Part shown: piece by piece, positions 1 to 64,000 of the stretch | Numbering within the stretch: position 1 is the first letter of the stretch | Layout: the number at the start of each line of letters is the position of its first letter | Origin: an uncultured bacterium | GTDB taxonomy: Bacteria; Patescibacteriota; Minisyncoccia; UBA6257; 2-01-FULL-56-20 | Assembly (NCBI GenBank): GCA_963844965.1 | Contig: CAWJQC010000007.1 | Coordinates: 267,719-331,718 of the forward strand | Length of the DNA: 64,000 nt | Direction of reading: 5' to 3' | Position numbers and translations under genes: made by a program | The notes under the pieces: generated by a model | The model's database searches: none | Seen by the model: only the letters and a program-made list of their open reading frames with translations | Told to the model about the DNA's origin: nothing

Positions 1-275
1 CTTTGCGCAATAACGCCGGCGAGCTCGGTTTTTGGTACACTTCAAGCACGCTTATAGAGACATCGGCGGCGCTCCGCACAGATGTCTCATCAACAATTCC
101 TTTGGAGATTGTCTCTTCCACCGCCAATGGCGGCATAACGCGCTTCGCGTCGTTCAGCGACGCGGGATCCGCCGCGGCGAAGATCGCGCTTGCCAAACAT
201 TACGGTCTCCGCGGGGTCGTTTTCTTCAAATTTGACGGCGGTTTTGACCCCTTGCTTTGGTCAAAGATGAACTGA
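1..275 (+). CDS. C-terminal fragment of a glycoside hydrolase family 18-like protein (partial, runs off the window start)
   Basis: ORF 3..275 ends ...KHYGLRGVVFFKFDGGFDPLLW, resembling the C-terminal strand/motif of GH18 chitinase-like domains. Weak, fragment only. Confidence 0.3.
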   Translation, partial: LRNNAGELGFWYTSSTLIETSAALRTDVSSTIPLEIVSSTANGGITRFASFSDAGSAAAKIALAKHYGLRGVVFFKFDGGFDPLLWSKMN

Positions 276-465
276 GGCCGGAGCTTATTTATGCTTTGCC
301 GCAAACTTCGTTTTGCTCCGCCTCAAGTTGCGCGAAATACATTTATAATCTATATTATCTTCAGTCGCCTTTTGAGATTATAGTTCGTAAGTTCGGAAAA
401 GGGGGTGCCTTACGGAAAAAATCTGCGACCTTGATTACTTTTTCGCGAGGGACGGCATCGTTTAT

Positions 466-1362
466 TTGGTGAGGGGATATTATCATCCGTCTGAGGGAGT
501 TCTCGCTTACCCCGTTTTTTGGCCAGACGAGAGTGGCGACCGTTTGCATCCTTGGCGCGGCAGATACCGGAAAGACGTTAAAGAGTTCAATGAGAAAATT
601 TTTTCGCTGCATCCGGAATATCGCCACAATTTCGTTCCGCGCAATTGTCCGCTCGTGCCTTGGAGCGATATTGATGAAGTTCTCCATCCGAGGAGCAAGA
701 CGCGGATATTTCTGGAGCGGGAGAAGCGAACGGTGTGGCACGCCATAATTCTTTACCTGGCGGAGAAACTCTCCGTTCCGCTTGAAGACATAGGAATTTT
801 CGGCTCGTACCTTGTGGACCTCAACAGGAATATGGATGGCCAGCACGTAAAAGACGTTGATATCGCCATTTACGGGTTTGATAATTTTGTCGCCGTAAAG
901 AACGGTATGGAAAAGCTGCTTCACCACTTCGGATTCGGGCATATTTCCGAAGACCATATCCGCTACCACGCGGAGAAATTCGGCAGAGAGTTTTCTCCTC
1001 GGGCTAATTCGTTCGAGAAGACGCTTGCGAACAAATGGTCGTCAATCCAGATCAGACCTGGACTTTTGAGCACGCTCCGGTTCGTGTATAAAGAAAACGA
1101 GATTCCGCCGAATCCGGTGCAAAGCGGTATCGTGGATGTTTGCAGGATCGTCGGTGAAGTTACGGATGACTCCGGTTGTAATTTCGTGCCGCGAGTTTTC
1201 AGAGTGAACGCGGGCGGGACGGAGTGCACCGTGGTTACGTATTGCTGGGCGTTCCAGGCGTGCGTGAAGAAGGGCGACCGCGTGGCAGTTACAGGAAACT
1301 TGCACGAAGATCGCCGTACCGTGAGCATTGACGCCCCCCAGCAAGGCATAAAGATCCTATGA
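466..1362 (+). CDS. nucleotidyltransferase-fold protein (Pol-beta/MNT-like) with C-terminal beta-rich domain
   Basis: 298 aa ORF. Motif GIFGSYLVDLNRNMDGQHVKDVDIAIYG matches the hG[GS]...DhDh signature of the Pol-beta-like nucleotidyltransferase superfamily. The overlapping minus-strand ORF 361..969 lacks any motif and is taken as spurious. Confidence 0.5.
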   Translation: MVRGYYHPSEGVLAYPVFWPDESGDRLHPWRGRYRKDVKEFNEKIFSLHPEYRHNFVPRNCPLVPWSDIDEVLHPRSKTRIFLEREKRTVWHAIILYLAEKLSVPLEDIGIFGSYLVDLNRNMDGQHVKDVDIAIYGFDNFVAVKNGMEKLLHHFGFGHISEDHIRYHAEKFGREFSPRANSFEKTLANKWSSIQIRPGLLSTLRFVYKENEIPPNPVQSGIVDVCRIVGEVTDDSGCNFVPRVFRVNAGGTECTVVTYCWAFQACVKKGDRVAVTGNLHEDRRTVSIDAPQQGIKIL

Positions 1363-1394
1363 GAACTTTTTCTGGAAAAAAGAACGCCACGGAG

Positions 1395-2066
1395 TTAAAC
1401 CGTGGCATTTTTTCGAACCCGTTCTTGTTTTTTGAGACAATCAACGAGATATTTTACGATCTTTTCGCAATTTTCTTCCGGAGTGGTGCTCACAAAAACT
1501 GCGACATTATGCTTCCTGGCGTCATCAATAAGGAAGTTTTGCTGTATCTTTTCAATGCGCCAGATCTTTTCGCTTAGCCAAGCCTTCTGAACGCCATGGC
1601 GCCTGTCGAATTTCTTCGCCAGAAGTTCCTTGTGGTGAGCGTGGTTTCTGGCGATAAGCAAGATGTGGAATACCCTTGCTTCCGGGATGTTTTGGTATAG
1701 GGACGGGAGAAGATGCACTCCTTCAATCATTGTGTTTTCCCCGACTCTAATGATATTTTTTCGGATAATCGCCCTGGCGCCTCTCCGCAACGCGCGGCAG
1801 TGGCCGAGAAAACCTTTCGCGAAATTGCTTTCTGTGGACTTGCCGAACAATCTCCAGCGGTTATGGCTTCTGCCTTGTATAATCGGCCGGCGGTCGTAAA
1901 GGCGCATGACGTCGCGTATTTCGTCCATGCCGATGACGGTGGCGAACCTGAGGGCAGCGGCGAGCAGCACGGCCGTTGACGATTTTCTGGTCCCGGCCAT
2001 GCCGCAGATGAGGATCAATACCGGCCTCTTTCCTTCCGTGAATTTCTTCACGAGCCATTTGTTCAT
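1395..2066 (-). CDS. P-loop kinase, 2-phosphoglycerate-kinase-like / AAA_33 family
   Basis: 223 aa. Walker A ICGMAGTRKSS followed by ...VIGMDEIRDVMR, typical of 2-PGK-like/zeta-like P-loop kinases. Last gene of a tightly packed minus-strand operon. Confidence 0.5.
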   Translation of the reverse strand: MNKWLVKKFTEGKRPVLILICGMAGTRKSSTAVLLAAALRFATVIGMDEIRDVMRLYDRRPIIQGRSHNRWRLFGKSTESNFAKGFLGHCRALRRGARAIIRKNIIRVGENTMIEGVHLLPSLYQNIPEARVFHILLIARNHAHHKELLAKKFDRRHGVQKAWLSEKIWRIEKIQQNFLIDDARKHNVAVFVSTTPEENCEKIVKYLVDCLKKQERVRKNATV

Positions 2067-2701
2067 TTATGCCTCCTTTCGCTTAGCGGTGCATCTTTTC
2101 AATTTTCGCAAGACCATCGCTAGTGCGCAATAAGCATTTACATCGGTCTTTTTCGCGAGTTCAAGGAACGCTTCCGCTTCTTTTATCCAGCGGGGAAATT
2201 TAGCGCGATTGGGATTTGATCGCGGTATGAGCGGGGCGCGCCTTATCGTGTCATACTTGTCGGCAATGCCAAGGAGTTTTATTCCCCGGCTTCCGTTGCG
2301 GACAAAATCATTGAAGAACCGCGCCTTGAGGATTTTCTTCTCGGCTTCGGTTTCGTGGGCTTCTGGCATCCGAGTTACTCCTTTAACGATATCGTGTGTT
2401 TCGGGACGAATAGGTGCTCAATCGTTTCCAGCGCAACGCCGCCGTCTTCCACGACGTCGTGCAGAAGGGCGGCGGCAAGCAGATGGTAATCGCGGACACG
2501 GAACGTTTCAAAGAGAAAATTGAACACGGCGAGCGGATGGACGAAGTACGGATATGATTCAATTCCGAATTTTTTCTGCCCCCGATGCGCCGCTTCAGCC
2601 ATGTTGTATGCCCGCCAGAGCGCCGATTGTTCGGCGCAGGTAAGTTGCCTGGCGTTCTTCATGAATCGGCGCTTTGCGGCTTTGAGCGATGGGTAACGCA
2701 T
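2067..2701 (-). CDS. HD-domain (p)ppGpp-hydrolase-like protein (SpoT/RelA hydrolase motif), split into two ORFs by an apparent 1-nt indel
   Basis: ORF 2375..2701 contains HRGQ...YPYFVHPLAV...ALLHDVVEDGG, the signature of RelA/SpoT HD hydrolase domains. The abutting ORF 2067..2369 (5 nt gap, different frame) reads KLLGIADKYDTIRRA..., matching the continuing KLADRLHNMRTL helix. Confidence 0.5.
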
Positions 2702-2722
2702 GCGGCCTCCTTTCTTTGCGGG

Positions 2723-3922
2723 CTAAAACCCGAAGTGATTTAGAAGAATTGCTTTAAGATCCATTTTCCGCAACGATTGCCAGAAAATCTTATGCGAAAG
2801 CTTTTTCTTTCTGCGGATTTTTTCTTCCTCGGTCACTTTGCCGCCCATTGAGTGCGCGAGAGTGCCGTGGCGGTCGCTATAGGGGAAGATTTTCACCTTG
2901 TTGAAGTGGAATTTATCTAAGACTGCGGAGGTCGCAAGAAAGTCCGCTTCGGTTTCGCCCGGAAATCCGACGATGATGTGGGTGTTGATCTTGAGGCGAG
3001 GATTTGCCTCCCGGATGCGCTCAAGAAGAGGGAGCACGCGTTCCATGGCATACGGCCGCTGCATCAGGTTGAGAATCCTTTGACTGCCGCTTTCAATGGG
3101 AATGGTGATGAAGATAATTTTTGGCGAGGAAAGCGCCGCGAAAAGCCGTTTTTCGTATCTAACAAGCGCGGCTGGATTGAATTCGGTGAGCACCAATCTG
3201 AAGTCCTGTTTCATCGCGAGGATTTGCTCTAGAAGATCGGCGATGCTCTCGCCGCGGTCTTGGCCGAACATTCCTACGTCATCTGCGTTGAGGGAAAAAA
3301 TACAGTATCCTTCCTCAAGACCGCACAGGAATTCACGCATAATATCCGCTGTTGGCTTTGATACCAGTTTGCCGCGGGCAAGCCGTTCGGCGCAGTAGGT
3401 ACAGGTTCCGAGGCATCCTTCTGAAATTTTGAGATGGAAGACTTTTTCCTTGTCGTAGAGATACGTAAAGTAATCGTCGCGCAGGAACACGCGGTTCAGC
3501 AGCCGCATCAATCTTCCGCCGCGAGACCACTCCCTATGCACTTTGTGACCTATCTTGCGTTCGGCACGACTGAGATTGAACATATTTATCGCTTCTTCCA
3601 GATTTCGGCCGGAGAAAAATCTCCCTTCGGCATTTATCTCGCGCAATCTTTGAGGATTGATGTCGGGCAGACAGCCGAAAACGACCACCTCCTGGTTTTT
3701 TCGTTTGGCGTTGAGGAGCTTCGTGATCTCGCTGACGGCTTTTTCTTCGGCGCTTTCCATGAACGCGCAGCTGTTGATGAGGATGATATCTGCTTCGTTC
3801 GCGCTTGGCGCTTCAATCCAGTTGTTCGCGCTGAGCAGTTCTTTCACGTCCTCTCCACAGAGCATCAGTCGGACGCACACATTCTCGTTGACCAGGTGAA
3901 ATTTCCGCGGAAGTTTGCCCAT
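2723..3922 (-). CDS. radical SAM methylthiotransferase, MiaB/RimO (MTTase) family
   Basis: 399 aa. N-terminal MTTase domain (ILINSCAF...), radical SAM cluster motif CLGTCTYC, and overall MiaB/RimO-like layout. Confidence 0.7.
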   Translation of the reverse strand: MGKLPRKFHLVNENVCVRLMLCGEDVKELLSANNWIEAPSANEADIILINSCAFMESAEEKAVSEITKLLNAKRKNQEVVVFGCLPDINPQRLREINAEGRFFSGRNLEEAINMFNLSRAERKIGHKVHREWSRGGRLMRLLNRVFLRDDYFTYLYDKEKVFHLKISEGCLGTCTYCAERLARGKLVSKPTADIMREFLCGLEEGYCIFSLNADDVGMFGQDRGESIADLLEQILAMKQDFRLVLTEFNPAALVRYEKRLFAALSSPKIIFITIPIESGSQRILNLMQRPYAMERVLPLLERIREANPRLKINTHIIVGFPGETEADFLATSAVLDKFHFNKVKIFPYSDRHGTLAHSMGGKVTEEEKIRRKKKLSHKIFWQSLRKMDLKAILLNHFGF

Positions 3923-4089
3923 TTTTCGTTTCCTTTTATGGTTAAAATTTCAACGGAACCTATAGCTACCTGATTATTAGCATAAAGTTGGGTCGTGAGT
4001 CAATTTTAAGTTTCGGATAGGCTTTGAAGTTTTCAGGGAACATATCGGTCCCAACATGCGAACCGGAAAGGTTCGCTGAACGAAATAAA

Positions 4090-4115
4090 GGGCCTGGATT
4101 CCCGGGCCCTTTTTC
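4090..4115 (+). terminator. GC-rich hairpin plus T-run (gggcctggattcccgggccc ttttt); possible 3' end of a small plus-strand RNA
   Basis: Perfect GC stem followed by TTTTT on the plus strand. It lies in the divergent intergenic region, so it cannot terminate the minus-strand gene. Confidence 0.4.
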
Positions 4116-4190
4116 TGTGTGAAAAACCGCAATTTGCTCTATATAAAACCAAAATGAAACTTTTTACCGGCACTTATCGTATGTATAAGT

Positions 4191-5132
4191 ATGAAAAACA
4201 ACAAATTGTGGTTTCTGGTGTCGGCTTTAGGGGTTGTGATGGCGGTTGGTTTCGCTTTCAGCGCGGCGCACGCTCAAATGCCGCAGGGTAATTTTGGCCA
4301 ACCGGGCCAACAGGGAGGCGGTTTTGGCCAGGGAAACCCGGCAGGAGGACCAAATTCCGCGCGTCACAACATGAAGATGCCGTTCTCCGGCGTGACCGGC
4401 ACCGTGACGGCGGTGAATGGCATGACGATAAGTGTTCAAAGCTCGCGTGCGTCAAGCACGATTTACGCCGTTGATGCGAGCAATGCGACGGTGAGGAAAA
4501 ATAACGCTACAAGTACGGTTTCCGCGATCGCGGTGGGGGACAGGGTGCTCGTCAGGGGCACGGTGAACGGCACTTCCGTTACCGCCGCGAGCATTATTGA
4601 TGGAAATTTTGGTCGCGGTTTCGCTGGGAACGGGAATCCGTTCAATGCCAGTTCGTCGGCCAACGGAATGCCATTCGGTCGCGGCAGAGGCGGCCGTCCG
4701 TTCGGCGCGGTGAGTGGAACAATGCCGTTCGTGAGCGGTACATTTCCTTTTGCGAGCGGGACATCGCCGTTCGCCAGCGGCACGCCGCCGTTCGGCAGAT
4801 TCGGCGGGCTTGGCGGAGAAAGCATCACGGGCACCGTGGCCTCGGTTGGCAATTCAACGCTAACCGTGACTGGGAATAACGGGACAACGTACACAGTGGA
4901 TATTTCAAGCGCCACGCTCGTGAAGCAGGGGAACGCGACAAGTTCGGTCTCGGCTATCAACGTCGGCGACAGTGTGCAGATCCAGGGTAACGTGAGCGGC
5001 ACTTCTGTCACCGCGAACATAATTGTTGATAATGTCAGCCAGAGTTCTTCCAATCGGGGGTTCTTCGGCACCATCGAAGGCGCTATCGGAAACCTTTTCT
5101 CCAAACTGTTTCATTTCAATTTCAGGTTCTAA
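4191..5132 (+). CDS. secreted Gly-rich repeat protein with two duplicated ~70-aa beta domains
   Basis: 313 aa, N-terminal signal/TM (LWFLVSALGVVMAVGFAFSAAHA). Internal duplication ...TGTVTAVNGMTISVQ...ATSTVSAIAVGDRVLVRGTVNGTSVTAASIID repeated as ...TGTVASVGNSTLTVTG...ATSSVSAINVGDSVQIQGNVSGTSVTANIIVD. Between them lie PFxSGT / GRG low-complexity repeats. Confidence 0.55.
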   Translation: MKNNKLWFLVSALGVVMAVGFAFSAAHAQMPQGNFGQPGQQGGGFGQGNPAGGPNSARHNMKMPFSGVTGTVTAVNGMTISVQSSRASSTIYAVDASNATVRKNNATSTVSAIAVGDRVLVRGTVNGTSVTAASIIDGNFGRGFAGNGNPFNASSSANGMPFGRGRGGRPFGAVSGTMPFVSGTFPFASGTSPFASGTPPFGRFGGLGGESITGTVASVGNSTLTVTGNNGTTYTVDISSATLVKQGNATSSVSAINVGDSVQIQGNVSGTSVTANIIVDNVSQSSSNRGFFGTIEGAIGNLFSKLFHFNFRF

Positions 5133-5160
5133 CTCCAAAAATTATCTGGCAGTCGTCAGC

Positions 5161-5190
5161 AAAGCCCCGAATGAATCGGGGCTTTGTTGA
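5161..5190. terminator. bidirectional intrinsic terminator between convergent genes
   Basis: aaagccccgaatgaatcggggcttt palindrome flanked by T/A runs, between the 4191..5132 (+) and 5268..6845 (-) gene ends. Confidence 0.5.
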
Positions 5191-5267
5191 TTGTTCTAAA
5201 ATAAAAAGCGCCGTCCGGTTGGGCGGCGCGCGCTGTAATGTGTGGTGAATAAGCCGTAATTTCTTAA

Positions 5268-6845
5268 TCAACGCAGCCCCGCAGACTTTTCGTTCGCGTA
5301 TTTTTCTATGTCGGCCAGAAAAGAACCGCCCTTCTGTTTTTTCTGCCACTGCCGGATAAGAAGATGCCCTCCGTACTTTATGAAATCCCGGAGCCAGGCG
5401 CGCTCAAAGTAGTGCTTCCACCCCTTAAAGAAATAGTGTAGATGGAAAGTTTTGAAGATGAGCTTGAAGAGGCTGAACGAGCTGTAAAACCATTTCATAA
5501 TCTCAATTGGTTTTTCCTGAAATTCCTTGAGCGTCATGTTGTCTGGAATGAAGCAGGGGTAATTCCCGTCGTAGTATCTCCAACGGACGATATTGAGCGG
5601 AAAGATTCTTCCTTCTCTATCAAGCCTCTTCCGAAGGTCTGTCCCCACCAAGGGCACGGGGTGCAGAACCTGAATGCTGTCTATTTTGGCTTCGCGAATG
5701 AACACCTTGAAGCGCCTAACCATTTCTGAAACGCTTATTTCGGATCGCTGTTCGTTTGGATAACCGAAGATAAACATTCCATGCACCCAGAAATACCGGC
5801 GCAGAGTTTTTGTCCACTCCGCCATGTTCTTGGAAAGATAACCCTTGCGCATGGCTTTAAGGTCCTCATCTATCGGTGATTCATAGCCAATGCAGACCAT
5901 ACTCACGCCGGCTTTTTTCATCGTCTCAAGAATCGGGATATTCCTCGCCGTTTCTAACCTTATCTGAACCGAGAAATCTAAGCTGTCTCTATATTTTTCG
6001 TGGATTAGCCTGAAGAATTCAACAACACCTTCAAGGTTTTCTTCCAGGCGGTCGTCCACGATGAAGAATTTTTTTGCGCCGTATTTTTCCACGAGCCATT
6101 TCACCGTATTGAACACGTGCAGGGGGCTCGCCCAGCGCGGCTTGCCTTTCACACTGCAGAATTCGCAGTTCATGGCACAGCCGCGGACGCGGCCGATGGG
6201 ATAGAGCTTGATCTTTTTCACGTGCCGCAGGAGACCGAAATCCGGGTAGGGAAGATCGCTCAAGTCCGGCAATTCAAGCATCTGTGGCGGATTAGTTGTC
6301 TGCTCGTAGTCCAATTCCCGGAACCAGAAGGAAATTCCAGGGATATCAGCAAGATTTCCACAGTTCTTGAGGGTTGTGAGAATCTGCTGAATGGCGATTT
6401 CTCCATCGCCATGGACGACAATGTCGATATTATTTTTCAATGTCTCCTCCGGGCAGTAATGGGCGTGCCAGCCGCCGGCAATGTTTATAGCTCCTTGGTC
6501 GTAGTAAAATTTGGCCAATTCAAAAACGCGATCCATAGTGGAAGAAAGTCCGCAGTAAAAACCGACAACCGAAGCCGGGTCTTCTTTTTGCAGTTTTTCG
6601 TGGTCCGGCAGACCACGTTCGTCACGTGGGCCTTTGTAATTGTTTTCGTCAATGACTTCAACTCTCCATCCCCAAACTTTATTTGCCGCGGTCGCCACGC
6701 TTATGATTCCGAGGGGCGTGGTCTGCTCGGCAATGCGCGAAAAAATGTTCACTTCCGGGAAAGCGGGGGCGATAAAGCGAATCAGGGGCCAGTCATCGCT
6801 CGTTATTAGCGGTTTCACTATTCTGCCTCCGATGAAAGTTCTCAA
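5268..6845 (-). CDS. B12-binding domain radical SAM protein (class B radical SAM)
   Basis: 525 aa. N-terminal B12-binding-like domain, radical SAM motif CAMNCEFCS, then a TIM-barrel rSAM core. Confidence 0.7.
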   Translation of the reverse strand: MRTFIGGRIVKPLITSDDWPLIRFIAPAFPEVNIFSRIAEQTTPLGIISVATAANKVWGWRVEVIDENNYKGPRDERGLPDHEKLQKEDPASVVGFYCGLSSTMDRVFELAKFYYDQGAINIAGGWHAHYCPEETLKNNIDIVVHGDGEIAIQQILTTLKNCGNLADIPGISFWFRELDYEQTTNPPQMLELPDLSDLPYPDFGLLRHVKKIKLYPIGRVRGCAMNCEFCSVKGKPRWASPLHVFNTVKWLVEKYGAKKFFIVDDRLEENLEGVVEFFRLIHEKYRDSLDFSVQIRLETARNIPILETMKKAGVSMVCIGYESPIDEDLKAMRKGYLSKNMAEWTKTLRRYFWVHGMFIFGYPNEQRSEISVSEMVRRFKVFIREAKIDSIQVLHPVPLVGTDLRKRLDREGRIFPLNIVRWRYYDGNYPCFIPDNMTLKEFQEKPIEIMKWFYSSFSLFKLIFKTFHLHYFFKGWKHYFERAWLRDFIKYGGHLLIRQWQKKQKGGSFLADIEKYANEKSAGLR

Positions 6846-6987
6846 ATAATCTAAGGATTATAGTACTATCTATTGGGCAAAAAAAACAAGACCCAGCTTG
6901 CCACGAGTCGCAGAAATTCTTACGCTCCGCCAAGCGAATAAAACAGGCCCGCTCGGCGTTTCGGTGTCTAAAAGCTGCTTCCAATAA

Positions 6988-7999
6988 CTATAATTTGAAA
7001 ACCATTCTGGCGAACGTATAAAGAATTGCGGCTATAATGGCAGCCATGGGAATGGTTAAAACCCAGACCCAGATAATTCGCAGAGTCACGCCCCATTTTA
7101 CGGCAGAAACGTGCTTGGCCGCGCCGACTCCAGAAATAGCACCGGTTATGACGTGTGTGGTTGAAACCGGCACGCCCAGATAAGTGGCGAAGAAAATGCT
7201 GATGGCGGAAGCCGACTCGGCACAGACACCGTCAATTGGTCGGAGTTTCGTGATTTTTTGGCCCATGGTTTTGACAATGCGCCAGCCGCCGGAAAGAGTG
7301 CCCATTCCAATGGCCGCGTGCGCCATAAGCACGACCCAGAGCGGAATTTTGAAAGTGCTGATAAGCCCGGCAGAAAACAAGAGGCTCGTGACAATGCCCA
7401 TGGTTTTTTGTGCGTCGTTGCTGCCGTTACCCAGGCTGTACGCCGCGGCCGAAACAAGTTGCAGGCGCCTTGACCAAATATTCACCGGTCCCGGCGAAGC
7501 TTTAGTTTTATACAAAACCCAGAGAGTAGCGCTGATAAAGATCATGCCCAGGACCATGCCGATGATCGGCGCGAGAAAAATAAATATGATCGTTTTGTTC
7601 CATCCTTGCCAGATGATTACGTTTAGTCCCGCCTTGGCTACGGCCGCGCCGGCGTAACCACCGATCAGCGCGTGTGAGGAACTAGTAGGCAACCCCAGCC
7701 GCCAAGTGATGATATTCCAGATAATTGCGCCGAGAAGCCCCACTAAAATCACATAAGGAGTTACTACGTTGATGTCTATGAGACCCTTGCCGATGGTGGA
7801 AGCGACTGTAGTGCCGAAGATAAGGAAGGCAACGAAATTAAAAAATGCCGCCCAAACTACGGCTTGGCGCGGCGAGAGCACGCGGGTGGATACGATGGTA
7901 GCAATGGAGTTGGCCGCGTCGTGCATGCCGTTCGTGAAGTCAAAGATGCACCGCTACCAAAATGATCCCTATGACGAGCAACAGGCTATAGCTCAGCAT
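6988..7999 (-). CDS. pit: inorganic phosphate transporter, PiT family (N-terminal helix in a different frame; frameshift near 7946-7953)
   Basis: ORF 6988..7926 begins MHDAANSIATIVSTRVLSP, the conserved PiT GxHDxAN motif. Upstream in another frame, 7943..7999 encodes MLSYSLLLVIGIILVAVHL (TM1), ending 8 nt from the start of the co-oriented DUF47 gene. Confidence 0.75.
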
Positions 8000-8007
8000 T
8001 CTTTTGC

Positions 8008-8631
8008 TTACGAAGATTTGACTATTATGCCCTGAATGATATCGCCTATTTGCTGAAATCTGTCCATAACGTTTTCCAGAGTTTCCAGGATGTCTTTGAG
8101 TTTAATGACCACGATGGGATCGGTGTGGTTTTGGAAAAGTTCGCCGATGGCCCGGCCGAAGATTTCATCACCCCGATCTTCCAGATGGTGCATTTTCAGT
8201 TTAATGCGGTCTAAATGTTCGGTATGCTTAAGTTTTTCCAGGCAATCCAGAAGTTCCGTTAGGCAATGGCTGGCACCGACCATGATTTCTGCGAATTCTT
8301 TAAAAGCCGGATGGTTCTGTGTCAGGCGGTAAATTTGGATATTGTGGATGACATATTCTATCCAGTCAATGACGTCATCCATTTCGCCGGCCAAACGGTA
8401 AATATCCTCGCGGTCAAAAGGAGTGATGAAAGTTTTGTTGAGCTTGTCTACGATGGCGTAGGTATCGGCATCGCCGCGGTGCTCCAGTTCTTTTGCCTTT
8501 TTGGCGTAGCCCTCAAAATCCTTGAAATTCTTTACCAACTCTTGAAATAAGCTGGTAATCTGCGTTATGTCCCGGTCTACATTTTTAAACAGCTCGTTAA
8601 AGACGGGCTGTTTTGGGGCGAAGAATCTCAT
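8008..8631 (-). CDS. DUF47 family phosphate-transport regulator (PhoU-like, PiT-associated)
   Basis: 207 aa helical protein (…ITPFDREDIYRLAGEMDDVID…) directly upstream of and co-oriented with the PiT gene. This is the conserved DUF47-PiT gene pair. Confidence 0.7.
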   Translation of the reverse strand: MRFFAPKQPVFNELFKNVDRDITQITSLFQELVKNFKDFEGYAKKAKELEHRGDADTYAIVDKLNKTFITPFDREDIYRLAGEMDDVIDWIEYVIHNIQIYRLTQNHPAFKEFAEIMVGASHCLTELLDCLEKLKHTEHLDRIKLKMHHLEDRGDEIFGRAIGELFQNHTDPIVVIKLKDILETLENVMDRFQQIGDIIQGIIVKSS

Positions 8632-8750
8632 GTTTACTTAAGTATACCATATGGCCGTAGATAACAGCTTTCTCGGTTGGCCGCCCGCCCGAAACTTTTA
8701 TCTTCAGAAAGTCGTATAATAAAGGTAATAAATAATTAATAACAAAAACC

Positions 8751-10773
8751 ATGAAGAATACTTCCTGGACGGTGGGTGTTTTGGTGGTTTGTGTTTCTGT
8801 AAGTTTGCTTGCGGCGTCAAGCGCTTACGCGGCTACGCCGACGCTTTCGCTCGCGGTGACGAGCGGGGATTCTGTGCAGATAAACGTGATCGGCGATTCG
8901 AATTTTCCGGTCGTGTTTTATTACAATGTCGGCAGTTCTTCCGGAACGAACACAACGACGCTCGGTAGTACGAACTCCAGCGGCGTTTTTTCAACAACGA
9001 TAAGCACGGGCGCGTACGCGATAAACTCCAGCTATCCGGTATATGTCGTAGTGGATGGTCAGCAGTCAGCTACACAAACCTGGCCTTACGGCGCCAGTAC
9101 TTCCTCGGGTACAAGCGGTACGCCAGTACTCAGCCAGACAAGCGTTACGGTCGGTATCGGGCAGTCAGTGACCGTGACTTCGCAGGGAGGCAGCGGCATC
9201 TATTTGGTGTCCAATTCCAATTCTTCTGTGGCCGCCGCTTACGTATCTGGGACACAGGTTGTTGTTACCGGAAGCCAGCTGGGTTCAACGACAATGACAA
9301 TCTGTTATGTGGGTACCGCTTCCAATTGCACGAATTTGTATGTGAATGTGCAGAGCGGAACCGTGCAGGCGCTCACGTTCAGCCCGAACAACATTTCCTT
9401 ATCGGTCGGTGGCAGTCAATCTGTGACCATAAGCGGCGGGAGTGGAACGTATAGTTTGTCTTCCAATTCAAACTCCAGCGCCGTTTCCGTGAATTTATCG
9501 GGAAACACGCTTACGGTGACAGCCATCGCGGCCGGGAGCGCCAATATAACGGCATGCGACACGTCGGGAAATTGTAGTGTCTTATATGTGACGGTGGGCG
9601 GAAGCTCAACAAGCGGTTCCTTGTCTTTCAGCCAGACGAATCCGTCTATAGCGGTCGGACAGGTTATAAGCGTGAGTGTTTACGGCGGAAGCGGCTATTA
9701 CGTGTCCGCTAACACGAACTCCGGCATCGCCTCGCAAACGCTGAATGGCAACACACTCTCAATCTCTGGTCTGGCAGCCGGAGCGACGACGATCACCGTA
9801 TGTTCGGCGGTGAACGGCTGCGGCTACCTTTATGTCACCGTCGGTTCGTCATCCGGCACGAGCCAGACAATTACTTTTAGCCAGACGAATCCGTCCATAG
9901 CGGTCGGACAGGTTATAAGCGTGAGTGTTTACGGCGGGAGCGGGTATTACGTAACGGGCAACACGAATTCCAGTGTCGCTTCGCAAGCCCTTAATGGGAG
10001 CATACTTTCCATCTCCGGATTGGCAAGTGGCGCCACGACTATCACGGTATGTTCCGTGGCTAATGGCTGTGGTTCGATTTACGTCACGGTCGGTTCGTCG
10101 TCGGGCTCGAGTATGGCCATCACCTTTGGCACGACCAATCCCACTATTACAACGGGGCAAAGTATGAACATCTCGCTTTCTGGCGGTTCCGGTTATTTCG
10201 TTTCGTCTAATCCAAGTACGAATATTGCGCAGGCAAGCGTTACGGGCAATACGCTTGCGCTCTATGGCGTGGGCGTCGGCTCCGATTCGCTTACGATTTG
10301 CGCGAGTTCCGGCGGCTGCAACACGCTTTACGTCACAGCTGACAAGCGTGACGACCGTTCCGACCACCACGCAGACACAGCAAACAGTTGTTTCGAGCGC
10401 TTGGATAACCGAGATCCAGACAATGCAGACCCAGCTCACAAATATCCTCGCCCAAATCCAAACTTTACAAAGTAACCTTGCAAATCTTCTTACGCAAGTT
10501 ACCGCCGGCGCGCAAAGTCCAAGCGTAAGTGGCACGACGACCGCGCAATCCAGCGGCTATAAATTCTACAGCCCGCTCTCGCTTGGCTCGAGCGGCGCAG
10601 ACGTCACGGCATTGCAGACCCTCTTGGCCGCGAAGGGATATTACACTGGTTCCATAACCGGTTACTACGGTACGGCGACGATGGACGCGGTGATGGAATA
10701 CCAGACGGCTCATGGTATCACGCCGCTCGGCAACGTGGGTCCCGCCACCCGCGCGGCGCTGAACGCGGAATAA
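8751..10773 (+). CDS. cell-surface protein with tandem BIG2-like Ig repeats and a C-terminal peptidoglycan-binding domain (frameshift near 10330)
   Basis: ORF 8751..10475 has a signal peptide, S/T/G-rich sequence and at least 5 tandem ~80-aa repeats (…SQTNPSIAVGQVISVSVYGGSGYY…ATTITVCS..NGCG.LYVTV). Overlapping ORF 10225..10773 in another frame continues the sequence and ends in a PG_binding_1 motif (LSLGSSGADVTALQTLLAAKGYYTGSITGYYGTATMDAVMEYQ). Confidence 0.65.
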
Positions 10774-10808
10774 CAGTGGTATTTGTTTTTGAACCAAAAA
10801 CTCTACAA

Positions 10809-10845
10809 ACTGCCCCGACTGTGTAGTCGGAGCAGTTTTTATTTT
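10809..10845 (+). terminator. intrinsic terminator after the surface-protein gene
   Basis: ctgccccgactgtgtagtcggagcag hairpin followed by tttttatttt. Confidence 0.5.
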
Positions 10846-10879
10846 GGCGGTAGGTGGCGCTATAATTAAATTGCTTACA

Positions 10880-11974
10880 ATGATCAAATATTTATCAAGA
10901 ACAAATCCCAGACTTCTTCAAGGCACGGCGCTCCTGCGGCTTGACTTCAACACGGAAGACGACTGGCGGATGCGGGCGGTTTTGCTGACAGTCCGCTTTT
11001 TATTAAAATACGCCTCAAAGATTATTATCGTAAGCCACAGGGGGCGGCCAAAGGGCCGCGACAAGAAATTCAGCCTGAAAGGAAGCGGTTTGCGCCTGCA
11101 AAAACTTCTGGGCCGCCGGGTTAAGTTCGTGCCGGACTTAAACTTCGCTTATATTAAGAAGGCAGTCGCTGATTCGCCGCACGGCTCCATTGTTCTTTTG
11201 GAGAATTTGAGATTTTGGAAGGGGGAGGAGGCGAATGATTCGAAGTTCGCGAAACAATTGGCGTTGCTTGCCGATTATTTTGTGAACGACGCGTTCGCGG
11301 TTTCGCATCGGGCGAACGCTTCGGTCGCGGCAATCACGAAATTCCTGCCGAGTTATGCCGGGCTTGAATTGGAAAGGGAGATCAAGTTCCTCGGGGGCGT
11401 GATGCGCCATCCACGCCATCCGTTTGTTTTTGTCGTAGGCGGGGCGAAAGCAAGCGACAAGCTCGGAGTTATGAAATATTTCAGAAGCAAGGTCGATTGG
11501 TTCCTTGTCGGCGGCGCTGCGGGAAATACGGTTCTCGCCCTTAAAGGAATGGGTATGAAAAAATCTCTTAGGGACAAGGACAAAAAAGATTTAAAAGGAC
11601 TACGCGGGATTCTGAGGTATGAGAATGTTATATTGCCTGTGGATTTGAAATGGCATAACGGCGCCGCGCTTGATATCGGTCCGAGGACAATCGGAGCGTT
11701 CACCGGGAAAATCCGCCGCGCGAGAACTATAATTTGGAGCGGTCCGGTCGGCTATTTTGAGAAGCGCGGTTTTGACAAGGGGAATCTTGCGGTAGCGCGC
11801 GCGATAGCGGCGAACCGCAAGGCGTTCAAGCTCACCGGTGGCGGCGAAACGGTGATGTTCCTAAAGAAACACCATTTAGATAAGAAGTTTAGTTTTATTT
11901 CAACCGGCGGGGGAGCAATGCTTGATTTTTTAGCCGGAAAAAAACTTCCTGGGATAGAGGCATTAAGTAAATGA
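10880..11974 (+). CDS. pgk: phosphoglycerate kinase
   Basis: Motifs LLRLDFN, IIVSHRGRPKG, LLENLRFWKGEE, VNDAFAVSHRANAS and WSGPVGYFE match PGK. The ORF track starts at 10844; the internal Met at 10880 (MIKYLSR) fits the usual PGK N-terminus better. Confidence 0.9.
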   Translation: MIKYLSRTNPRLLQGTALLRLDFNTEDDWRMRAVLLTVRFLLKYASKIIIVSHRGRPKGRDKKFSLKGSGLRLQKLLGRRVKFVPDLNFAYIKKAVADSPHGSIVLLENLRFWKGEEANDSKFAKQLALLADYFVNDAFAVSHRANASVAAITKFLPSYAGLELEREIKFLGGVMRHPRHPFVFVVGGAKASDKLGVMKYFRSKVDWFLVGGAAGNTVLALKGMGMKKSLRDKDKKDLKGLRGILRYENVILPVDLKWHNGAALDIGPRTIGAFTGKIRRARTIIWSGPVGYFEKRGFDKGNLAVARAIAANRKAFKLTGGGETVMFLKKHHLDKKFSFISTGGGAMLDFLAGKKLPGIEALSK

Positions 11975-12705
11975 AAAGTTTATATAAAAAAGTGGCATTG
12001 GAATTAGCGGAAAAGGCGGGTAAAACTATGCTTGCTTATTTTACATTGGGGATGAAAAAGAATTGGAAAGAAGACAACACCCCCGTTACCGCAGCCGACA
12101 TTGAAATTAACAAACTCGTTATCAAAACCATCCGCAAGAATTTTCCTGATCACGACGTGCTTGGCGAAGAGTTGAGCGATATGAAAAGAGGAAGCGAGAT
12201 GGTGTGGGTGTGCGATCCGATTGACGGCACAATCCCGTTTTCTCATGGGATTCCAACGAGCACCTTCTCGCTTGCGCTTGTTTGGCGCGGGAAGCCGATT
12301 ATGGGCGTTGTTTATGACCCATTTCTCAAAAGAATGTTTTTTGCAGAGAAAGGCGGAGGCGCATTTCTCTGTAGCAAGAGAATATACGTGAATTCGAAAA
12401 AAGAATTGCGGAGCTCTCTCGTAGGTATGGAGGTATGGAGGGAGGCACAATTCAATTTATCCCCGCTTCAGATAGCCATGAAGAACGAGGGCGCAAAAAT
12501 AATCATTCCTTGCTCGACGGCGTATATGGGAATGCTTGTTGCGTGTGGCGAAGCCTCGGCAAGCATTTTTCCGGGATCTACCGCGCACGATGGCGCCGTG
12601 AAAAGGACCCTTTTCTTTAGACAGTCATTCGACGATTTTTTCGCCGATTTTTTTCACTTTACCACGCCGCTAACTGCTCGGCAAACACGACTGGCGGCAT
12701 CTTGA
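11971..12705 (+). CDS. inositol monophosphatase / FBPase family protein, 3' end interrupted by an IS3-family insertion at ~12605
   Basis: DPIDGT motif, WVCDPIDGTIPFSHGIPTSTFSLAL and the VYDPF region are typical of the IMPase/SuhB family. The ORF runs into IS-derived sequence after ...STAHDGAVK (nt ~12604) and lacks the usual C-terminal ~35 aa. Confidence 0.6.
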   Translation: MKSLYKKVALELAEKAGKTMLAYFTLGMKKNWKEDNTPVTAADIEINKLVIKTIRKNFPDHDVLGEELSDMKRGSEMVWVCDPIDGTIPFSHGIPTSTFSLALVWRGKPIMGVVYDPFLKRMFFAEKGGGAFLCSKRIYVNSKKELRSSLVGMEVWREAQFNLSPLQIAMKNEGAKIIIPCSTAYMGMLVACGEASASIFPGSTAHDGAVKRTLFFRQSFDDFFADFFHFTTPLTARQTRLAAS

Positions 12706-13444
12706 GGGCGGAGTGGATCCGCGTGTGGTTGTACTGCCACAAGGTGCTGTAGATCTCCGCCACGAGCTCGCCGAAGGTCCCGAACCGGTTGGGATCACCG
12801 AGGTCAATCTTGAACTTGTCATAGAACGATTCCTGGTAGCCGTTTTCCCATGGGGCACCGGGCCGCGACCGCGAGATCGTGATGCCACAGTCCCCCAGTG
12901 TATCGGTGAACGCTCGTGCCTTGTACTCGCTGCCGTTGTCCGAATGGAAGATGACCGGATGCGGATGGTGGAAAAGCGCGTTGGCCAGGGTCTGTATCGT
13001 GAGGGGCGATCCTTTCCGCAACGCCACATGGACGCCCATCAATCGTCTCGTGAAAAGATCGAGTATCGTGGACACGTACACTTTCTTGCCGCGATACAGG
13101 AACTCCGTGAAATCGGTTGCCCAGACGTGGTTCGCGTACGAGGGCATGATGGCAAGTAAGAGGTTCGGAAAGGCCCGCGATGCCTTTGATTTCCGGTATT
13201 TCCTGCCTCGCCTCCGGTACGGCCTTATGCCGAAGATTCGCATGACGCGCTGCGCTCGCGGACGGCTCACGCCCAGAGCTTGTCCCAAGCGCCGGGAACC
13301 GTATGCCGGATGGCGCTGCAATTCTTCTTCCATGCGGATCTTGAGCGCCCAATCTTTCTTGTCCTGCCGTGATACGTAGTAGAGCGATGCCCGCGAGACG
13401 CCCATGGCCCGCGCCATGGCGGACTTGTTCCGCTTTTCCGTCAA
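12659..13444 (-). CDS. IS3-family transposase OrfB (DDE integrase catalytic domain)
   Basis: …WATDFTEF…IFHSDNGSEYKA…SRPGAPWENGYQESFYDKFK… is the rve/DDE motif block of IS3 OrfB. Confidence 0.85.
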   Translation of the reverse strand: MTEKRNKSAMARAMGVSRASLYYVSRQDKKDWALKIRMEEELQRHPAYGSRRLGQALGVSRPRAQRVMRIFGIRPYRRRGRKYRKSKASRAFPNLLLAIMPSYANHVWATDFTEFLYRGKKVYVSTILDLFTRRLMGVHVALRKGSPLTIQTLANALFHHPHPVIFHSDNGSEYKARAFTDTLGDCGITISRSRPGAPWENGYQESFYDKFKIDLGDPNRFGTFGELVAEIYSTLWQYNHTRIHSALKMPPVVFAEQLAAW

Positions 13445-13704
13445 TTCTTTTTTTGGGCCTGGGAGAGCTTCACGGTGAGCTCGCCCACCACTTCAAACAG
13501 CTCCCTGTTCTGCTTCTGGAGACGGCTGAACTCGCCCCAGGAAGGGACGCCCGATGCTCCTGCGCCTAGCCAATTGTAGATGGTGGACTCGTGCAAACCG
13601 TGGTCCTTCGCAGCCTGCGCTACGGGGACTCCTTCTTCCTTCACCCGGCGGAGGATGTCCGCCTTCACTTCCTTCGCAATCCGATGCCCTTTTTTGTTGC
13701 TCAT
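13441..13704 (-). CDS. IS3-family transposase OrfA (HTH DNA-binding)
   Basis: 87 aa, HTH (VAQAAKDHGLHESTIYNWL) plus leucine-zipper-like C-terminus. It ends QKKN* within the A AAA AAG slippery site. Confidence 0.8.
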   Translation of the reverse strand: MSNKKGHRIAKEVKADILRRVKEEGVPVAQAAKDHGLHESTIYNWLGAGASGVPSWGEFSRLQKQNRELFEVVGELTVKLSQAQKKN

Positions 13705-13718
13705 GACACAATGGTAGT

Positions 13719-14051
13719 TTGTTTCGACCTTTGTGTCTAAATTACGGGGTCCGGGTCAAAACAAAAGAGGTCGTCAGAGTCCTCTCGAAGGCCGGCTTCA
13801 CGCAACAGGAGATACTTGATGCCATCTGGAACGCCGACTTTGTAAAAGATGAGAACGGCGGAGCCGTCGTGAACGCCATGTACGAAGCAAAGATTCCGGT
13901 CGCCGATATCGTCGGAGTGCTTATGAGGGAAAAGATCGATCCCGACGACCTCGACGGCGAAATGGGCGGAGAAGAAGTTGACACGCGCACCCGCGTTGAG
14001 ATTCTCCATTCGCTCTTTGAGGCGATTGACGGCGAGAAAGAGACAGCTTAA
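13719..14051 (+). CDS. hypothetical protein (start overlaps IS end; true start uncertain)
   Basis: 110 aa acidic ORF with a TTG start inside the IS terminal repeat. It does not resemble the missing IMPase C-terminus. Confidence 0.25.
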   Translation: MFRPLCLNYGVRVKTKEVVRVLSKAGFTQQEILDAIWNADFVKDENGGAVVNAMYEAKIPVADIVGVLMREKIDPDDLDGEMGGEEVDTRTRVEILHSLFEAIDGEKETA

Positions 14052-14140
14052 TTTTTCCACGATTACCACCAGGCCGCATATTCATATCTGCGGCCATTTT
14101 CTTTTGGTTTGAATCAGAAGTCGCTTCTCTTTCTTTATTC

Positions 14141-14220
14141 TCCGCGGAGCCATTTTTCATTTTCCGCCCGCACTGCCTACCTTCTCTAATTTTTGCCAAA
14201 GGCGGACAAGCCTGCCTGCC
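14141..14220. repeat. ~80-bp intergenic repeat, copy A (upstream of the metallopeptidase gene)
   Basis: tccgcggagccatttttcattttccgcccgcactgcctaccttctctaatttttgccaaaggcggacaagcctgcctgcc is ~88% identical to copy B at 14757..14836. It is followed by TAGAAT 8 nt before the ATG. Confidence 0.6.
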
Positions 14221-14246
14221 TCCGGCGGGAATGGTAGAATAAGCTT

Positions 14247-14651
14247 ATGCTGAAATTGGGGCGGGATGAATTTGAGAAAATCGTAGAGGAAGGAATACAT
14301 GCGGTTCCGGAAAAGTTTTTACAGAAGTTGGATAACGTGGCGATCGTGATCGACGAGGAACCGACGCCGGCCCAGAAAAAGAAGCTGAATATCCATCCAA
14401 ACTGGACACTCTTCGGCTTATACGAAGGCGTGCCGCAGGTATCGCGAGGGGCGAACTATACCGCTGTGCTTCCCGATAAAATAACTATTTTCCAAAAGCC
14501 GATCGAAGACGAGGCCGTGGATAAGGAAGACATTAAAAAGATGGTGAGGGATACGGTTTGGCATGAAATTGCCCACCATTTTGGCATGGACGAATCCCGC
14601 GTGCGTGAAGCCGAAGCCAGAAGGCGAAAGCTCCGCGGCAGCGCGAAATAG
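14247..14651 (+). CDS. zincin-like metallopeptidase family protein (DUF1025-type, HExxH)
   Basis: 134 aa. HEIAHHFG motif and the N-terminal LGRDEFEKIVEEGIHAVPEKF…NVAIVIDE pattern match the small Zn-metallopeptidase (Zincin_1/DUF1025) family. Confidence 0.55.
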   Translation: MLKLGRDEFEKIVEEGIHAVPEKFLQKLDNVAIVIDEEPTPAQKKKLNIHPNWTLFGLYEGVPQVSRGANYTAVLPDKITIFQKPIEDEAVDKEDIKKMVRDTVWHEIAHHFGMDESRVREAEARRRKLRGSAK

Positions 14652-14756
14652 GCGAATGGAGGAAACCGGTCAACCCCGAACAACCCCGCCAAATAAACCA
14701 TTCCAACATTCTGCAGAATGTTGGAATGATGTTTTTCAGCCCCGCCCTCCTGCCCC

Positions 14757-14836
14757 TCCGCGGAGCCGTTTTCATTTTCCGCTCATGCCGTTTACCTTCT
14801 CTAATTTCCGTCAAAGGCGGACAAGTCTGCCTGCCC
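14757..14836. repeat. ~80-bp intergenic repeat, copy B (upstream of the small membrane ORF/cyclophilin)
   Basis: See copy A. Followed ~70 nt later by TAAAAT immediately before the ATG at 14914. Confidence 0.6.
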
Positions 14837-14913
14837 TTGGCATGGCCTCTGGAGGGAGCCACATCGTCTTGGCTTGTCTTTTTTCCCCGCGACGAGAGTG
14901 GTAAAATAGTTCT

Positions 14914-15111
14914 ATGAAAAAATCATCACTTATAGCGGTGGTCGCGGTTGCCGTCGTTGCCGTCATCTCCGCCGTTCTCATGTTCAGGAACGCGCCGGCT
15001 CCGCCGGAGACCTCGCCGGTCGCGCCACAGAATCTTCAGCCCGCAACCGCGCCATCCGCGCCTTCGTCGAGCGCGGATCGCAAACCCAAACGCAAAACAT
15101 GGAACATTTAA
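14914..15111 (+). CDS. small membrane-anchored Pro/Ala-rich protein (possibly the N-terminal anchor of the downstream cyclophilin if an indel is present)
   Basis: 65 aa: TM helix (LIAVVAVAVVAVISAVLMF) then a PAPPETSPVAPQNLQP linker. Ends 12 nt into the cyclophilin ORF in another frame, next to a short A-run. Confidence 0.3.
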   Translation: MKKSSLIAVVAVAVVAVISAVLMFRNAPAPPETSPVAPQNLQPATAPSAPSSSADRKPKRKTWNI

Positions 15112-15578
15112 TTACGCTCAGAACCACCATGGGCGATATCCAATTCGGGACCTACGACTCGGACGCTCCGAATACGGTGAACAACTTCATCACGCTCGCG
15201 CAAAAAGGATTTTATAACAACGTCATTTTTCACCGCGTCATCAAGGGATTTATGATACAAGGCGGCGACCCTACGGGAACCGGCACGGGAGGTCCGGGGT
15301 ACTCCTTTGCGGACGAACTCAATCCCGCGACGCCTTCTTACCAGGCGGGATACAAGAAGGGCGTGGTCGCGATGGCGAACGCCGGACCGAACACGAACGG
15401 CAGCCAATTTTTCATCATGCTTGCCGATTATCCGCTGGACCATAACTATACGATCTTCGGCAAGGTGGTGGCCGGACAGGGCGTCGTGGACGCGATCGGC
15501 GATCTTCCGACCGACGCGAACGACAGGCCTCTGCAACCGCCGGCGATAAAGAGCGTTGTCGTGGAAGTTGCGAAGTAG
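15099..15578 (+). CDS. ppiB: peptidyl-prolyl cis-trans isomerase, cyclophilin type
   Basis: 159 aa with FHRVIKGFMIQGGDPTGTGTGGPGYSF, MANAGPNTNGSQFFI and the rest of the cyclophilin signature. Confidence 0.85.
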   Translation: MEHLITLRTTMGDIQFGTYDSDAPNTVNNFITLAQKGFYNNVIFHRVIKGFMIQGGDPTGTGTGGPGYSFADELNPATPSYQAGYKKGVVAMANAGPNTNGSQFFIMLADYPLDHNYTIFGKVVAGQGVVDAIGDLPTDANDRPLQPPAIKSVVVEVAK

Positions 15579-15745
15579 GGGACATCCTCTTTTCGTTTTG
15601 AGTCGGTCGTAAGCAATCAGAAATTCAAAACTATCTCTCTACCCCTCGTGCCGGCCAGGTCTGCCTGTCGGTAGGCGGGCACAGAATTGAGGTTGTTATA
15701 CTCGTATGGTATGTTTAATTCATATAAATTAAACCCCATACATAC

Positions 15746-16147
15746 ATGCTTAAAGAGTTCAAACAGTTTTTGCTTCGGGGAAATGTCGTTGATCTGGCGG
15801 TCGGAGTCGTCGTCGGCGCGGCTTTTGGCACGGTCGTTACCGCTCTTGTTTCGGACCTCCTAACCCCGTTCATCGCGGCCATCATCAAGGTACCGGATTT
15901 TAGCGGCCTTGCGTTTACGATCAACGGCAGTAAGTTCATGTACGGCCATCTTATAAACGCCGTCATCTCGTTCATGCTTGTCGCGGCCGCCATTTTTTTC
16001 TTCGTGGTCAAACCGATAAATGTGCTCATCGCCCGATCCCGCAAAGAGCCTCCGGCGGATCCCACCACGAAAAAATGCAAAGAATGTCTGAGTGAGATCC
16101 CTATTGAAGCCAAACGCTGTTCGCACTGCGCGCAGTTGGTTGTCTAA
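15746..16147 (+). CDS. mscL: large-conductance mechanosensitive channel MscL with C-terminal CxxC...CxxC zinc-ribbon tail
   Basis: N-terminal FKQFLLRGNVVDLAVGVVVGAAFGTVVTALVSDLLTPFI is the MscL signature. The C-terminus is KKCKECLSEIPIEAKRCSHCAQLVV. Confidence 0.85.
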   Translation: MLKEFKQFLLRGNVVDLAVGVVVGAAFGTVVTALVSDLLTPFIAAIIKVPDFSGLAFTINGSKFMYGHLINAVISFMLVAAAIFFFVVKPINVLIARSRKEPPADPTTKKCKECLSEIPIEAKRCSHCAQLVV

Positions 16148-16253
16148 ATAAGAACCTGAAATTTTTTCTCCGCCCTTCGCGCCGAAACAAGCGGCGCTCG
16201 CGCTGGGAAGGGAACTTGAACTTCTGAATCCAGCGTAGCGCGATAGGCTCATA

Positions 16254-16282
16254 GGCCGGGACTTTGTGTTCCGGCTTTTTTA
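16254..16282 (+). terminator. intrinsic terminator downstream of mscL
   Basis: ggccgggactttgtgttccggc followed by tttttt. Confidence 0.45.
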
Positions 16283-16294
16283 TATTGCGCAGCC

Positions 16295-17419
16295 CTAATC
16301 TATTGTCTGTGTTTCTAAAGGCGGCTCCGTTTGGCTTTGGACGACATCAAACCTCAGCTGGCCGATGACGCCGCCGTCCGGCGTTTCCACGTTCACGCGC
16401 CACTCACCGGGTGTTACATATGATATCGTAGAGAAGGTCCGGTAGCCGCGCTCGTTTCCGCCGACGACGGAGAGCGCAATGCGGCTGCGGGTTGACCAGA
16501 TGCCTTTCGCCTGGTCGTAGTACTGCCACTCGTGGACGATATCCGTGTTCAGAGCGGTCGGAGAGAACACGGCAGTATAGGCGTAAAGCGCGTCGCCCGC
16601 GACAATATGCGTCGTTTGATCCCAGTTGAGGAGACCGAACAGATCAAAGCCGTGCTTTTCGCTGGTCACCGTGTAATTGCCGGGTCCGTTCGCGACGAGA
16701 GAGTGATAGACAGCCCCGTCTTCCAAAGAAAGCGGCAGGGGCGGAATGAGATTCAGGAAGTAAAGCGTGTTCACCCCTGCGAGGATGAATACTATCGCGG
16801 CGACGGCCAGACGTCTGCTTCTTGCCGTGAAATTTTCGCGCAAGATGATGCGGAAGATGAAGAAGAGGACGCGGATAGCCGCCACGCTAACAACACCGCT
16901 CAAGATAAATATCCAGGGACCGATCCTGTGGAGTAGGATTGGCACGAGGTATATCGCGAAAGCATAATAGGCGAGGAAGAGCAGTGAGATCTGGAAGGAA
17001 ATGCGGGCGTAGTGGCGCTTGAGCGATTCGTTGGCCACGAAGGCGGCCGCGAGGAGCAGAAGGAACGGCCAGCTCGCGGTTATCGCGGAGCTGCGGAAAT
17101 AAAAAACCAGGTATGTTGAGAGAATGCCGCCGAAAAAGAATTGCATCACGTTCACGAGCCAGAAGCGCAGCTTCTGCGGGTTTGCCTCGGGGCGCACGCC
17201 GCTCTCGTCGGCAGTATCGTCCAAAATATTTAGCCAAATGGCGCAGACGGTGACGATGGTTAGGTGCGCGACGACCCAGAAATTTTCCCAGAACATGTCC
17301 ACGCGGTGTAGCGTCAGGGCGTCAAAGACGAATCCGCCTATGAGCGAAAAGGAAGAGAGCGGCCGTTCGTAGCGTCCGTACCAGCTCCTTGCGCGCGCAA
17401 AAATGGATCCAGCCGACAT
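16295..17419 (-). CDS. polytopic membrane protein with C-terminal extracytoplasmic beta-rich domain (DUF2914-like)
   Basis: 374 aa, ~7 predicted TM helices then a ~130-aa soluble C-terminal domain (…GEWRVNVETPDGGVIGQLRFDV). The family assignment is tentative. Confidence 0.4.
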   Translation of the reverse strand: MSAGSIFARARSWYGRYERPLSSFSLIGGFVFDALTLHRVDMFWENFWVVAHLTIVTVCAIWLNILDDTADESGVRPEANPQKLRFWLVNVMQFFFGGILSTYLVFYFRSSAITASWPFLLLLAAAFVANESLKRHYARISFQISLLFLAYYAFAIYLVPILLHRIGPWIFILSGVVSVAAIRVLFFIFRIILRENFTARSRRLAVAAIVFILAGVNTLYFLNLIPPLPLSLEDGAVYHSLVANGPGNYTVTSEKHGFDLFGLLNWDQTTHIVAGDALYAYTAVFSPTALNTDIVHEWQYYDQAKGIWSTRSRIALSVVGGNERGYRTFSTISYVTPGEWRVNVETPDGGVIGQLRFDVVQSQTEPPLETQTID

Positions 17420-17490
17420 TGCAATTTGTATTTTAACATTATTCGGAGATATGATTAATGGTGGTGAAATAAATTAATACATAAAAACAA

Positions 17491-17949
17491 ATGCGTAAAT
17501 TTTATTGGAGCGAGGAATACGCCGTTGGTATCAGGATATTGGACGAACAACACAGACGCTTTTTTGAGATTGCGGACAAAATTATAGATCTAGAGTCAAA
17601 ACAGAATACTACCATGGACGAATTGCTCGCCGTCGCCGAACAGAATGCTACCAGGAACAAATTGCTCGCCGCTGCCAAGGAGCTTGAAGCGCATGCCGCG
17701 GGTCACCTGAAAACCGAGGAGGATTATTTTGACTCCCTTAATTATCCGAGCGCCCAACTTCACGTTGAGGCCCATAATTTGTTCCGGAAGAGAGTTGATA
17801 ATTTTCTCGCGATGATAGCGGACGAGAATATCCATGGCGAAGATATCGCCGAAGAAATGGCTTCCTACTGCATTTTCTGGCTATCCGACCACATCTTGCT
17901 CATGGATAAAAAGTACACCGTGTTTTTCAGGGAACACGGCCTTAAATGA
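17491..17949 (+). CDS. hemerythrin-like metal-binding protein (bacteriohemerythrin)
   Basis: W..EYAVGIRILDEQHRRFF…H...EEDYF…HVEAHNLF…H (H/E/D ligand pattern of the hemerythrin HHE domain). Internal duplication ELLAVAEQNATRNKLLAAAKEL. Confidence 0.65.
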   Translation: MRKFYWSEEYAVGIRILDEQHRRFFEIADKIIDLESKQNTTMDELLAVAEQNATRNKLLAAAKELEAHAAGHLKTEEDYFDSLNYPSAQLHVEAHNLFRKRVDNFLAMIADENIHGEDIAEEMASYCIFWLSDHILLMDKKYTVFFREHGLK

Positions 17950-18039
17950 CTTTCTGCCGCCTGATGCCGGCTGGAAATAAAAATTTCACCGAAAGTTCAC
18001 GAACTTAGTTGGTTAATTAAAATGAGGTTTAAGAATTAA

Positions 18040-18654
18040 ATGCCCAAGCAGACATCGCCGGTAAAAATAAAAATCATTGTCGGCAGCACGCGCGAGGGCC
18101 GCTTCAGCGAGAAGCCGGCTCGTTGGATTTTTGAAGAAGCGAAAAAGAAAAACGATGTTGACGCCGAACTTCTGGACCTGCGCGACTACCCGATGCCTTT
18201 CTTTAACGATCCTGTGTCTCCCTCAATGAATAAGGGGAATTATTCAAATGAGGTCGTCGCCGCGTGGGCGAGGAAGATCGCCGAAGCGGACGCCTACATT
18301 ATCGTTACGCCTGAGTATAATCACGGCTACCCAGCCGTGCTCAAGAACGCCATGGATTTTGTGTATTATGAATGGAACAGGAAACCCATTGGTTTCGTGA
18401 GCTACGGCGGCGTCGGCGGAGCGCGTTCCGTGGAACAGCTCCGGCAAGTTGCGATTGAGCTCCAAATGGCGCCCGTGAGGAACGCCATCCATATTCCGTG
18501 GCAGGTTTATATGACGATTGTGAACGAGAAGGGGATGGTGAAACCGGAACTTTTTGAGCCGCTCAAAGATTCAAAAGACAACTTTCTGAATCAGCTTGTT
18601 TGGTGGGCCAAGGCGCTGAAAACAGCGCGTGAAGAAGACGGTAATAGGTTATAG
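18040..18654 (+). CDS. NAD(P)H-dependent FMN reductase family oxidoreductase (flavodoxin-like fold)
   Basis: KIKIIVGSTREGRFSEKPARW…ADAYIIVTPEYNHGYPAVLKNAMDF matches NADPH-dependent FMN reductase (SsuE/YieF/ArsH-like). Confidence 0.7.
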   Translation: MPKQTSPVKIKIIVGSTREGRFSEKPARWIFEEAKKKNDVDAELLDLRDYPMPFFNDPVSPSMNKGNYSNEVVAAWARKIAEADAYIIVTPEYNHGYPAVLKNAMDFVYYEWNRKPIGFVSYGGVGGARSVEQLRQVAIELQMAPVRNAIHIPWQVYMTIVNEKGMVKPELFEPLKDSKDNFLNQLVWWAKALKTAREEDGNRL

Positions 18655-19608
18655 ATCGCGGCCGTAACCGCGCACCATCCCGCCTCTGGTTTCCTGCCGA
18701 TATGCTCCTAGATGTGAGCCGCGCCCGGGCAGGAAATTGAATGTTCCTGAAGCCGAACCGCGCGTGTGGCGGCTATAGCCGCTGATGCCGACGCCGATTC
18801 TCCAGCTCCTTCCTCTCGTGACAAAATATCTGCTGGTTCCGGACGGAGCCGCGGCCACGCTCGTGCGCGTGACGGTGAAGCTCTCGCCGTCGCCTCCCAA
18901 GGACGATGGCGAAGCCAATATCTGTCCGTTTCCGTTCGTCATTGAAAGTGGCTGTGCTCCGGAGCCCGCGATTGTTACCGTGTTTCCGTTCATGACGGCG
19001 GTGCCGCCCGCGAACGAAACCGAGCCGAAGTTATCCAGGGGAACGAGACCGCTGGCGCTACTCGGCATTTCTTCTATCCACTCGGCGGAAGAATGCGAAG
19101 ACGCGTACTCAACGGAAGTTTGATAGGTTTGGTTGGTCGTGTTGTCCTTGAAAGAAATTTGCCAGTTATTGGAAGATACCTCGGTTAAAGAAACGGTAAC
19201 GGAGTCCCCGGCGGAAATTGTCAAAGGAATTTGCGCCGTTGCCTGCGGCAATATTTCGTACCATGCTTCATAGGTAACGCCGCCAGAGCCGTTCGTTACC
19301 GCTTGTGTCCCAACCTGTATCAGGTCGCTTTTCGTGACCCCGCCTATCCCGACCCAGGTGACGTCGGCCTCAGTAGAACTTGCGGCGGCGACGGTTGGAA
19401 CTATCCACGTGCTGCCGACCGAAGTGAAGGTTCCCTCGTCGGCAACGTAGCCGGCCCAGTTGAGCGAGGTGTTCGCGCCGGACGGCGAATTGACCGCCGG
19501 ATTGCCGATGGAATTCACCGCCACGGAACGATGTGCCGGAGAAAAGAACGAGAACGGAAGAGAAATTGTGAAAACGCCGATAGCGAATAGCTTTTTTAAT
19601 TGCAACAT
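18649..19608 (-). CDS. secreted peptidase G1 (eqolisin / scytalidoglutamic peptidase, Peptidase_A4) family protein with Arg/Gly-rich C-terminal tail
   Basis: Signal peptide. NWAGYV…STWIVP…WVGIGG…LIQVG…YEAWYE is the G1/A4 family motif block. The C-terminal ~60 aa is RG-rich low complexity. Confidence 0.55.
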   Translation of the reverse strand: MLQLKKLFAIGVFTISLPFSFFSPAHRSVAVNSIGNPAVNSPSGANTSLNWAGYVADEGTFTSVGSTWIVPTVAAASSTEADVTWVGIGGVTKSDLIQVGTQAVTNGSGGVTYEAWYEILPQATAQIPLTISAGDSVTVSLTEVSSNNWQISFKDNTTNQTYQTSVEYASSHSSAEWIEEMPSSASGLVPLDNFGSVSFAGGTAVMNGNTVTIAGSGAQPLSMTNGNGQILASPSSLGGDGESFTVTRTSVAAAPSGTSRYFVTRGRSWRIGVGISGYSRHTRGSASGTFNFLPGRGSHLGAYRQETRGGMVRGYGRDL

Positions 19609-19852
19609 TTTGGTTTATAATTACTGTTAATAATATGTGGAATAGTCGGCTTTCGTTACTCGCGCGCCGGTTTACCCAAAGTGAACGAACCGGCTTTGCG
19701 CTACCTGAACTACGATGCACCGGCCGATTATGGTGCGTTTTTGACGAAAAGGCGGAGATGCACCAAAAGATCTCATGAAATCGTATCAATATTGTATGCG
19801 CAAAGCGCCAACAACGTTGTAAAGGTCGCTTGTTTATTAATTCATAAAAACA

Positions 19853-20209
19853 GTGTTCAATAAAATGGAGGAGCAAAAACCGCAGGGACATCCGGAAGGA
19901 TGCCGTTGTTTTCAGTGTAGGTGTGGAACCGATTGCAAGTGCGGTCACGGTTGGCATGGTCACAGACACTTCCTGCTCAGGTTCCTTGTCGGCATCATCA
20001 TTCTCGTCATCGTTTTCGCGGTTGGTGTGAAGCTAGGCGAACTTAAAAGCAGTTTCGGCCACGGACACTATAGTGGCGGAAGGCACTACATGATGCAGCC
20101 GTATGGCACGATGCCGCAGTTTTACTATTATGGGGGATACGGGCAAGCCTATCCGCCGATGATGCAGCGTGGAGTTGGTACGAGCACGAGTCCCGTTGCA
20201 CCGAAATAG
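19853..20209 (+). CDS. small Cys/His-rich membrane protein (putative metal-binding)
   Basis: 118 aa: CRCFQCRCGTDCKCGHGWHGHRH, one TM helix, then a GHGHYSGGRHY and Tyr/Gly/Met-rich tail. Confidence 0.35.
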   Translation: MFNKMEEQKPQGHPEGCRCFQCRCGTDCKCGHGWHGHRHFLLRFLVGIIILVIVFAVGVKLGELKSSFGHGHYSGGRHYMMQPYGTMPQFYYYGGYGQAYPPMMQRGVGTSTSPVAPK

Positions 20210-20273
20210 CAATAGCGGCACCGCTGATCTGTTTTAACTGTAAAAAAGTCGGCACTTTTAAAGCGCCGGCTTT

Positions 20274-20810
20274 TTGGTTAGGATTTTAGTTGTCATGCAG
20301 ATGGTCGGATTTTTCCTCATATATTTAGTAGGTGCGGTTATCCTTTACCTGCTTCTTCGGCCGGTGACTCGCGGCGCGCCGTATTTTACGACGAAGCCGG
20401 GGAGCGTGGACGCCATACTGCGCCTCGCTCACGCGGGACCGCACAATAAGGTCGCCGATCTCGGTTCCGGCGACGGGCGCATATTGATCGCCTTTGCGGA
20501 GCGGGGAGTTGAGTCGCACGGTTTTGAGATCAACCCGCTTCTCGTTTGGCTCTCGCGCCGCAGGATAAGCAGAGCCGGTCTCGCGGGGAAAGCCTTCGTC
20601 CACTGGGAAAGTTTTTGGAAAGCGGATTTAAGCGGGTTTGACATTGTCGTCGTTTACGGCATCACGCATATCATGAAAAAACTGGAGGAAAAATTAGAGA
20701 AGGAACTCAAGCCGGGCGCAGAAAGTAATTTCCAACATTTACCGATTCCCCGGGTTGAGGTGCGTTGCGGAAGAGGGAAGGGTGTATTTATATCAGAAAT
20801 AGCCGGCTAC
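20274..20810 (+). CDS. class I SAM-dependent methyltransferase with N-terminal TM helix (frameshift near 20720; true C-terminus ...VYLYQK in another frame)
   Basis: VADLGSGDGRILIAFAERGVESHGFEINP (motif I), DIVVVYG. After ~20720 the alternative frame gives …RFPGLRCVAEEGRVYLYQK*, the expected family C-terminus. Confidence 0.55.
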
Positions 20811-20844
20811 CATTTTTATTTACAAATCCATTATAATTTTACAT

Positions 20845-21888
20845 ATGAAGCACCTCATTTCGCTTAAAGAGCAGTCGCGCGAGGATATTCTTCAGATTTT
20901 GGAACTGGCGCGGAAGCTCAAGGAAAAGCGCGCGAAAGGCGAACTTACCGAATATCTCAAGGACAAGACGCTCATAATGCTTTTCCAAAAGACGTCCACG
21001 CGGACGAGGCTTTCGTTCGAGGCGGCGATGACGGAACTCGGCGGGCATGCCATATTTCTGGACGCGCGGACTTCCCAGCTTGGCCTTGCCGACTTCGGCG
21101 ACGAAATTCGCGCCATCATGCGTTTCGGGCAGGTTCTCATGTTCCGCGCGCTCAAAGTCGCGGACGTGCTCACAGCCGCTTCATTCAATCAGATTCCGGT
21201 GATTGACGCCTGCAGCGAAAAATATCATCCGGCACAATCGCTCGGCGATATGCTAACGATGATTGAACACAGCTCCCCGCGTCATCCTGAGCGCAGCGAA
21301 GGATCTCCATGCTCCCCAGCGGAATTTGCCGAGGGATTAAAAAATATCAAAAAAGTCGTCTGGCTCGGAATTGAAAATAATGTTTCAAATACCCTGAAGC
21401 TTGTTTGCGTGAAGCTTGGCGTCAGGTTTGTGATCGCCGCGCCGGAAGTGGACGCGGCGAGCGTTGATGAGGAGTTGAACAGAATGGCCGAGGCCACCGG
21501 ACTTATTTCACGGACGCTGAATCTGAAAGAAGCTCTCGCCGGAGCGGATTATGTTCACACCGATACCTGGCTCAACATGGAGTTTTTCGACACGACGGTG
21601 TCGACCCTGAGCGAAGTCGAACGGGTTCATGGAAGCCGCGTGAAGCCGCAATTCGCGGAAGAATTGGAACGCAGGAAGAAAATTTTCATGCCTTACCAGC
21701 TGAATGCCAAGCTGATTGATACCTATGCCCCGAAGGCGAAGATAATGCATTGTCTTCCCGCGCACGTCGGCTATGAAATTTCCCGCGATGCCATTGACCA
21801 CAAGAATTCCGTTATTTTTGACCAAGCCGAGAACCGCCTGCACATCCAAAAAGCCGTAATTATGTGGCTCTTGGGGAAGGGGACATAG
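20845..21888 (+). CDS. argF: ornithine carbamoyltransferase with an in-frame ~20-aa repeat-element-derived insertion
   Basis: STRTRLSFE carbamoyl-phosphate motif, HCLPAHVG, and a C-terminus similar to OTCases. Insertion SSPRHPERSEGSPCSPAEFAEG is encoded by the palindromic repeat unit at 21281-21307. Confidence 0.8.
   Translation: MKHLISLKEQSREDILQILELARKLKEKRAKGELTEYLKDKTLIMLFQKTSTRTRLSFEAAMTELGGHAIFLDARTSQLGLADFGDEIRAIMRFGQVLMFRALKVADVLTAASFNQIPVIDACSEKYHPAQSLGDMLTMIEHSSPRHPERSEGSPCSPAEFAEGLKNIKKVVWLGIENNVSNTLKLVCVKLGVRFVIAAPEVDAASVDEELNRMAEATGLISRTLNLKEALAGADYVHTDTWLNMEFFDTTVSTLSEVERVHGSRVKPQFAEELERRKKIFMPYQLNAKLIDTYAPKAKIMHCLPAHVGYEISRDAIDHKNSVIFDQAENRLHIQKAVIMWLLGKGT
21281..21307. repeat. 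palindromic repeat unit GTCATCCTGAGCGCAGCGAAGGATCTC (single arm, in-frame inside argF)
   Basis: Near-identical to both arms of the inverted pair at 59294..59365. It encodes ...RHPERSEGS... in the argF frame. Confidence 0.6.
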
Positions 21889-22015
21889 TTTGCTATTTTG
21901 TCTGAAAAATAGGCCCTGACTCAAAGTCGAGGTTTTTATTTGTTGTCGGCGGGACATTTTGGATTTTTCCAGTAGTAAATGCTAAACTAAATCTACAACT
22001 TAATATGCCTAAACC

Positions 22016-22129
22016 GCCGAAATTTCGGTAACATGGCGTAAAAATCCCATCCCTGATACTAAGCTCCTCGCTTAGCTACTCAGGGATGGGTCGCGTCTCG
22101 AAAGAGGCGTGGGTAACCGAAAGGTTGCC
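22016..22129 (+). promoter_or_regulatory. highly structured palindromic leader upstream of the MTase-nuclease gene (nested perfect hairpins, GNRA-type loops, repeated CCCATCCCTG motif)
   Basis: ccgaaatttcgg; cccatccctga[tactaagctcctcgcttagcta]tcagggatggg (11-bp perfect stem with inner stem); gcgtctcgaaagaggcg; ggtaaccgaaaggttgcc. CCCATCCCTG recurs at 22176, 4 nt before the ATG. Confidence 0.35.
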
Positions 22130-22188
22130 ATGCTAGCGGGGAGCTTCGTGTTTTCCGTTAGCGGCATAGATTAAAACCCATCCCTGCT

Positions 22189-23787
22189 ATGCCCAACAAG
22201 CTTTACTTCGGAGATAATCTTGATATCCTCCGCGACAAAATCGCCGACAATTCGGTTGATTTGATTTACCTTGACCCACCGTTCAACTCCAATCGCAACT
22301 ACAACGTACTTTTTAAAGAGGGATTGCAGGATAGTCCAGCACAAGTTCAAGCATTTGAGGATAGCTGGCACTGGACGCGCGAAGCGCAGGCGACTTTTGA
22401 GGAACTAATGGGTGTGCGGCCATCAAAGACAAAAATCAACGCCGACATCGTTAATTTAGCGCAGGCGTTAGAGAAGCTAGTCGGCCATAACGATATGCTG
22501 GCTTATCTCACAATGATGACGATTCGCTTAATCGAACTAAGGCGTGTTCTGAAGCCAACCGGAAGTATTTACCTTCATTGCGACCCAACCGCCAGCCATT
22601 ATTTGAAAGTTGTGTTGGACACCGTTTTTGGGAAACAAAATTTTTTGAATGAAGTCATTTGGAGATACGAAGGACCTCAATCGCCAAGCTTAATTAAATT
22701 TGCGACGAAGCACGATATCGTTCTTCGTTATGCGAGTGATATAAAATCTTGCAAAGCCGTCGAATTATATTATTTTGAAAAGATATCAGTTGAAGATGCA
22801 AATTTTAAGCAGGATGAGAATGGGCGTTATTTCTATACTCTACCCAAAGGAGACTATACCGAAGAAAGCATAAAAAGATTAGAACAAGAAGGTCGTATAT
22901 TCAGGACCTCTAAGGGAACAGTGCGTATAAAGTATTTTGTAGAAAAAACTTCGGATGGGAACTTTTTGCGTAAAAAGAAAATACCAGACGTTTGGGACGA
23001 CATACCTTCGCTTGGGCTTACTGCCCAATCGAAAGAAGTTCTTGGTTATCCGACCCAAAAACCCGAAGCACTTTTGGAAAGAATAATCAGAGCATCTTCA
23101 AAAGAAGGCGACTTAGTTCTTGACCCATTCTGCGGTTGTGGCACGACGGTCTCCGTCGCTGAGCGGCTAAAAAGGAATTGGGTTGGTATTGATATTACGA
23201 TGCTTGCTATTAATTTGATTCGCCATCGCCTCGCGAAACAATATCCGAACATAGAAATTTTAGTGGATGGCAGGCCAAAAGATATTCCCGCAGCCGGGGC
23301 GCTTTTCAAAAAAGACCCGTTTGAATTTGAATACTGGGCACTGGATTTAGTTGACGCTGTTCCTGCTCAAAGCAAAACCAAAGAAAATATGCGTGGCGCA
23401 GACAAGGGGATTGACGGCGTGATTAACTTTGTCAGAGACATAAAAAATGGCGAGCAAGTTTACGGTAAGTTGGTTGTTCAGGTGAAGGGTGGTGCGGTTC
23501 ACCGCGACCAAATTGCTACGCTTAAGGGTGATATAGAGCGTGAGCGGGCCGACGGCGGAATTTTTGTGACGCTCGAGAAGCCAACCCAGCCAATGAAAGA
23601 AGAGGCAGTAAGCACCGGAAGTTATAAGGTGGGTTTTGGCAAAGGAGAATACCCGAAAATTCAGATAGTAACCATAGAGGATTTATTAGATAATAAGAAG
23701 CCTGAAGTTCCTATTGCCGCCCTGCCTTATTATAAAGAGGCCAAAGTTGCTAAATCCGAAAACAGGTCAAAAAAATTAGGAATATAG
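22189..23787 (+). CDS. DNA methyltransferase (N6A/N4C, beta-class) fused to a C-terminal Mrr-type restriction endonuclease catalytic domain
   Basis: DLIYLDPPFNSNRNYN (motif IV), then LVLDPFCGCGTTVSVAERL…WVGIDI (motif I). The C-terminal ~180 aa (GADKGIDGVINF…GKLVVQVKGG…ADGGIFVTLEKPTQPMKEEA) matches the Mrr_cat PD-(D/E)xK block. Confidence 0.75.
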   Translation: MPNKLYFGDNLDILRDKIADNSVDLIYLDPPFNSNRNYNVLFKEGLQDSPAQVQAFEDSWHWTREAQATFEELMGVRPSKTKINADIVNLAQALEKLVGHNDMLAYLTMMTIRLIELRRVLKPTGSIYLHCDPTASHYLKVVLDTVFGKQNFLNEVIWRYEGPQSPSLIKFATKHDIVLRYASDIKSCKAVELYYFEKISVEDANFKQDENGRYFYTLPKGDYTEESIKRLEQEGRIFRTSKGTVRIKYFVEKTSDGNFLRKKKIPDVWDDIPSLGLTAQSKEVLGYPTQKPEALLERIIRASSKEGDLVLDPFCGCGTTVSVAERLKRNWVGIDITMLAINLIRHRLAKQYPNIEILVDGRPKDIPAAGALFKKDPFEFEYWALDLVDAVPAQSKTKENMRGADKGIDGVINFVRDIKNGEQVYGKLVVQVKGGAVHRDQIATLKGDIERERADGGIFVTLEKPTQPMKEEAVSTGSYKVGFGKGEYPKIQIVTIEDLLDNKKPEVPIAALPYYKEAKVAKSENRSKKLGI

Positions 23788-23889
23788 GCGGTACTTGACA
23801 CCGTTATCCACTCGTATATACTTAAACTATTCCAAAGACCGCAGGGCATCCGCCGATGAGGCGGCATAGGACCCGCGATAGGAATCGTT

Positions 23890-23971
23890 GGAGTAATCGC
23901 TAATAATGCGAATATCGGCAAATAATGCAAATAAAATTCGCATTATTTGAAAAAGATTAGCATTATTCGCG
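23890..23971. repeat. ~85-bp repeat family copy 1 (arrays of GCGAATAATGC-like sub-repeats in direct and inverted orientation), within the rplJ leader
   Basis: ~85% identical to 28967..29048. Internal inverted repeats aataaaattcgcattatt / attagcattattcgcg. Confidence 0.6.
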
Positions 23972-24018
23972 GACACTCCTCGATGGCGGCCTTTGGAGAA
24001 AAGGTCGTTTTTTATTCC

Positions 24019-24102
24019 TTACGAAAATACGAAAACATACGAAATTACGAAAAAGAGGTTTGAGCCCTTTCGTACGTTCGTACAATTTCGTACTTTCGTA
24101 AG
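24019..24102 (+). promoter_or_regulatory. rplJ leader: inverted array of heptamer repeats (4x TACGAAA ... 4x TTTCGTA) forming a long imperfect hairpin
   Basis: cttacgaaaatacgaaaacatacgaaattacgaaaaag…ctttcgtacgttcgtacaatttcgtactttcgtaag, ending 9 nt before the rplJ ATG. Preceded at ~23806 by TTGACA-N16-TATACT. Confidence 0.5.
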
Positions 24103-24110
24103 AGTTAGCG

Positions 24111-24635
24111 ATGAAATCGCGAACGCAAAAACAGGAAGAGTTAAAAAGGGGGAAAGAGCTTTTAGACAAGTCGCAAGTTTTGGTTTTCACGGACTTCACC
24201 AAAGTCAAAGCCGAGGACTTGCGGCGGATGCGGCGCGAACTCAATAAGGTGGGAGCGAATTTTCTTGTCATCAAGAAGCGGCTCTTGGCGCTGCTTCTCA
24301 AGGAGCGGAAGGTGGACTTTGACACGAAGCAGTTCAAGTTGTCCATCGGCACAATTTTTTCGGAAGGGGACATGGAAAAAATCAGCGGGCCGGTCTATAA
24401 GTTCTTCTCGGCATTGGAAATTTCCGAGGGCAAGGAGAAAGACATGTGGATAAAGCATATTCTCGGCGGTTATGATCTCAAGAATAAAAACTTGATAGAC
24501 GCGCTGGAGGTCGTTACCATCGGCAAACTGCCGCCGCGCGAAGTGCTTCTCGGCCAGCTGTTGGGCACGCTCGTCGCGCCGCTAAGGTCGTTCATGTATA
24601 TCTTGAGCGAGAAATCCAAAGTAGCGGCAAAATAA
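24111..24635 (+). CDS. rplJ: 50S ribosomal protein L10
   Basis: 174 aa with a typical L10 N-terminus (…KQEELKRGKELLDKSQVLVFTDFTKVKAEDLRRMRREL…) directly upstream of rplL. Confidence 0.85.
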   Translation: MKSRTQKQEELKRGKELLDKSQVLVFTDFTKVKAEDLRRMRRELNKVGANFLVIKKRLLALLLKERKVDFDTKQFKLSIGTIFSEGDMEKISGPVYKFFSALEISEGKEKDMWIKHILGGYDLKNKNLIDALEVVTIGKLPPREVLLGQLLGTLVAPLRSFMYILSEKSKVAAK

Positions 24636-24712
24636 TAAGTCTCCAGATGTGAGAAGCTGCATAGCCCCGTTTGGTGTGGGGGAAAGGTCGTAAGAATCAA
24701 AGACAACATAAC

Positions 24713-25075
24713 ATGGCAAAATTTGACGAATTAATATCTAAAATAGAAAAATTAACCGTGAGCGAGCTCGCGGAACTGGTGAAAGAACTTGAAACAAAGT
24801 TTGGCATTACGGCCGCCGCTCCGGTCGCGGCTGGCGGAGCAGCGGCCGCTCCCGCGGAAGAGAAAACGAGTTTCAGCGTTCTTCTCAAAGCCGCCGGAGC
24901 GCAGAAGCTCAACGTCATCAAAGCGGTCCGCGAAGTGACAACGCTTGGCCTTAAGGAAGCGAAAGATTTGGTTGAAGGCGCGCCGAAAATGGTGAAAGAG
25001 AACGTCAAGAAAGAGGAAGCGGACGAAGCAAAAAAGAAACTGGAAGCCGCAGGCGCAACCGTGGAGATTCAATAG
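24713..25075 (+). CDS. rplL: 50S ribosomal protein L7/L12
   Basis: [31 protein letters not shown]…Ala-rich hinge…[23 protein letters not shown]…GATVEIQ, the canonical L7/L12. The ORF track starts at 24671; the internal Met at 24713 is the conserved start. Confidence 0.9.
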
Positions 25076-25128
25076 AAGGTGGAAGTCACAGACACAATTT
25101 TGGGATTCAATGGAGATAGACCCCGACC

Positions 25129-25680
25129 TTGCGTCGGGGTCTAAGGTTTTTGAGAAACCTTGCCAGCCGACATTTTATCTGCTACCCTGGTTTTAGTTCT
25201 TCTTTGGCACGTATATTCGGTCGGAGGTATAGCATGAAAGGACCATATTCGCCGGTTGACAGAGCGTCTGTCGTTTCTTTGTTGATATTGAATAATATCT
25301 ACCGCAATCAATGCGAGGAGAACACGATACGAAAAATTTCCGGTATTTTGCACGATCTTCGAGAGAAGGGTGTGCACATTACAGACCTGGGGCTTGATAG
25401 AAGGATTGGGGGTGACTATTACTCCGAATTTGTGGATTCTACTGTTTACCTCCTCAATTGGAAGCGTTCCACGACGAGCGTGAGCGGTTTCAACCTGAAC
25501 CAGGAAGGAATTAAGTTCTGCGGCAGCAATGTGCTTGATGAATTGAATGGTCCGCACAAAGCAGAATTTCTGGAAATCGCGAGAATGCTCAAAATTGACA
25601 TGCCGGAGTTGCTCAAAAACTTGCGCAATTCAACGGCCGAGCAGGAGGAATTATTTCCCAAAAACGTGCCCCGAGGTTGA
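25129..25680 (+). CDS. hypothetical protein
   Basis: 183 aa ORF (probable start at the internal Met ~25234) with no recognisable motif. Confidence 0.3.
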   Translation: MRRGLRFLRNLASRHFICYPGFSSSLARIFGRRYSMKGPYSPVDRASVVSLLILNNIYRNQCEENTIRKISGILHDLREKGVHITDLGLDRRIGGDYYSEFVDSTVYLLNWKRSTTSVSGFNLNQEGIKFCGSNVLDELNGPHKAEFLEIARMLKIDMPELLKNLRNSTAEQEELFPKNVPRG

Positions 25681-25759
25681 ATCCGGGGCATTTTTGTTTT
25701 AGAATGTTCCCGTAGGCGCGTTTAGGGCCGATGTCGGCCAATAAATTAATAATAAACAA

Positions 25760-25831
25760 GGGCGTTTAGCTCAGTGGTAGAGCGTTCGCTTCACATGCGA
25801 AAGGCCGCTGGTCCGATCCCAGCAACGCCCA
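25760..25831 (+). tRNA. tRNA-Val (anticodon CAC)
   Basis: Cloverleaf: acceptor GGGCGTT/AACGCCC, D arm GCTC-AGTGGTA-GAGC, anticodon stem TTCGC/GCGAA with loop TTCACAT, T arm GCTGG-TCCGATC-CCAGC. CCA is not encoded. Confidence 0.8.
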
Positions 25832-26000
25832 CATTGGTTGAGCATCAAATTTTTTTATAATCGGTTTTTTTTTGGGTTCGTTACCGGAATTTTTAACCGA
25901 ATGGACGGTGGCCGGCTGAAATTTTCCGTTTCGGAAGTTTTCCGAGTTATGCACAGAATTCACTTTTTATTTTTGAAAATACTTTTATAATTATTTGTAA

Positions 26001-27319
26001 ATGGCAAACTCTGCGAATCACAACGGAGAAAATTATAAAAAAAAGTTTTTATTTGTGTCTTTGGAAAGTTTGAGCGGGGACCTGGCGTGGAACGTTTTGA
26101 AAGAAGGAAACCAGGTCAAAATTTATATAGAGAGAAAAGAGGATGTTGACGTCTACAATGGTTTTCTGGAAAAAGTTGACGACTGGAAGAAATTCGTTGA
26201 CTGGGCGGACGTGGTCGTTTTTGACGATGTTGAGTTCGGCGGGTTCGCCGACAAGCTGAGGCAAAAAGGTAAGCTGGTCATCGGCGGCTCGGAATACACC
26301 GACCGTCTTGAGATTGATAGGGAGTTCGGGCAGACGGAACTCAAAAAATACGGAGTGAGCACCCTGCCGAGCTGGCAATTTTCCGATTACGACGAGGCGA
26401 TAAAATTCATACGCCAGAATCGCGACAGGTACGTTTTCAAACCGAGCGGAAATACGCCGAGCGACGGGAAAGGTTTGCTTTTTCTCGGGCAGGACGAGGA
26501 CGGCCACGACATGATAGAACTTCTGGAGGGGAACAAGGACGTCTGGAAAAAGAAAGCGCCAGTGTTCCTTCTGCAGAAATTCATTTCTGGAGTTGAAGTC
26601 GCGGTCGGCGCGTTCTTCAACGGCTCGGATTTTATCTATCCGATAAATATCAATTTTGAACACAAGCGGGTTTTTCCCGGGAACATCGGTCCCTTTGCCG
26701 GCGAGATGGGAACTTTAATGTTCTGGGATTCGCCGAACGTGCTTTTCCACGAGACGCTTGAAAAATTATTGCCGGCTCTAAAGGAATCAAAGTACGTGGG
26801 GTATGCGGATATCAATTGCATCGTGAACGGCCGCGGCATTTATCCTTTGGAATGGACGTGCCGTTTCGGTACCCGACGATCCAGATACAGTCGGAGGGGA
26901 TCTTAATGCCGGCGAGCGAGTGGTTGTGGCGCCTCACGAAGGGCGAGAATTTTGAACTTAAAACGAAGCGAGGTTTTCAGGTGGGAATGAGAATTCTCGT
27001 GCCCACGTATCTCACACGCGACAACGATCCGGAAGTTGAGGTCTACAGGGACCTCGCCGTGGCTTTCAAAAACCCGGAAAATCGCGAAGGCATTCATATT
27101 GAGGACATAAAGAACGACAAAGGAGTGTGGCGTATCGCCGGAACGAGCGGCTGCGTGCTTGTAGTGACCGGAACCGGGACAACCGTGGAAGAAGCGAGAA
27201 GGGTTATGTACAACAGAGCGAAGAATATAATGATACCCGGTATGTTTTACAGGACAGATATCGGTTTAAGCTGGGGCTCGGACAGCGATAAACTTCAAAC
27301 CTGGAGGTATTTGGATTGA
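26001..27319 (+). CDS. PurD-like ATP-grasp protein (frameshift near 26870), immediately upstream of mraZ
   Basis: ORF 26001..26906: …FEHKRVFPGNIGPFAGEMGTLMFWDSP… matches PurD DHKR..GD.GPNTGGMGAY. ORF 26816..27319 in another frame gives RFGYPTIQ… and GIHIEDIKNDKGVWRIAGTSGCVLVVTGTGTTVEEARRVMYNRAKNIMIPGMFYRTDIG, a PurD-like C-domain. The N-terminal ~150 aa is atypical. Confidence 0.55.
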
Positions 27320-27526
27320 TAAAAGCTTGATAGTTGATAATCTGTGGATATCTGACGGCCTCGCTTGATGATTTGTCTTGTAAAATAAGGATTCTTTCGC
27401 CGCTTCGGCGGCGATTTTTTGTTTTTGACACGCTTCGGCGGTGGTGTATCGTTAAATGAAAGTGGTGAATTGTGGATAAAGCTGGGGATAAATGCCACTT
27501 TCTGTGCAGAACTTTCCTTCAAACCA

Positions 27527-27958
27527 ATGCTACTCGGCGAATATCAACACAATTTGGATTCCAAAGGTCGGGTGGCAGTTCCGGCCAAATTCAAAGAAAA
27601 ACTTGCGGCCGGCGCCATCATTACGCGCGGGTTGGATAACTGCCTGTTTGTTTTCGCGTCCAAGGAGTGGGATGTCTTGGCGCAGAAATTGGTGGCTTTG
27701 CCTCTCGCTCAGGCGAATTCGCGGGCGTTCGTGCGGCTGATGCTCGCGGGCGCGATGGACGCGACGCTGGACAATCAGGGCCGCATATTGATCCCGGATT
27801 ACTTGCGGAAGTACGCCGACCTTAAGAAGCAGGTGATAATCGCGGGTTTATACAACCGCGTGGAGGTTTGGGACGCCGAGAAGTGGAGCGAGTATAAGAA
27901 GAAAACGGAGGGAGCGTCCGAGGAAATAGCGGAAAAGCTGGGTGAGCTCGGTATATAA
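27527..27958 (+). CDS. mraZ: transcriptional regulator MraZ
   Basis: MLLGEYQHNLDSKGRVAVPAKF… and a second SpoVT/AbrB-like half (…LDNQGRILIPDYLRKYADL…). Start taken at the internal Met of ORF 27419..27958. Confidence 0.85.
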   Translation: MLLGEYQHNLDSKGRVAVPAKFKEKLAAGAIITRGLDNCLFVFASKEWDVLAQKLVALPLAQANSRAFVRLMLAGAMDATLDNQGRILIPDYLRKYADLKKQVIIAGLYNRVEVWDAEKWSEYKKKTEGASEEIAEKLGELGI

Positions 27959-27960
27959 AT

Positions 27961-28054
27961 TTCTAATTCCTAATTATTCTAATTGACCTAAGGAATGACC
28001 AATGAATAAATTTTTGAAAATTGGGAGTTTTTTAGAAATTAGAAATTAGATCAA
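27961..28054. promoter_or_regulatory. mraZ-rsmH intergenic inverted array of octamer repeats (3x TTCTAATT ... 4x AATTAGAA)
   Basis: ttctaattcctaattattctaattgacc…tagaaattagaaattagatcaattagaaattc, ending 10 nt before the rsmH ATG. Confidence 0.45.
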
Positions 28055-28064
28055 TTAGAAATTC

Positions 28065-28973
28065 ATGCACCACCATCCGGTTCTTTTAAAAGAAATCATA
28101 AAATTTTTAGATCCGAAACCCGGCGAATTCATTGTTGACGGCACGGTTGACGGAGGAGGACACGGCGCCGAAATTTTTGAAAAGATTTTACCGAATGGAA
28201 GACTTTTGGGCGTAGACCTGGATGCCGATCTCCTGGAAAAAGCTTCGCGGGCAGTTTCCGCGAAAGTCAAAAGCCGGAAATCAAATATCAACAGCAATTT
28301 GATTTTGGTTCGGGGCAACTACGCCGACCTACCGGATATTTTGGAAGAAAAAAAGTTGCCGAAGGCCGACGGTTTGCTTCTGGATCTGGGATTTTCCTCC
28401 GAACAATTGGAGAACGCCGAAAAAAGGGGATTCAGCTTTGAAAAAAATGAGCCGCTTTTGATGACCTACAGCGCCGGGCGGAAGCCCGTCAAAGAAATTC
28501 TCACGGAACTTGACGCCAAGGAGCTTGCGAAAATCATCTTTGAACTGAGCGGTGAGAAGTTCGCGATGCGGATAGCGCGGGCGATAAAAGAACGGGGGCG
28601 GACGAGAGCAGTAGAGACAAGCGGTGAGCTCGCGGAAGCGGTCCGGGGCGCGGTGCCCAAAAATTATGAGCGCGGCCGCATTGATCCCGCGACGAGAACT
28701 TTTCAGGCGCTGCGGATTTACGCGAACGACGAACTAGGGAATCTTAAAAAAGTTTTGGACAGATTGGGAGAAATTCTGGAACCGGGCGGGAGAGTGGTGA
28801 TTATAAGTTTCCATTCGCTTGAGGATCGAATAGTGAAGGATAATTTTCGGAAGCTGGAGGAATCCGGAGAACTCCGGATTTTGACGAAGAAGCCGGTTCG
28901 CCCCGCGGAAGAGGAAATTTTGAAAAATCCGCGCAGCCGCTCAGCTAAACTGCGCGCCGCTATCATGGAGTAA
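28065..28973 (+). CDS. rsmH: 16S rRNA (cytosine1402-N4)-methyltransferase RsmH (MraW)
   Basis: HHPVLLKEII…DGTVDGGGHG…DLGFSSEQL…SFHSLEDRIVK, the conserved MraW motifs. It sits in the dcw cluster. Confidence 0.9.
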   Translation: MHHHPVLLKEIIKFLDPKPGEFIVDGTVDGGGHGAEIFEKILPNGRLLGVDLDADLLEKASRAVSAKVKSRKSNINSNLILVRGNYADLPDILEEKKLPKADGLLLDLGFSSEQLENAEKRGFSFEKNEPLLMTYSAGRKPVKEILTELDAKELAKIIFELSGEKFAMRIARAIKERGRTRAVETSGELAEAVRGAVPKNYERGRIDPATRTFQALRIYANDELGNLKKVLDRLGEILEPGGRVVIISFHSLEDRIVKDNFRKLEESGELRILTKKPVRPAEEEILKNPRSRSAKLRAAIME

Positions 28974-29048
28974 TCGCGAATAACGCGAATGATAGCAAAT
29001 AACGCGAATAAAATTCGCATTATTCAATAAAAATTAGCATTATTCGCG
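28967..29048. repeat. ~85-bp repeat family copy 2 (GCGAATAATGC sub-repeat array), rsmH-ftsL intergenic
   Basis: See copy 1 at 23890..23971. It begins at the rsmH stop codon. Confidence 0.6.
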
Positions 29049-29057
29049 AATACTCTA

Positions 29058-29393
29058 ATGACCTTTATCCAACCAAACAAAAACAGCGGCATTTTAAATA
29101 AAATTTTGGCTGTCCTTGTGATCTGCTCGGTTTTTAGTGGCGCGGCGCTAGTTGTGTTGTATAATAGGATAGTCAATTTTGACCACGGCCTTGATAAGGC
29201 GAAAGCCGAGCTGGCTAGCCTGCAATCGCAGAACGCCGACGCTAAAGATAAAATCTTTGAATTGCTTGATACCGACAAGGATTCGGCGGCATTGAAGGAT
29301 TACGGTCTGGTTGAAGATAAAAATCCGCAATATTTAGAAATTTCCTCCAAAGACGAGAATTCACAACAATGGTCATACGCTTCTGGACGTTGA
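29058..29393 (+). CDS. FtsL-like cell division membrane protein
   Basis: 111 aa, single TM (ILAVLVICSVFSGAALVVLY) then a coiled coil. Position between rsmH and ftsI is conserved for ftsL. Confidence 0.45.
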   Translation: MTFIQPNKNSGILNKILAVLVICSVFSGAALVVLYNRIVNFDHGLDKAKAELASLQSQNADAKDKIFELLDTDKDSAALKDYGLVEDKNPQYLEISSKDENSQQWSYASGR

Positions 29394-31004
29394 TTTTGGG
29401 CTTAACCGCGGCCTATTCTTTGCTTTTATTTCGTCTTTACGATCTGCAAGTAGTTAAGGGCGATTATTATCATGCGCGCTCCGAATCGCAATATGTCGCC
29501 CAGGATGCCGCCTCCTCGAACCGAGGCGTTATTTATTTTACGGACAAAAATAACAGCGAAATTCCGGCAACCCTGAACAAGGATTTCCCGATCATATACG
29601 CGGTGCCTAAGGATGTTGAAGATCCATCGGAGGCCGCGAACACTCTTGCCGGGATCCTGAATAAGCCGGTAAGCGATCTCGCCGCGACTCTGTCCAAAAC
29701 CAATGATTCTTACGAAGTTTTACTAAGGAAGGCGGATGCCGACACGGCAAAAGCCGTGGACGATTTGAAAATTAATGGGATTTACGTTGATACTGAAGTC
29801 AGGCGCTATTATCCGTTTAACGACATGGCGTCGCAGGTTTTGGGCTACGTCGGGCCGAAGAGCGACGGTTCGGGGAATAAGGGCTACTATGGCGTGGAAG
29901 GATTTTATGATTCCGAACTCGCGGGCGGGGACGCCGTTGAGGTTGACGGCGCGAGTGGACCTAAATCCGGCGCCGATATCACCCTTACGATTGATCCGAA
30001 CATACAGAGTGAAGCGGAAAAAATTTTAGAGAATTTACTTTCAACTTATAACGCGAGCGGCGGCAGTTTTGTTGTTGAAGATCCGCAAACTGGGAAAATT
30101 TTAGCGATGGGCGGCCTTCCCGATTTTGACCCGAACAACTACGGCAGTGCTCCGATGGCCGATTTTCTGAATCCAACGGTGCAACAGATCTACGAACCAG
30201 GTCTCTGTTTTCAAGGTCATTACGATGGCGACTGGTATTGATTCCGGGAAGATTACTCCGGACACGACTTACTTTGACACGGGCAGCGTTACCCTGAACG
30301 GCAGGACGATACAGAATTACGACCTGAAAACTCATGGTCCTTACGGCAAAGCGACGATGACGAACGTGATAGAGCACTCTATAAACACCGGCGCGGTTTT
30401 CGCGGAGAGGCAAATTGGCAGGGATATTTTTACCGAGTATCTGAACAATTTCGGTTTTGCCGAAAAGACGGGCATAGATTTACCGGGGGAACTAAAGGGA
30501 GATTTAAGGCAACTGTCTCCACAGGCGCGGGATATTGCTTTCGCGACGGCTTCCTATGGCCAAGGAGTAGCCGTGACGCCCATTGAACTCGTGAATGCGT
30601 TCGCGGCCGTCGCGAACGGCGGCAATCTGATGAGGCCATACGTGAACGCCGCCCTGGAACCAAAAGTTATAAGGCGCATAATAACCGAGAGTACTGCGCA
30701 AGCCGTGACCGGAATGATGATTTCCGCGGTGGACAAAGCCGGCATCGCCAGTATCGCGAACTATTCTGTCGCCGGAAAAACGGGTAGTGCCTACATTCCG
30801 GATTTCAAGAATGGCGGCTACACAAATAAACTTATTGACAGCTACGCCGGCTTCGGGCCCACGAGCAACCCGAGGTTCGTTATACTCTTTAAGGTGGATG
30901 ATCTGGACGAATCTCAGCTTGCGGCCACCATCATTGTTCCGGCTTTCCGCGAGATGGCGCAATTTATGTTGAATTACTACAACATAGCGCCGGACAGATT
31001 ATGA
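29369..31004 (+). CDS. ftsI: peptidoglycan D,D-transpeptidase FtsI / PBP (1-nt insertion near 30203 splits the gene at the SXXK active-site region)
   Basis: ORF 29369..30241: TM, PBP dimerisation domain, RRYYPFNDMASQVLGYVG, …IYEPG then garbled. ORF 30225..31004: MATGIDSGKITPD…HSINTG (SxN)…AGKTGSA (KTG). Removing the c in ggtCtctg restores EPGSVFKVITMATGID. Confidence 0.8.
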
Positions 31005-31048
31005 AATGAAGTGGACATTTTGATATTTAAATTTTACATTTAAATCAT

Positions 31049-32336
31049 ATGTCGGATACGAGCTTGCAAACATTGCGCTGGCTTCTGAAAAAATTGGCGC
31101 AACTTACGATTTGGCGCTACCAGCCGGGCGTCATCGGTATTACCGGAAGCGTCGGCAAGACGTCCACGAAACTTGCTCTTAGGGCGGTGCTGGAAAAAGA
31201 GCGGCGCATGCGGGCGTCTTCGGGCAACTTGAACAACGACCTTGGTTTGCCGCTCGCCGTTTTGGGCGGCTGGAGCCAGTCGGACTTGAGGCTGGTGAGC
31301 CGCGAACAGCCGCCACACACGGCGCGCGTCAGTAAGGCGTTTTTTTGGCTGAAGGTTGTTTTGGTTTCGGTTTGGCGGCTGGTTTTCGTGAACAGAAGAA
31401 GCTATCCCGAAATCCTGGTCTTGGAGTACGGTGCCGACCGGCCGGGAGATCTGAAACAGCTTCTTGAGATAGCGCGTCCGAACATAAGCATTATCACCGC
31501 TATCGGCGAGACACCGGTACACGTGGAATTTTTTGCCGGACCGGAAGAGGTCGCGCGGGAAAAAGCGCGGCTGATAGAATGCTTGCCGGTGGCCGGCTTC
31601 GCTGTTCTCAATTATGATGACGAAACGGTTATGGAGTTGAAGGACAGGACGCGCGCGCATATCGCGACATTCGGTTTCGCGAGAGGAGCCGGAGTGCAGG
31701 TCACGCGGTTTGAGAACCGTTCCGAGGGCGGGCGGCCCCTTGGCATCTCTTTCAAACTTGAATATGGAGGAAATTTCGTTCCGGTGAGGATTGACGGCGT
31801 TTTCGGCAAATCGCAGGCCTATGCGGCCGCAGCCGCCGCTTCCATCGGTTTGATTTTCGGCATGAATCTCGTTAAAATTTCCGAAGCACTCAGGGACTAC
31901 AAGCCGGCCGATTCGCGCATGCAGCTTCTCCCAGGCGTTAAGTACGCCTACATTATTGATGACGCTTACAACGCGAGCCCGCTCTCCATGCACGCCGCGC
32001 TTGATGTTCTCCGCGGTCTGCCGGCAAAAAGGAAAATAGCGGTTCTCGGCGACATGCTGGATATTCGGCAAGTACGCTATTGAAGCACATGAGCGGGTGG
32101 GGCGTCTCGTCGCCGGATTCGCGGATATTTTGGTGACCGTGGGACCGAGGGCGAAGTTCATAGCCGAAGCCGCGCGCGAGGCAGGCATGCGCAAGAACAA
32201 TATTTATTCGTTTGACACGGCTGACGAAGCTACGAAGCCAGTTCAGGATTTTATAAGAAAAGGGGATTTGATTTTGGTGAAAGGCTCGCACGCGATGGAG
32301 CTTGAAAAGGTAGTGGAGGAGATTAAGGCCTTCTAG
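31049..32336 (+). CDS. murF: UDP-N-acetylmuramoyl-tripeptide--D-alanyl-D-alanine ligase MurF (1-nt insertion near 32062)
   Basis: GITGSVGKTSTK (Mur ligase P-loop), NLNNDLGLPLAVL, DDAYNASPLSM. Deleting one a in gatatt restores LGDMLDFGKYAIEAHERVGRLVAGFADILVTVG… in frame with ORF 32097..32336. Confidence 0.8.
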
Positions 32337-32438
32337 GTAGTGTAAAGTTTAAAAATCAAAATTTAAAATGACAATGTAAAATTTAAAAATTTAACTGCAA
32401 TTTTACATTTTGATATTTGCATTTTAAATTTTTGCGAT

Positions 32439-32510
32439 GGCGCATTCGTCTAGTGGCCAGGACAGGTGGTTCTCATCCACCAAACAGGGGTTCGATTCCC
32501 CTATGCGCTA
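32439..32510 (+). tRNA. tRNA-Glu (anticodon CUC)
   Basis: Acceptor GGCGCAT/ATGCGCT, D arm TTCGTCTAGTGGCCAGGACA nearly identical to E. coli tRNA-Glu, anticodon stem GGTGG/CCACC with loop TTCTCAT, T arm AGGGG-TTCGATT-CCCCT. An AT-rich palindrome sits upstream (32337-32438). Confidence 0.8.
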
Positions 32511-32641
32511 CATTCAGCTTTCGTTATCGAGGAGACGCGGTTGCGTCCATTTGTGCTACATTTTCCAAAGATGTTGGCAAGTAAATTAGAAGAGAGTAGG
32601 CTATATTGCGGATAGTAAAATAGCTGTTTCGATACAAAAGC

Positions 32642-34782
32642 ATGCTAGAAAAGATAACCTCAATCAAAAATGTGGGTCGGTTCCGCAACAGTCCTGCTAC
32701 TGGTGACGTGACTTTCCGTCGCCACACAATGATATTCGCCGAGAACGGGAGGGGTAAAACAACTCTTTGTGCCATCCTACGCTCGCTGTCCACCAACACA
32801 CCCGCCTTCATCATCGGGCGCAAGACGTATCGGCGGCAACGGTCAGCCGGAAGTCCAACTACTTCTCAACGGCGACTCCGTAACATTTCATGATGGAGTT
32901 GGAGTGCTCCGTTCCCGAACGTGGCGATCTTTGATGGGACCTACGTCAGCGAAAATGTGTTTGCGGGTGACGTGGTTGATACCGAAAACCGACGTAACCT
33001 TTACCGCGTTATTATTGGTGCTCAAGGCGTGGCTCATGCTGGCCGACTCAATGATCTCGATAACCAGATCAGGACTAAAAATAATGAAATCAGGGATGTC
33101 AGAGCGCGGATGCAACCTCATATGCCGCCAGGTACAACAGTTGAAGATTTCATCGCCTTACCCGAAGATGCGACAATCAGTGAGAAGATTTTGGCGAAAG
33201 AACAGGAACTTCAAGCGGTACAACGTGCTGCTCAGTTACAGCAAAAACAGGGTCTAACAGCAGCTGCGGTACCGACCTTTCCCGCATCATTTGCTGAGAC
33301 TCTTGGCAAAACTCTTGAGAATCTTGGGGCAGGCGCCGAGAAGCTTGTCGCCGATCACATTTCACAGCATCAAATGCGAACGCATGGGGAGACTTGGCTG
33401 AGGGATGGCCTCCCTTTTGTGGTCGATGAGTCATGTCCATTCTGCGGGCAATCGCTTGTAGGCGTCGATTTGATTCAGGTATACAAAACTTTTTTCAGCA
33501 ATGAGTACCACGCGCTGCGTAGTGAAGTGATGAAACTAAGTGCGCAGGTTGAGGGTGTGCTCGCGGAGCGTGTATCTGCGGCAATTGAACAAACGCTTTT
33601 ACAGAACAGCAACAACGCCGAGTTCTGGCAACAATATTGTGATTTCGTGCCGCCCGTTCTGCCGGGAGCGGAAAGGCTTGGAGAAATTATCACCGCGCTC
33701 CGGCAATCCGCTCAGTCTCTTTTACAAATAAAGTCGGGGGCACCGCTTGACGCAGTGCCACCGGACGAGGGATTCACTAAATCACTTGTCGCATTCGAGG
33801 CCTTACGCACCTCCCTAGCCAACTATAATGCCGCAGTCGCCGCAGTAAACGTCACAATTGAAGCCAGAAAGCGTGCTACGCAGGCAACGAATGTGCGCGA
33901 AGTTGAAAATGCGGTCGCCAAACTGAAGGGGCAAAAGAATCGCTATACAGTGGGCGTGCAGGAACTTTGCGCGACCGAGACGCGTCTACAGGGTGAAAAG
34001 AAAATTCTCGAAAACGAAAAAGCGCTGGTGCGAGGTCAACTGGACACTCATACGGGACAGGTAATCACCCAATATGGCCAAATCATCAACCGTTTTCTGG
34101 AGCGGATAAATGCGGGATTCAGAATCACTGTGCCATCACACAACTACCGTGGAGGAACGCCGAGTACGAGCTACCAGATTCTTATCAATCAAAATGCGAT
34201 TGATTCTTGGAGACGCAGCGACGCCGACAGACAGACCGAGCTTCAAGAACACTTTGAGTGCTGGCGACAAAAGCACATTGGCTCTCGCATTTTTTCTGGC
34301 ACAACTTGAGCAGGATTCGGATCGTGCTCAAAAAATAGTCGTTTTCGACGATCCTTTCAGCAGTATGGATAGTTTTCGAAGAAATCATACGATCCATCAG
34401 ATATCCAAATGCGGGGAAACATGCGTTCAAGTAGTCCTTCTTTCGCACGAACCATCATTTCTAAAATTGCTGTGGATCGTGGGCACCGGCAGACCGGAAA
34501 ACGCTCCAGCTGGCACGTGTAGGAGAAGAGAACACCGTCATCATTGAATGGGATATCGAGAAAGCGGTCCAGGCACGTTATCGGGCCGATATAGAAGCGT
34601 TGCAAGGATTTTTTTCATTGGGCAAAGGCGATCAGCGGGAGGTGATTCAGAAGCTACGACTGGTGCTTGAGGCGTATTGCCGAACACTCTATCCAACGCT
34701 CATCGGTGAGGATACATTAGGTGTCATTGTAGAAAATCGGCCACGGCAGCTACACAATTCCCCTCCATCTATCGCGGGATGA
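32642..34782 (+). pseudogene. AAA_13-family (ABC/SMC-like, PrrC/RloC-type) ATPase, ~710 aa reading broken by at least 4 frameshifts
   Basis: Walker A FAENGRGKTTLCAILRSL, then (other frames) GGNGQPEVQLLLNGDSVTFHDGVGVL and VAIFDGTYVSENV. Long coiled-coil middle; ABC signature LSAGDKSTLALAFFLAQL; Walker B KIVVFDDPFSSMD; C-terminal ~150 aa continues through ORF 34600..34782. Pseudogene versus indel errors is unresolved. Confidence 0.55.
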
Positions 34783-34789
34783 TCCTCCA

Positions 34790-36239
34790 ATCAATATATT
34801 TATTGCCGTCGCTGTATCATGGTGAAAGCCCCGCTGCTGCGACCGATATATCGACGATGCAGAGCTCCAAGGATATGTCGCACGCACTCTGAAACTCGTT
34901 GGATGTCTTTAGCGCAAACTCCTATTGATAGCATCATACAAAAACTTGCCGGATTATCCGTTCCGAAGCTAGTGAACTTTTATTCGGCCTTCAAGCTTAT
35001 GACCTTATCTCTCACCACAAACTTGCTCTTGATGAGCGAGAGTAATTCTCGTTTCTCGGTGGGATTACCGTCATTTAGTACATATGCTGCGTATCATCTC
35101 GCGTCGAATTCGGCATCATCCTGCTTTATCGCTCTCACACCTAGGAATGATTTCTGGAATTTGGCGACGCGTTTTGTTTCCTCGATAAAACGCTGTTTGA
35201 TATCGGACTCGTTAATATCCAATTTGCCAATTAATCGATAAGCTGTTTAGTGAGCTCATCTTCGCGCATATATTTGTTCTAACAGAACGTATCTCGCGAC
35301 CGACAGCAACCGTAGTAGACGTACTTGGTCGTCGTACCGTCTTTAAGCTTCTTGAATTTCTCCTGTGCGCTAATGGTCGACCCGCAGAGGCCGCAGGTGA
35401 ATAGTTTCGTAAAGGCGAATTCCTTGACCTCAGCATTTCTGAAAAGACTATCTTGCTTTAGTTGTTCCTGGGTTGCTTCGAATATTTCTCTTGTGATGAG
35501 TGCCTGATGTTTCCCGGTGTACCAGTTACCGCTCCCTACGGGGTATTCGAATACACCGTAATAAAAGGTGTTTTGGAGCAGCCGATAAAGATTGCCCAGT
35601 GCCAGATGTTTGTTGCCTGAATTTGTTCGGAAATTAACTTCAAATTTGAGCCAATGAAATAGCTTCCTGCCGCTCCAGCCATTGGCCACCTTCTCAAACA
35701 TCTGTTTAACGACCGGGGCGCGTGCGGGGTCGATTATGACGCTACCTTTACGATCGACACGTTTCTCGGTCAGATATCCAGTAGGAGCCTGCGCGGGCCA
35801 CAGCCCCATTTCGCAGCGCATCCGCAGTCCTCGCTTCACGTTTACACTCTTATTGTCGTTTTCAAGCTTCGCCTGAGAGCATAGGATCATTAGCAAGAAC
35901 TTTTCGTTCGGTGAGTTGGCAAATCTTTGTCCGTAAGTTCGGATCTCATGAGTAACTTCTGATCCATGAGATCCACGAGGATCTGAGGTCGCCCGCGTTC
36001 CTACTTAACCGATCCGGTGCCCATGTGAGAATTCCTGTATATCGGCCGCTTCTAATATCCTTCAAAATTTCCAGAAACACCGACCGCTCGCCTGAGCTTT
36101 TTGCCGAGTGGGATTCCCGCCGGATGTCGACAATTTCCAATGCTTCGCGTTCGGCGATAAGAAGCATCTCCTTAATTTGCGAATCAATGGAGAGAATCTG
36201 TTTTTCTTCCGACTCAGTGCTCTTTCTCGCATAAAGCAC
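34790..36239 (-). pseudogene. decayed large serine recombinase (homolog of the intact copy at 45417..47345)
   Basis: ORF 35946..36239 is the resolvase catalytic N-terminus (MLYARKSTESEEKQILSIDSQ…ILTWAPDRLSRNAGDL). ORF 35279..35896 is the middle (…MILCSQAKLENDNKSVNVKRGLR…KYVYYGC). The C-terminus is recognisable only in shifted frames at 34790-35278. It is divergent from the intact copy and out of frame. Confidence 0.6.
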
Positions 36240-36433
36240 GTATTTGACCTTTACCTCGGGCGGGATTGTTGTAGGGTCCCGCTCCCTGCGCCCCCGTGGT
36301 TTGGGTGGTCATACCACAATGGATGACGCAACCTCGCCAGAGAGTCCAGACCCCCTGAAAGACCCCAAAAGCCCTACCTAAGGCGAGCGCTAAATCGCTA
36401 TAAAAATCGTCTAAATTAAGCTAAAATGGTGCT

Positions 36434-39225
36434 ATGGCACTGAGCTGGAACGAATTCGATCACGAGCTACTGGCTTCGCAAAAGAGTATGAATCGGCGAA
36501 ACGCCGAGATACAAGATTACGCCGATTTTTCGACAGATTTTTTTAATATCTTTGGCGTCCGGCGTCGTTCGGTTTCTATCTATCAAAAAGCGGTCCAAAA
36601 GATAAATGGCAACACGGGATTTATTAATCTTTTTTGGCCGAGTGTATTGCTCGTTGAACATAAGTCGAAAGGAGAAAACCTCGACAGCGCCTTTCTCCAG
36701 GCAAGCGATTACATCTTAGGACTCCCCGAGGAGGAAAGGCCCCGCTACGTAATTGTCTCTGATTTTGAGCAATTCGTTTATATGATCTCGAAACGGAAAG
36801 TGAAAAAACTGAAATTCACGATATCGCGTTATCAAAACTCGCGTCGCATATACGCCTCTTTGGATTTATAGCTGGCTATAAAGTACGTAAATATAAAGAG
36901 GAAGACCCCGTCAATAAAAAGGCGGTGCGTTTGGTCGTGCAGCTATATCAGGCGCTGTCCGATGGAAATTACCCGAAGGAATATCTCGCGCGTCTTATGG
37001 TCCGTTTCGTGTTTCTCTTTCTTCGCAGACGATGCGGGTATTTTCCCAAAACGTGATATTTTCCGTGATTATATGCTTTATCTCACCAAGGAAAATGGTG
37101 AGGATCTCGGTGGGCACTACATCAAATTTTCGAGATTTTGAATACCCGGAGGATAAGCGCCAGCAGGCCCTTTCTGACGATCTAAAAGACTTTCCCGTAT
37201 GTGAATGGGACTCTTTTTAAGGATCCCTTACCGCTGCCGTTTTTCAATAAGGAAATGCGGAGCGAAATTATCCGCGCAGCGCAATTCGATTGGGGCGCTG
37301 TGTCGCCTGCGATCTTCGGTTCGATGTTCCAATTCGTGATGGATGTTGAGGACAACGATATACGGCACGACTTTGGGGCGCATTATACTTCAGAAAAAAA
37401 TATCTTGAAGGTTGTGGACGGCCTCTTTTTGGACGATATAAAAAATGATCTTGAGGCCGCGGGTCAGAATCGGGCAAAACTGAATGCTCTGTGGGAAAAG
37501 ATCGCCGAGATGCGGCTTCTCGACCCCGCCTGTGGTTGTGGGAACTTCCTTGTCGTTGCCTATCGAGAACTCAGGGTTGTCGAGCTTGAAATCATCACAC
37601 GCCTGTTTCGAGATGAGTTAAAGCGGCTAGAGCAACCAACGCTTGGTATCAAAACCGATGTCTCAAAAATCTCTAAGCTTACTCTCGAGCACATGTTTGG
37701 CATAGAGATTCTTTCGTTCCCGGCGGAGATCGCCCGTCTATCGTTGTGGCTCATTGATCATCAGATGAACGTTATGCTTGGAAGTCTATTCGGGGAATAT
37801 TTCGCGAAGCTTCCTCTTAAAGAGCAACCCCATATTTTTCACGGAGATGCGCTTGCTGTTGATTGGGCGCGACTTGCGCCACAAGGAGATAATTTTTCTT
37901 ATATCCTTGGCAATCCACCCTTCATCGCGAAGCAAGATAAAGTCCTGATCAAAAAGCTGATATGCATAGAATATTTGGCGACTTGAAAGGCGCGGGCGAA
38001 TTAGATTATGTAACGGCATGGTATGCAAAGGCGGCCGATTTCATTCAAGGGACCGGAATCCATTGCGCCTTTGTTTCAACCAACTCGATTACCCAGGGAG
38101 AACAAGCTGGAATTTTATGGCCACTATTGCTCCAGAAAGGAGTCCATATCAATTTCGCGCACAGAAACATTTCGTTGGACAAATGAAGCCCCTGGGCGAG
38201 CTGGTGTGCATTGTGTCATCGTCGGTTTCTCGCTTGAAAAATCGGCTAAGCCGCTTTTATGGGACTACGACGATCCAGCCGGAAATCCCCATCTTGTAAA
38301 AGCAAAAAACATTAATCCATATCTTGTCGATGCTGATGATATTGTCGTTTTACCCCGACGGAAGCCGCTCGCCGATGTCCCGGAAGCGCAATTCGGGAGC
38401 ATGCCGAACGACAGCGGATTTTTACTCTTTGATGACGGGGCCAAAAAGGAAGAGTTTTTACTTCAGGAGCCGGGAGCTGAAAAGTTTATCCGCCCGCTCC
38501 TTTCCGCAAAGGAATATCTAAATGGATCTCTGCGATATTGTTTGTGGCTTAAAGAGGCAACACCTCAAGAATTGCGTTCAATGCCGTACCTCATGCGTCG
38601 CGTTGAAGCCGTACGAACGTATCGCGATCTTTCTTCCCGAGCGGCAACTCGCAAACTTGCCCGAACACCCTACCTTTTTGGAGAAGATCGACAACCAGAA
38701 GGTAATTACGTTCTGATCCCTCGGGTGAGTTCTGAAAGGAGGAGATACATTCCATTTTCGTTTTTTGGGCCGGAGTATATCGCTGGTGATACCTGTATCA
38801 TAGTTCCAAATGCCGCTCCTTATCATTTTGGCGTCCTCCAATCCGTAATGCATATGACATGGATGCGTGCAGTGTGTGGACGCCTCGAATCTCGATATCG
38901 CTATTCAAACGAATTAGTTTATAACAATTTTCCGTGGCCGAAGGATGTTTCTAATGAACAACGGGCGTCGATAGAAAAAGCGGTGCAAAATTTATTGGAC
39001 GTTCGCAAGGGATGTCGCGGAACACTTGCGGATCTGTACGATCCAAACGTGATGCCGCGAGAGCTTCTCGAAGCCCATTCGGCACTCGATAAAGCAGTCG
39101 ATAACGCCTATGGCATGTTCCGTGGCTTCCCCTCGGAAGCTGAGCGATTGAAATTTCTGTTTAAATTGTATGAAGACTACCTCCGTGCGGAGCCTACCCA
39201 ATTCGAGCGTAAGGTTAAGAAATGA
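36434..39225 (+). pseudogene. MmeI-family Type IIL restriction-modification enzyme (N-terminal PD-ExK nuclease + gamma-class N6A MTase + TRD), reading broken across at least 5 frames
   Basis: ORF 36434..36871 MALSWNEF…LFWPSVLLVEHKSKGENLD…QASDY is the conserved MmeI N-terminal endonuclease motif. ORF 37201..37986 has AHYTSE, LDPACGCGNFLVVAYRELR, FGIEILSFPAEIARLSLWLIDHQMN, ILGNPPF. ORF 37962..38186 has CAFVSTNSITQGEQ. ORF 38023..39225 has GRLESRYRYSNELVYNNFPWP and the C-terminal LYDPN…LDKAVDNAYG. Error versus decay is unresolved. Confidence 0.75.
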
Positions 39226-39246
39226 CGGCACCAAATTCAAAAAATA

Positions 39247-42112
39247 ATGGAGTACGTCATCCTCGATATCGAAACTACTGGCCTAGATAAGGAACATTCT
39301 TCTATTATCGAGATAGCTGCTATCCTCGTAGAAAAAGGAGGTGTCAAAAATAGTTATAGCTCTTTTGTTCATTATGATGGCGTTCTCTCGGAAACCGTAA
39401 AGCGGCTAACTGGCATCCAAGAAGAAGATACTCAAAAAAGCTCCACTAATAGCTGCTGTCATTTCTGAGTTGAAAAATTTTATTCAGAAGCGACCCGTTG
39501 TTGCTCATAATGGATATTCCTTCGATTTCTTTTTTCTTGAACGGGAGGGGCTGAAACTGGAAGAAAAATATGACTCTATGGAATTTGCCTTTTTTGTCAT
39601 GCCCACGAACGCTCCTGGCCATTCGATCCCTGCGCTCGCGGAACAATTTAAGTTAGGCGAAGCTCCGCATCGGGCGCTCGGGGATTGCAAGCTCGAACTC
39701 ACAATAATCAATCGTCTTCAAAAGGAATATGGAAAGAGAAAGAAATCAAAACGAGAAGTTCTTGCTCATGCCGCAGGAACGACAGGATGGTGGTGGTCCA
39801 ATTTCCTCTCGGGAGAGAAAGCTCCTACTGATCGAATTTCAAGCCTCATTGAGGCTTATGAGCCATACCGCAAAGAATATCGCGGGGCAGAAATGCTGGG
39901 ATTTCAAACAGAAGTGATCGATATTGCAGAGGTTGAAAAATATTTTCAACCAGCGGTAAAAGCGGGCGAGAAAAACGGAGAGGATGATTACTCGGAAGAT
40001 CGACCCGAACAACGAGAGATGGCGAAAATGGTAGCCACGGCGTTTAACAAGCATAAGCATGCGGTCATAGAAGCCGGTACAGGCACCGGAAAATCAAAAG
40101 CATATCTCGTGCCGTCGCTCCTTTTTGGACTCAAGAACCGCATACCGATGATCATATCGACCCATACCAAAGCACTCCAAGATCAGTTATCCCTCAAAGA
40201 AATACCGCACATAAAGAATCTCATTCGGCCCGATCTGCGCGTTGCTGTTCTCAAGGGAAAACAAAATTACGTCTGCTTGGCAAAATTCGAGATTTTTGCC
40301 GAAGAAACTGTGAAGGAGCTTTCGCAACGATCCTTGTATGAGTTTGGTGAATCGGAAACTCGGTATTCAACACGCCTCGCTTATTTATTGCTCTTCTCGT
40401 GGATTCTTGAAGCTGAGTATGGCGATTGGGACGAGCTGCCATACTGGATCAAAGAGCGGATTCCCAAATATATACAAGCCGAAATCTGCAATATCGATGA
40501 GCTTTGCGGCAATGGGACTTGCGACATCTATGACGCAGAAAAATGTTTCCTTGCTAAGGCCAGGCTTCGCGCACGTGATGCCGATCTTGTGATTGTAAAT
40601 CACGCGCTTGCTCTTATGGGCATCATTATTGAGGATAAGACTCCCGAAATACCCAGTGAGCCAGGCGTCGATGTGCCTCCGAGTAAAATGTATAGTCATA
40701 CGGTCTTTCCTAACGAGTCGAAATTCATCGTATTCGACGAGGCCCAACATCTTGAGGACGACGCAACTTCGGCATGGGAGCATGTGCTCTCCCAGAGTTT
40801 CCTACAACTAATTCTCCAGCAACTTTATGGTAAGCGAGGCGTCCAGCAGCTTGTAAAATCTATCGCCAGCAAAAAAACTGATGAACGACTCACGCGGCTT
40901 GCAGCAAATTTTGAGAGTGGCGAAGGCAACATAAAAATCGGCGTCGAGGCGCTTTTTAAAAATATCTTACCGCACCTCGTTTCCGAAAGTGATACACGGG
41001 AAACTTATACTATGCTCGATGAAATTCCCGATACCTCTCCGGAGCGGAAAGCGCTATTCTCTGAGCTACGGAGCTTGCGGCAACGATTTCTTGATATTGC
41101 AAGAATATTAAGTGAATTTTCGGAAGAAACCGAAGTTCCAAGGATGCGCAAAACCCTTTCCGTCCGCTACAACACTCTTCAACGGATCGTGCGCTCATTC
41201 GATGCCATTCTAGAAAACGATAACGTATATGTGAGATACCTCCAGCGATTCGGTTCAAGCGTTGAAATTAAAGCTGCTCCACTCTCGGTCGGTCCATACC
41301 TGAAAGATTATGTCTACGATAATTTTGCTTCGGTAGTTATGACCTCGGCGACACTCACTGTCGGCAAACGGTTCAATTTCTTCGCGAGCCGCTGTGGGAC
41401 ATTATTAGTCGACAAAGAAAAGATTGGGTACAGACTTTTCCATTCCTCCTTCAACTACGAGAAGCAAGTTAAATTTTTTGTTCCGAAAGGAATTAACTAT
41501 AAAGAAGATCGCGAAACCCATCTTGCGAAAAGCACTGAGTTTCTTAAAAAAGCGATTGTCGCCTCCGGCGGAGGCGCGCTCGTGCTTTGCTCAAGCCACG
41601 ATCAGGTCGGAGAACTTTACCAAGGGCTCTCAAAGACACTTTCTGAAAACAATATTTGGCTTCTCCGGCAGCAGAAAGGCATATCAGTAAGCTCCGTCAT
41701 CAGAGATTTTAGAAGGGACGTCGATTCGGTGCTTATTGGCACCGAGACCCTCTGGCAGGGCATCGATGTTCCCGGGGAATCGCTCCGCAGCCTTTTTATT
41801 TATAAGATTCCATATCGAATGCCTGGCCTTCCTCTCATCAAAGCCCGCCGGAAAGAGATTGAAGATAACGAGCGGGATAGCTTTGCCGAATATTATGAAC
41901 CGCTTGCCGCTCTAATTCTCAAGCAGGGATTCGGGCGGTTGATCCGCAAATCCACTGACATCGGTATCGCCGTACTTCTCGATGAAAACTTTCTTAAAAA
42001 GCCGAGCCTTATGAACTCCCTTCCGGAAGGCGTCCACCCTCAAGCTGCCGAGCCGGAAGCTATTTGCGAAGAACTTCATAAATTACACTTGTTGCGACTG
42101 AAGGAGAGTTAG
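39247..42112 (+). CDS. dinG: bifunctional DnaQ-like 3'-5' exonuclease / DinG-family (Rad3-like) ATP-dependent helicase (frameshift in an A6 run at ~39448)
   Basis: ORF 39247..39468 YVILDIETTGL (Exo I). After an A-run the alternative frame gives …VVAHNGYSFDFFFL (Exo II) and HRALGDCK (Exo III) in ORF 39470..42112. Helicase motifs VIEAGTGTGKSKAYLVPSL, VFDEAQHL (DEAH-like), and C-terminal QGFGRLIR. Confidence 0.8.
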
Positions 42113-42144
42113 CCACAAGCCAGAAAATCAGCTATGCTTTTTCA

Positions 42145-42615
42145 ATGGACGCAACATTCGTAAAAGACCTCATCAAGGGGAAGATTGCCGAAATTATATT
42201 CGAGCAGATGTTTCGTGAGTCCGGCGAGTATACAATTCTCCATTCTGGCTATGAATATACCCTGCCCGAACTCGCGCAGTATCAACATCTCACCGAGATA
42301 AAAGCAGTGATTGAGAACATAAGGAATGCGCCAGATTTCGTTTTAATTTCGCAAGATAAAAAACGGGTTTATCTCGTGGAGGTGAAATATCGGCGCAACC
42401 GCAATCCGCGCGAGCTAAAAAAAATTTGTGAAAATACCCTTCAGATCTGGAATCCTTCGTGGCTTTTTGTAGCATCTCCTGATGGATTTTTCTTTGAGCC
42501 CTGCAACGATGTGGTCAACAAAAATGATGGGCAGATTGGACCCCTCTACGATAAGTGGGTAAAAAACGATGTTCAATCGGAATATCTGAAACTCCTGAAT
42601 CAGTTTGAGCTTTAA
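42145..42615 (+). CDS. small PD-(D/E)xK nuclease-fold protein (Hjc/restriction-endonuclease-like)
   Basis: 156 aa: …APDFVLISQDKKRVYLVEVKYR… gives a D…E-V-K arrangement with flanking strands consistent with a PD-(D/E)xK core. Confidence 0.4.
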   Translation: MDATFVKDLIKGKIAEIIFEQMFRESGEYTILHSGYEYTLPELAQYQHLTEIKAVIENIRNAPDFVLISQDKKRVYLVEVKYRRNRNPRELKKICENTLQIWNPSWLFVASPDGFFFEPCNDVVNKNDGQIGPLYDKWVKNDVQSEYLKLLNQFEL

Positions 42616-42622
42616 ATTGAGA

Positions 42623-44081
42623 TTAACCAATCTCTTTTTCCAAGTTCTCCAATATGCGTACCATCGCCATCGTGTCGAGGCCACAATAGAGCAGCATGTC
42701 CCGCTTGAGTTTTTCCTTTTCAGCTAGTGGCGTCTTGGAATCCGTAAGCCGCGGCCAGCTGACAGACGCCGTGCTCCCTTCCTGAATGGCGAGATTCTGA
42801 TACGAAAGTTCGGGCACGAGGACCGGGAGAATCGCCTTGATGGACGCGCTCCCATGGAAACCTTGCATCCACGAACATCTTTTTCTTAAATATAAGCATC
42901 AGGTCGTAGACGCGGTTGTTCACCGCCTCCATGAAATCGGCATATTCTGGATATTGCTCTCCGATCTCCTTATTCCTTGGCACTTCGAATGGAGCGAACC
43001 ATACGATGACAGTTCCTTTCGTGCCGATATCCGTTTTGAGTTGCGCCACCATCTCCGGAATGGGATTTGCGTCCTTCACCGCCAAAAACTCCTTTTGCTC
43101 CGCCTCGGCCTTGGGCGTTTTCTTAATGTGAAGTGAGTATTGAAAAACTATCTTCTGCCACGGACGCGTGCCGTCATAGGGTGGTATGGGTGAGGCAAAC
43201 GTTTCATAATCCAAAAAGTAGATTGGGTAAACGAGCGCCGCGAGTTCCTTTTTTATCATCGCGGCATCCATCGTTTTTTCCACTGGCGTATACCCAAGGC
43301 CACGCAGAAATACCGCAGAGAGCGAATTCGCGTCAAGAGTTCCTTTTTTCAACAAGCTGAGGGTGAAGGCTGGTGGCCAGTTCTTGACATCCAATTTTTT
43401 TGCCGGGGCCTTGGAGAGGTAAAATTCCAAGTGGTCGCACGAACCAGTCTTCGACTTGCACGAAAGGATAACGCGATTGTCCGGGAAGTCCTCGATGGCG
43501 AGGAGGGCGAGGGAATCTGCTATGCTTGTTTTAATCTCAGGCACAAGATCACGCGCCTCATCAGTCACATCCTCAGTTATAAAAAACTTCTTGGGCTCTA
43601 CGTTCCCTTTCCGTACATATTCATTGTTTACATGAATAATGAAAGTTTTCCCCACTTTGATGCCAGCTTCTTCAAAACAAATGAGCTGGAACGCAACATC
43701 GCGTAAGTCCTCCGGCCGAACCTTTGTTGCACTCTTCACCTCGCGGATATCGTAAGCATCCGCCGTTTGATCATAGGTCACAATATCTGCGCGGCAGGTC
43801 AATCCGGTCTTTGTGACGACGGTCGGCTGGAAAATAACTTTTTGTTTTTCGTCAAAGAGTGTTTTGCTTTTGCGCCAACCTTCCTCGTTAAAATCAAAAA
43901 GTTCTATGCCATCCTTATAGAGCTGCTTTGCGAGTATATCCACCTTTTCACCTTCCTGTTGATGGAAGATCTCTGATGCCGAGGGAAGCGGCATAAGATG
44001 TTTGCCTTTTCTCGCCATCCAAAGGTAACAACCGCATTCGAGAAAGTTCTTGTAGTCGGTCTTCGTGAACAGTTTAGCCAT
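42623..44081 (-). CDS. DUF2779 family protein (PD-(D/E)xK/Cas4-related nuclease superfamily), frameshift near 42870
   Basis: MAKLFTKTDYKNFLECGCYLWMA…, YFLDYETF, and a C-terminal block in ORF 42623..42868 (…GSASIKAILPVLVPELSYQNLAIQEGSTAS…YCGLDTMAMVRI) matching DUF2779 termini. Two ORFs overlap in different frames. Confidence 0.55.
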
Positions 44082-44377
44082 AGTTAGTTCTTCATTTCTA
44101 TCACGTTGAGCAGCTTTTCGCAAAAGATGAAGGGACGTCAGGAACCCTCAAAAAATATTGTCAAACTGGCTCCAAACGTGATACCTTTTAGGTAATTGAA
44201 TATCAGATAGATCGCCTAAACCACGCATTTTGCATGGCATGGCATTACGCAGAATCTCCCTTCCAGATACCAAACGCCACGTTTGGCGACTTCTGGAAGG
44301 GAGTCACTCCGAAAGGGGTGGGGCCGCAAGGCCCAAGCCAGCGTGGCGTTTTGTGTTCTCTATTTTAAAACAAACCC

Positions 44378-45289
44378 ATGGCCTTATTCTCCATCTCAAA
44401 CGGCAGCACGAAGAAAATATCATCCGTGAAAATCGGGCTTGAAAAAGACGTCCAAAAACTCTTCGAGAAAAACCTTGAGGAGATTTTGAATATCACATTC
44501 CTAGCATCAGAGTATTCAACGAGCTTCGGCGGACGAATCGATACGCTGGGTATGGATCATAACGGAGCGCCAGTGATCATTGAATATAAGCGGTCGCAAA
44601 ATGATAGCGTCATCAACCAAGGCCTGTCATACCTCCGATGGCTTCTTGATCACAAAGCGGATTTTGAAGCGCTGGCGCACCGATTAAAAATTGAGATTGA
44701 AATTGATTGGGCTTCTCCGCGCGTTATCTGCGTGGCCGAGAGTTACAATAAATTTGACCTCGATACCGCCGATCTTCTGCCGATGAACATAGAACTGTTA
44801 CGCTACAAGATTTATGAACAAAACATTCTTCTCGTTGAACCAGAAGTGCAACGCAAAATAAAAATATCCACGTCGGAAGTATTCGAGAAAACAACGCGGG
44901 AGAGGCACGAGTTTAAAGAACAGATCAAACACACCATCGAAGATCATTTGAAATCAGCAAATCCCGCCATCCGCGATCTTTTTGCCGCCATGAAAGAGAA
45001 AGTTCTTGCGCTTGACGAATCAATCAGCGAGGAGCCGAAAGCGCATTACATTGCCTACAAACTGGTGAATAATTTTGTGGATGTTGCGGTGCAAAAGGAC
45101 GCCTTAAAAATTTTCCTCAACATCACGAGCGGCGCGTTAAATGATCCGACATCTCTGGCCCGCGACCTTACTAAGCCGAAACCCGTTGGCCACTGGGGTA
45201 ACGGCGACTACGAACTCAAGCTTGATCAACGGGAAAATCTCAATGCTGTGATGGCGCTCATCAAGCAAAGTTACGAATACAACAAGTAA
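44378..45289 (+). CDS. NucS/DUF91-like PD-(D/E)xK nuclease-domain protein with uncharacterised C-terminal domain
   Basis: 303 aa: …GGRIDTLGMDHNGAPVIIEYKRSQND… resembles the NucS/EndoMS-type nuclease motif. It is preceded by a long perfect hairpin at ~44262-44330. Confidence 0.4.
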   Translation: MALFSISNGSTKKISSVKIGLEKDVQKLFEKNLEEILNITFLASEYSTSFGGRIDTLGMDHNGAPVIIEYKRSQNDSVINQGLSYLRWLLDHKADFEALAHRLKIEIEIDWASPRVICVAESYNKFDLDTADLLPMNIELLRYKIYEQNILLVEPEVQRKIKISTSEVFEKTTRERHEFKEQIKHTIEDHLKSANPAIRDLFAAMKEKVLALDESISEEPKAHYIAYKLVNNFVDVAVQKDALKIFLNITSGALNDPTSLARDLTKPKPVGHWGNGDYELKLDQRENLNAVMALIKQSYEYNK

Positions 45290-45416
45290 AGCCCTTGTTC
45301 AGAAATACTGAAAATCCCCGCTGTAAACCAGAGGAGGTTTTCGGTTTCTTTTTCCATCCGCCCTAAAATAGCGCGGCGATTTTTCGTGTTCAAAAATAAA
45401 CTAATTTATCATCACT

Positions 45417-47345
45417 ATGGCAAAACGAGGAAGACCGCCGAAAAATCAATTGACGGTCGCGCAACCAAAAACCGAATGTGCTCCGGACATGAGTAGTCTC
45501 AATAAGATGCCGAAGTATTGTTTGTACGCGAGGAAGTCATCGGAGAGCGAAGAACGGCAGGCACTCTCCATCGACTCACAGGTCAAGGAGATGTATAAGA
45601 TCGCGGAGCGCGATCATCTCTCGGTCGTTGAAGTACTGACCGAATCACACTCTGCAAAAAGCACCGGATGCCGACCGATCTTTAACCAGATGGTTATAGG
45701 TGTTAAGGATGGCCGCTTTGAGGGCATTCTTACCTGGGCACCGGATCGTCTGAGTCGCAACGCAGGCGACTTGGGCCAGCTGGTCGATCTTATGGACAAC
45801 GGCCATCTTGCGGAAATCCGCACGTTCGGGCAGATATTCAAAAATTCGCCCAACGAAAAATTCTTGCTTATGATTCTCTGCTCACAGGCGAAACTCGAAA
45901 ATGATAACAAGAGCGAGAACGTGAAGCGAGGTCTCCGTGCTGCCGCCGAGCGAGGATATCGCCCAGGCGTCGCACTTGTGGGATACACGAACAGTTATCG
46001 CAGGGATCATCCCGGCGAAGTGGTAATTGATAAACTGCGAGCCCCAATCATAAAGCTTATGTTTGAGAAAGCCGCAAATGGATGGTCAGCGCGGAAGTTG
46101 GTGGTCTGGCTTCGCGGTATCAACTTTACGACGCGCAACGGAACATATCTCTATCTAAGCAGTGTTCATACGCTGTTGCAGAACCACTTTTACTACGGCA
46201 CGTTCGAATACCCTCGGGGCAGCGGCGCATGGCACAAAGGAAATCATAAACCGCTCATTACCAAGGATATGTTCGACCGTGTTCAAGCGCAGATTGAACG
46301 ACGGCGCACCTCGCGCCGCTCGGAGCGGAAATCTTTTGGATTCACCCAGCTCATGCATTGCGGCATCTGTGGCTCCGGCGTTTCCGCCGAAGAAAAATTT
46401 AAGAAACTGGTAGACGGTTCACAGGCCCGCTATGTCTACTACGGATGCAATCGTTCCAAGGGGGTGAAGTGTACCAATACTTACATCCGTGAGGATTTTC
46501 TGGTCCGGCAGTTTGTGAACATCATCGACGAGATATCGCTCGACGAGCTTGGCATACGAAAACTTCTCGGCGAGGAAACTGAGCGTGTCTTTCGGTTTCA
46601 CAATGATGTCATGGGCGATCCTAACGCTTCGGAAACTCAAGAGAAAAAAGATATCGACATTAAAACCTACGCTAAATATCTACTCGCAAGAGGCAACGCC
46701 GAAGAAAAAAGATTACTACTATGCAACATTCAGAACCGACTGATCCTTCGGGATAAAGCCGTATATCTGGAAGAAGTAGGCGGTCTTACCTGGAAGGACT
46801 ATATTGGCCATATGAGAAAGTGCGCGAACTGCGGATCAAAAAACGTGAACGAGAGCGGACCGTATGCGAACTGGAAATTCGGCGATACGCCAATCGACGA
46901 CACGCCGCGGATCGTGTATTTCGCTTGTCTCGACTGTGAGCAATCGTGGAAGCAGGTCAACGAGAATATCTTGCGATTAATGCGCGAGTATGTGGTGGTG
47001 CCAGAGGGAAACGGGGCGTGGATTAAAACACCTGGCGGCTCGGAGTTTTTCGCGACGCCGTCTTTCGCCGCGCGGTTCAGAGACACGGTGGAGATAGACG
47101 GCAAAAAAGTGCCACCGAAAAAAATTCTCGGGGAAATGCTGTACTGGCCAGACAGGAACGCTTACGAGACGACGATCGAATATGACGACGGAAGCGAACG
47201 GACATTTGATATCCCAAGTCTTCGTGGCAGGAACAATACAGAAGAAGGCATGAAGCCGATCAGCAATAAGGATGGTCTTATGGAGTACAAAGAAGGTAAG
47301 ATGCAAACTTATTTCGGTCGCGGTCTCCAATATGACGGCCGATAA
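45417..47345 (+). CDS. large serine recombinase (phage-type serine integrase), intact
   Basis: 642 aa: resolvase domain (LYARKSSESEERQALSIDSQ…ILTWAPDRLSRNAGDL), recombinase domain, zinc ribbon (CGICGS…YYGCNRSKGVKC), coiled coil and a second C4 motif. Confidence 0.85.
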   Translation: MAKRGRPPKNQLTVAQPKTECAPDMSSLNKMPKYCLYARKSSESEERQALSIDSQVKEMYKIAERDHLSVVEVLTESHSAKSTGCRPIFNQMVIGVKDGRFEGILTWAPDRLSRNAGDLGQLVDLMDNGHLAEIRTFGQIFKNSPNEKFLLMILCSQAKLENDNKSENVKRGLRAAAERGYRPGVALVGYTNSYRRDHPGEVVIDKLRAPIIKLMFEKAANGWSARKLVVWLRGINFTTRNGTYLYLSSVHTLLQNHFYYGTFEYPRGSGAWHKGNHKPLITKDMFDRVQAQIERRRTSRRSERKSFGFTQLMHCGICGSGVSAEEKFKKLVDGSQARYVYYGCNRSKGVKCTNTYIREDFLVRQFVNIIDEISLDELGIRKLLGEETERVFRFHNDVMGDPNASETQEKKDIDIKTYAKYLLARGNAEEKRLLLCNIQNRLILRDKAVYLEEVGGLTWKDYIGHMRKCANCGSKNVNESGPYANWKFGDTPIDDTPRIVYFACLDCEQSWKQVNENILRLMREYVVVPEGNGAWIKTPGGSEFFATPSFAARFRDTVEIDGKKVPPKKILGEMLYWPDRNAYETTIEYDDGSERTFDIPSLRGRNNTEEGMKPISNKDGLMEYKEGKMQTYFGRGLQYDGR

Positions 47346-49127
47346 GCGTTGCCAGATGGCAAAATAACATCGCCGCTTCCGGAGGAATTGCTTGGAGTAG
47401 GGCTTGGCGGTGCACTTGCCGATGGAGATCCGTCGCTGGTCTCGGATGGTCCATTTCGCGGAGATGGTCCCAACGCCGCAGGCCGATGAGTACTGTCTGC
47501 GGAATTGTCGCCAGTGTTCGGCGGCGGTGGCGTAGAACGCGGAGCAAGACCCCATACTTGTAAATTGCCGAGGAGATCGGGGAGATTAACGCTGTAGCTG
47601 TCCGTGGGCAATGGCTCGGTATTTCTGCTGCGGCCCATGATCTCCACCTTGCCCGTATCCAGGTTAAGCCGCCCAATCACTGGCAACTGGCCATTCTCTC
47701 CAATCACGCTGTTCGCCATGAGGGTAAATGCGTCACAGAGGTCATCGAACCGCTCTATGCCAAATCCAATGAGCTGTTGCTTCAGGTGTGAATTCTCCGG
47801 GTCCGGCGCGAAGAGTATTGTGCCATTCTGAATAAGAGCGCTTGCGGTCATAAGCCGGGCGTGTTTGTCGGTGGCGATCTTTACGCCGATCACCCTGCAA
47901 TGTTTGGATTTTTCGAGGTACTCGATGGCCGACCGTTGATAGGCCACATCCTCGATCCGTATCTCGACCGCGCCGCAAAGCTTCGTGTACATATCATGGA
48001 GTTCCTTGAGGAGCTCCATCGTTTCAAGGAACGCCATCCTGCGGTTAATCGTCTTGATGACATACCCGTGGAAGTCCTTGCCGAATCCGGCGAAGAGGCC
48101 TACGACGATGCCCGTGTAATCAGCGGTTTCTTTTTCCGAGATCGCGAGGTCGACCCCGATGACCACCTTTTTGATTTTCTCTTTCGGCAATACTACCCAG
48201 TGCTTGATCCATTCCGCTTGGATCACGCGCTCGTCGCTCGTGACCGTTTGGAGTAAAAATTCCCTGCGCCACGTAGTGTCGTCACCGATCTTCCGTTTGA
48301 ACGCCTCAAGTGCCTCGGGCGTCTTGAACTTCTCTGGCCACTGGCATACGCCTTCATCGTCAACGAGCGGATACCGCCGAAAGACACCACCACGCTCGCC
48401 TTTTTTGATTTGCTCGATAACGCGGCCGAGCAGGGAAAATTCGTGCAAGAAATTCCCGATGAGAAAGATCTTTGTCTTTGTCGTGCCCAACGGAATTATT
48501 TCCGATACGAACCAGCTATAGATGCGATCGCGGTTTTCTTTTGTCCGCGTCCCTTGCAGATCTTGCGGATCGTCTACGATCACATAGTCCGGGCGGTATT
48601 GCTTGTAGCGCAGACCGCGCACTGCCTGTTGGGACGAGATCGCAATTATTTTTGCATCGAATTTCCTGAGGGTCATGCCGAACGCGCCGCTCTCGTCGCC
48701 CTCCATATCGATCGGTCCGAAATCATTTCTGAGGAGGGGCGATTCAAGCGCCTTGCGGATGTTGGAGAAATGCGTCCGCACCTGATGGAGCGTATCGGAC
48801 GCGATCACGATAAAGTGGGCGCGACCGCTGAGGATCAGACCACAGAGAGAATGACGTATTGAGAATCGCGCTCTTCCCGGAATTTCTGAATCCGGCGATC
48901 ACATAGAGATCATTGTCGTTCGACTCGGTAAGGCGAAACATATCTCGGTGAAAGTCCGCCATCGGGTCTTGGAGGTAGTCCGCAAGATAGATGTTAAAAA
49001 ACATCGCGTGCGACCACTGGCCAAGCTTGCGCCGCAGGAGGCGGCTCTTGCGGATGATGTCGATGAAGAAATTGAACTTATCGGCATTGTTACTGTTGTC
49101 ACTACTAGGAATTGGTAGGTTGTCCAT
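47309..49127 (-). CDS. phage terminase large subunit (frameshift near 48810-48850)
   Basis: ORF 48744..49127 has the ATPase Walker A GFRNSGKSAILNT. ORF 47309..48808 has VIVDDPQD (Walker B-like) and the RNaseH-like nuclease domain VIGVDLAISEKETADYTGIVV. The C-terminal ~90 aa is Pro/Ser-rich. Confidence 0.7.
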
Positions 49128-49503
49128 TTTTGTTTTGATTAAAGAGGTTTATATAATCTGCGGGGAACCCTGCGAGGCGGAGGGCTTCGCGGAGGAGTTC
49201 GACCTCCTCATCGGTCAGCTCTTCGCGCAGATTGACGGTTCCCGAAAGCTCAAGCCTGCTGCGATACTCATCCTTGTTATTCTTGAGCCAGAAGATCGCC
49301 GCTTGCAGCTTGCCTTGCTTGATCGCCGTAATGACCTGACTTTCCGCAACATCCGAAATGAGGCCTTTGCCGTCGATCATCGCTTGGTCCACCGCTTTTG
49401 CGAAGGCAGGGTCGTCCTGTTTGTATCGGTAGAACGTTGTCCTGCCAACGCCCGCCTTCGCTGCGGCTACTTCCACGAATCGGCGTTTTCTTGAGCGACT
49501 CAA
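49105..49503 (-). CDS. phage terminase small subunit (HTH)
   Basis: 132 aa, N-terminal HTH (AAAKAGVGRTTFYRYKQ), overlapping the terminase large-subunit start. Confidence 0.5.
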   Translation of the reverse strand: MSRSRKRRFVEVAAAKAGVGRTTFYRYKQDDPAFAKAVDQAMIDGKGLISDVAESQVITAIKQGKLQAAIFWLKNNKDEYRSRLELSGTVNLREELTDEEVELLREALRLAGFPADYINLFNQNKNGQPTNS

Positions 49504-49533
49504 GAATAACGTTTTTCTTTTCTTCTTGTGTCA

Positions 49534-50861
49534 TTAGATCTTTTGAGGCTTGATGCCTGTTATGCGCTCGACTCTTTTTAGGATCACGGTGAGGTACACC
49601 GGAGATTTCTCCATCAGATAACAGCGGCGTTGCATTTTTAATGCAGCAGCCCATGTGGATCCGCTGCCCCCGAATGGCTCAAGGACGAGGTCGTTGCGCC
49701 TCGTAAGCACCTTGATATAGGGAACCAGGATCTCCACGGGCTTCGTGCCGAAAATGACGCCCTGCCCGGAATTCTTTTCGTCCGAGGCGACATGCTCGAT
49801 GAAGTCCGTAGGGCAAAACTTTTTTCCTTTTTCGTAGGACTCCCATTGCGGTTTCCCCGAGGTGGCAAACAACGCGTTTTCGTACTCGTTCTGGAGCAGC
49901 TCATCGCCCTCGTCGTCAAGGTTCAGCACCACTTCACCGCCGGTTCCCACAAGCGCGATGTCGTGCTTGTTGAAGAATTTGTATTTCGCTGCAAAACCGG
50001 AGACACGATTCGGAAGATGCCACGTGATCGTGTTCCGATATTTCCAATGTTGTTCTAGGGCGTTCCATATAGTCCGTAGATTCTTCGGATTTTCGAACAC
50101 AATGATGGAGAAGTCTGGCTTTTGCACCTTGGCTACATTCGCCATCCAGAGATCCGTAAAATTCTCCGGCAGTGATTCCGTCTCGAGATACCTGCGATCG
50201 CGCTTCAAACCGAACCCCTCCGTCGCTTTGCCGTTGCGCTTCTTGCCGTGGAGGTAATCCAAAAGGTAAGGGGGGTCGGTGAAACAGAGATTCGCCCGCT
50301 CGCCGTTCATGAGTTTCATGATGTCGGCCTCTACTGTGCTGTCCCCACACATCGCCCGGCTGCCGTTCAGCTCGAACACGTCGCCCTTTTGAATCTCTAT
50401 CTTGTCGATCTGGAGCTTCTGCAACTCCTTCGCGAGGTCAAATTCTTCTGGCGTTTCATCGAGCGCGAAGATTTTATCCAACTCTTCGCTTGAGAACCCA
50501 ATATCTTTCAAGATGGATTCATCGAACTCTGCGAGGGCCGCGATATCAAATTCGCCCGTGTTTTTGTTCAGCCGAATTATGATCTCGGCCTCCTTCTCTG
50601 GATCAGGAACGTTGATACGAACGACAGGCACCGTCTCTACACCCATCTCGATCAGTACCTTTGCGCGGAAGTTACCGCCGAGGATCACGCCTTCGCGGCC
50701 CGGCGCACTGTTAATGACTAATGGATCGATTATGCCGTGGCGCTCGAGACTCGCGCAGTTGAGTGTTTGCCTCCTTGGTCCATAGGCGAGGGTTCCTTTC
50801 GGGATGGCGTAGCGAAGCGAGAGGAACGTAATCGATCTTCAACTTTTCTTGTATGTCTTGG
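49534..50861 (-). CDS. ParB-like nuclease domain / DNA methyltransferase fusion (phage-type), frameshift near 50760
   Basis: In a shifted frame upstream of ORF 49534..50688: MDQDIQEKLKIDYVPLASLRHPERNPR (ParB N-terminal motif). Then …LERHGIIDPLVINSAPGREGVILGGNFRAKVLIEMGVETVPV. MTase motifs CFTDPPY (IV) and LVLEPFGGSGSTWAAA (I). Confidence 0.7.
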
Positions 50862-50996
50862 TCCATGTTTTTATTAATTTATTTGTACGACTATATAAGT
50901 ATTGTTTCACTGAACTTCAGTGCTTTTAACTGCTTTTAGTTGCTTCCCTAGTCAAAAAGAATAGAAAAAATGAGCCGCGCAGAGCGGCCCAATCAG

Positions 50997-51623
50997 TTAC
51001 TCACAAGCAGACGGAAGAAAATTACTTTTGGAGCGGGTTTGTGAAAATAAACCCGTTGCGAGCCTTTTATTAATCACGGGTAGGCCGTCGGGGGTCTTCA
51101 TCGGAAATCCGCGTTTCTGGGACATCGGTTTATGCTGTAAGTGAGCGAGGGCATTTGTGATGCGCTTCCGCCTCTCATCCTTATTTGTGATGGAATTCTT
51201 TTTGCCCTCTTTCACAAAGTATCTATCGATCTTCTCATCAGACATAAAACCTTTCTCGTCCGCCTCGAAAAAAAGCGCTTTTACCAGGAGAACGTAAAAC
51301 GCTTCTTGGTCGAGAAAATCTATGACGTTGCCATTAGTGTAAAAGTTATTTTCCCAGTACTCAATGAGTCGTTTTTCTCCACGGCTACCGTTGGCACCGC
51401 CACCTCGCTCTTTTTGTTTCACAAGATCGGCAATTTCCTTCATGGTGGCATGGTCAAGATGTACCGGGCGCGAAAGAGGAGGGGCAATAAATAGCTGTGG
51501 CTCGAACATTTTAGCCACAGTTTCCATTAAGGGACGCCCTATTCTTTCTAACTCCGCCCTGCCCTCTGGGGTTTTACGTAACTCGCGGACCGTCATTTGT
51601 GACATATCTTTTTTTGTTCCCAT
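50997..51623 (-). CDS. hypothetical protein (prophage region)
   Basis: 208 aa basic protein with no recognisable motif. Confidence 0.3.
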   Translation of the reverse strand: MGTKKDMSQMTVRELRKTPEGRAELERIGRPLMETVAKMFEPQLFIAPPLSRPVHLDHATMKEIADLVKQKERGGGANGSRGEKRLIEYWENNFYTNGNVIDFLDQEAFYVLLVKALFFEADEKGFMSDEKIDRYFVKEGKKNSITNKDERRKRITNALAHLQHKPMSQKRGFPMKTPDGLPVINKRLATGLFSQTRSKSNFLPSACE

Positions 51624-51887
51624 ATCTCTATTCTAAAGGATTAGCGAGCAAATCTCAAAACCAAACAGGCAAAACCGACCCCCTTCAGTCCTAAGTAGAT
51701 GTTTCCGCGGGATAAGATATAATTCAATTTATGGCTAAAAAACCGGTTTCGTTTATCGCTACCAAATATAAGGACAAGCCTGTTAGGGTCAGTTTTTACA
51801 CAAAGAAGGGCGAACGGGTGAGTTTTGCAGCTGAAAAAAAAGTTCCCGTAAAAGTGCAGGTACGGTTCAAGGCTCGCAAAAAGTAGA

Positions 51888-52331
51888 ATGGCGAGCACTT
51901 TTGATTACCAATTTGGGCTGACGGAAATTGTTCCATCAAAACAAGCAGACGCAAAAGAAGGACAGAAAGTTGCCGCCTTCAAACAATTGGTTGATGAGCG
52001 AATAACGTCAGGGCTTCCCGGAGGGTTCCCATCAAAGAACGAAATCTTTATCGCCATATTACAGTTTTTTTCTGGCATAAAAGAATATCAAAGGCGTGAT
52101 ATCGATAATATCAGCAAAACGATTCTTGATTCCCTAAAGGGCAAGATTTATCACGACGATAGCCAGGTAAGGACGTTACTTATAAGCAAGAAGGTTTCTT
52201 CTCGCGTCCCAGTAAATTTTGTTTTCGTTGGCATCAGGGAACTGCACGGCGAAACCGACGTCGAAATCGTTCGGGCCACCATGATGGAACAGGCAGTTAC
52301 CCTGTATCAGACATCGGCAAAAGGACGCTAG
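51888..52331 (+). CDS. rusA: RusA-family Holliday junction resolvase (phage)
   Basis: 147 aa: …RRDIDNISKTILDSLKGKIYHDDSQV… matches the RusA DxDNxxKxxlDaL…DD motif. Confidence 0.55.
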   Translation: MASTFDYQFGLTEIVPSKQADAKEGQKVAAFKQLVDERITSGLPGGFPSKNEIFIAILQFFSGIKEYQRRDIDNISKTILDSLKGKIYHDDSQVRTLLISKKVSSRVPVNFVFVGIRELHGETDVEIVRATMMEQAVTLYQTSAKGR

Positions 52332-52344
52332 AGGTGGGCTTTCT

Positions 52345-52803
52345 TTACTGAAAGATTTCAGTGATGGGGATCAATGTGATTTCTCCTCCTTGCTCGATGT
52401 GTCCGCCGAATATCTTATTATCATTTTTATCAAAAACGCTTATATACACCCCGTCAGAAATTTTTCTCCTATCACCGCATTCAATTTCAAAAACTTCACG
52501 CACTGCGTCTTCGACGAACGCATTGGTGATTGTCGACATCTCTTTTGTTGTGGGCGTCGCCATAGCCCAAAAAGAACCTGAAATCCTCGAGTCCGGACCA
52601 ATCTCCGAGAGGAACACCTTTATGACTTTCGCCACACTAAATATCGGCTCATTGGAATTGAGAACTCTCTTGCACCTGTCGCATCTGAACTGAGCCAGGA
52701 TTATGCCAGGCCCAATCTTGCTACGATCTCCGACAAGCGCTTTGGCTTTTATGGTATCCGATTCTTCCAGGCAATTTCTACAAACCATATATTTTGCCTC
52801 CAT
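52345..52803 (-). CDS. hypothetical zinc-ribbon protein
   Basis: CRNC…CDRC near the N-terminus, no other motif. Start taken at the internal Met. Confidence 0.3.
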   Translation of the reverse strand: MEAKYMVCRNCLEESDTIKAKALVGDRSKIGPGIILAQFRCDRCKRVLNSNEPIFSVAKVIKVFLSEIGPDSRISGSFWAMATPTTKEMSTITNAFVEDAVREVFEIECGDRRKISDGVYISVFDKNDNKIFGGHIEQGGEITLIPITEIFQ

Positions 52804-53807
52804 TATAGCAGGATTTTTGCCTGGACTGGAACAGTGGGAATGGAACACGAAAAATCGACCCCCTCAGTCCCATTTGTTCCATTTTCTCCCCAAGGCCCCC
52901 CCCGACTCCCTTGCGTCGTTGGGCCTCCTAGGTCATCCTTAAAGGATCCTTATGGGGCTCTCACTGCGGTGGGTACCCCATGCGAGAGGCCTACAGATAC
53001 TCAAATAAAAATCCCCGAGGATGAAAAATGGTGTCATAGAAAAATTAAACGCCCATATATCCGGCGGTCTTCATTCTGAAGCTGATGTAGTATATGTGAT
53101 GGTGGAAATCAGAAAGTTATTGGAGCATCTAAGAATAAAGGGTAGGGATTATTCAGTGCTTGCTTTCTATTGCGACTGGGTATTGCACACTAGTCTAGAC
53201 AGATACGCCGGCTCAGATTGTATTAAAAAAAATAGAAAATAGTCTAAGTAAGAAAAATTATAGAAACGATGATCTTTTTTTGTTAGTTTCATTAGAAGAG
53301 TTGCAAAAAGAATTAAAAGTTTTTTCTGAGAAATATGGCCTTTGTCAAATTATTATTGGCACGGAGTGGAGGACTTTTCAAAAGTTTATGATCAATATTA
53401 TACAGGATGCGCCATTGGTTCGCTCAAGTTCGGATGGCTTAATTAAAGAATTCTCTATAACAAAGGCAACGTTTGGTTCTGGTAATAGTATTAATTGGAG
53501 TATAACCACAAGAAATGGAACGGTTATCACTGGGTGTTACGCCCTGACAAACATTCCTTTGTATCCTGATTTAAAATATAGATTTTACGCTCTTACGGCC
53601 GCAATTACAATAGCTTTTGCGTTATTACTATTAAAAATACTTTCTTTGTATTTATATCAACCCCACCTATAAAATCGTTCGCACATCACCTGCGATCACC
53701 AAGCAAAAAACTTTAAAACAAATGCTCTGCAAAAATCCCTCCCTTGCGCTAATATAATTTCAGTTATATAAGAGTAATAGACATATCTTTAGCGGAAGGA
53801 GTTCTAT

Positions 53808-54041
53808 ATGCCGTCAGTCGTTGTCTGGAATGGATTCGTAAAGCAGATTAGGATGGGTCTTGCGGTCGGCTGTCATATATGCGCGCGGGAGAATCCGAAG
53901 AAGAAGTGGACGCGCGACGATTTTAGCGCTCATTGCGCCGGTTGCAAGGAGGCTTACTGCAGGGAGCATGCCTCCGAGCGCGACGTTCGTTTTTGCGTCG
54001 CTTGCCGCCCGAATGGCGATTCTAAAGCCGGTTCCGGGTGA
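53808..54041 (+). CDS. small Cys-rich hypothetical protein
   Basis: 77 aa with CHIC…HCAGC…CREH…CVAC, located after an AT-rich segment (53000-53700). Confidence 0.25.
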   Translation: MPSVVVWNGFVKQIRMGLAVGCHICARENPKKKWTRDDFSAHCAGCKEAYCREHASERDVRFCVACRPNGDSKAGSG

Positions 54042-54125
54042 TAATACGAAAGATTTGGTTCCGCCGCGGTTTTGCCGCGGCTTTTTTGTTTTGCGACATT
54101 TGATTTAATAAAAAACCCGCCAGAA

Positions 54126-54608
54126 TCATGTAGATAGGCGGGCTAATCGTACCGCGCGCTTGAGGCTTATGTGTCTGCCGGCCGGTCTTTGGGCAAAATT
54201 TATTTTTATGTTTTTGCCATTTTTGTCGTATACGCCGAAATGGAGGTGGGGGTACCAGGCGTAACCGGTTTGGCCGCTCCGCGCAATCATTTGGCCGCGG
54301 CGCACCTTCTCTCCGACGCGAACCTTAACAGAATGATATTCAATGTGCGCGTAAAACGATTCCTCGCCGTCGGTATGTAGTATGACAATGGCGTTGCCCT
54401 TGTCGGCATCTTTTTCGGACACGAACGTCTTGCTGTATCTTGATTCTCGGAATGTCATGATTCCGGTCCGCGCGGCAATTATTGGTATGCCTTTCGGCAG
54501 GAAGAAATCTACACAGTGCTTGTAATCCGGGCTGGTTTTATGAAACGGAGCTGTTACTGTTATGACAGGTTTGCCGCGGAACGGCAAGGAATATTTTCTT
54601 CCGCTCAT
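54126..54608 (-). CDS. M23 family metallopeptidase (LytM domain; possible phage lysin)
   Basis: HTDGEESFYAHIEYHSVKVRVGEKVRRGQMIARSGQTGYAWYPHLHFGVY contains the HxxxD…HxH M23 signature. Confidence 0.65.
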   Translation of the reverse strand: MSGRKYSLPFRGKPVITVTAPFHKTSPDYKHCVDFFLPKGIPIIAARTGIMTFRESRYSKTFVSEKDADKGNAIVILHTDGEESFYAHIEYHSVKVRVGEKVRRGQMIARSGQTGYAWYPHLHFGVYDKNGKNIKINFAQRPAGRHISLKRAVRLARLST

Positions 54609-54707
54609 ACGCTTCTCCTGTGAAACTTTCTGCGAACATTATTGCATGAGAACACTGCGGCCGTCAATATTCTTTATTTACTTAATTCCGTGTGTTAAAA
54701 TAAGAGC

Positions 54708-55466
54708 GTGAAGAAATTGCTTGTGGCTAACTGGAAACTAAATCCTCCGGGAGTCAGTGAGGCCGTTAGACTTGCCAAGATGGCCGATAGAAACGGCGTT
54801 GTGATTTGTCCGCCGTTTGTTTTTCTGTCGCGAATCAAAAAAGTTTTGAGGCGCGCCGCTTTGGGAGCGCAGGATGTCTTCTGGGAGGAGGGTGGCGCTT
54901 ACACTGGTGAGGTTTCGCCGATGATGCTGAAGAATCTCGGCACTAAATATGTCATAATTGGACATTCCGAGCGCCGCAGGTGGCTCAACGAAACCGATGA
55001 AATGGTTAATAAAAAAATTAAAGCCGCGCTTCATGTCGGATTAAAAGTTATTCTCTGCGTCGGCGAACCGCTTGCCGTGCGTCGCAGGGGTCTTGCCGCC
55101 GCCAAGAATTTCGTAAAGAGCCAGCTGTTAAAAGACTTAGCCGACATTCAAAAATCAAAAATCAAAAATTTAAAATTGAAAATCGTAGTGACTTACGAAC
55201 CTATTTGGGCGATAAGCGGTGGCCAGTACGGGCACATAACAGACAAGCCGGAAGACGTTGTTGAGATGGCTAGGTTTATAAAAAACTTTCTCCTTGTCTC
55301 TTGTCGCTTGTCCCATGTCGCTGTTTTGTACGGCGGCTCCGTGAATGGCAAAAACGCGGAAAGTTTTCTACAATACAATGAAATAGATGGCGCTCTTGTC
55401 GGGGGCGCAAGTCTGAAGGTTGGTGAATTTAAGAAAATAATTAAAATTGTTTCCAACTATGGATAG
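54708..55466 (+). CDS. tpiA: triosephosphate isomerase (with an in-frame AT-rich tandem-repeat insertion at ~55141-55190)
   Basis: VANWKLN…IIGHSERR…LCVGE…YEPIWAI…GGSV motifs. Insertion DIQKSKIKNLKLK is encoded by (caaaaat)x3-like repeats. Confidence 0.9.
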   Translation: MKKLLVANWKLNPPGVSEAVRLAKMADRNGVVICPPFVFLSRIKKVLRRAALGAQDVFWEEGGAYTGEVSPMMLKNLGTKYVIIGHSERRRWLNETDEMVNKKIKAALHVGLKVILCVGEPLAVRRRGLAAAKNFVKSQLLKDLADIQKSKIKNLKLKIVVTYEPIWAISGGQYGHITDKPEDVVEMARFIKNFLLVSCRLSHVAVLYGGSVNGKNAESFLQYNEIDGALVGGASLKVGEFKKIIKIVSNYG

Positions 55467-56217
55467 AGCAAAAGTTTGTTTTTGGGTCTTGTTAGACGTT
55501 CTTATTGTTGGAATAATCGTAAATTTGGTCTTTTTCGTCATACCGGCGATCGGGAGGTATGGCAATTCTGTCATGCCCGCGCGCACGATGAGCGTTTCGG
55601 CGGAAGGAAAGACAACGGTCACACCGGATCTCGCCGAGTCGTCGTTCACAGTTCTTTCCCGCGGCAAAAACCCGACGGATTTGGCGGATACAAACGACAA
55701 AGAAATGTCCGCGGTGATAGGGTTTTTGAAGTCCGAGGGCCTCGCGGATAAGGACATAAATACCACGGCCTATGATTTGTCGCCCGACTACCAATACAAC
55801 CCGAAAACCGGGAGTAGCTCTATCGCGGGCTATACGCTCACGCAGACAGTTTCGGTTAAAATGAGGGACTTCAAGAAAGTTCCGGAAATAATCGGCGGGC
55901 TTACTCCCTTGGGCGTGAACGAGATTGGTGGCATAAGCTTTACGGTTGAAGATCCGGAGAAATTTTTGGCCGTAGCCCGCGCCGATGCCTTCGGGAAGGC
56001 GCGTGCCAAGGCGGCCGAAATGGCCGCGGAGAATGGCGTCAAGTTGGGCAGGATAGTGAACGTGTCCGAATCGCAAAACGTGCCGGTTCCGTATTACAGC
56101 ACGATGTCGGCTATGGGGGGCGAGGCGTTGTCCATCCCGGCGGTTGCCACGCCGACGATAGAACCGGGCTCGCAGGAGCTAACTGCCGATGTTTCGTTAA
56201 CCTACGAGCTGGAGTAA
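55459..56217 (+). CDS. SIMPL domain (DUF541) protein
   Basis: N-terminal TM, then …VSAEGKTTVTPDLAESSFTVLSRGKN…AGYTLTQTVSVKMRDFKKVPEII…ISFTVEDPEKFLAVARADAFGKARAKAAEMAAENGVKLGRIVNVSE, the SIMPL/DUF541 pattern. Confidence 0.6.
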   Translation: MDRAKVCFWVLLDVLIVGIIVNLVFFVIPAIGRYGNSVMPARTMSVSAEGKTTVTPDLAESSFTVLSRGKNPTDLADTNDKEMSAVIGFLKSEGLADKDINTTAYDLSPDYQYNPKTGSSSIAGYTLTQTVSVKMRDFKKVPEIIGGLTPLGVNEIGGISFTVEDPEKFLAVARADAFGKARAKAAEMAAENGVKLGRIVNVSESQNVPVPYYSTMSAMGGEALSIPAVATPTIEPGSQELTADVSLTYELE

Positions 56218-56360
56218 GATTCTATAAGATTCTAACGGAATGAATCCCGTTAGAAATCGCGGACGCTTTTTGCCAATGGCATATTTACTGAACGGTCAAG
56301 ATATGGCAAACAATAAAGATAGGCGCGGATTTTTTTCGTCCGCGTCCTATTTCTAACGGG

Positions 56361-57014
56361 ATGAAGAAGACGGACCTGAAAGCGGCCCTAGTCATCGGAG
56401 CCGGTGTTGGGCTTCTAATTCAGCCGATTATTGAGAACATTATGAGGGGATCGGCAGCGCTCGTTTTTCTTTTCGGGACGGGAGCGTTGGGATTGCCGAC
56501 GCGCCTGATTATTCTGATTTTTTTCGCTGTTCTCGCACCGCTCGCGCTCTTTGTCGGTTATTTGCTGGGAAAGATATTGCCGGTGATATATCAGTTTACT
56601 AAATTCGCGGCCGTCGGTACTCTGAATTCTTTCATCAACGTGGGTGTTCTGAACCTCTTGTCGCTTTTGACCGGTGTGGCGAGTGGTATCTGGATACCGG
56701 TTTTCGCCACCGTGGCGTTCTTGGCTGCTACGACAAACAGCTTTTTCTGGAATAAATACTGGACTTTTGGTACTCACGGAGGTCCGAAAGCCGGCGAGAC
56801 CGTCAAGTTCTATGTTATAGCCGGCGTCGGCTGGATCCTGAACACATCCGCGATCTCCGTGGTAGTCAACTATTTGCGCCCGCAGAGCGTTTCTCCCGAG
56901 CTTTGGCTTAATATCGGAGCATTAGCGGGCATCGTGGTGTCCTTCCTATGGGACTTTTTTGGCTATAAATACCTGGTTTTTAAAGAAACGGGAGAAGTAA
57001 AAATTGGTTCCTGA
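56361..57014 (+). CDS. GtrA-family membrane protein (extra N-terminal TM helices)
   Basis: …YQFTKFAAVGTLNSFINVGVLNLLS…NSFFWNKYWTF… matches GtrA (F..VG…N……N..W.F), with 4-5 TM helices. Confidence 0.55.
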   Translation: MKKTDLKAALVIGAGVGLLIQPIIENIMRGSAALVFLFGTGALGLPTRLIILIFFAVLAPLALFVGYLLGKILPVIYQFTKFAAVGTLNSFINVGVLNLLSLLTGVASGIWIPVFATVAFLAATTNSFFWNKYWTFGTHGGPKAGETVKFYVIAGVGWILNTSAISVVVNYLRPQSVSPELWLNIGALAGIVVSFLWDFFGYKYLVFKETGEVKIGS

Positions 57015-57095
57015 AGGATTGTTTTATACAGCCCTTTTTGCAGCATAAAAGCGCCCCCTATTGCTTTTTTGGGCGGCATTTGCTATAATGCTATT

Positions 57096-57327
57096 GGATG
57101 AGTGTGAGTATACCTCGGCGACGACGTCGATCGAGGCATGCCCCATCAATCTGTTTGGCCAAAGACCCCGCAAGGGGTTTTTGGTTTTTCACCAAAACCC
57201 CCTTGCGGGTGAAAGGGGTCGGGGAAACGGGGGTTTCCGCGTGGCGGAAACATTGAAACCGCTGGGTTTCAAGGAGCGAGTTGCTGTCTAGCGACTCGCG
57301 ACCCGCACGGGGTTTTGGTTTTTTTAT
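57096..57327 (+). ncRNA. candidate structured small RNA / leader (TATAAT promoter, multiple GNRA hairpins, two terminator-like hairpins)
   Basis: TATAAT at 57084-57089. Palindrome ccccgcaaggggtttttggtttttcaccaaaacccccttgcggg; hairpins ggaaacgggggtttcc, gcggaaacattgaaaccgc, gcgagttgctgtctagcgactcgc; final cccgcacggggttttggttttttt. The only ORF (57061..57291) has no coding signal. Confidence 0.3.
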
Positions 57328-57402
57328 TTGACAATTTGACTCGGGGTTATGTAAGCTGGAAAAAGCGTTAACGAAAAGAGCGTTAATGAAGGAGGAAAAA
57401 CG

Positions 57403-57603
57403 ATGGCAACTGGAAAAGGGGTGGACTATAAAAAAGAAGTGGCCGAAGCGCAGGCCAACCTAGAGAGGAGAGCTTTTGTGATGAAGACGGGGGTGGAAAT
57501 TCAGCCGGGGCAGAAAATTCGTCTAATCGAGCGTCTCGGCGCGCAAGGCGGTAAATACCGGTTTAGAGCCGTGCTTGAACGTCTCGAGGACTATTGGTAT
57601 TGA
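57403..57603 (+). CDS. hypothetical small protein
   Basis: 66 aa ORF with a good RBS (gaaggaggaaaaacgATG). No motif recognised. Confidence 0.3.
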   Translation: MATGKGVDYKKEVAEAQANLERRAFVMKTGVEIQPGQKIRLIERLGAQGGKYRFRAVLERLEDYWY

Positions 57604-57934
57604 TGCGCCTTTTCAAGCTGGGCATCCCCGTAGGGCATCCCTTTTGTTTTTGACAACGCTGTGCGGTTTATGTAGTGTCAAAGAAGTTGTGTTAATAGGA
57701 ACAAGGCTGATGAGGGGCATTATGGTAATTGGCTTGGAAGTAACGAGAGAAGAACTCAAAGAAGTTGATGCTATAAAAGAGATGGCAGGCTACGCAACTA
57801 GAAAAGAATTGTTTATCTCAGCTTCGCGTAGATTCCGAGAGATTATTGAGGCGATAAGAGAGGGCAAATCCGTAGTGGTTATCGGTCCTGACGACAAGAC
57901 GGAGAAGGTGATAGCGGCTCCGGGCTGTTGGTAA
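57575..57934 (+). CDS. hypothetical small protein (possible start at internal Met ~57713)
   Basis: C-terminal part …MVIGLEVTREELKEVDAIKEMAGYATRKELFISASRRFREIIEAIREGKSVVVIG… is vaguely antitoxin-like, but not assignable. Confidence 0.25.
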   Translation: MNVSRTIGIDAPFQAGHPRRASLLFLTTLCGLCSVKEVVLIGTRLMRGIMVIGLEVTREELKEVDAIKEMAGYATRKELFISASRRFREIIEAIREGKSVVVIGPDDKTEKVIAAPGCW

Positions 57935-57998
57935 TTAGCGGGGTGTGTTCTGGCACACCTCCTTTTGTTTTTAGCCAAGATATTCTATCATATTAAGT

Positions 57999-58334
57999 GG
58001 AGCCGGCTGTAGAGCACTCAAACAATTCCCCTTTGGGTGGTTGCCAGTAGAGCACTCATTCATAACAAACAGAATTGGAGGTCACCACTGGCAACCACCC
58101 AGGGCAGAATTGTCCCGCAACTCTCTGCGAGCCGCCAAGGTGAGCAGCTAGAGTTGGCGCGATCCCGCTTAATCTCCGATGCATGCAGACAACTGGTTTT
58201 CATCGCAGAGAGAACGGGATCTACGCCAATCTAACCTCAGGACTTTGTCCTTCGGAGATTGGGCGGGAGAGGTCACCACAGCCGCTCCGCCGAGAACCTT
58301 TCTGGGTTCTGGGCGGAGCGGCTGTTCGTGTTTC
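57999..58334 (+). ncRNA. candidate structured RNA / long structured leader upstream of murB
   Basis: Perfect 14-bp stem gggtggttgccagt/actggcaaccaccc; perfect 13-bp stem cagccgctccgcc/ggcggagcggctg ending 15 nt before the murB ATG; long-range complement aactctctgcgag/ctcgcagagag; direct repeat gtagagcactca x2. No credible ORF. Confidence 0.3.
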
Positions 58335-59261
58335 ATGGAGTTCAAAAAAGACGTCAATTTAGCGGAATACAGCAACTATAAAATCGGCGGGCCGGCCAAG
58401 TTTTTTTTTGAAGTGAAAAGCGTTGAAGAGACAGAATGGGCGGTCAAGGAGGCGAAGAGGCGCGGACTTAAAATTTTCGTTTTGGGAGGCGGAACGAATC
58501 TTTTGATTAGCGACGAAGGTTACGATGGCTTGGTTCTGAAACCGGCCGTGAGATTTTTGAAGTGCGACGGAACGGCAATAACAGCCGGGGCAGGGACTTT
58601 AATGTCCGAACTTTTGGATTTCGCGGCGGAAAAAGGATTAAGTGGCCTTGAGTGGGCCGGCGGACTGCCGGGGACTTTGGGCGGCGCTATCCGCGGCAAC
58701 GCCGGCGCTTTCGGCGGCGAGATTAAGGATTCCGTTGGCTCGGTAATGAGCTTGAGGATCGGCGACTTGAAGCAAGTGACAAGGGACAAGAATGAATGCA
58801 AATTTGGATACAGAGCGAGCATCTTCAAGGAGAGCAGCGGCGAAGAAATAATTTTAAGCGCCACATTGCGTTTAAATAACGGCGAGGCGGCGGAAATCAA
58901 AAAAATTATCCGGGAAAAAATTGATTATCGCTTAAGCCGCCAGCCGCTGGAGTACCCCAATATCGGAAGCATTTTCAAGAATGTTCCAGTTGAACTCGTA
59001 CCGAAAGACGTTCTTCCAAAATGCGCCGATGCTATAAAACAGGACCCATTCCCGATAGTTCCGGCGGCCCGTCTCATCGGACTTACCGGCCTCAAAGGCG
59101 CAAAACACGGCGGCGCGATGATATCGCCCAAGCACGGCAATTTCATTGTGAACGTCGGGGATGCCAAGGCGGCGGATGTCAAAAATCTTATAAACCTAAT
59201 TAAAGAGGAGGTCCGCAAAAAGTTCGGTATCAAATTGGAAGAGGAAATAATGGAATTGTAG
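58335..59261 (+). CDS. murB: UDP-N-acetylenolpyruvoylglucosamine reductase
   Basis: MEFKKDVNLAEYSNYKIGGPAKFFFEV…FVLGGGTNLLISDEG… (FAD-binding) and C-terminal MurB motifs. Start at the internal Met of ORF 58179..59261. Confidence 0.85.
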   Translation: MEFKKDVNLAEYSNYKIGGPAKFFFEVKSVEETEWAVKEAKRRGLKIFVLGGGTNLLISDEGYDGLVLKPAVRFLKCDGTAITAGAGTLMSELLDFAAEKGLSGLEWAGGLPGTLGGAIRGNAGAFGGEIKDSVGSVMSLRIGDLKQVTRDKNECKFGYRASIFKESSGEEIILSATLRLNNGEAAEIKKIIREKIDYRLSRQPLEYPNIGSIFKNVPVELVPKDVLPKCADAIKQDPFPIVPAARLIGLTGLKGAKHGGAMISPKHGNFIVNVGDAKAADVKNLINLIKEEVRKKFGIKLEEEIMEL

Positions 59262-59293
59262 AAATAAAAAGCGAGGAGGGCAACATTTCCTCT

Positions 59294-59365
59294 GTCATGC
59301 TGAGCGGAGCGAAGCATCTCATAGCCGCACATAACATGGAGATCCTTCGCAAAGCTCAGGATGAC
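59294..59365. repeat. inverted pair of the GTCATCCTGAGCG.AGCGAAG.ATCTC repeat unit (two arms separated by 18 bp), murB-hpf intergenic
   Basis: gtcatgctgagcggagcgaagcatctc …18 nt… gagatccttcgcaaagctcaggatgac. Both arms match the single unit inside argF at 21281-21307. Confidence 0.6.
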
Positions 59366-59431
59366 CGGACGAAATTTTCGAGTAGCCTCAACAACCTTTG
59401 CGGAAAATTTATTTGCAGTATAATACCTTCT

Positions 59432-59770
59432 ATGGAACTTAATATCATCGGTAAAAATTTGGATTTGACGCCAAGCATAAAGGCCTTTGCGGAGAAAAAG
59501 TTACTGCCCCTCGCGAAGTTTTTGAAACGATTTGAGGAAGAAGGCAGCGTCTCGGTGCGGCTGGAATTAGCTCGCATTACGCAGCATCATAGGCGCGGCA
59601 ATGTTTTCTGGGCGGCGGCCGACCTCAAATTACCGGGCAAGCTTTTGCGGGCGGAAACGGAAGCGGGCGACGCGCGAGCCGCGATAGACGGCATAAAGGA
59701 CGAGCTACGCATAGAGATAGAAAAATATAAAACGAAGTTTTTGAAGCCGCAAAGAGGTGCAGGGAAATAA
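59432..59770 (+). CDS. hpf: ribosome hibernation promoting factor (HPF/RaiA, sigma-54 modulation protein family)
   Basis: MELNIIGKNLDLTPSIKAFAEKKL…VSVRLE…GNVFWAAADLKLPGKLLRAETEAGDARAAIDGIKDELRIEIEKYK is the HPF short-form pattern. The upstream part of ORF 59297..59770 is repeat-derived. Confidence 0.8.
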   Translation: MELNIIGKNLDLTPSIKAFAEKKLLPLAKFLKRFEEEGSVSVRLELARITQHHRRGNVFWAAADLKLPGKLLRAETEAGDARAAIDGIKDELRIEIEKYKTKFLKPQRGAGK

Positions 59771-59799
59771 AAAAGGGGCCGTCTGATGGGACGGCCTCG

Positions 59800-60340
59800 A
59801 GGGAACTGGAACTGGGACAAGTACTGGCATAGCCGGAGTCGTGAGCAGAGATTTCAGCCATTCCCACGCCTTGGATTTGGCGTAGGGCGGCCTGTCTATG
59901 CTGACGAGGTACGATTCCACTAAAACGGCCAGCGCGAATGGCTGAAAGATAAGCCATTGGCCAAGCGCAAATGGCTTATAAGATGCGTCCCACCAAAGCG
60001 TAAGTGTCAGGGAAAATGGGCAAAAAACGACAAGGGACCATGAAAACCGGCGATCTCTTCGCAGGCGTATGTCCAGTTGTAAATTTTTCGCGCCTCTTTG
60101 CTGTTCCGCCGACTTTTTGTGTTCTATGTCGCTGATCCTGTAAAAAGCTGCCCACGTAAACAGCGCGACCATGGGGTTTACAAAACCTATAATCGCGTAC
60201 CAGCGGCTATTGACGGCGAGGATTATCAGTGCAACCGCCGCGTAAGCGCAAAATAACTTCCAGATTCCGCGTGCCATCTGAAAATTGTCTTTGCCCGTGA
60301 GCCAGTCGAACCACTTGCTTGCGCGCTCTGCGAGCCGCAA
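59800..60340 (-). CDS. hypothetical membrane protein
   Basis: Four hydrophobic helices. The 3' end of the ORF overlaps hpf, so the true stop is uncertain. Confidence 0.3.
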
Positions 60341-60507
60341 GCAAGCCCGAATCTAATTTGTCAAACATAAGTCACCTTCCTTATTTCGATAGAGATAGGG
60401 GACTTTACCTGAGTGTATTATAGCATTAAATAAATTAATTTGTCAAGTTCAAAAAAGAGCCATTTTTTCTGGATTTATCGCACAAAAACCGTTATACTAC
60501 GGAATAC

Positions 60508-63128
60508 ATGTTCGATTTTATCAAGCAATATTTTCATAAGCGCTCGCTCGCGGCGCTGGAGGAAAAAGTTCTGGAAATCAACGAACTTGAACCGGAAATA
60601 CAGAAACTGACCGACGAAGAACTCAAGGCGGCGAGTTTGGATTTGAAGTCAAAAATCCGCGAGGGGATGACGCTTGACGAAGCCCTGCCGCGGGCTTTTG
60701 CTTTGGTCCGCGAAGCGGCGAAGCGTACGCTCGGCCAGCGGCCGTTTGACGTCCAGTTATTGGGCGGCATGGTGTTGCATCAGGGAGCGATCGCCGAAAT
60801 GGTGACGGGTGAAGGGAAAACACTTGCCGCCGTCGCGCCCGCTTATTTGAACGCCTTAAGCGGGAACGGCACGCACGTTGTCACTGTTAACGAATATCTT
60901 GCCCGCCGCGACGCAGTGTGGATGGGGCAGATATACCGCGCGCTCGGTCTCACGGTCGCGTGCCTCGTGCCGAACGCGGCGTTCATGTACGATCCCGAGT
61001 GGAAAATTCCCGAGGGCGCGGAAGATACTTATAGACAAAGAGCGCGATACGACGGGAGCGTTTTTGGTCCAGCAGGAGTTTTTGAAACCTGTATCGCGCC
61101 GCGAGGCGTATCTCGCCGACATTACTTACGGCACGAACCACGAATTCGGCTTCGATTATTTGAGGGATAATCTGGCTTACCGGTTTGAAGATTGCGTTCA
61201 GCGCGAGCTTAACTACGCCATCGTTGACGAGGTGGACAGCATTCTAATAGACGAGGCGCGGACGCCGCTTATCATCGCGGCGCCGGATGTGCAGTCAAGC
61301 GATTATTACAAGGCCTTCGCGAGAATCGCGACAAAATTTGGAGAAGGAGAAGGACTATGCCATTGACGAAAAATTGAAAACAGCAAGCATCACGGAAAAC
61401 GGCATTGACAAGGTGGAGAAAATAATCGGCGTGAAAAATCTTTACGCGCCGGAAAACATCCGTCTCGTCCATTATTTGGAGGAAAGTTTGAAAGCGAAAG
61501 CCCTTTTCCAGCGCGACAAGGATTATGTAGTGAAGAACGGAGAGGTCATCATCGTTGACGAATTTACGGGACGCATGCTTCACGGCCGGCGCTATCAGGG
61601 CGGCCTGCATCAGGCGATCGAGGCTAAAGAAGGAGTTCTCGTCAAGGAGGAATCGCGGACTTACGCGAAAATTTCAATCCAGAACTATTTCAGGATGTAT
61701 AAAAAAATCGCCGGCATGACCGGCACGGCGCAGACATCCGCGGAGGAATTTTTCAAGGTTTACAAACTGGAAGTCGTCAGCATCCCGACGAACAAGCCGT
61801 TAGTACGGGAAAGATTTGAACGACCTCGATATATAAGAAGTTTCAAAGCAAAATTCGAGGCGGTGGTCAAGCGAAGTGGCGGAGCGGCAGAAAATCGGCC
61901 AGCCGGTGCTTTTGGGAACGACCTCGATCGCAAAGAACGAGATGTTTTCCGCGGCGCTTTCGAGCGCGGGCGTCGAAGCACGAGGTTTTGAACGCGAAGA
62001 ACAACGAGCGCGAGGGCGCGATCATTGCGCAGGCGGGGCGTCCCGGCGCCGTGACGGTTGCGACGAATATGGCGGGCCGCGGCGTGGACATAATCCTGGC
62101 GGCAACCCGCCGGAACCCGAGGAAGCCGGAAAGGTGCGAGAAGCGGGGGGACTGCACGTTATCGGCACCGAACGGCACGAAGCGCGCCGCATTGATAATC
62201 AGCTTCGCGGCCGCGCCGGGCGGCAGGGCGATCCGGGCTCCTCGCAATTTTTCCTTTCGCTTGAGGACGATCTTCTGCGGATATTCGGCGGCGACCGGGT
62301 TAAAAATCTGATGGAGCGGTTTGATCTGCCGGATGACGAGCCGATCACAGTTCGGATTTATTTCAAAGGCCGTCGCGCAGGCGCAGGCAAAAGTGGAAGG
62401 CGCGAATTTTGACCTGCGGAAACATTTGCTGGAATACGACGATGTGTTGAACAAGCAGCGGACGGCGGTTTACAAGAGGCGGCTGCAGATTTTGCAGAGT
62501 ATGAATAAGGAAGTTTTGGCCGGGATCGTTTATGAAGCGGCGTCGGCCTGCTTGGACAATATTTTGAGCCAGGGTGCGGCGGAGTTGCCGCCGGATGCCG
62601 AGGGTAACGCGCCCAAGGCTCCGGATATCAAAAAAATGTTTGAGGAAACCGGGATTGTAAATAAAAATTTCCAATTTCCAATTTCCAATTTTCAAGACGC
62701 AACGTCGGAGGACTTGAAGGAATTTCTGAAAAAACGCAGTGCTGACGTCGCCGAAGACCCACAGACGCTGAATCGTGCTCTCGGCATTTTGGATATGCTT
62801 TGGATGAACCATTTGGAGGATTTGGAGGCGCTAAGCGAGTCGGTTGGACTCCGCGCTTACGGCCAAAAGGACCCGCTTGTGGAGTATCGCCACGAGGCGC
62901 ACCACCTTTTCAAGAATTTTTGGGACAATTTCAACGGCTGGATTTTTTCCAATATTTTCCGCCTTGCGGGAAATACGCAAACAACCGTGAAAGCGGGAAA
63001 TACTTCGCAGAATTTCGCGAAAGTATCAGCAGTTTCGCAAGGTTCTTGCGCCGACCGATAAGGTCGGGCGGAATGACCCCTGCCCGTGCGGTAGCGGAAA
63101 GAAATACAAGAAATGTCACGGGGCGTGA
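60508..63128 (+). CDS. secA: preprotein translocase ATPase SecA (reading broken by at least 6 single-base indels; C-terminal zinc-finger present)
   Basis: Consecutive SecA blocks in shifting frames: [38 protein letters not shown]; [23 protein letters not shown]…[20 protein letters not shown]; EKDYAIDEK…[12 protein letters not shown]…[15 protein letters not shown]; [10 protein letters not shown]…[23 protein letters not shown]…[35 protein letters not shown]; [19 protein letters not shown]; terminal [21 protein letters not shown]. Contains a (tttccaat)x3 in-frame repeat. Confidence 0.85.
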
Positions 63129-63189
63129 GGGTAAGAAAAATGCCGCTGGGTAAACCATGCGGCGGAAATAATCTTGTGCTACAGGATCG

Positions 63190-63444
63190 CTAACGAGAGA
63201 CGCTAACCGCTTCCGGAACTTTCTTGGCCTCTTCTACGGGCCAGGAACCAGGCGAAGGGGTTTCGTGAGCGTGCAATGGGCATCCAAGTGCTTTGATATT
63301 CGGATACGCTGGACAGACGCAGTCGAACTGAAGCTTGAGGTGACCGAAAGAAAGAACTATTTTCCGTGCAAAACCCAAAGAATTAACTTCCGTATCTGAT
63401 AAATGAAAGCCAAGCGGTTGAAGTTCTTTTTCAGCATATGTCAT
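63190..63444 (-). CDS. hypothetical protein
   Basis: 84 aa ORF with no motif. Confidence 0.2.
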   Translation of the reverse strand: MTYAEKELQPLGFHLSDTEVNSLGFARKIVLSFGHLKLQFDCVCPAYPNIKALGCPLHAHETPSPGSWPVEEAKKVPEAVSVSR

Positions 63445-63583
63445 TTCTTACCTCTCGTGATAAGGTTAATTCAAAAAGAATAGTACCAAAGCCATATGCG
63501 GTAGTCAATAATCCTTATATACGCAGAAGTCAATCAAAAAATGTCCCGATTTGCTTTAATGCCGAAAAAAGATTTAAACAATA

Positions 63584-63911
63584 ATCATATGACCATAGAT
63601 GATTTTGACAAAATTGAGCTGCGGGTCGCGTAAGGTTCTCGCGGCGGAGCGCATAGCTGGATCGGAAAAGTTGCTTAAACTCCAGATAAGTTTGGGCGAC
63701 GAGACGCGGCAGCTTGTTGCCGGCGTGGGCAAAGTTTACGAGCCGGAGGCGCTGGTTGGAAAGGAAATCGCAATCGTGGCGAACATGGGAACCGCGCGCG
63801 CTGATGGGTCTGGAATCGAATGGTATGCTGCTCGCGGCGCACGATGAAGACGGCAAGCCCGCGGTTCTGACGGTTGAACGGGAAGTTCCTCCCGGCTCGC
63901 GGATAACATGA
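63584..63911 (+). CDS. csaA: tRNA-binding domain protein (CsaA/Trbp111-like), with a 1-nt insertion at ~63631 and another shift near 63800
   Basis: MTIDDFDKIELRVA then (shifted) KVLAAERIAGSEKLLKLQISLGDETRQLVAGVGKVYEPEALVGKEIAIVANMG… then (shifted) ESNGMLLAAHDEDGKPAVLTV. Together these form the complete Trbp111/CsaA tRNA-binding OB domain. Confidence 0.7.
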
Positions 63912-64000
63912 AGCGGCGCGGATAAGTATTAATAGGTATCTTCATAATAAAAACATGAGCATAGTGAGAATAGTGATTTTCATTGTCATTGTGGCTGCTC

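Follow-up and report, generated by a model that had tools for sequence, protein, structure and literature searches.

The window, by which is meant the whole 64-kb stretch of DNA analysed here, contains two copies of a 90-nt element that align without gaps and are 84% identical. One copy precedes the ribosomal protein gene rplJ and the other separates rsmH from an FtsL-like ORF (Table 1). Comparison of the window with itself places the repeat borders at 23889/23890 and 23978/23979 for copy A, and at 28966/28967 and 29055/29056 for copy B. An earlier note on this sequence had described an ~85-bp repeat with two copies ~85% identical, which is present in both places at a slightly greater length. 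Searched with a profile of a single arm, the 64-kb window shows four arms and no more (E-values 2.5e-11 to 1.4e-9), and each copy accounts for two of them. The unit AATAAYGCRAAT, allowing at most one mismatch, occurs nine times in the window against 2.7 expected, a count reached in none of 100 shuffles. Eight of the nine matches fall within the two copies, each of which holds two direct and two inverted units, and the sub-repeat arrangement reported in that note is therefore correct.

Each copy forms one long imperfect palindrome made of AATAAYGCRAAT units, in which the 24-nt outer arms enclose an internal loop of 7 x 8 nt, an inner stem of 12 nt, and a loop of 3 nt. The outer arms are 79-87% complementary, and the predicted folding energies of the window copies are -33 to -40 kcal/mol on either strand (z-scores -6 to -7). 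Rfam 15 has no match over either copy, at the gathering score or at E <= 5. A terminator scan detected no intrinsic terminator, defined by a G+C-rich hairpin and a U-tract, at either copy, and a promoter scan returned no promoter-like match inside them.

Table 1. Features at the two element sites in the window.
Feature	Position	Strand	Description	Basis
Sigma-70-like promoter TTGACA-16-TATACT	23795..23822	+	homologous to L002 promoter	11/12 matches; alignment
L10 leader 5' domain	23830..23888	+	copy A directly after	homologous to L002 and L049 leaders
Copy A	23890..23979	+	beta-to-alpha orientation; in rplJ (L10) leader	self-comparison, fold, arm profile, unit count
Copy A, beta arm	23890-23913			
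Copy A, spacer	23914-23920			
Copy A, inner stem	23921-23932 with 23936-23947		paired	
Copy A, spacer	23948-23955			
Copy A, alpha arm	23956-23979			
Terminator- or attenuator-like hairpin, then T-run	23985..24009	+	of rplJ leader; downstream of copy A	
rplJ, ribosomal protein L10	24111..24635	+		Pfam Ribosomal_L10
rsmH	28065..28973	+		Pfam Methyltransf_5, E = 2.9e-82
Copy B	28967..29056	+	beta-to-alpha orientation; occupies rsmH-ftsL spacer	self-comparison, fold, arm profile, unit count
Copy B, beta arm	28967-28990			
Copy B, inner stem	28998-29009 with 29013-29024		paired	
Copy B, alpha arm	29033-29056			
FtsL-like ORF	29058..29393	+	ATG 1 nt past copy B	conserved N-terminus MTFIQP

The sigma-70-like promoter upstream of the rplJ leader places copy A inside the predicted transcript. 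The leaders of two relatives, L002 and L049, give sub-threshold matches to RF00557 (33.5 bits, E = 0.021, and 29.6 bits, respectively), while the L10 leader of the window goes undetected because the element interrupts known RNA motifs. Alignment with the L002 leader, which is without the element, suggests that copy A is an insertion. The L049 leader also carries an element, located downstream of the hairpin equivalent to 23985..24009 and not upstream as in the window, so the two leaders are occupied at different points. The start-codon geometry of the family is absent at copy A, which lies 130 nt away from the ATG of rplJ.

Copy B is joined directly to both of its neighbours. The last codon of rsmH, GAG, and its stop codon TAA (28971-28973) are bases 2-7 of the copy, and the RsmH C-terminus accordingly reads ...AKLRAAIME* in the window and ...AKLRAALMT* in L002. 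The FtsL N-terminus is common to relatives, which fixes the start codon, and there is no Shine-Dalgarno sequence between copy B and this ATG. In locus L001 the rsmH/ftsL junction is as tight as 2 nt, and in L032 it is occupied independently by an element joined differently to rsmH. The element is absent from both window sites in the relatives compared, and the best explanation of these alignments is that copy B has replaced a tight rsmH/ftsL junction. At mraZ-rsmH and rsmH-ftsL, the place between stop and start codon is taken in relatives by unrelated sub-repeat hairpins. The rplJ leader and the rsmH-ftsL spacer bear out the earlier statement that both copies occupy intergenic DNA transcribed as part of essential operons.

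Scanning species-representative genomes for the element pattern yielded at least 117 loci, taken as 8-kb stretches, in which elements were then defined by the arm profile. The listed loci hold at least 85 full elements and at least 18 solo arms. Full copies come from at least 32 Patescibacteria assemblies, with at least 22 in one Liptonbacteria MAG (JACPLI01); the 64-kb window holds only two. By their deposited labels the hosts are Lipton-, Wolfe- or Harrisonbacteria and relatives. Several MAGs labelled 'Saccharibacteria' are probably Paceibacteria, judging by proteins 55-71% identical to those of Liptonbacteria. The two window copies belong to this dispersed multi-copy family of Parcubacteria/Paceibacteria-type Patescibacteria, which is apparently undescribed.

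Among the listed matches, element length varies from 59 to 168 nt and is most commonly 89-94 nt. On the transcribed strand the 5' half of the consensus reads RGAGTAATCGC(G/T)AATAAYGCGAAT, ~7 nt ending in GGCA, AATAAYGCRAAT, and a variable loop, followed in the 3' half by ATTCGCATTATT, ~8-10 A/T-rich nt, and ATT(A/C)GCRTTATTCGCGA(A/T)TACTCY. Each arm is rich in A+T, and its terminal GGAG, AGAG, GAAG or AAAG precedes TAATC. The element itself is non-coding and contains stop codons. Near-identical copies with shared loops cluster within genomes, for example four in L005 and two in L118, and truncated and 1.5-unit copies also exist.

The element has a direction, as its two arms differ at fixed positions. 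Arm-to-arm identity at positions 7, 12, and 21 is 28, 16, and 28, compared to 45, 36, and 38 expected, and the two spacers have different consensus sequences. This direction is matched by the surrounding genes. Among the listed matches a start codon adjoins 17 of 22 alpha-type arms but only 20 of 100 beta-type arms. For the 72 listed elements that could be oriented by their arms, 27 lie between an upstream stop and a downstream start codon in the beta-to-alpha direction and only one in the reverse co-directional arrangement; in 19 the alpha end points towards the stop codon of a convergent gene, and eight elements touch no gene. Counting ORFs of at least 80 codons, 13, 33, and 7 start codons lie at offsets of 0, 1, and 2 nt, together 53 of ~73 among the listed matches, and the 3' flank is typically (T)ATG. 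Conserved N-termini identify true starts, such as MTFIQP for FtsL and MKYIF for PyrG. The stop codons of upstream genes in the listed matches cluster at -2, +4, and +14, inside the beta arm, with that of rsmH in copy B at +4.

The elements adjoin core genes whose operon order is conserved, including rplJ-rplL, mraZ-rsmH-ftsL, secY, L2, L4, and L14. Downstream genes form a functionally mixed housekeeping set that also includes pyrG, metG, and ssb. In L007 and L117 the element lies 6 nt before AGAGTTTGATCC of mature 16S rRNA, with a TTGACA-17-TATAAT promoter upstream, and the rplJ leaders of the window and L049 likewise contain it downstream of a canonical promoter. The family is polar, occupies defined positions, and recurs independently in the same operons.

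These placements bear on the operator array for a dimeric DNA-binding protein proposed in the earlier note. Here, a dimeric or tetrameric protein would bind the four AATAAYGCRAAT units and regulate genes or organise DNA. The alpha arms do hold a perfect 12-bp palindrome, TATTCGCGAATA, 6-17 nt before the ATG, and conservation of primary sequence in both arms, and not of pairing, is as expected for protein recognition of DNA. However, no isolated units occur in the window, and most copies lie either within operons, where a stop and a start codon flank them without space for a promoter, or well downstream of a leader promoter; neither window copy contains a promoter-like match of its own. Strict polarity relative to transcription would not be expected of a palindromic operator either, and the downstream genes form no coherent regulon. 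With no solitary units in the window, 27 listed stop/start junctions, and mixed housekeeping genes, an operator is unsupported and very unlikely.

It is hardly credible that the element is a portable, outward-facing promoter from which the next gene is transcribed with a short leader or none. AATACT arises from bases specific to the alpha arm, as does TAGCAT, of the TANNNT form, in about a third of copies, near the gene-proximal end; creation of promoters is known for Correia elements (PMC2649163). Against this, the last base of AATACT is 4 nt before the ATG, a distance that would not allow transcription to start at or before it, and the best -35/-10 pair matches at 8 of 12 positions, below the scan's reporting level. 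The rRNA and rplJ leaders already have a canonical promoter upstream, and many copies lie within ribosomal-protein operons.

The element is conserved above neutral sites. Upstream of pyrG, the orthologous copies of three species share 80-98% identity, whereas the PyrG proteins are 70-75% identical and 4-fold degenerate sites 44-49%. The element cores remain intact at distances at which silent positions are saturated. Part of this conservation could stem from concerted evolution or re-insertion instead of selection at the host level.

Conservation does not extend to the helix. The sense-strand folding energy averages -31.3 kcal/mol across the listed elements, and in 41 of 55 the hairpin of the sense strand is predicted to be less stable than that of the antisense strand, the opposite of what is expected under selection for a sense-RNA helix. 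RNAalifold found compensatory double changes in none of 17 pairs, with a covariation term of +0.18. In the full 36-pair structure, 86.2% of cells pair compared to 86.9% in shuffles, with 498 of 500 shuffles equalling or exceeding the observed value, and the covariation score is 0.055 versus 0.061. As pairing is no higher than in shuffles it is explained by each arm's own conservation. Variable positions are not kept paired, with 85 C.A mismatches on the sense strand versus 42 G.U pairs, and mismatches are fixed at the three arm positions that distinguish alpha from beta. The compensatory substitutions that define a conserved cis-regulatory RNA structure are thus missing, with no covariation between the arms.

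These observations suit a selfish, non-autonomous repeat without host function, which would insert almost anywhere and survive only where it does least harm. Surviving copies would then mark tight stop/start junctions and leaders, in the orientation that gives the weaker RNA hairpin and supplies stop codons from its first bases. The 2-nt ancestral rsmH/ftsL junction represented by L001 supports this reading, since at so tight a junction any tolerated insertion touches both the stop and the start codon. TAA triplets near the beta end do serve upstream genes as stop codons, the weaker-folding strand is the sense strand, covariation between the arms is absent, and local clusters as well as truncated or 1.5-unit copies are found. 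However, longer spacers offer more neutral sites, so the 27:1 orientation and the 53 of ~73 starts within 0-2 nt among the listed matches are extreme for passive filtering. The identity of orthologous copies, far above that of 4-fold sites, also argues against it, as does the need for essential, highly expressed genes to tolerate a hairpin of ~-31 kcal/mol 0-2 nt before the ATG. A purely selfish origin of the pattern is consequently considered fairly unlikely. The earlier suggestion of a small non-autonomous mobile element holds in part. The family is dispersed and multi-copy, with at least 85 copies in at least 32 genomes, independent insertions in rplJ leaders, and clusters, but it lacks target-site duplications and is not scattered like a neutral MITE. 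The randomly placed copies that the earlier note associated with such a MITE are not what was found among the listed matches, given their orientation bias, abutment of start codons, and above-neutral conservation.

The same geometry could instead reflect intercistronic 'punctuation' of translation, where the hairpin would bring the upstream stop codon at its 5' foot beside the downstream AUG at its 3' foot. Terminating ribosomes might re-initiate across the base of the stem, or an RNase III cut followed by RNase J trimming might expose the 5' end of mature 16S rRNA and leave cistrons with no leader or almost none. Such a system would suit organisms largely without Shine-Dalgarno-led initiation. 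Stops at -2, +4 or +14 and starts at 0-2 nt fit this arrangement, no Shine-Dalgarno sequence separates the element from the ATG, and in the window genome GGAG or GAGG precedes only 11 of 50 genes against a background of 8.6%. A split Shine-Dalgarno sequence is itself unlikely as the terminal GGAG is often AGAG, GAAG or AAAG. Many ATGs of the window genome lie 8-10 nt past TATAAT or TATACT boxes. The element 6 nt before mature 16S rRNA, the unrelated hairpins at the mraZ-rsmH and rsmH-ftsL junctions of relatives, and the retention of RNase III and RNase J by CPR bacteria (PMC12641178) are also in keeping with punctuation. Nonetheless, this function is deduced from geometry, the helix does not covary, and copy A is far from the rplJ start. 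Among the listed matches, the 19 of 72 alpha ends that face a convergent stop and the eight elements that touch no gene also count against it. Punctuation as the role of the element is therefore quite unlikely. A broader form of the idea, also unlikely, is that polar hairpin cassettes constitute a general intercistronic punctuation system of Parcubacteria-type CPR, each stem linking a stop codon to the following start codon or to the 5' end of mature 16S rRNA and being either bypassed by terminating ribosomes or excised by RNase III and RNase J. The present family may then be its most widespread type, with lineage-specific sub-repeat hairpins at the same junctions. If correct, this would imply cistrons with little or no leader, and the system would be a bacterial counterpart of the tRNA punctuation of mitochondria.

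The explanation considered probable is a dispersed, non-autonomous, polar hairpin element of transcribed junctions and leaders, retained by selection in a role like that of REP, ERIC or Correia elements. It would spread within genomes without leaving a target-site duplication and persist nearly exclusively in transcribed spacers and in a single orientation. Its beta, upstream end would supply stop codons to the preceding gene, while its alpha, downstream end would lie against the following start codon or the 5' end of mature 16S rRNA. Co-transcribed with the flanking genes, it would presumably form a stem-loop of ~-31 kcal/mol with fixed mismatches, acting in RNA as an intercistronic or leader signal for processing or stability. 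The stem-loop may serve as an RNase III entry site and/or a barrier to RNase J and PNPase, all three of which are retained by CPR bacteria (PMC12641178). Conservation of the arm sequences probably reflects recognition by a putative mobilising enzyme or RNA/DNA-binding factor.

A large part of bacterial diversity belongs to CPR/Patescibacteria, and the organisation of gene expression in their tiny genomes is almost unstudied. A 90-nt element with the same core in dozens of species offers a testable handle on mRNA processing and translation initiation, and its features point to a putative sequence-specific protein that recognises or spreads it. It also affects the annotation of MAGs, as C-termini and start-codon calls change and RsmH, L10, and Fpg-like proteins read into the element. 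It may be of use as a lineage marker. Even if merely a tolerated selfish repeat, this would be the first such family found described for the group.

Several known systems resemble the element in part. Like MITEs it has terminal inverted repeats, small size, no coding capacity, and many dispersed copies. Target-site duplication is at chance level, with 8, 2, and 1 identical flanks of 2, 3, and 4 nt against 7.4, 2.6, and 0.8 expected. No transposase is found among the 25 most frequent Pfam families of 55 downstream proteins, and solo arms do not flank ORFs in the listed loci. Integron attC sites (RYYYAAC...GTTRRRY, in cassette arrays with intI) differ in their ends and context, as the element ends in RGAGTAATC/GATTACTCY beside core genes. 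In phage T7, the upstream mRNA keeps a protective 3' hairpin after cleavage at intercistronic RNase III sites, which are single-copy rather than dispersed repeats. Their lower stem, asymmetric internal loop, and upper stem between cistrons are matched by the predicted fold of the element, although the sequences are unrelated. TIGR arrays consist of 5-15 tandem units in which 8-12-nt edge and loop repeats alternate, with variable 9-nt spacers, and a Nop-domain tas gene (PMC12045711). The element is instead a single inverted unit in dispersed copies beside rplJ, rsmH, and ftsL, which sets it apart from TIGR-Tas.

Correia elements (CREE/NEMIS) of Neisseria are likewise short, bounded by inverted repeats, multi-copy, and near genes, with end variants named alpha and beta. 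RNase III cleaves or binds their folded transcripts, and expression of neighbours is altered (PMC2649163; PMC10969869). They occur in one genus and have a TA target duplication, an IHF site, and promoters, whereas the present family spans many genera, with no duplication above chance and no convincing promoter. As TA duplication is at chance and the window copies contain no promoter-like match, it is not classed as a Correia element.

ERIC/IRU sequences (enterobacterial repetitive intergenic consensus, ~127 bp) have an orientation-dependent effect on mRNA, and in Yersinia an RNase E site is unmasked (PMC10969869; PMC2229807). Both families are ~100-nt imperfect palindromes, non-coding and multi-copy, in transcribed intergenic DNA that includes operon-internal spacers, and ERIC is co-transcribed as hairpins. 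The two differ in sequence and host phylum, and in the 27:1 orientation, 0-2 nt start abutment, and repeated 12-mer arms seen here. The RNase E route of ERIC also contrasts with the RNase III, RNase J, and PNPase reported for CPR bacteria (PMC12641178).

REP sequences are G+C-rich, 20-40 nt long, and carry a terminal GTAG or CGTC (PMC3733652). The A+T-rich arms of the element end in RGAGTA, with GTAG in only ~6 of 64 copies among the listed matches, and it therefore lacks the REP/REPIN tag. REPs are also mobilised by RAYT, a Y1 HUH transposase of the IS200/IS605 type whose gene they flank, and are not known to abut start codons. In other respects the likeness to REP, BIME, and REPIN is extensive, comprising extragenic palindromes arranged as inverted doublets, long hairpins, and no target-site duplications. 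In REPs, too, conserved mismatches set one strand apart from the other; these repeats are frequently transcribed, are located mainly in spacers between unidirectional or convergent genes, and have proposed roles in mRNA stabilisation (PMC3733652).

The earlier note described two related stretches, one in the rplJ leader (copy A) and one in the rsmH-ftsL spacer (copy B), and both are real. A repeat finder returns them as a 90-nt family (23889-23978 and 28966-29055) with 84% identity without gaps, and in pairwise alignment the similarity ends immediately beyond the repeat limits. Profiling one arm against the 64-kb window finds four arms, all within copies A and B (E 2.5e-11 to 1.4e-9). The 12-mer unit AATAAYGCRAAT occurs nine times in the window with at most one mismatch, versus 2.7 expected; all but one of these occurrences fall inside the copies. 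The identity over 90 nt, the arm-profile E-values and the unit excess rule out a chance origin, and it is close to certain that the two copies belong to one repeat family. A known RNA family was rejected, as neither copy is overlapped by an Rfam match, even with the cutoff relaxed to E <= 5.

Each copy contains two direct plus two inverted units, as had been reported. A feature absent from that description is that the whole 90-nt unit forms a single long imperfect palindrome. Its order is an outer arm of 24 nt (GGAGTAATCGC-G/T-AATAAYGCGAAT in the window copies), a 7-nt spacer, a 12-nt inner arm, a 3-nt loop, the inner-arm complement, an 8-nt spacer and the outer-arm complement. Both copies fold at -33 to -40 kcal/mol on each strand, with z-scores of -6 to -7. 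Positions of these and other features are collected in the table.

Positions of the elements, neighbouring genes and other features in the window and in loci from other genomes (L numbers)
Feature	Position	Details
Copy A	window 23890-23979	rplJ (L10) leader
Copy B	window 28967-29056	rsmH-ftsL spacer
rplJ	window 24111-24635	Pfam
rplL	window 24671-25075	Pfam
mraZ	window 27419-27958	Pfam
rsmH	window 28065-28973	Pfam
FtsL-like ORF	window 29058-29393	N-terminus MTFIQP, common to the gene after rsmH in relatives
purD, seemingly split	window 26001-27319	GARS_A ORF (26001-26906) and GARS_C ORF (26816-27319), out-of-frame overlap
Second rplJ-leader hairpin	window 24018-24102	four TACGAAA then four TTTCGTA units; -33 kcal/mol, z = -6.4
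dcw-junction hairpins	window 27959-28064; L002 4738-4820; L125 5906-6000	unit TTCTAA-type
dcw-junction hairpin	L001 5931-6000	unit TAGCT
dcw-junction hairpins	L124 554-641 and 1557-1655	unit GTCATAA at both junctions
dcw-junction hairpin	L126 6931-7032	unit TAGAAAA
Start-abutting hairpin	window 56244-56360	CCCGTTAGAAAT...ATTTCTAACGGG around a G+C-rich inner hairpin; ends exactly at the ATG of ORF 56361-57014; geometry of the junction hairpins
Long strong hairpin	window 58022-58113	36-nt arms, 78% complementary; in the 244-nt gap before ORF 58179-59261, which folds as a whole with z = -6.9
A+T-rich palindrome	window 32343-32432	about 90 nt, very A+T-rich, directly 5' of tRNA-Glu (32439-32511); folds no better than shuffled sequence
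LOOT RNA (RF03000)	window 22006-22129	84.1 bits, above gathering score; just 5' of a DNA methylase and Mrr-type endonuclease fusion ORF (22189-23787)
LOOT RNA (RF03000)	window 44213-44334	58.4 bits, above gathering score; 5' of ORF 44378-45289
Two-copy repeat	window 14154-14220 and 14769-14835	67 nt, 84% identical, 615 nt apart
Tandem duplication	window 9625-10122	249-nt unit, 79% identical; within a 574-aa ORF (8751-10475)

Copy A lies 65 nt 3' of a strong sigma-70-like promoter (TTGACA-16-TATACT). In a relative, L002, the rplJ leader can be aligned to the sequence directly before copy A and matches the Rfam L10 leader over the full length, with a score below threshold (33.5 bits, E = 0.021). 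As the relative's leader lacks the element, copy A interrupts an L10 leader. The L002 leader also lacks the second hairpin of the window's rplJ leader, which is unrelated to the family and stops 8 nt short of the rplJ ATG. Copy B begins within rsmH: the gene ends with the codons ATG GAG TAA, and the element's first bases are GGAGTAA. The ATG of the FtsL-like gene follows 1 nt beyond the element's end. Nearby in the window, the split purD is a frameshift, pseudogene or sequencing error; in the relative L126, purD is a single 454-aa gene.

When species-representative genomes were scanned for an exact pattern of the inner hairpin (AATAAYGCRAAT, 0-30 nt, ATTYGCRTTATT), at least 117 loci matched. 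In most of the Patescibacteria matches listed, the inner hairpin is embedded in the complete 90-nt architecture. The arm profile recovers at least 85 complete elements and at least 18 solo arms from the matches listed, with element lengths of 59-168 nt (mode 89-94 nt); truncated and 1.5-unit copies are also present. The complete elements derive from at least 32 assemblies, counted from record names, labelled Liptonbacteria, Wolfebacteria, Harrisonbacteria, Paceibacterota, 'Patescibacteria group' and 'Saccharibacteria'. A single Liptonbacteria MAG, JACPLI01, holds at least 22 copies among the matches listed. The 'Saccharibacteria' label is doubtful and is probably a generic placeholder for Patescibacteria, since these MAGs encode proteins with 55-71% identity to those of Liptonbacteria or the window. 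Loci labelled 'uncultured Candidatus Saccharibacteria' (L032, L004, L042 and others) have a gene order common to the window and Liptonbacteria MAGs.

Across copies the termini and the four units are conserved; the sequences of both spacers and of the loop differ from genome to genome and are often common within one genome (L005 with four copies, L118 with two, and L016/L038/L106). The same inner-hairpin pattern in viral contigs (IMG/VR) gave only three trivial chance hairpins without the family flanks, and a phage origin was rejected. No association with tRNA genes was found within 200 nt among the elements listed. A search of the literature on Patescibacteria/CPR found no description of the element, which is not proof of novelty. 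Outside the CPR, hairpins with the same 9-mer, CCGCGAATAACGCGAAT...ATTCGCGTTATTCGCGG, occur in Acidobacteria and Chloroflexi (L039, L067 and L072 of Pyrinomonadaceae; L086, L090 and L109 of Anaerolineae; other loci). Some are followed by T-runs and are terminator-like; they have a 16-mer in common with one arm of copy B, its beta arm, and lack the family termini.

The two arms are non-equivalent. The beta arm, upstream on the transcribed strand, reads GGAGTAATCGC(G/T)AATAAYGCGAAT and is followed by a spacer ending in GGCA. The downstream alpha arm, read inward, is GGAGTATTCGCGAATAATGCTAAT and is preceded by an A/T-rich, AAATCCAAA-like spacer. Transcription proceeds along the + strand at copies A and B, and both read beta-to-alpha in that direction. 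Among the 72 arm-oriented elements listed, 27 lie between a gene end at the beta side and a gene start at the alpha side, versus one in the reverse co-directional arrangement; 10 are between convergent genes, and the beta end faces a start codon in only six cases. Start codons adjoin alpha arms in 17/22 and beta arms in 20/100 of the arms listed. Long-ORF start codons stand 0, 1 or 2 nt from the element end in 13, 33 and 7 of about 73 cases among those listed. These starts are genuine, as PyrG (MKYIF...) and FtsL (MTFIQP...) begin exactly there. A start codon forming part of the element (CAT...ATG termini) was rejected, as the ends toward stop codons lack CAT.

The element also supplies stop codons to the upstream gene: at -2, where flanking TA and element G1 form TAG; at +4, the TAA of GGAGTAA, as for rsmH in the window; and at +14, the TAA of CGCGAATAA. 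Where an upstream gene reads further in, its product acquires a short tail (SNRE* on an Fpg-like protein, VIANNANN* on RsmH of L032, EVIANTAN* on L10 of L049). Core genes lie downstream: pyrG, metG, secY, ssb, rplL, L2, L4, L14, S9, mreB, clpP and hsp20. In at least two genomes among the matches listed, an element lies 6 nt before the mature 16S rRNA 5' end, about 75-100 nt 3' of a TTGACA-17-TATAAT promoter.

The family thus fits a dispersed, non-autonomous, polar palindromic element residing in transcribed spacers. The 27:1 orientation with transcription is far stricter than gene-strand bias could give, so the constraint acts via the transcript or transcription; the case for an RNA-level role rests chiefly on this. 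We infer, with somewhat better than even confidence, a composite function like that of REP, ERIC and Correia elements. The element would be co-transcribed with its neighbours and form a stem-loop in the mRNA, which would act as an RNase III entry site and/or a block to exonucleases. CPR genomes are reported to keep RNase III, RNase J and PNPase (PMC12641178). A purely selfish element, filtered by selection into tight junctions, is an unlikely source of this distribution. In its favour, the rsmH/ftsL spacer of L001 is only 2 nt, meaning that any insertion tolerated there touches both stop and start codons.

A conserved RNA helix backed by covariation found no support in two tests. RNAalifold on 33 oriented copies detects no compensatory change and keeps only 17 pairs, all invariant. 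With all 36 pairs of the structure considered, 86.2% of cells are paired versus 86.9% with shuffled partners, and mismatches are gathered at fixed columns. An arm-by-arm count reveals anti-covariation at arm positions 7, 12 and 21, where the arms agree 28, 16 and 28 times versus 45, 36 and 38 with shuffled partners. At variable Y/R positions the arms vary independently of each other. The sense strand carries 85 C.A mismatches versus 42 G.U pairs, and in 41/55 elements the sense strand folds less stably than the antisense (means -31.3 vs -35.1 kcal/mol, p = 2e-4). Given no covariation and independent arm variation, conservation resides in the individual arm sequences, with the helix as their consequence. 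This points to a sequence-specific protein, which could be a mobilising enzyme or a DNA or RNA binder, and speaks against classical riboregulation. Once transcribed, the element will nonetheless inevitably form a helix of about -31 kcal/mol.

Conservation at orthologous sites is high. Upstream of pyrG, three species carry copies at one shared site, following a gene whose product ends in ...HFCPKCQ, and these copies are 80-98% identical. PyrG in these species is 70-75% identical, with only 44-49% identity at 4-fold degenerate sites, which excludes neutral decay of the copies. Further orthologous pairs follow the same pattern, and the pyrG copies may be conserved by concerted evolution or re-insertion. 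The element also appears mobile. The nearest relatives lack it at both window sites. The host is a Patescibacterium whose best RsmH relatives bear names such as Liptonbacteria, Paceibacterota and Patescibacteria; the nearest RsmH match is only 71% identical, and the protein database holds no close relative for an empty-site comparison. The element's place in the rplJ leader differs: in the window it precedes an attenuator-like hairpin, and in L049 it follows the hairpin and lies 2 nt from the ATG. The L032 rsmH-ftsL junction also holds a family element, joined to rsmH differently from the window, and the rplJ-rplL junction is occupied in L049 and L069. Insertion events are indicated by the absence in relatives, the differing leader positions, the differing joins and the occupied rplJ-rplL junction. 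Arm pairing ends exactly at the element's first base. No target-site duplication of 2-4 nt was detectable at the elements, and TA or any other duplication was rejected on this flank test.

Unrelated hairpins occur at comparable sites. The clade's mraZ-rsmH and rsmH-ftsL spacers are repeatedly filled, from stop to start codon, by 70-105-nt hairpins whose arms consist of 3-4 tandem 7-9-nt sub-repeats and their complements; the unit differs by lineage, GAAAC being one more. Junction hairpins may form a general class that includes the GCGAAT family of copies A and B. Judged purely by geometry, hairpins acting as intercistronic punctuation would fit, through re-initiation across the stem foot or processing to leaderless cistrons. 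Essential genes without a Shine-Dalgarno sequence begin 0-2 nt past a strong hairpin, and these two dcw junctions in relatives hold unrelated sub-repeat hairpins, likewise stop-to-start. Shine-Dalgarno motifs are rare in the host (11/50 genes versus 8.6% background in window ORF upstream regions), and -10-like boxes often stand 8-10 nt before the ATG. A/T-rich sequence, or a TATAAT/TATACT-like box at this distance, precedes many window start codons. The rare motifs and start-proximal boxes suggest leaderless or short-leader mRNAs in the host. A split Shine-Dalgarno, with the terminal GGAG brought near the AUG via the stem, is unlikely, since AG, GA or AA often stands at the first two positions and the host seldom uses Shine-Dalgarno sequences.

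Other roles fared less well. A promoter cassette is weak on the promoter scan and geometry, and an intrinsic terminator was rejected on the terminator scan. The earlier note had proposed an operator array for a dimeric DNA-binding protein or a small non-autonomous mobile element; the dispersed repeat is upheld, and the operator array fails on defining operator features. An integron attC site and a TIGR array were likewise rejected on their defining features.

By analogy, the element appears to work most like ERIC/IRU, Correia and REP/REPIN elements, while being a member of none. It has no apparent sequence relation to any of them, and no Rfam family matches. MITEs and Correia elements have a target-site duplication, unlike this element, and REPs have a GTAG or CGTC tag and a G+C-rich stem (PMC3733652), both absent here. 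The family is one of intergenic palindromic repeats, distinguished by strict polarity, abutment of start codons and 16S rRNA, no target-site duplication, arms built from 12-mers and conservation across many CPR species.

Follow-up and report, generated by a model that had tools for sequence, protein, structure and literature searches.

Palindromic elements with tandem-unit arms in essential operons of a Parcubacteria-type genome: probable copies of dispersed REP- or MITE-like families

The REP/BIME and REPIN sequences of Proteobacteria, which are associated with RAYT, are short, imperfect extragenic palindromes that occur in many copies and form hairpins of about 100 nt; they lie in either orientation, mainly in co-directional or convergent spacers, are co-transcribed, and persist as families across related species. 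MITEs, such as the Correia elements of Neisseria, ERIC and the cyanobacterial Nezha, are small, non-autonomous elements with inverted-repeat ends that reside in intergenic regions and operons, where they are transcribed into hairpins that are possible RNase targets, and the Rickettsia palindromic elements (RPE) also occur in frame in protein genes. The STRR sequences of cyanobacteria and the TAACTGA repeats of Beggiatoaceae are, according to PMC4679880, 7-nt intergenic units just before start codons, including those of ribosomal-protein operons and of genes without a Shine-Dalgarno sequence; only one indirect repeat is given there among 170 sets. The same paper summarises Mrazek (2007), according to whom repeats of 7-nt units outnumber other long simple-sequence repeats in many bacteria, with polymerase slippage as the proposed origin.

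Here, we analysed a 64-kb stretch of DNA (the window) and consider it probable, at roughly 0.6, that its elements A, B, C and D (Table 1) are copies of several dispersed palindromic families of about 65-130 nt in Parcubacteria-type CPR genomes, which are REP- or MITE-like, have arms of tandem units and would act as passive, co-transcribed AU-rich hairpins. Each arm comprises three to five copies of a family-specific 7-9-nt unit, with short, non-complementary spacers of conserved length. A k-mer detector found 3-4 inverted arrays in the window, compared with a mean of 0.23 in Markov shuffles. The original prediction concerned the arrays before rplJ and rsmH and a palindrome before tRNA-Glu; elements A and D, which are of the same kind as B and C, were absent from it.

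Table 1 Features of the window discussed in the text (strand "." where none applies).
Feature	Coordinates	Strand	Basis
Sigma-70-type promoter of the rplJL leader, TTGACA-16-TATACT	23795..23822	+	scan match 11/12
L10 (rplJ) leader of the lineage, broken by element A	23814..24015	+	covariance model R1
Element A, GCGAATAA-family palindromic element	23890..23980	.	fold, homology
Intrinsic terminator/attenuator hairpin and T-run closing the L10 leader	23985..24015	+	terminator scan
Element B, TACGAAA 4+4 palindromic element	24017..24103	.	repeat mapping, fold, copies on other contigs
rplJ (ribosomal protein L10)	24111..24635	+	Pfam Ribosomal_L10
mraZ	27527..27958	+	Pfam MraZ; tblastn alignments
Element C, CTAATT/TTAGAAA-family palindromic element	27958..28064	.	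fold z = -4.9; alignment with L131, L048
rsmH	28065..28973	+	Pfam Methyltransf_5, 2.9e-82
Element D, second GCGAATAA-family copy	28966..29056	.	fold, homology
Region E, AT-rich short-repeat region before tRNA-Glu	32337..32438	.	TRF arrays; fold z = -1.1

The unit array of element B extends over 24020-24100, and in each arm the units begin at offsets 0, 8, 18 and 26. Exact TACGAAA begins at 24020, 24028, 24038 and 24046 on the plus strand and occupies 24068-74, 24086-92 and 24094-100 on the minus strand, where the remaining unit (24076-81) is only a TTCGTA variant; the array of four TACGAAA and four TTTCGTA described originally is present apart from this unit. Seven of the 17 TACGAAA copies in the window fall inside the 81 nt of B, and the remaining 10 compare with about 11 expected by chance. 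A role as a DNA-uptake sequence was rejected, as neither TACGAAA nor TTAGAAA is over-represented outside the elements. Both B and C are single copies within the window. As RNA, B (24016-24113) folds at -33.4 kcal/mol, with none of 200 shuffles equally good, and C, D and A reach -30.0, -33.1 and -32.5 kcal/mol, respectively. With z = -5.4 (B), -4.9 (C), -7.0 (D) and -6.6 (A) at intergenic positions, all four are palindromes in the REP/REPIN sense, and their entire arms are inverted repeats, as in the termini of MITEs; the long imperfect hairpins foreseen for the B and C arrays thus fold far better than shuffled sequence. The arrays also end as close to the start codons as had been stated, at 10 nt (B, with the stem ending at 24102 and the rplJ ATG at 24111) and 0-4 nt (C). 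The rplJ start codon is unpaired in the fold, a weak AAGAG motif before rplJ lies partly inside the stem base, and the antisense of B is more stable than the sense strand.

B had been placed where the L10 autoregulatory leader is expected, and it does not stand in for that leader. A covariance model of the leader (R1), built from five relatives with the window excluded, has a single match in the window, at 23814-24023 (31.1 bits, E = 2.4e-6, with an 88-nt insertion), and only its unpaired 3′ tail overlaps B, in the first 4 nt. The leader closes with a terminator hairpin (23985-24009 in the scan) whose GGCYTTTGGA..GCCGTTTTTT sequence is conserved in relatives, and B lies downstream of it, before the rplJ ATG. 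At gathering and permissive thresholds, Rfam returned only tRNAs, LOOT RNA and meaningless miRNA-precursor hairpin matches for the region, the noise on B included, and it did not detect the L10 leader of the window; the Rfam L10_leader model (RF00557) matches the orthologous leader of a relative (L014:3592-3728) above the gathering score. B was therefore rejected as the L10 leader. Promoter function was likewise rejected for the elements, as the promoter for rplJ precedes the leader, at a position kept in four relatives (L010, L014, L015 and L017), and C contains only weak matches. Element A sits at the tip of the variable hairpin of the leader, and the arrangement suggests that A was inserted inside this hairpin and B downstream of the leader terminator, ahead of the rplJ start. 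Conservation of the array in orthologous leaders was not borne out, since none of nine relatives has a TACGAAA array between leader terminator and rplJ ATG, one of them carrying an element of another family there; for rplJ this is the outcome that the original prediction had named as refuting it.

Element C occupies the whole mraZ|rsmH spacer. Its left arm carries TTCTAATT at 27961 and 27977 and a copy with one mismatch at 27968, its right arm AATTAGAA at 28037 and 28053 and two further variants, and the inverted array spans 27959-28064; the three-plus-four array reported originally holds if variants are counted, the exact copies being two and two. The stem runs from 27958, the final base of the mraZ stop codon, to 28063, 2 nt short of the rsmH ATG at 28065; this start codon is unpaired and has no visible Shine-Dalgarno sequence ahead of it. 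The mraZ ORF opens at 27419, and homology in tblastn begins near codon 37. In the known MraZ operator a GTG-type box is directly repeated upstream of mraZ, and GTGGTGA boxes are found at this position in L021; C lies downstream of mraZ, has unrelated units and was rejected as such an operator. Homologues of C are present on two unrelated contigs (L131:2267-2392 and L048:3868-3994), and the right ends of C and the L131 copy agree at 26 of 27 positions. Element D takes up the spacer from rsmH to the next ORF, its 5′ end (GGAGTAA) including the rsmH stop codon, and is 89% identical to A over 54 nt; the family recurs on L013 (at least two full and two partial copies) and L005. C and D appear to be insertions into the mraZ|rsmH and rsmH|next-ORF spacers. 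Across 22 species-level relatives the lengths of these two spacers are bimodal, as expected from presence or absence of an insert. In 11 of the 22 genomes the mraZ|rsmH spacer measures at most 21 nt and the others carry non-homologous arrays, which likewise speaks against the original interpretation. In the search for close relatives that might show empty and filled sites, an exact-protein look-up had no match, the source contig was the sole 100% match and the next RsmH is 71% identical; comparing all loci with one another by blastn yielded no close pairs that were informative. Region E is repeat-rich as described, with partial relatives at 31015-31041 of the window and at L001:20246-20400, but its hairpin is not significant; E is a weak palindrome of doubtful membership.

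The original prediction proposed that the hairpins are translational-control structures or regulator-binding arrays specific to rplJ, in L10 autoregulation, and rsmH. We regard this as scarcely probable, and the comparative data largely refute it: although the hairpins end at most 10 nt from the start codons and AAGAG is partly held in the B stem base, neither start codon is paired, the conserved L10 leader is a distinct structure upstream of B that has its own terminator, and relatives lack the array at rplJ. With both start codons free and no Shine-Dalgarno sequence visible at rsmH, occlusion of ribosome-binding sites is only loosely true. Family members are found next to unrelated housekeeping genes and in either orientation, which makes gene-specific control unlikely, and the C-family copy on L131 is more than 40 nt from either flanking ORF, unlike C at its start codon. 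A repeat-recognising factor, if there is one, would act genome-wide and not as a regulator of rplJ or rsmH.

A metagenome scan for three TACGAAA units gave at least 120 matches, and among the matches listed about 28 copies on other CPR-type contigs have the inverted 4+4 design, always with four units per arm, an inverted partner and conserved unit spacing (7-8, 9-11 and 8 nt). Spacers and arm asymmetry of the B family are common to L059a, L059b, L129, L132, L109 and L038, and two or three copies occur on single short contigs (L059, L082, L100 and L021, the last a Moranbacteria MAG with two). The units are invariant, whereas the spacers between them are free in sequence and conserved in length. 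In 22 of 25 elements, where 9.4 would be expected, complementary bases close the stem at -1/+1, with CG (13), AU (4), UA (2) and GC (1) as pair types, which indicates covariation. The longest variants (L054, 156 nt; L102, 190 nt) carry extra hairpins only. Many different unit sequences exist among the families, which are present across deeply diverged CPR lineages whose RsmH proteins are only about 44-64% identical; the suggestion that such arrays are peculiar to the lineage holds in the sense of CPR/Parcubacteria. CGGATT-family arrays lie in frame within a DinB-like ORF of L081, the first at a point where ~15 residues are inserted in comparison with PDB 7yll and the second lying beyond the aligned region. 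In a viral control, none of 83 contigs with direct TACGAAA arrays has the inverted partner, and the viral contigs yielded no 4+4 elements and no C-family match. These results already contradict the least probable reading, in which heptamer slippage produced recent local expansions that were then duplicated in inverted orientation, with neither family relationship nor function. The frequency of heptanucleotide repeats in bacteria and the widespread direct TACGAAA arrays speak for slippage, but there are always 4+4 units at a conserved irregular spacing, copies on different contigs share spacer sequences, and members of the C and A/D families can be aligned between genomes. The recent simple-sequence expansion named as the counter-case to the original prediction is also wrong, since other organisms have homologous copies.

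Of 53 elements, 47 lie between co-directional genes, four between convergent and two between divergent genes, the baseline from spacers of the same loci being 185, 28 and 43, respectively. The distance to the flanking stop or start is typically a few to about 20 nt; the elements nearly fill co-directional spacers and avoid divergent ones, and copies occur in both orientations relative to the flanking genes, which are diverse housekeeping genes, including ribosomal-protein and rpoA operons. The sense RNA is more stable in 9 elements and the antisense RNA in 15, with no sense-strand G·U bias. Orientation-independent terminators or attenuators would share this distribution, with co-directional and convergent spacers occupied and divergent ones depleted, and would also form strong hairpins. 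We nevertheless consider this function very unlikely, because the stems are AU-rich, B and C lack a 3′ U-tract, the genome also has ordinary terminators, GC-rich and followed by T-runs, one of them directly before B, and strong termination between leader and rplJ or in dcw and ribosomal-protein operons would block essential genes. The terminator scan flags the 23985-24009 hairpin and none of B, C and D, which were rejected as intrinsic terminators.

In the favoured reading as dispersed REP- or MITE-like families, the elements sit in permissive non-coding spots, namely co-directional spacers and the tips of existing hairpins, and occasionally in frame in genes. Lying inside transcription units, they would be co-transcribed into long AU-rich hairpins whose base may draw an upstream stop codon or terminator close to the downstream start codon, and this juxtaposition would explain why densely packed operons tolerate them. 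If they influence expression, the effect is probably a generic one on mRNA processing or stability or on translational coupling, rather than gene-specific. As to mobility, no target-site duplication is evident, the flanks being complementary and not directly repeated (22 of 25 at -1/+1). A tblastn search of ~1 Mb of loci with an IS200 TnpA query gave no match, ORFs bracketed by elements encode by Pfam a histidine kinase, glycosyltransferases and similar proteins and no transposase, and neither a RAYT-like gene nor an autonomous parent was found in the sampled loci, a weak test on a partial sample. Two observations sit uneasily with mobile elements: the families persist longer than typical MITEs, and all five window elements lie inside 8.5 kb of essential operons, a clustering that purely random insertion does not predict. 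Persistence across hosts so diverged in RsmH points to selection or to a dedicated partner protein.

A possible, though clearly less probable, explanation is that the elements belong, as functional cis-modules, to a lineage-wide system in which a conserved trans factor reads the units or the segmented hairpin for intercistronic processing, stability or translation coupling; candidates include an oligomeric RNA- or ssDNA-binding protein, RNase III and a domesticated HUH/RAYT-like enzyme. Invariant units next to spacers conserved in length only, covarying closing pairs, the depth of family persistence, precise placement with the stem base adjoining stop and start codons, presence in ribosomal-protein and rpoA operons, and the lack of a Shine-Dalgarno sequence in most window genes argue for such modules, whereas the unit sequences are too many for one sequence-specific factor, both orientations occur without a sense-strand G·U bias, orthologous spacers are often empty and no candidate factor was found. 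Such modules and mobile families overlap, REPs likewise being both selfish and useful. More speculatively still, CPR/Parcubacteria might carry an undescribed class of modular 'array-armed' hairpins, with several families of one segmented-stem design kept by a dedicated putative factor and acting as intercistronic modules in operons largely without Shine-Dalgarno sequences. Their possible roles would include processing, stability and stop/start juxtaposition, in a system of REP/RAYT or RNA-operon type restricted to ultra-small bacteria. The literature searched on CPR repeats, MITEs and TACGAAA yielded no description of such elements in CPR.

The original interpretation is partly supported, and in annotation the hairpins of B and C should not be labelled regulators of L10 or rsmH. 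CPR genomes are regarded as highly streamlined, poor in repeats and with very short spacers, yet several conserved palindromic families lie in ribosomal-protein, rpoA and cell-division operons and even in a riboregulatory leader. A repeat system similar to REPs is tolerated, or used, by these genomes. Structured leaders that such inserts split will escape annotation pipelines, as the L10 leader of the window escaped Rfam. The elements could serve as lineage markers and as an entry point to post-transcriptional control in unculturable organisms.

Compared with the systems introduced above, the elements resemble REP/BIME and REPIN sequences in the palindromic form, orientation, placement and persistence of families, and may do so in copy number and co-transcription; they differ in AT-rich arms of tandem 7-9-nt units, a streamlined CPR host and the RAYT gene not being found in the sampled loci. 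The REP tetranucleotide GTAG/CTAC is absent in B and appears in some family members only since a C precedes the unit. From MITEs, which they resemble in size, ends and location, they differ in internally periodic arms and in that no target-site duplication or parent IS was detected. STRR and TAACTGA repeats share the 7-nt units next to start codons, but these are head-to-tail direct arrays of variable copy number, in contrast to the fixed inverted 4+4 arrays with irregular spacers found here. With RPE they share insertion in frame in protein genes (the L081 DinB-like ORF), although the sequences are unrelated, the host group is another, and in-frame copies occur here in one other family on another contig only. 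Inverted terminal arms of short tandem repeats are also known from the Drosophila foldback (FB) transposons, which are eukaryotic, kilobase-scale and unrelated, and whose likeness to the elements described here is architectural only.

Inverted arrays of short units were present before rplJ (element B, a palindrome of four TACGAAA units and four reverse complements) and before rsmH (element C, which fills the mraZ-rsmH spacer), as the original prediction had stated. Its count of three and four units for the rsmH array holds for units of the same type, but exact copies number only two on each side. When the leaders were folded as RNA, element B reached -33.4 kcal/mol (z = -5.4) and element C -30.0 kcal/mol (z = -4.9), far beyond the shuffled sequences, none of which (0 of 200 for either element) was as stable. 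An inverted-array detector returned three to four arrays in the window compared with 0.23 expected, and no enrichment of TACGAAA was seen elsewhere in the window outside element B. Folding of all intergenic regions of the window exposed two further arrays, elements A and D, which are 89% identical across 54 nt. The region before tRNA-Glu (region E) had been taken for a similar palindrome; it is AT-rich and contains many short repeats, but its hairpin was insignificant (z = -1.1). Part of it matches a short AT-rich stretch (31015-31041) between the penicillin-binding protein ORF and the next gene at 89% identity across 27 nt, and L001, a locus from another genome, holds a related array (20246-20400). 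The window's five array elements all fall inside 8.5 kb (23890-32438) of one co-directional block of rplJL, dcw genes and tRNA-Glu.

Features of the window discussed in the text, with their positions.
Feature	Position	Remark
Promoter upstream of rplJ	23795-23822	near-consensus TTGACA-16-TATACT
Element A	23890-23980	palindromic array, z = -6.6
Terminator	23985-24009	hairpin, with a T-run after it, between elements A and B
Element B, forward units	24020, 24028, 24038, 24046	TACGAAA
Element B, reverse-complement units	24068, 24076, 24086, 24094	TTCGTA variant at 24076
rplJ	24111-24635	Pfam
rplL		identity confirmed by Pfam
mraZ	end at 27958	Pfam
Element C, left arm	27961, 27968, 27977	TTCTAATT-type units
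Element C, right arm	28030, 28037, 28044, 28053	AATTAGAA-type units
rsmH	28065-28973	Pfam
Element D	28966-29056	palindromic array, z = -7.0
LOOT RNA (RF03000), first	22006-22129 (+)	84.1 bits, exceeds gathering score
LOOT RNA (RF03000), second	44213-44334 (+)	58.4 bits, exceeds gathering score
12-nt tandem repeat	21976-22004	directly 5' of first LOOT RNA
DNA methylase-Mrr fusion ORF	22189-23787	follows first LOOT RNA
purD (GARS_A, then GARS_C)	26001-26906, 26816-27319	two overlapping ORFs
Penicillin-binding protein	29369-30241, 30225-31004	two overlapping ORFs
tpiA	54708-55466	
TCAAAAA x5	55148-55184	in frame in tpiA
CTTGTCG x4	55293-55322	in frame in tpiA
AATTTCC x4	62666-62695	95%-matching heptamer array, coding, ORF 62321-63061
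Tandem duplication, 249 nt	9625-10111	2.0 copies, 80% identity, within long ORF 8751-10475
Direct repeat, 67 nt	14154-14220, 14769-14835	84% identity, two neighbouring intergenic regions

Upstream of rplJ the order is promoter, conserved leader starting TTCCAAAGACCGCAGG, element A, terminator, element B and ATG. The promoter-leader-terminator unit recurs in five relatives (L010, L013, L014, L015 and L017), and the Rfam L10_leader model matches the L014 counterpart at 48.6 bits, exceeding the gathering score. When a covariance model was made only from these five relatives, with the window sequence excluded, it gave a single match in the window (23814-24023, 31.1 bits, E = 2.4e-6), and its alignment contains an 88-nt insertion at the site of element A. 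The L10 leader therefore exists upstream, with element A inserted into the tip of its variable hairpin; element B, which the original prediction had placed where the leader is expected, follows the leader's terminator. At the place of element B, the spacers of nine relatives measure roughly 15-140 nt, and the TACGAAA array before rplJ is absent in all nine; in L013 an element of the A/D family stands there instead. Control specific to rplJ or rsmH is contradicted by such results as the separate L10 leader, and a role of the elements as terminators is likewise contradicted by specific results.

The arrays are members of dispersed families. When metagenomes were scanned for three TACGAAA units separated by gaps of 0-3 nt, at least 120 matches were obtained; the design of element B was seen in about 28 among the matches listed and in two copies in a Moranbacteria MAG (L021). 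The common design has four units per arm, a short variable loop and mirror symmetry, and the spacing of unit starts (7-8, 9-11 and 8 nt) is the same for both arms. L059a, L059b, L129, L132, L109 and L038 agree in their spacer sequences and in the left/right asymmetry of their arms; judged from the sequences, the TACGAAA elements on different contigs are thus homologous copies and not convergent products of slippage, and the spacers common to such copies contradict local slippage as the origin. Several single contigs carry two to three copies. None of 83 viral control contigs with direct TACGAAA arrays had an inverted partner. The alignment of element C to L131:2267-2392 and L048:3868-3994 has a mean column identity of 72%, and the right end of the element, ATTAGAAATTAGRTCAATTAGAAATTC, equals L131 at 26 of 27 positions. 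Since both contigs had been collected for their TACGAAA arrays, the two families co-occur. The A/D family is found in L005 and in L013, there before rplJ, in the rplJ-rplL spacer and as two partial copies. Further families of the same design, with units such as GAATTAGG, CGGATT, ATGACTA, GTATCAA and TAGAAT, occur at other loci. On L117 (~1410-1620), TGACA-type, TACGAAA x4, GTGATAG x3, TTAGAAA x2 and TGTCAC x2 arrays stand head to tail, suggesting that different families nest or cluster. The 67-nt direct repeat of the window includes a CAAAGGCGGACAAG..CTGCCTGCC motif, and similar CCGCC..GGCGG hairpins adjoin array elements in L026, L082 and L131.

Among 53 classifiable elements, 47 lie in co-directional, 4 in convergent and 2 in divergent spacers (185, 28 and 43, respectively, in the baseline of the same loci), usually occupying the spacer up to a few to ~20 nt from the flanking stop or start. 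The elements are flanked by a range of housekeeping genes (rpsM|rpsK, rpoA|rplQ, rpsD|rpoA, rpsF|ssb, infB, clpP, mreB, ABC transporters). Across 22 genomes, the mraZ-rsmH spacer is at most 21 nt long in 11 and 61-134 nt in 11; 10 of the 11 long spacers are AT-rich and 6 fold at z <= -3.0. The spacer between rsmH and the next ORF follows the same short/long pattern. A DinB-like ORF of L081 contains in-frame arrays of the CGGATT family, the first coinciding with a ~15-residue insertion relative to a solved Pol IV and the second near the C-terminus, outside the aligned region. Both are palindromic and encode similar peptides (..DYGL..KSAIRN..). The ~1 kb non-coding stretch 3' of this ORF holds three more array elements and precedes a 23S-rRNA-IVP/bAvd-like gene; L081 340-800 and 940-1900 together cover the in-frame arrays and this stretch. 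In the window's tpiA, the TCAAAAA array coincides with a 4-residue insertion compared with T. maritima triosephosphate isomerase.

Units are invariant, and the inter-unit spacers are mismatched yet conserved in length. Variable nucleotides outside the units pair at -1/+1 in 22 of 25 elements (9.4 expected) and at -2/+2 in 15 of 25 (7.1 expected), with CG, AU, UA and GC pairs at the stem ends; complementarity itself is maintained. The main rival explanation, a conserved factor recognising the units or the segmented stem, would fit the unit invariance, the deep conservation and the covariation, but the many different unit sequences, the missing orientation preference and the often empty orthologous spacers speak against it. 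Copies of a family are found in either orientation with respect to the genes, and the more stable strand is sense in 9 and antisense in 15 of 24 elements (for element B, -41.1 antisense versus -33.4 kcal/mol sense), giving no sign of selection on the sense-strand RNA.

The reading with the best support takes the elements for dispersed palindromes, REP/REPIN-, MITE- or RPE-like, whose arms are short tandem arrays. On this view they would be mobile. No transposase was found among the element-bracketed ORFs (Pfam), nor by tblastn of ~1 Mb of loci with an approximate IS200 TnpA query; no target-site duplication was evident at the flanks, and an all-against-all blastn of the loci gave no informative close pairs for strain-level polymorphism. 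With B in the rplJ 5' UTR and C and D within the dcw operon, the elements would lie inside transcription units and should thus be transcribed and then fold, and they may affect mRNA processing, stability or translational coupling. The stem base would set the upstream stop codon or terminator beside the downstream start codon, a juxtaposition that would account for their tolerance in compact operons. In these operons of the window, Shine-Dalgarno sequences are missing at most genes. Most predicted starts (e.g. 20845, 26001, 8631) have A/T-rich upstream sequence, and at several of them a TATAAT-like hexamer stands 7-10 nt 5' of the ATG, which suggests that the mRNAs are leaderless or have very short leaders. 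Strong GGAGG sites are present in the operon at 1395-3922.

The source of the window is a CPR bacterium. In a species-level genome collection, its RsmH is closest to proteins of Candidatus Liptonbacteria and other Patescibacteria MAGs, at 63-64% identity; in the protein database, a 100% match occurs only on the 331-kb source contig, the next best being 71%. The split purD and penicillin-binding protein genes could reflect frameshifts, pseudogenes or assembly errors.

In the literature searched, we did not find such elements described for CPR bacteria; its coverage is incomplete, so that earlier work may exist. REP/REPIN sequences are alike in behaviour, size and context; a RAYT gene was not found here in a weak tblastn search (approximate query, ~1 Mb of loci), and the GTAG motif is absent in element B. 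Inverted ends and a location in operons are also seen in MITEs such as Correia elements; neither target-site duplication nor parent IS was found in these loci. In-frame copies are a feature in common with Rickettsia palindromic elements. Heptamer tandem repeats, namely cyanobacterial STRR and the Beggiatoaceae TAACTGA repeats (PMC4679880), likewise have a 7-nt unit and stand before start codons lacking a Shine-Dalgarno sequence; unlike the inverted elements described here, they form direct arrays whose length varies.

Follow-up and report, generated by a model that had tools for sequence, protein, structure and literature searches.

Clustered single-base indels splitting twelve genes of a Patescibacteria contig are very probably consensus errors

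The analysed stretch of DNA (64 kb, hereafter the window) holds about 55–60 genes, of which 12 carry at least 29 single-base indels in total (Table 1). In every broken pair, the abutting fragments match consecutive parts of one protein family, far above chance. Breaks of this type, with no other damage to the genes, are observed directly. Single-base edits bring back full-length homologue matches for secA and purD and single domain matches for ftsI, murF, the exonuclease-DinG fusion and the HD hydrolase. All of the sites listed in a first-pass annotation, made from the letters alone, proved to be real frame breaks within recognisable genes, and the breaks of the MmeI-type and AAA_13 genes are additional to that list. 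The window also holds an IS3-family transposase with a frame change of its own (see below).

Table 1. Genes with frame breaks in the 64-kb window, and the IS3-family transposase
Feature	Position	Strand	Break and basis
HD-domain hydrolase gene	2067..2722	-	base missing ~2391; HD_4 profile, translations
PiT phosphate transporter gene	6988..8000	-	extra base ~7950; translations
Surface protein gene (Ig-like repeats, PG_binding_1 C-terminus)	8751..10773	+	extra base ~10325-10345
IS3-family transposase orfA/orfB	12662..13755	-	AAAAAAAG slippery site ~13447-13454 at frame junction
Small SAM-dependent methyltransferase gene	20274..20800	+	extra base ~20718; translations, Pfam
purD-like gene (GARS)	26001..27319	+	base missing ~26867-26869 (GGT-ACC); GARS_A and GARS_C on separate ORFs
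ftsI (PBP transpeptidase)	29369..31004	+	extra C at 30203 (CCAGGTcTCTGTTTTC)
murF	31049..32336	+	extra base 32065/32066; Mur_ligase_C split, sequence context
AAA_13-family ATPase gene	32642..34900 (end approximate)	+	at least 4 breaks; Pfam AAA_13, translations
AAA_13 breaks	~32830 extra, ~32910 missing, ~34190 extra, ~34470 extra	+	read by eye, ~50 nt precision
MmeI-type restriction-modification gene	36430..39225	+	5 breaks; three-frame query vs PDB 5HR4, Pfam
MmeI-type breaks	~36800 missing, ~37035 extra, ~37150 missing, ~37935 missing, ~38170 extra	+	vs 5HR4
Exonuclease-DinG helicase fusion gene	39247..42112	+	extra A in A6 run 39434-39439
secA	60508..63128	+	10 single-base indels; corrected product 869 aa
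secA extra bases	~61027, 61331, 61809, 61828, 61838, 61872, 61975, 62347, 63047	+	frameshift-aware alignment
secA missing base	~62096	+	frameshift-aware alignment
csaA-like (Trbp111-like) tRNA-binding protein gene	63589..63911	+	extra bases ~63631, ~63788; three-frame translations

To call the breaks in secA, between 6 and 12 intact SecA proteins were aligned to the DNA in a frameshift-aware manner. Seven were robust with every reference and ten were obtained with the closer references; the seven positions proposed by the first-pass annotation all match alignment calls, and the triplet at 61809, 61828 and 61838 was absent from its list. The corrected product has no in-frame stops, shares 81% identity over its full length with the intact SecA (865 aa) of a syntenic relative (L085), and retains 184 of the 188 columns invariant among 12 intact SecAs, thereby equalling intact SecAs in a leave-one-out test. 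The C-terminal zinc finger, described earlier as encoded, is indeed present. The long segments past each break show 73–93% identity in every case; together with the retained invariant columns, this bears out the earlier remark that conservation persists beyond the breaks. Four extra bases are crowded into the 63 nt from 61809 to 61872, with the corrected reading still matching the homologues; such a series is implausible as real mutation. Moreover, a broken secA fragment (61287–61991) has an exact copy in the public protein database (P0001, from a 331,718-bp contig), which places the errors in the deposited assembly.

The product of the csaA-like gene matches Trbp111 (1PYB) in the PDB and, more weakly, CsaA (2NZH). 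Its breaks are also supported by alignment to the tRNA_bind protein of L085; the extra base at 63631, noted earlier in what was called csaA, was thus recovered by both translations and alignment, while a second one at ~63788 had been missed. In ftsI, the extra C divides the SXXK motif (YEPG|SVFK), as had been claimed. The Pfam Transpeptidase profile is split into positions 1–43 and 44–286 in the DNA as written and gives a single 1–286 match (221.6 bits) without the extra base. The Mur_ligase_C profile of murF likewise falls into 2–50 and 42–127 as written and runs over 2–127 once corrected. The first-pass annotation had placed an extra A at ~32062 of murF; the extra base is real, but it is a T or C at 32065/32066. 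Further upstream of secA, near the 3′ end of the HPF gene, a T5 run (~59738) may mark another break; the tail there is poorly conserved, and it was therefore not counted.

The remaining genes on the earlier list also hold up. The purD-like gene, with its missing base at 26869, aligns to a 430-aa homologue (L004) with a single break, 67% identity and no stops. The HD_4 profile covers positions 1–63 alone and 1–85 after stitching of the HD hydrolase frames, in line with the translations. In the PiT gene, frame reading puts the first transmembrane helix (MLSYSLLLVIGIILVA) in another frame, and the match to the PHO4 profile starts ahead of every ATG, at residue 8 of the open frame. The methyltransferase translation continues across its break as ...KELKPGA | KVISNIYRFPG...YLYQK*. 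The surface protein has overlapping ORFs in adjacent frames meeting at ~10335, the second of which encodes PG_binding_1. No homologue spans this junction, which makes it the weakest case.

Three broken genes lie in a row downstream of murF. AAA_13 profile positions 12–43, 206–486 and 497–577 fall on separate pieces of the ATPase gene, the last of them in a different frame, and further breaks toward its 3′ end are likely. In the MmeI-type gene, residues 1–130, 130–488, 488–568 and 567–916 are encoded in alternating frames when compared with 5HR4 (737.6 bits in total). The RNase_T profile of the exonuclease-DinG fusion covers 1–67 in a 73-aa ORF and 1–160 once corrected. Its break, the sole clear homopolymer case, does lie in an A6 run as the first-pass annotation had it, with the run about 10 nt away from the proposed ~39448.

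Extra bases outnumber missing ones by 22 to 7 (binomial p = 0.008), the reverse of the bias to deletions in the pseudogenes and mutation spectra of bacteria (PMC2817411, PMC6054270). The indels form marked clusters along the window (variance/mean 5.8, p = 3e-12), with 12 of them in a hot zone at 61.0–63.8 kb, at least 10 in another at 32.8–39.5 kb and none between 39.5 and 61 kb. They had been described as pervasive, which does not hold in the sense of a uniform spread. No long repeats coinciding with the hot zones were found, and repeats were rejected as their cause. A link to homopolymers, raised earlier as a point to check, did not appear at the secA and csaA-like sites: only 2 of the 12 are near a run of three or more, against 31% of background positions. 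This argues against the classic signature of Nanopore R9, 454 or Ion Torrent reads, not against error in general. Nor did any shared sequence or methylation motif at these 12 sites survive multiple testing; TATA had a raw p of 0.001 in 93 tests, and a single TATA accounts for two of the three sites that have it.

A comparison with a related genome had also been suggested, and the syntenic relative L085 carries intact copies. Its gene block TIM-SIMPL-GtrA-MurB-HPF-SecA...tRNA_bind has the same order as in the window and is fully intact; proteins P0127–P0132 are intact, and the orthologous secA and tRNA_bind are single ORFs. A search with the full-length corrected SecA yielded nothing closer than 81%, and a scan of genome contigs gave nothing closer than 74%. 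The 80 secA loci have hardly any gene order in common with the window; for its other genes, only L004 (for purD) and L085 proved useful as references. In relatives whose contigs bear Flye-style names (contig_N; ENA assemblies ERZ25039466 and ERZ25039529), secA is broken elsewhere, mostly by extra bases; these were retrieved by a fragment-length query and are thus a biased sample that favours broken genes. Our guess is that the two assemblies belong to the Microflora Danica long-read project. For the same reason of ascertainment, a secA-specific hot spot common to four related contigs was dropped as a candidate. All four have a break within SecA residues 495–504 of the alignment reference (L003), near TCCGCGGCG, which gives a weak hint of context dependence.

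Real frameshifts in a decaying genome, of the kind seen in Mycobacterium leprae and in recent endosymbionts, would make the broken genes genuine pseudogenes. Twelve disrupted genes, some of them hit repeatedly, and the host-dependent, reduced genomes of CPR bacteria would suit such decay, and pseudogene-rich genomes (Mycobacterium leprae, Sodalis, leaf-nodule Burkholderia) do contain many frameshifted genes, as here. However, in real pseudogenes substitutions and stop codons build up and deletions predominate, and essential genes are left unaffected (PMC6054270, PMC2817411); none of this holds in the window: secA and purD lack in-frame stops, the invariant residues of SecA are kept, the MmeI-type gene aligns strongly to 5HR4 in all frames, the spectrum is insertion-biased against the known deletion bias (PMC2817411), and the essential secA, ftsI and murF are among the broken genes. 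For secA to gain ten frameshifts but no comparable base substitutions, indels would have to arise far more often than substitutions, and in relatives the copies are intact within the same order of genes. Decay is thus very unlikely. A mixture, in which most breaks are errors and some are genuine inactivations or strain variants, would most likely concern the MmeI-type and AAA_13 genes in the island after tRNA-Glu. These non-essential defence genes sit in a lower-GC block that begins at the tRNA-Glu and contains recombinases, the block is one of the two hot zones, and defence genes are often inactivated. Nevertheless, the MmeI-type gene aligns to residues 1–916 of 5HR4 in the correct frames without stops, the type and spacing of its indels are like those of secA, and the remaining island (39.5–54 kb) is clean, so we regard such a mixture as improbable.

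Programmed ribosomal frameshifting or transcriptional slippage might also yield full-length proteins from the unaltered sequence. The one canonical slippery motif of the window lies in the IS3 transposase, where it is normal. The exonuclease-DinG break in its A run resembles the rescue in endosymbionts, where, as Tamas et al. reportedly described in 2008, transcriptional slippage restores genes frameshifted at poly(A) tracts; this run, however, has only six A, and the other sites lie outside A tracts. The 12 secA and csaA-like sites have no motif in common and avoid homopolymers, a 0-frame stop stands at the shift only at the first csaA-like site (one example), and the shift sites are not conserved, the orthologues being ordinary ORFs. 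Moreover, we know of no system that decodes ten shifts in one bacterial gene. Recoding is accordingly given almost no weight, and it is just as hard to believe that the indels are real in a living CPR bacterium which still makes SecA by way of some novel correction step at motif-less sites, for instance ribosomal frameshifting on a wide scale or RNA editing that deletes bases.

Consensus errors in the metagenome assembly, an artefact to be corrected rather than a sign of gene decay or other biology, are therefore very probably what the indels represent. Since the single-copy, essential secA, ftsI and murF are hit, no decay surrounds the breaks, relatives lack them, and the indels are biased to insertions, an assembly or sequencing error is the best explanation. 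The first-pass annotation had preferred such errors to gene decay, and the lack of substitutional decay, the insertion bias, the broken essential genes and the intact L085 copies all support it. The window is part of a public metagenome-assembled contig of a Patescibacteria (CPR) bacterium, whose consensus would retain single-base indel errors, chiefly spurious extra bases. Each error would shift the frame and lead gene callers to divide one real gene into several pieces, with the genes being presumably intact in the organism itself. The errors would concentrate at ~32.8–39.5 kb and from 61.0 kb to the window end; these hot zones suggest a poorer consensus, resulting, e.g., from low local read depth, an unpolished draft or mixed strains.

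We infer that the assembly is probably a long-read one. The link to Flye comes from the length of the 331,718-bp contig at NCBI and ENA and from the Flye-named relatives, which the fragment-sized query favours as carriers of broken genes. Published Nanopore-only metagenome pipelines report gene-breaking indels for bins below ~40-fold coverage (PMC9262707; PMC12313526). IDEEL-type tests of assemblies built from long reads (Nanopore or PacBio CLR) show a similar picture: single-base indel errors cut conserved genes into neighbouring pieces, hit essential and other genes alike, and increase in metagenome bins of low coverage (PMC9262707; PMC12313526; PMC12007338). In two respects the window differs: the textbook Nanopore error is a miscalled homopolymer length, whereas here mostly extra bases outside homopolymers are seen, and the indels are strongly clustered rather than spread along the contig.

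The IS3-family element, with HTH_Tnp_1 on orfA and rve on orfB, has to be kept apart from these cases. Its orfA/orfB switch at ~13.45 kb, with the AAAAAAAG site, fits exactly the programmed −1 frameshifting of IS3-family transposases; it is natural, not an error, and must stay uncorrected. The remaining breaks (at least 29), in comparison, lie at no slippery site, and orthologues do not have them. Frame changes in the window are accordingly not all errors.

An automatic frameshift corrector would damage this natural frame change, and insertions outside homopolymers escape homopolymer-aware fixes. No new biology is implied; the value of the finding lies in curation, and the two hot zones deserve read-level inspection. 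As the sequence stands, about one in five genes of the window would be annotated wrongly, either as a pseudogene or as fragments, and inferences from this genome of lost functions in secretion, cell-wall synthesis, purine synthesis, phosphate uptake and defence would be wrong.

Intact SecA proteins were aligned to positions 60400-63200 with our own frameshift-tolerant protein-to-DNA aligner, whereby seven breaks of the secA frame were common to six references and ten were found with closer ones, among them that of L085 (NCBI GCA_041480965.1), a syntenic relative. All seven secA positions named in the first-pass annotation are among the ten. After restoring the frame by one-base edits, the protein was 81% identical to that of L085 over the whole length with zero in-frame stops, and its best matches were intact SecAs of 864-889 aa (76-81% identity). 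Identity was 0.73-0.93 in each long segment regardless of frame, and the corrected reading still matched homologues at 61809-61872, where four extra bases fall within 63 nt. Moreover, 184 of the 188 columns invariant in 12 intact SecAs were retained, one of the four lost being the codon with the missing base; in a leave-one-out control, intact SecAs scored 93.5-99.5%.

Overall, at least 29 breaks were counted in 12 genes out of roughly 55-60. The other breaks reported at first pass were also recovered, at the exact base in ftsI, where removal of the extra C rejoined the split profile into a single Transpeptidase match (1-286, 221.6 bits). The csaA-like gene holds a second extra base, and two further broken genes were absent from the first-pass list. 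One base may also be missing at ~59738, where a T5 run lies close to the 3' end of the HPF (S30AE) gene; this site was left out of the count, the alignment being weak there and the tail poorly conserved. The surface protein gene also contains a 249-nt tandem duplication (9625-10122, 79% identical) of repeated Ig-like domains.

Frame changes in the window, with the positions reported in the first-pass annotation
Gene	Position	First-pass position	Change	Basis
secA	~61027, 61331, 61809, 61828, 61838, 61872, 61975, 62347, 63047	~61040, ~61340, ~61870, ~61990, ~62360, ~63060	extra base	frameshift-aware alignment
secA	~62096 (first pass ~62100)		missing base	frameshift-aware alignment
secA near TCCGCGGCG	window ~61940-61980 (takes in 61975 above); relatives' loci L001 ~3105, L082 ~2357, L083 ~3832		extra base	
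ftsI	30203, inside YEPG/SVFK	30203	extra C	Transpeptidase profile split 1-43 and 44-286; sequence context
murF	32065/6	~32062	extra base	Mur_ligase_C back to 2-127 on correction
exo-DinG	A6 run 39434-39439	~39448		RNase_T back to 1-160 on correction
HD hydrolase	~2391	~2372		
purD	26869	~26870	one missing base	alignment to 430-aa homologue, no stops
PiT	~7950	~7950		read from translations
Methyltransferase	~20718	~20720		read from translations
Surface protein	~10335	~10330		read from translations
csaA-like	63631, ~63788	63631	two extra bases	best PDB match Trbp111 (tRNA-binding protein)
MmeI-type	36430-39225	not listed	five frame changes	PDB 5HR4 (MmeI structure)
AAA_13 ATPase	32642-~34900	not listed	at least 4 frame changes	
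IS3-family transposase	12662-13755 (minus)		orfA/orfB junction, ~13447-13454	orfA HTH_Tnp_1, orfB rve; slippery site AAAAAAAG

The breaks were described at first pass as pervasive. Many genes are indeed broken, but the density is very uneven (variance/mean = 5.8 in 4-kb bins, p = 3e-12): 12 breaks lie in 61.0-63.8 kb, at least 10 in 32.8-39.5 kb and ~7 in the first 32.1 kb, with none in 39.5-61 kb, where open ORFs of 2.6, 1.9, 1.5, 1.4 and 1.3 kb are found. Low local depth, unpolished draft stretches and mixed strains are candidate causes; long repeats did not match the break pattern. Clustering in homopolymers, proposed as a check at first pass, was not seen for the 12 secA and csaA-like indels: only two are found 3 nt or less from a run of at least 3, against 31% of background positions, none is near a run of at least 4, and no 3- or 4-mer was significantly enriched. 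Several of the insertions are unambiguous, as they fall between unlike bases (for example GCG-a-CAA, GTC-g-AAG and GCG-t-AAG). These 12 indels are therefore not homopolymer errors.

The 234-aa ORF at 61287-61991 is present verbatim in a public protein collection (P0001), its source being a single 331,718-bp contig (NCBI, ENA); thus, the frame breaks belong to the deposited assembly and were visible to its gene caller. The closest relatives of the SecA and its neighbours are metagenome-assembled Patescibacteria/CPR genomes. In L085 the block TIM, SIMPL, GtrA, MurB, HPF, SecA ... tRNA_bind is intact, as are the five genes upstream of secA in the window. Three related contigs with Flye-style names (ENA ERZ25039529 and ERZ25039466) also carry broken secA genes, at other positions and mostly with extra bases. 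Since the fragment-sized query favoured fragment-length matches, the sample is biased; all it can tell is that genes are often broken up in this way in those assemblies, and that the breaks of the window were not inherited. All four broken secA genes have an extra base in one ~10-codon stretch near TCCGCGGCG (residues 495-504 of the reference SecA L003), which may reflect a context-dependent consensus error, the sample being small and biased (n=4). In Nanopore-only metagenomes, short-read polishing was needed for bins below ~40-fold coverage (PMC9262707), and after Flye assembly with one Medaka round low-coverage bins lost coding density through errors (PMC12313526).

The conservation left after frame correction contradicts a genuinely decaying genome. 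Base substitutions are commoner than indels in bacterial mutation spectra, so ten frameshifts truly fixed in secA should be accompanied by many substitutions, stop codons included. The indel spectrum is insertion-heavy (22 extra versus 7 missing bases, p = 0.008), whereas bacterial pseudogenes show a deletion bias (PMC2817411, PMC6054270); moreover, secA, ftsI and murF are essential. Programmed recoding is likewise contradicted, as the sites share no motif and the orthologues are ordinary ORFs. Less likely than error throughout, a small number of the defence-gene indels may be real; against this, the alignment of the MmeI-type gene to 5HR4 still extends across residues 1-916. Most probably the breaks are a familiar type of assembly artefact, in line with the first-pass reading of indel error rather than decay.

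The first hot zone sits within a lower-GC block (46-47%, the window being ~50%) spanning 32.6-~54 kb after tRNA-Glu(ctc) (32439-32511), which directly follows murF. With its AAA_13 ATPase, MmeI-type, exo-DinG, DUF2779, DUF5655, N6_N4 methylase and RusA genes, a large serine recombinase (45417-47345) and a minus-strand recombinase remnant (35.3-36.3 kb), this block probably represents an integrated island or prophage. An inverted match (35823-36047 versus 45711-45937; 60-125 nt, 77%) joins the minus-strand ORFs to the serine recombinase gene in its 5' part, pointing to another recombinase gene, perhaps a broken one. Two plus-strand matches to the LOOT RNA family (RF03000, gathering score 46.4) at 22006-22129 and 44213-44334 (84.1 and 58.4 bits) lie just upstream of a methylase-Mrr fusion (22189) and a DUF5655 gene (44369), respectively. 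An AT-rich 90-nt direct repeat with internal symmetry (23889-23978 and 28966-29055, 84% identical) is intergenic, before rplJ and before ftsL-ftsI; both copies may belong to one regulatory or repeat element.

The IS3 orfA/orfB switch of frame is real biology: programmed -1 frameshifting is natural there, and an automatic frameshift corrector would wrongly repair it. For the remaining breaks, the value of the finding is in the curation of this genome only.
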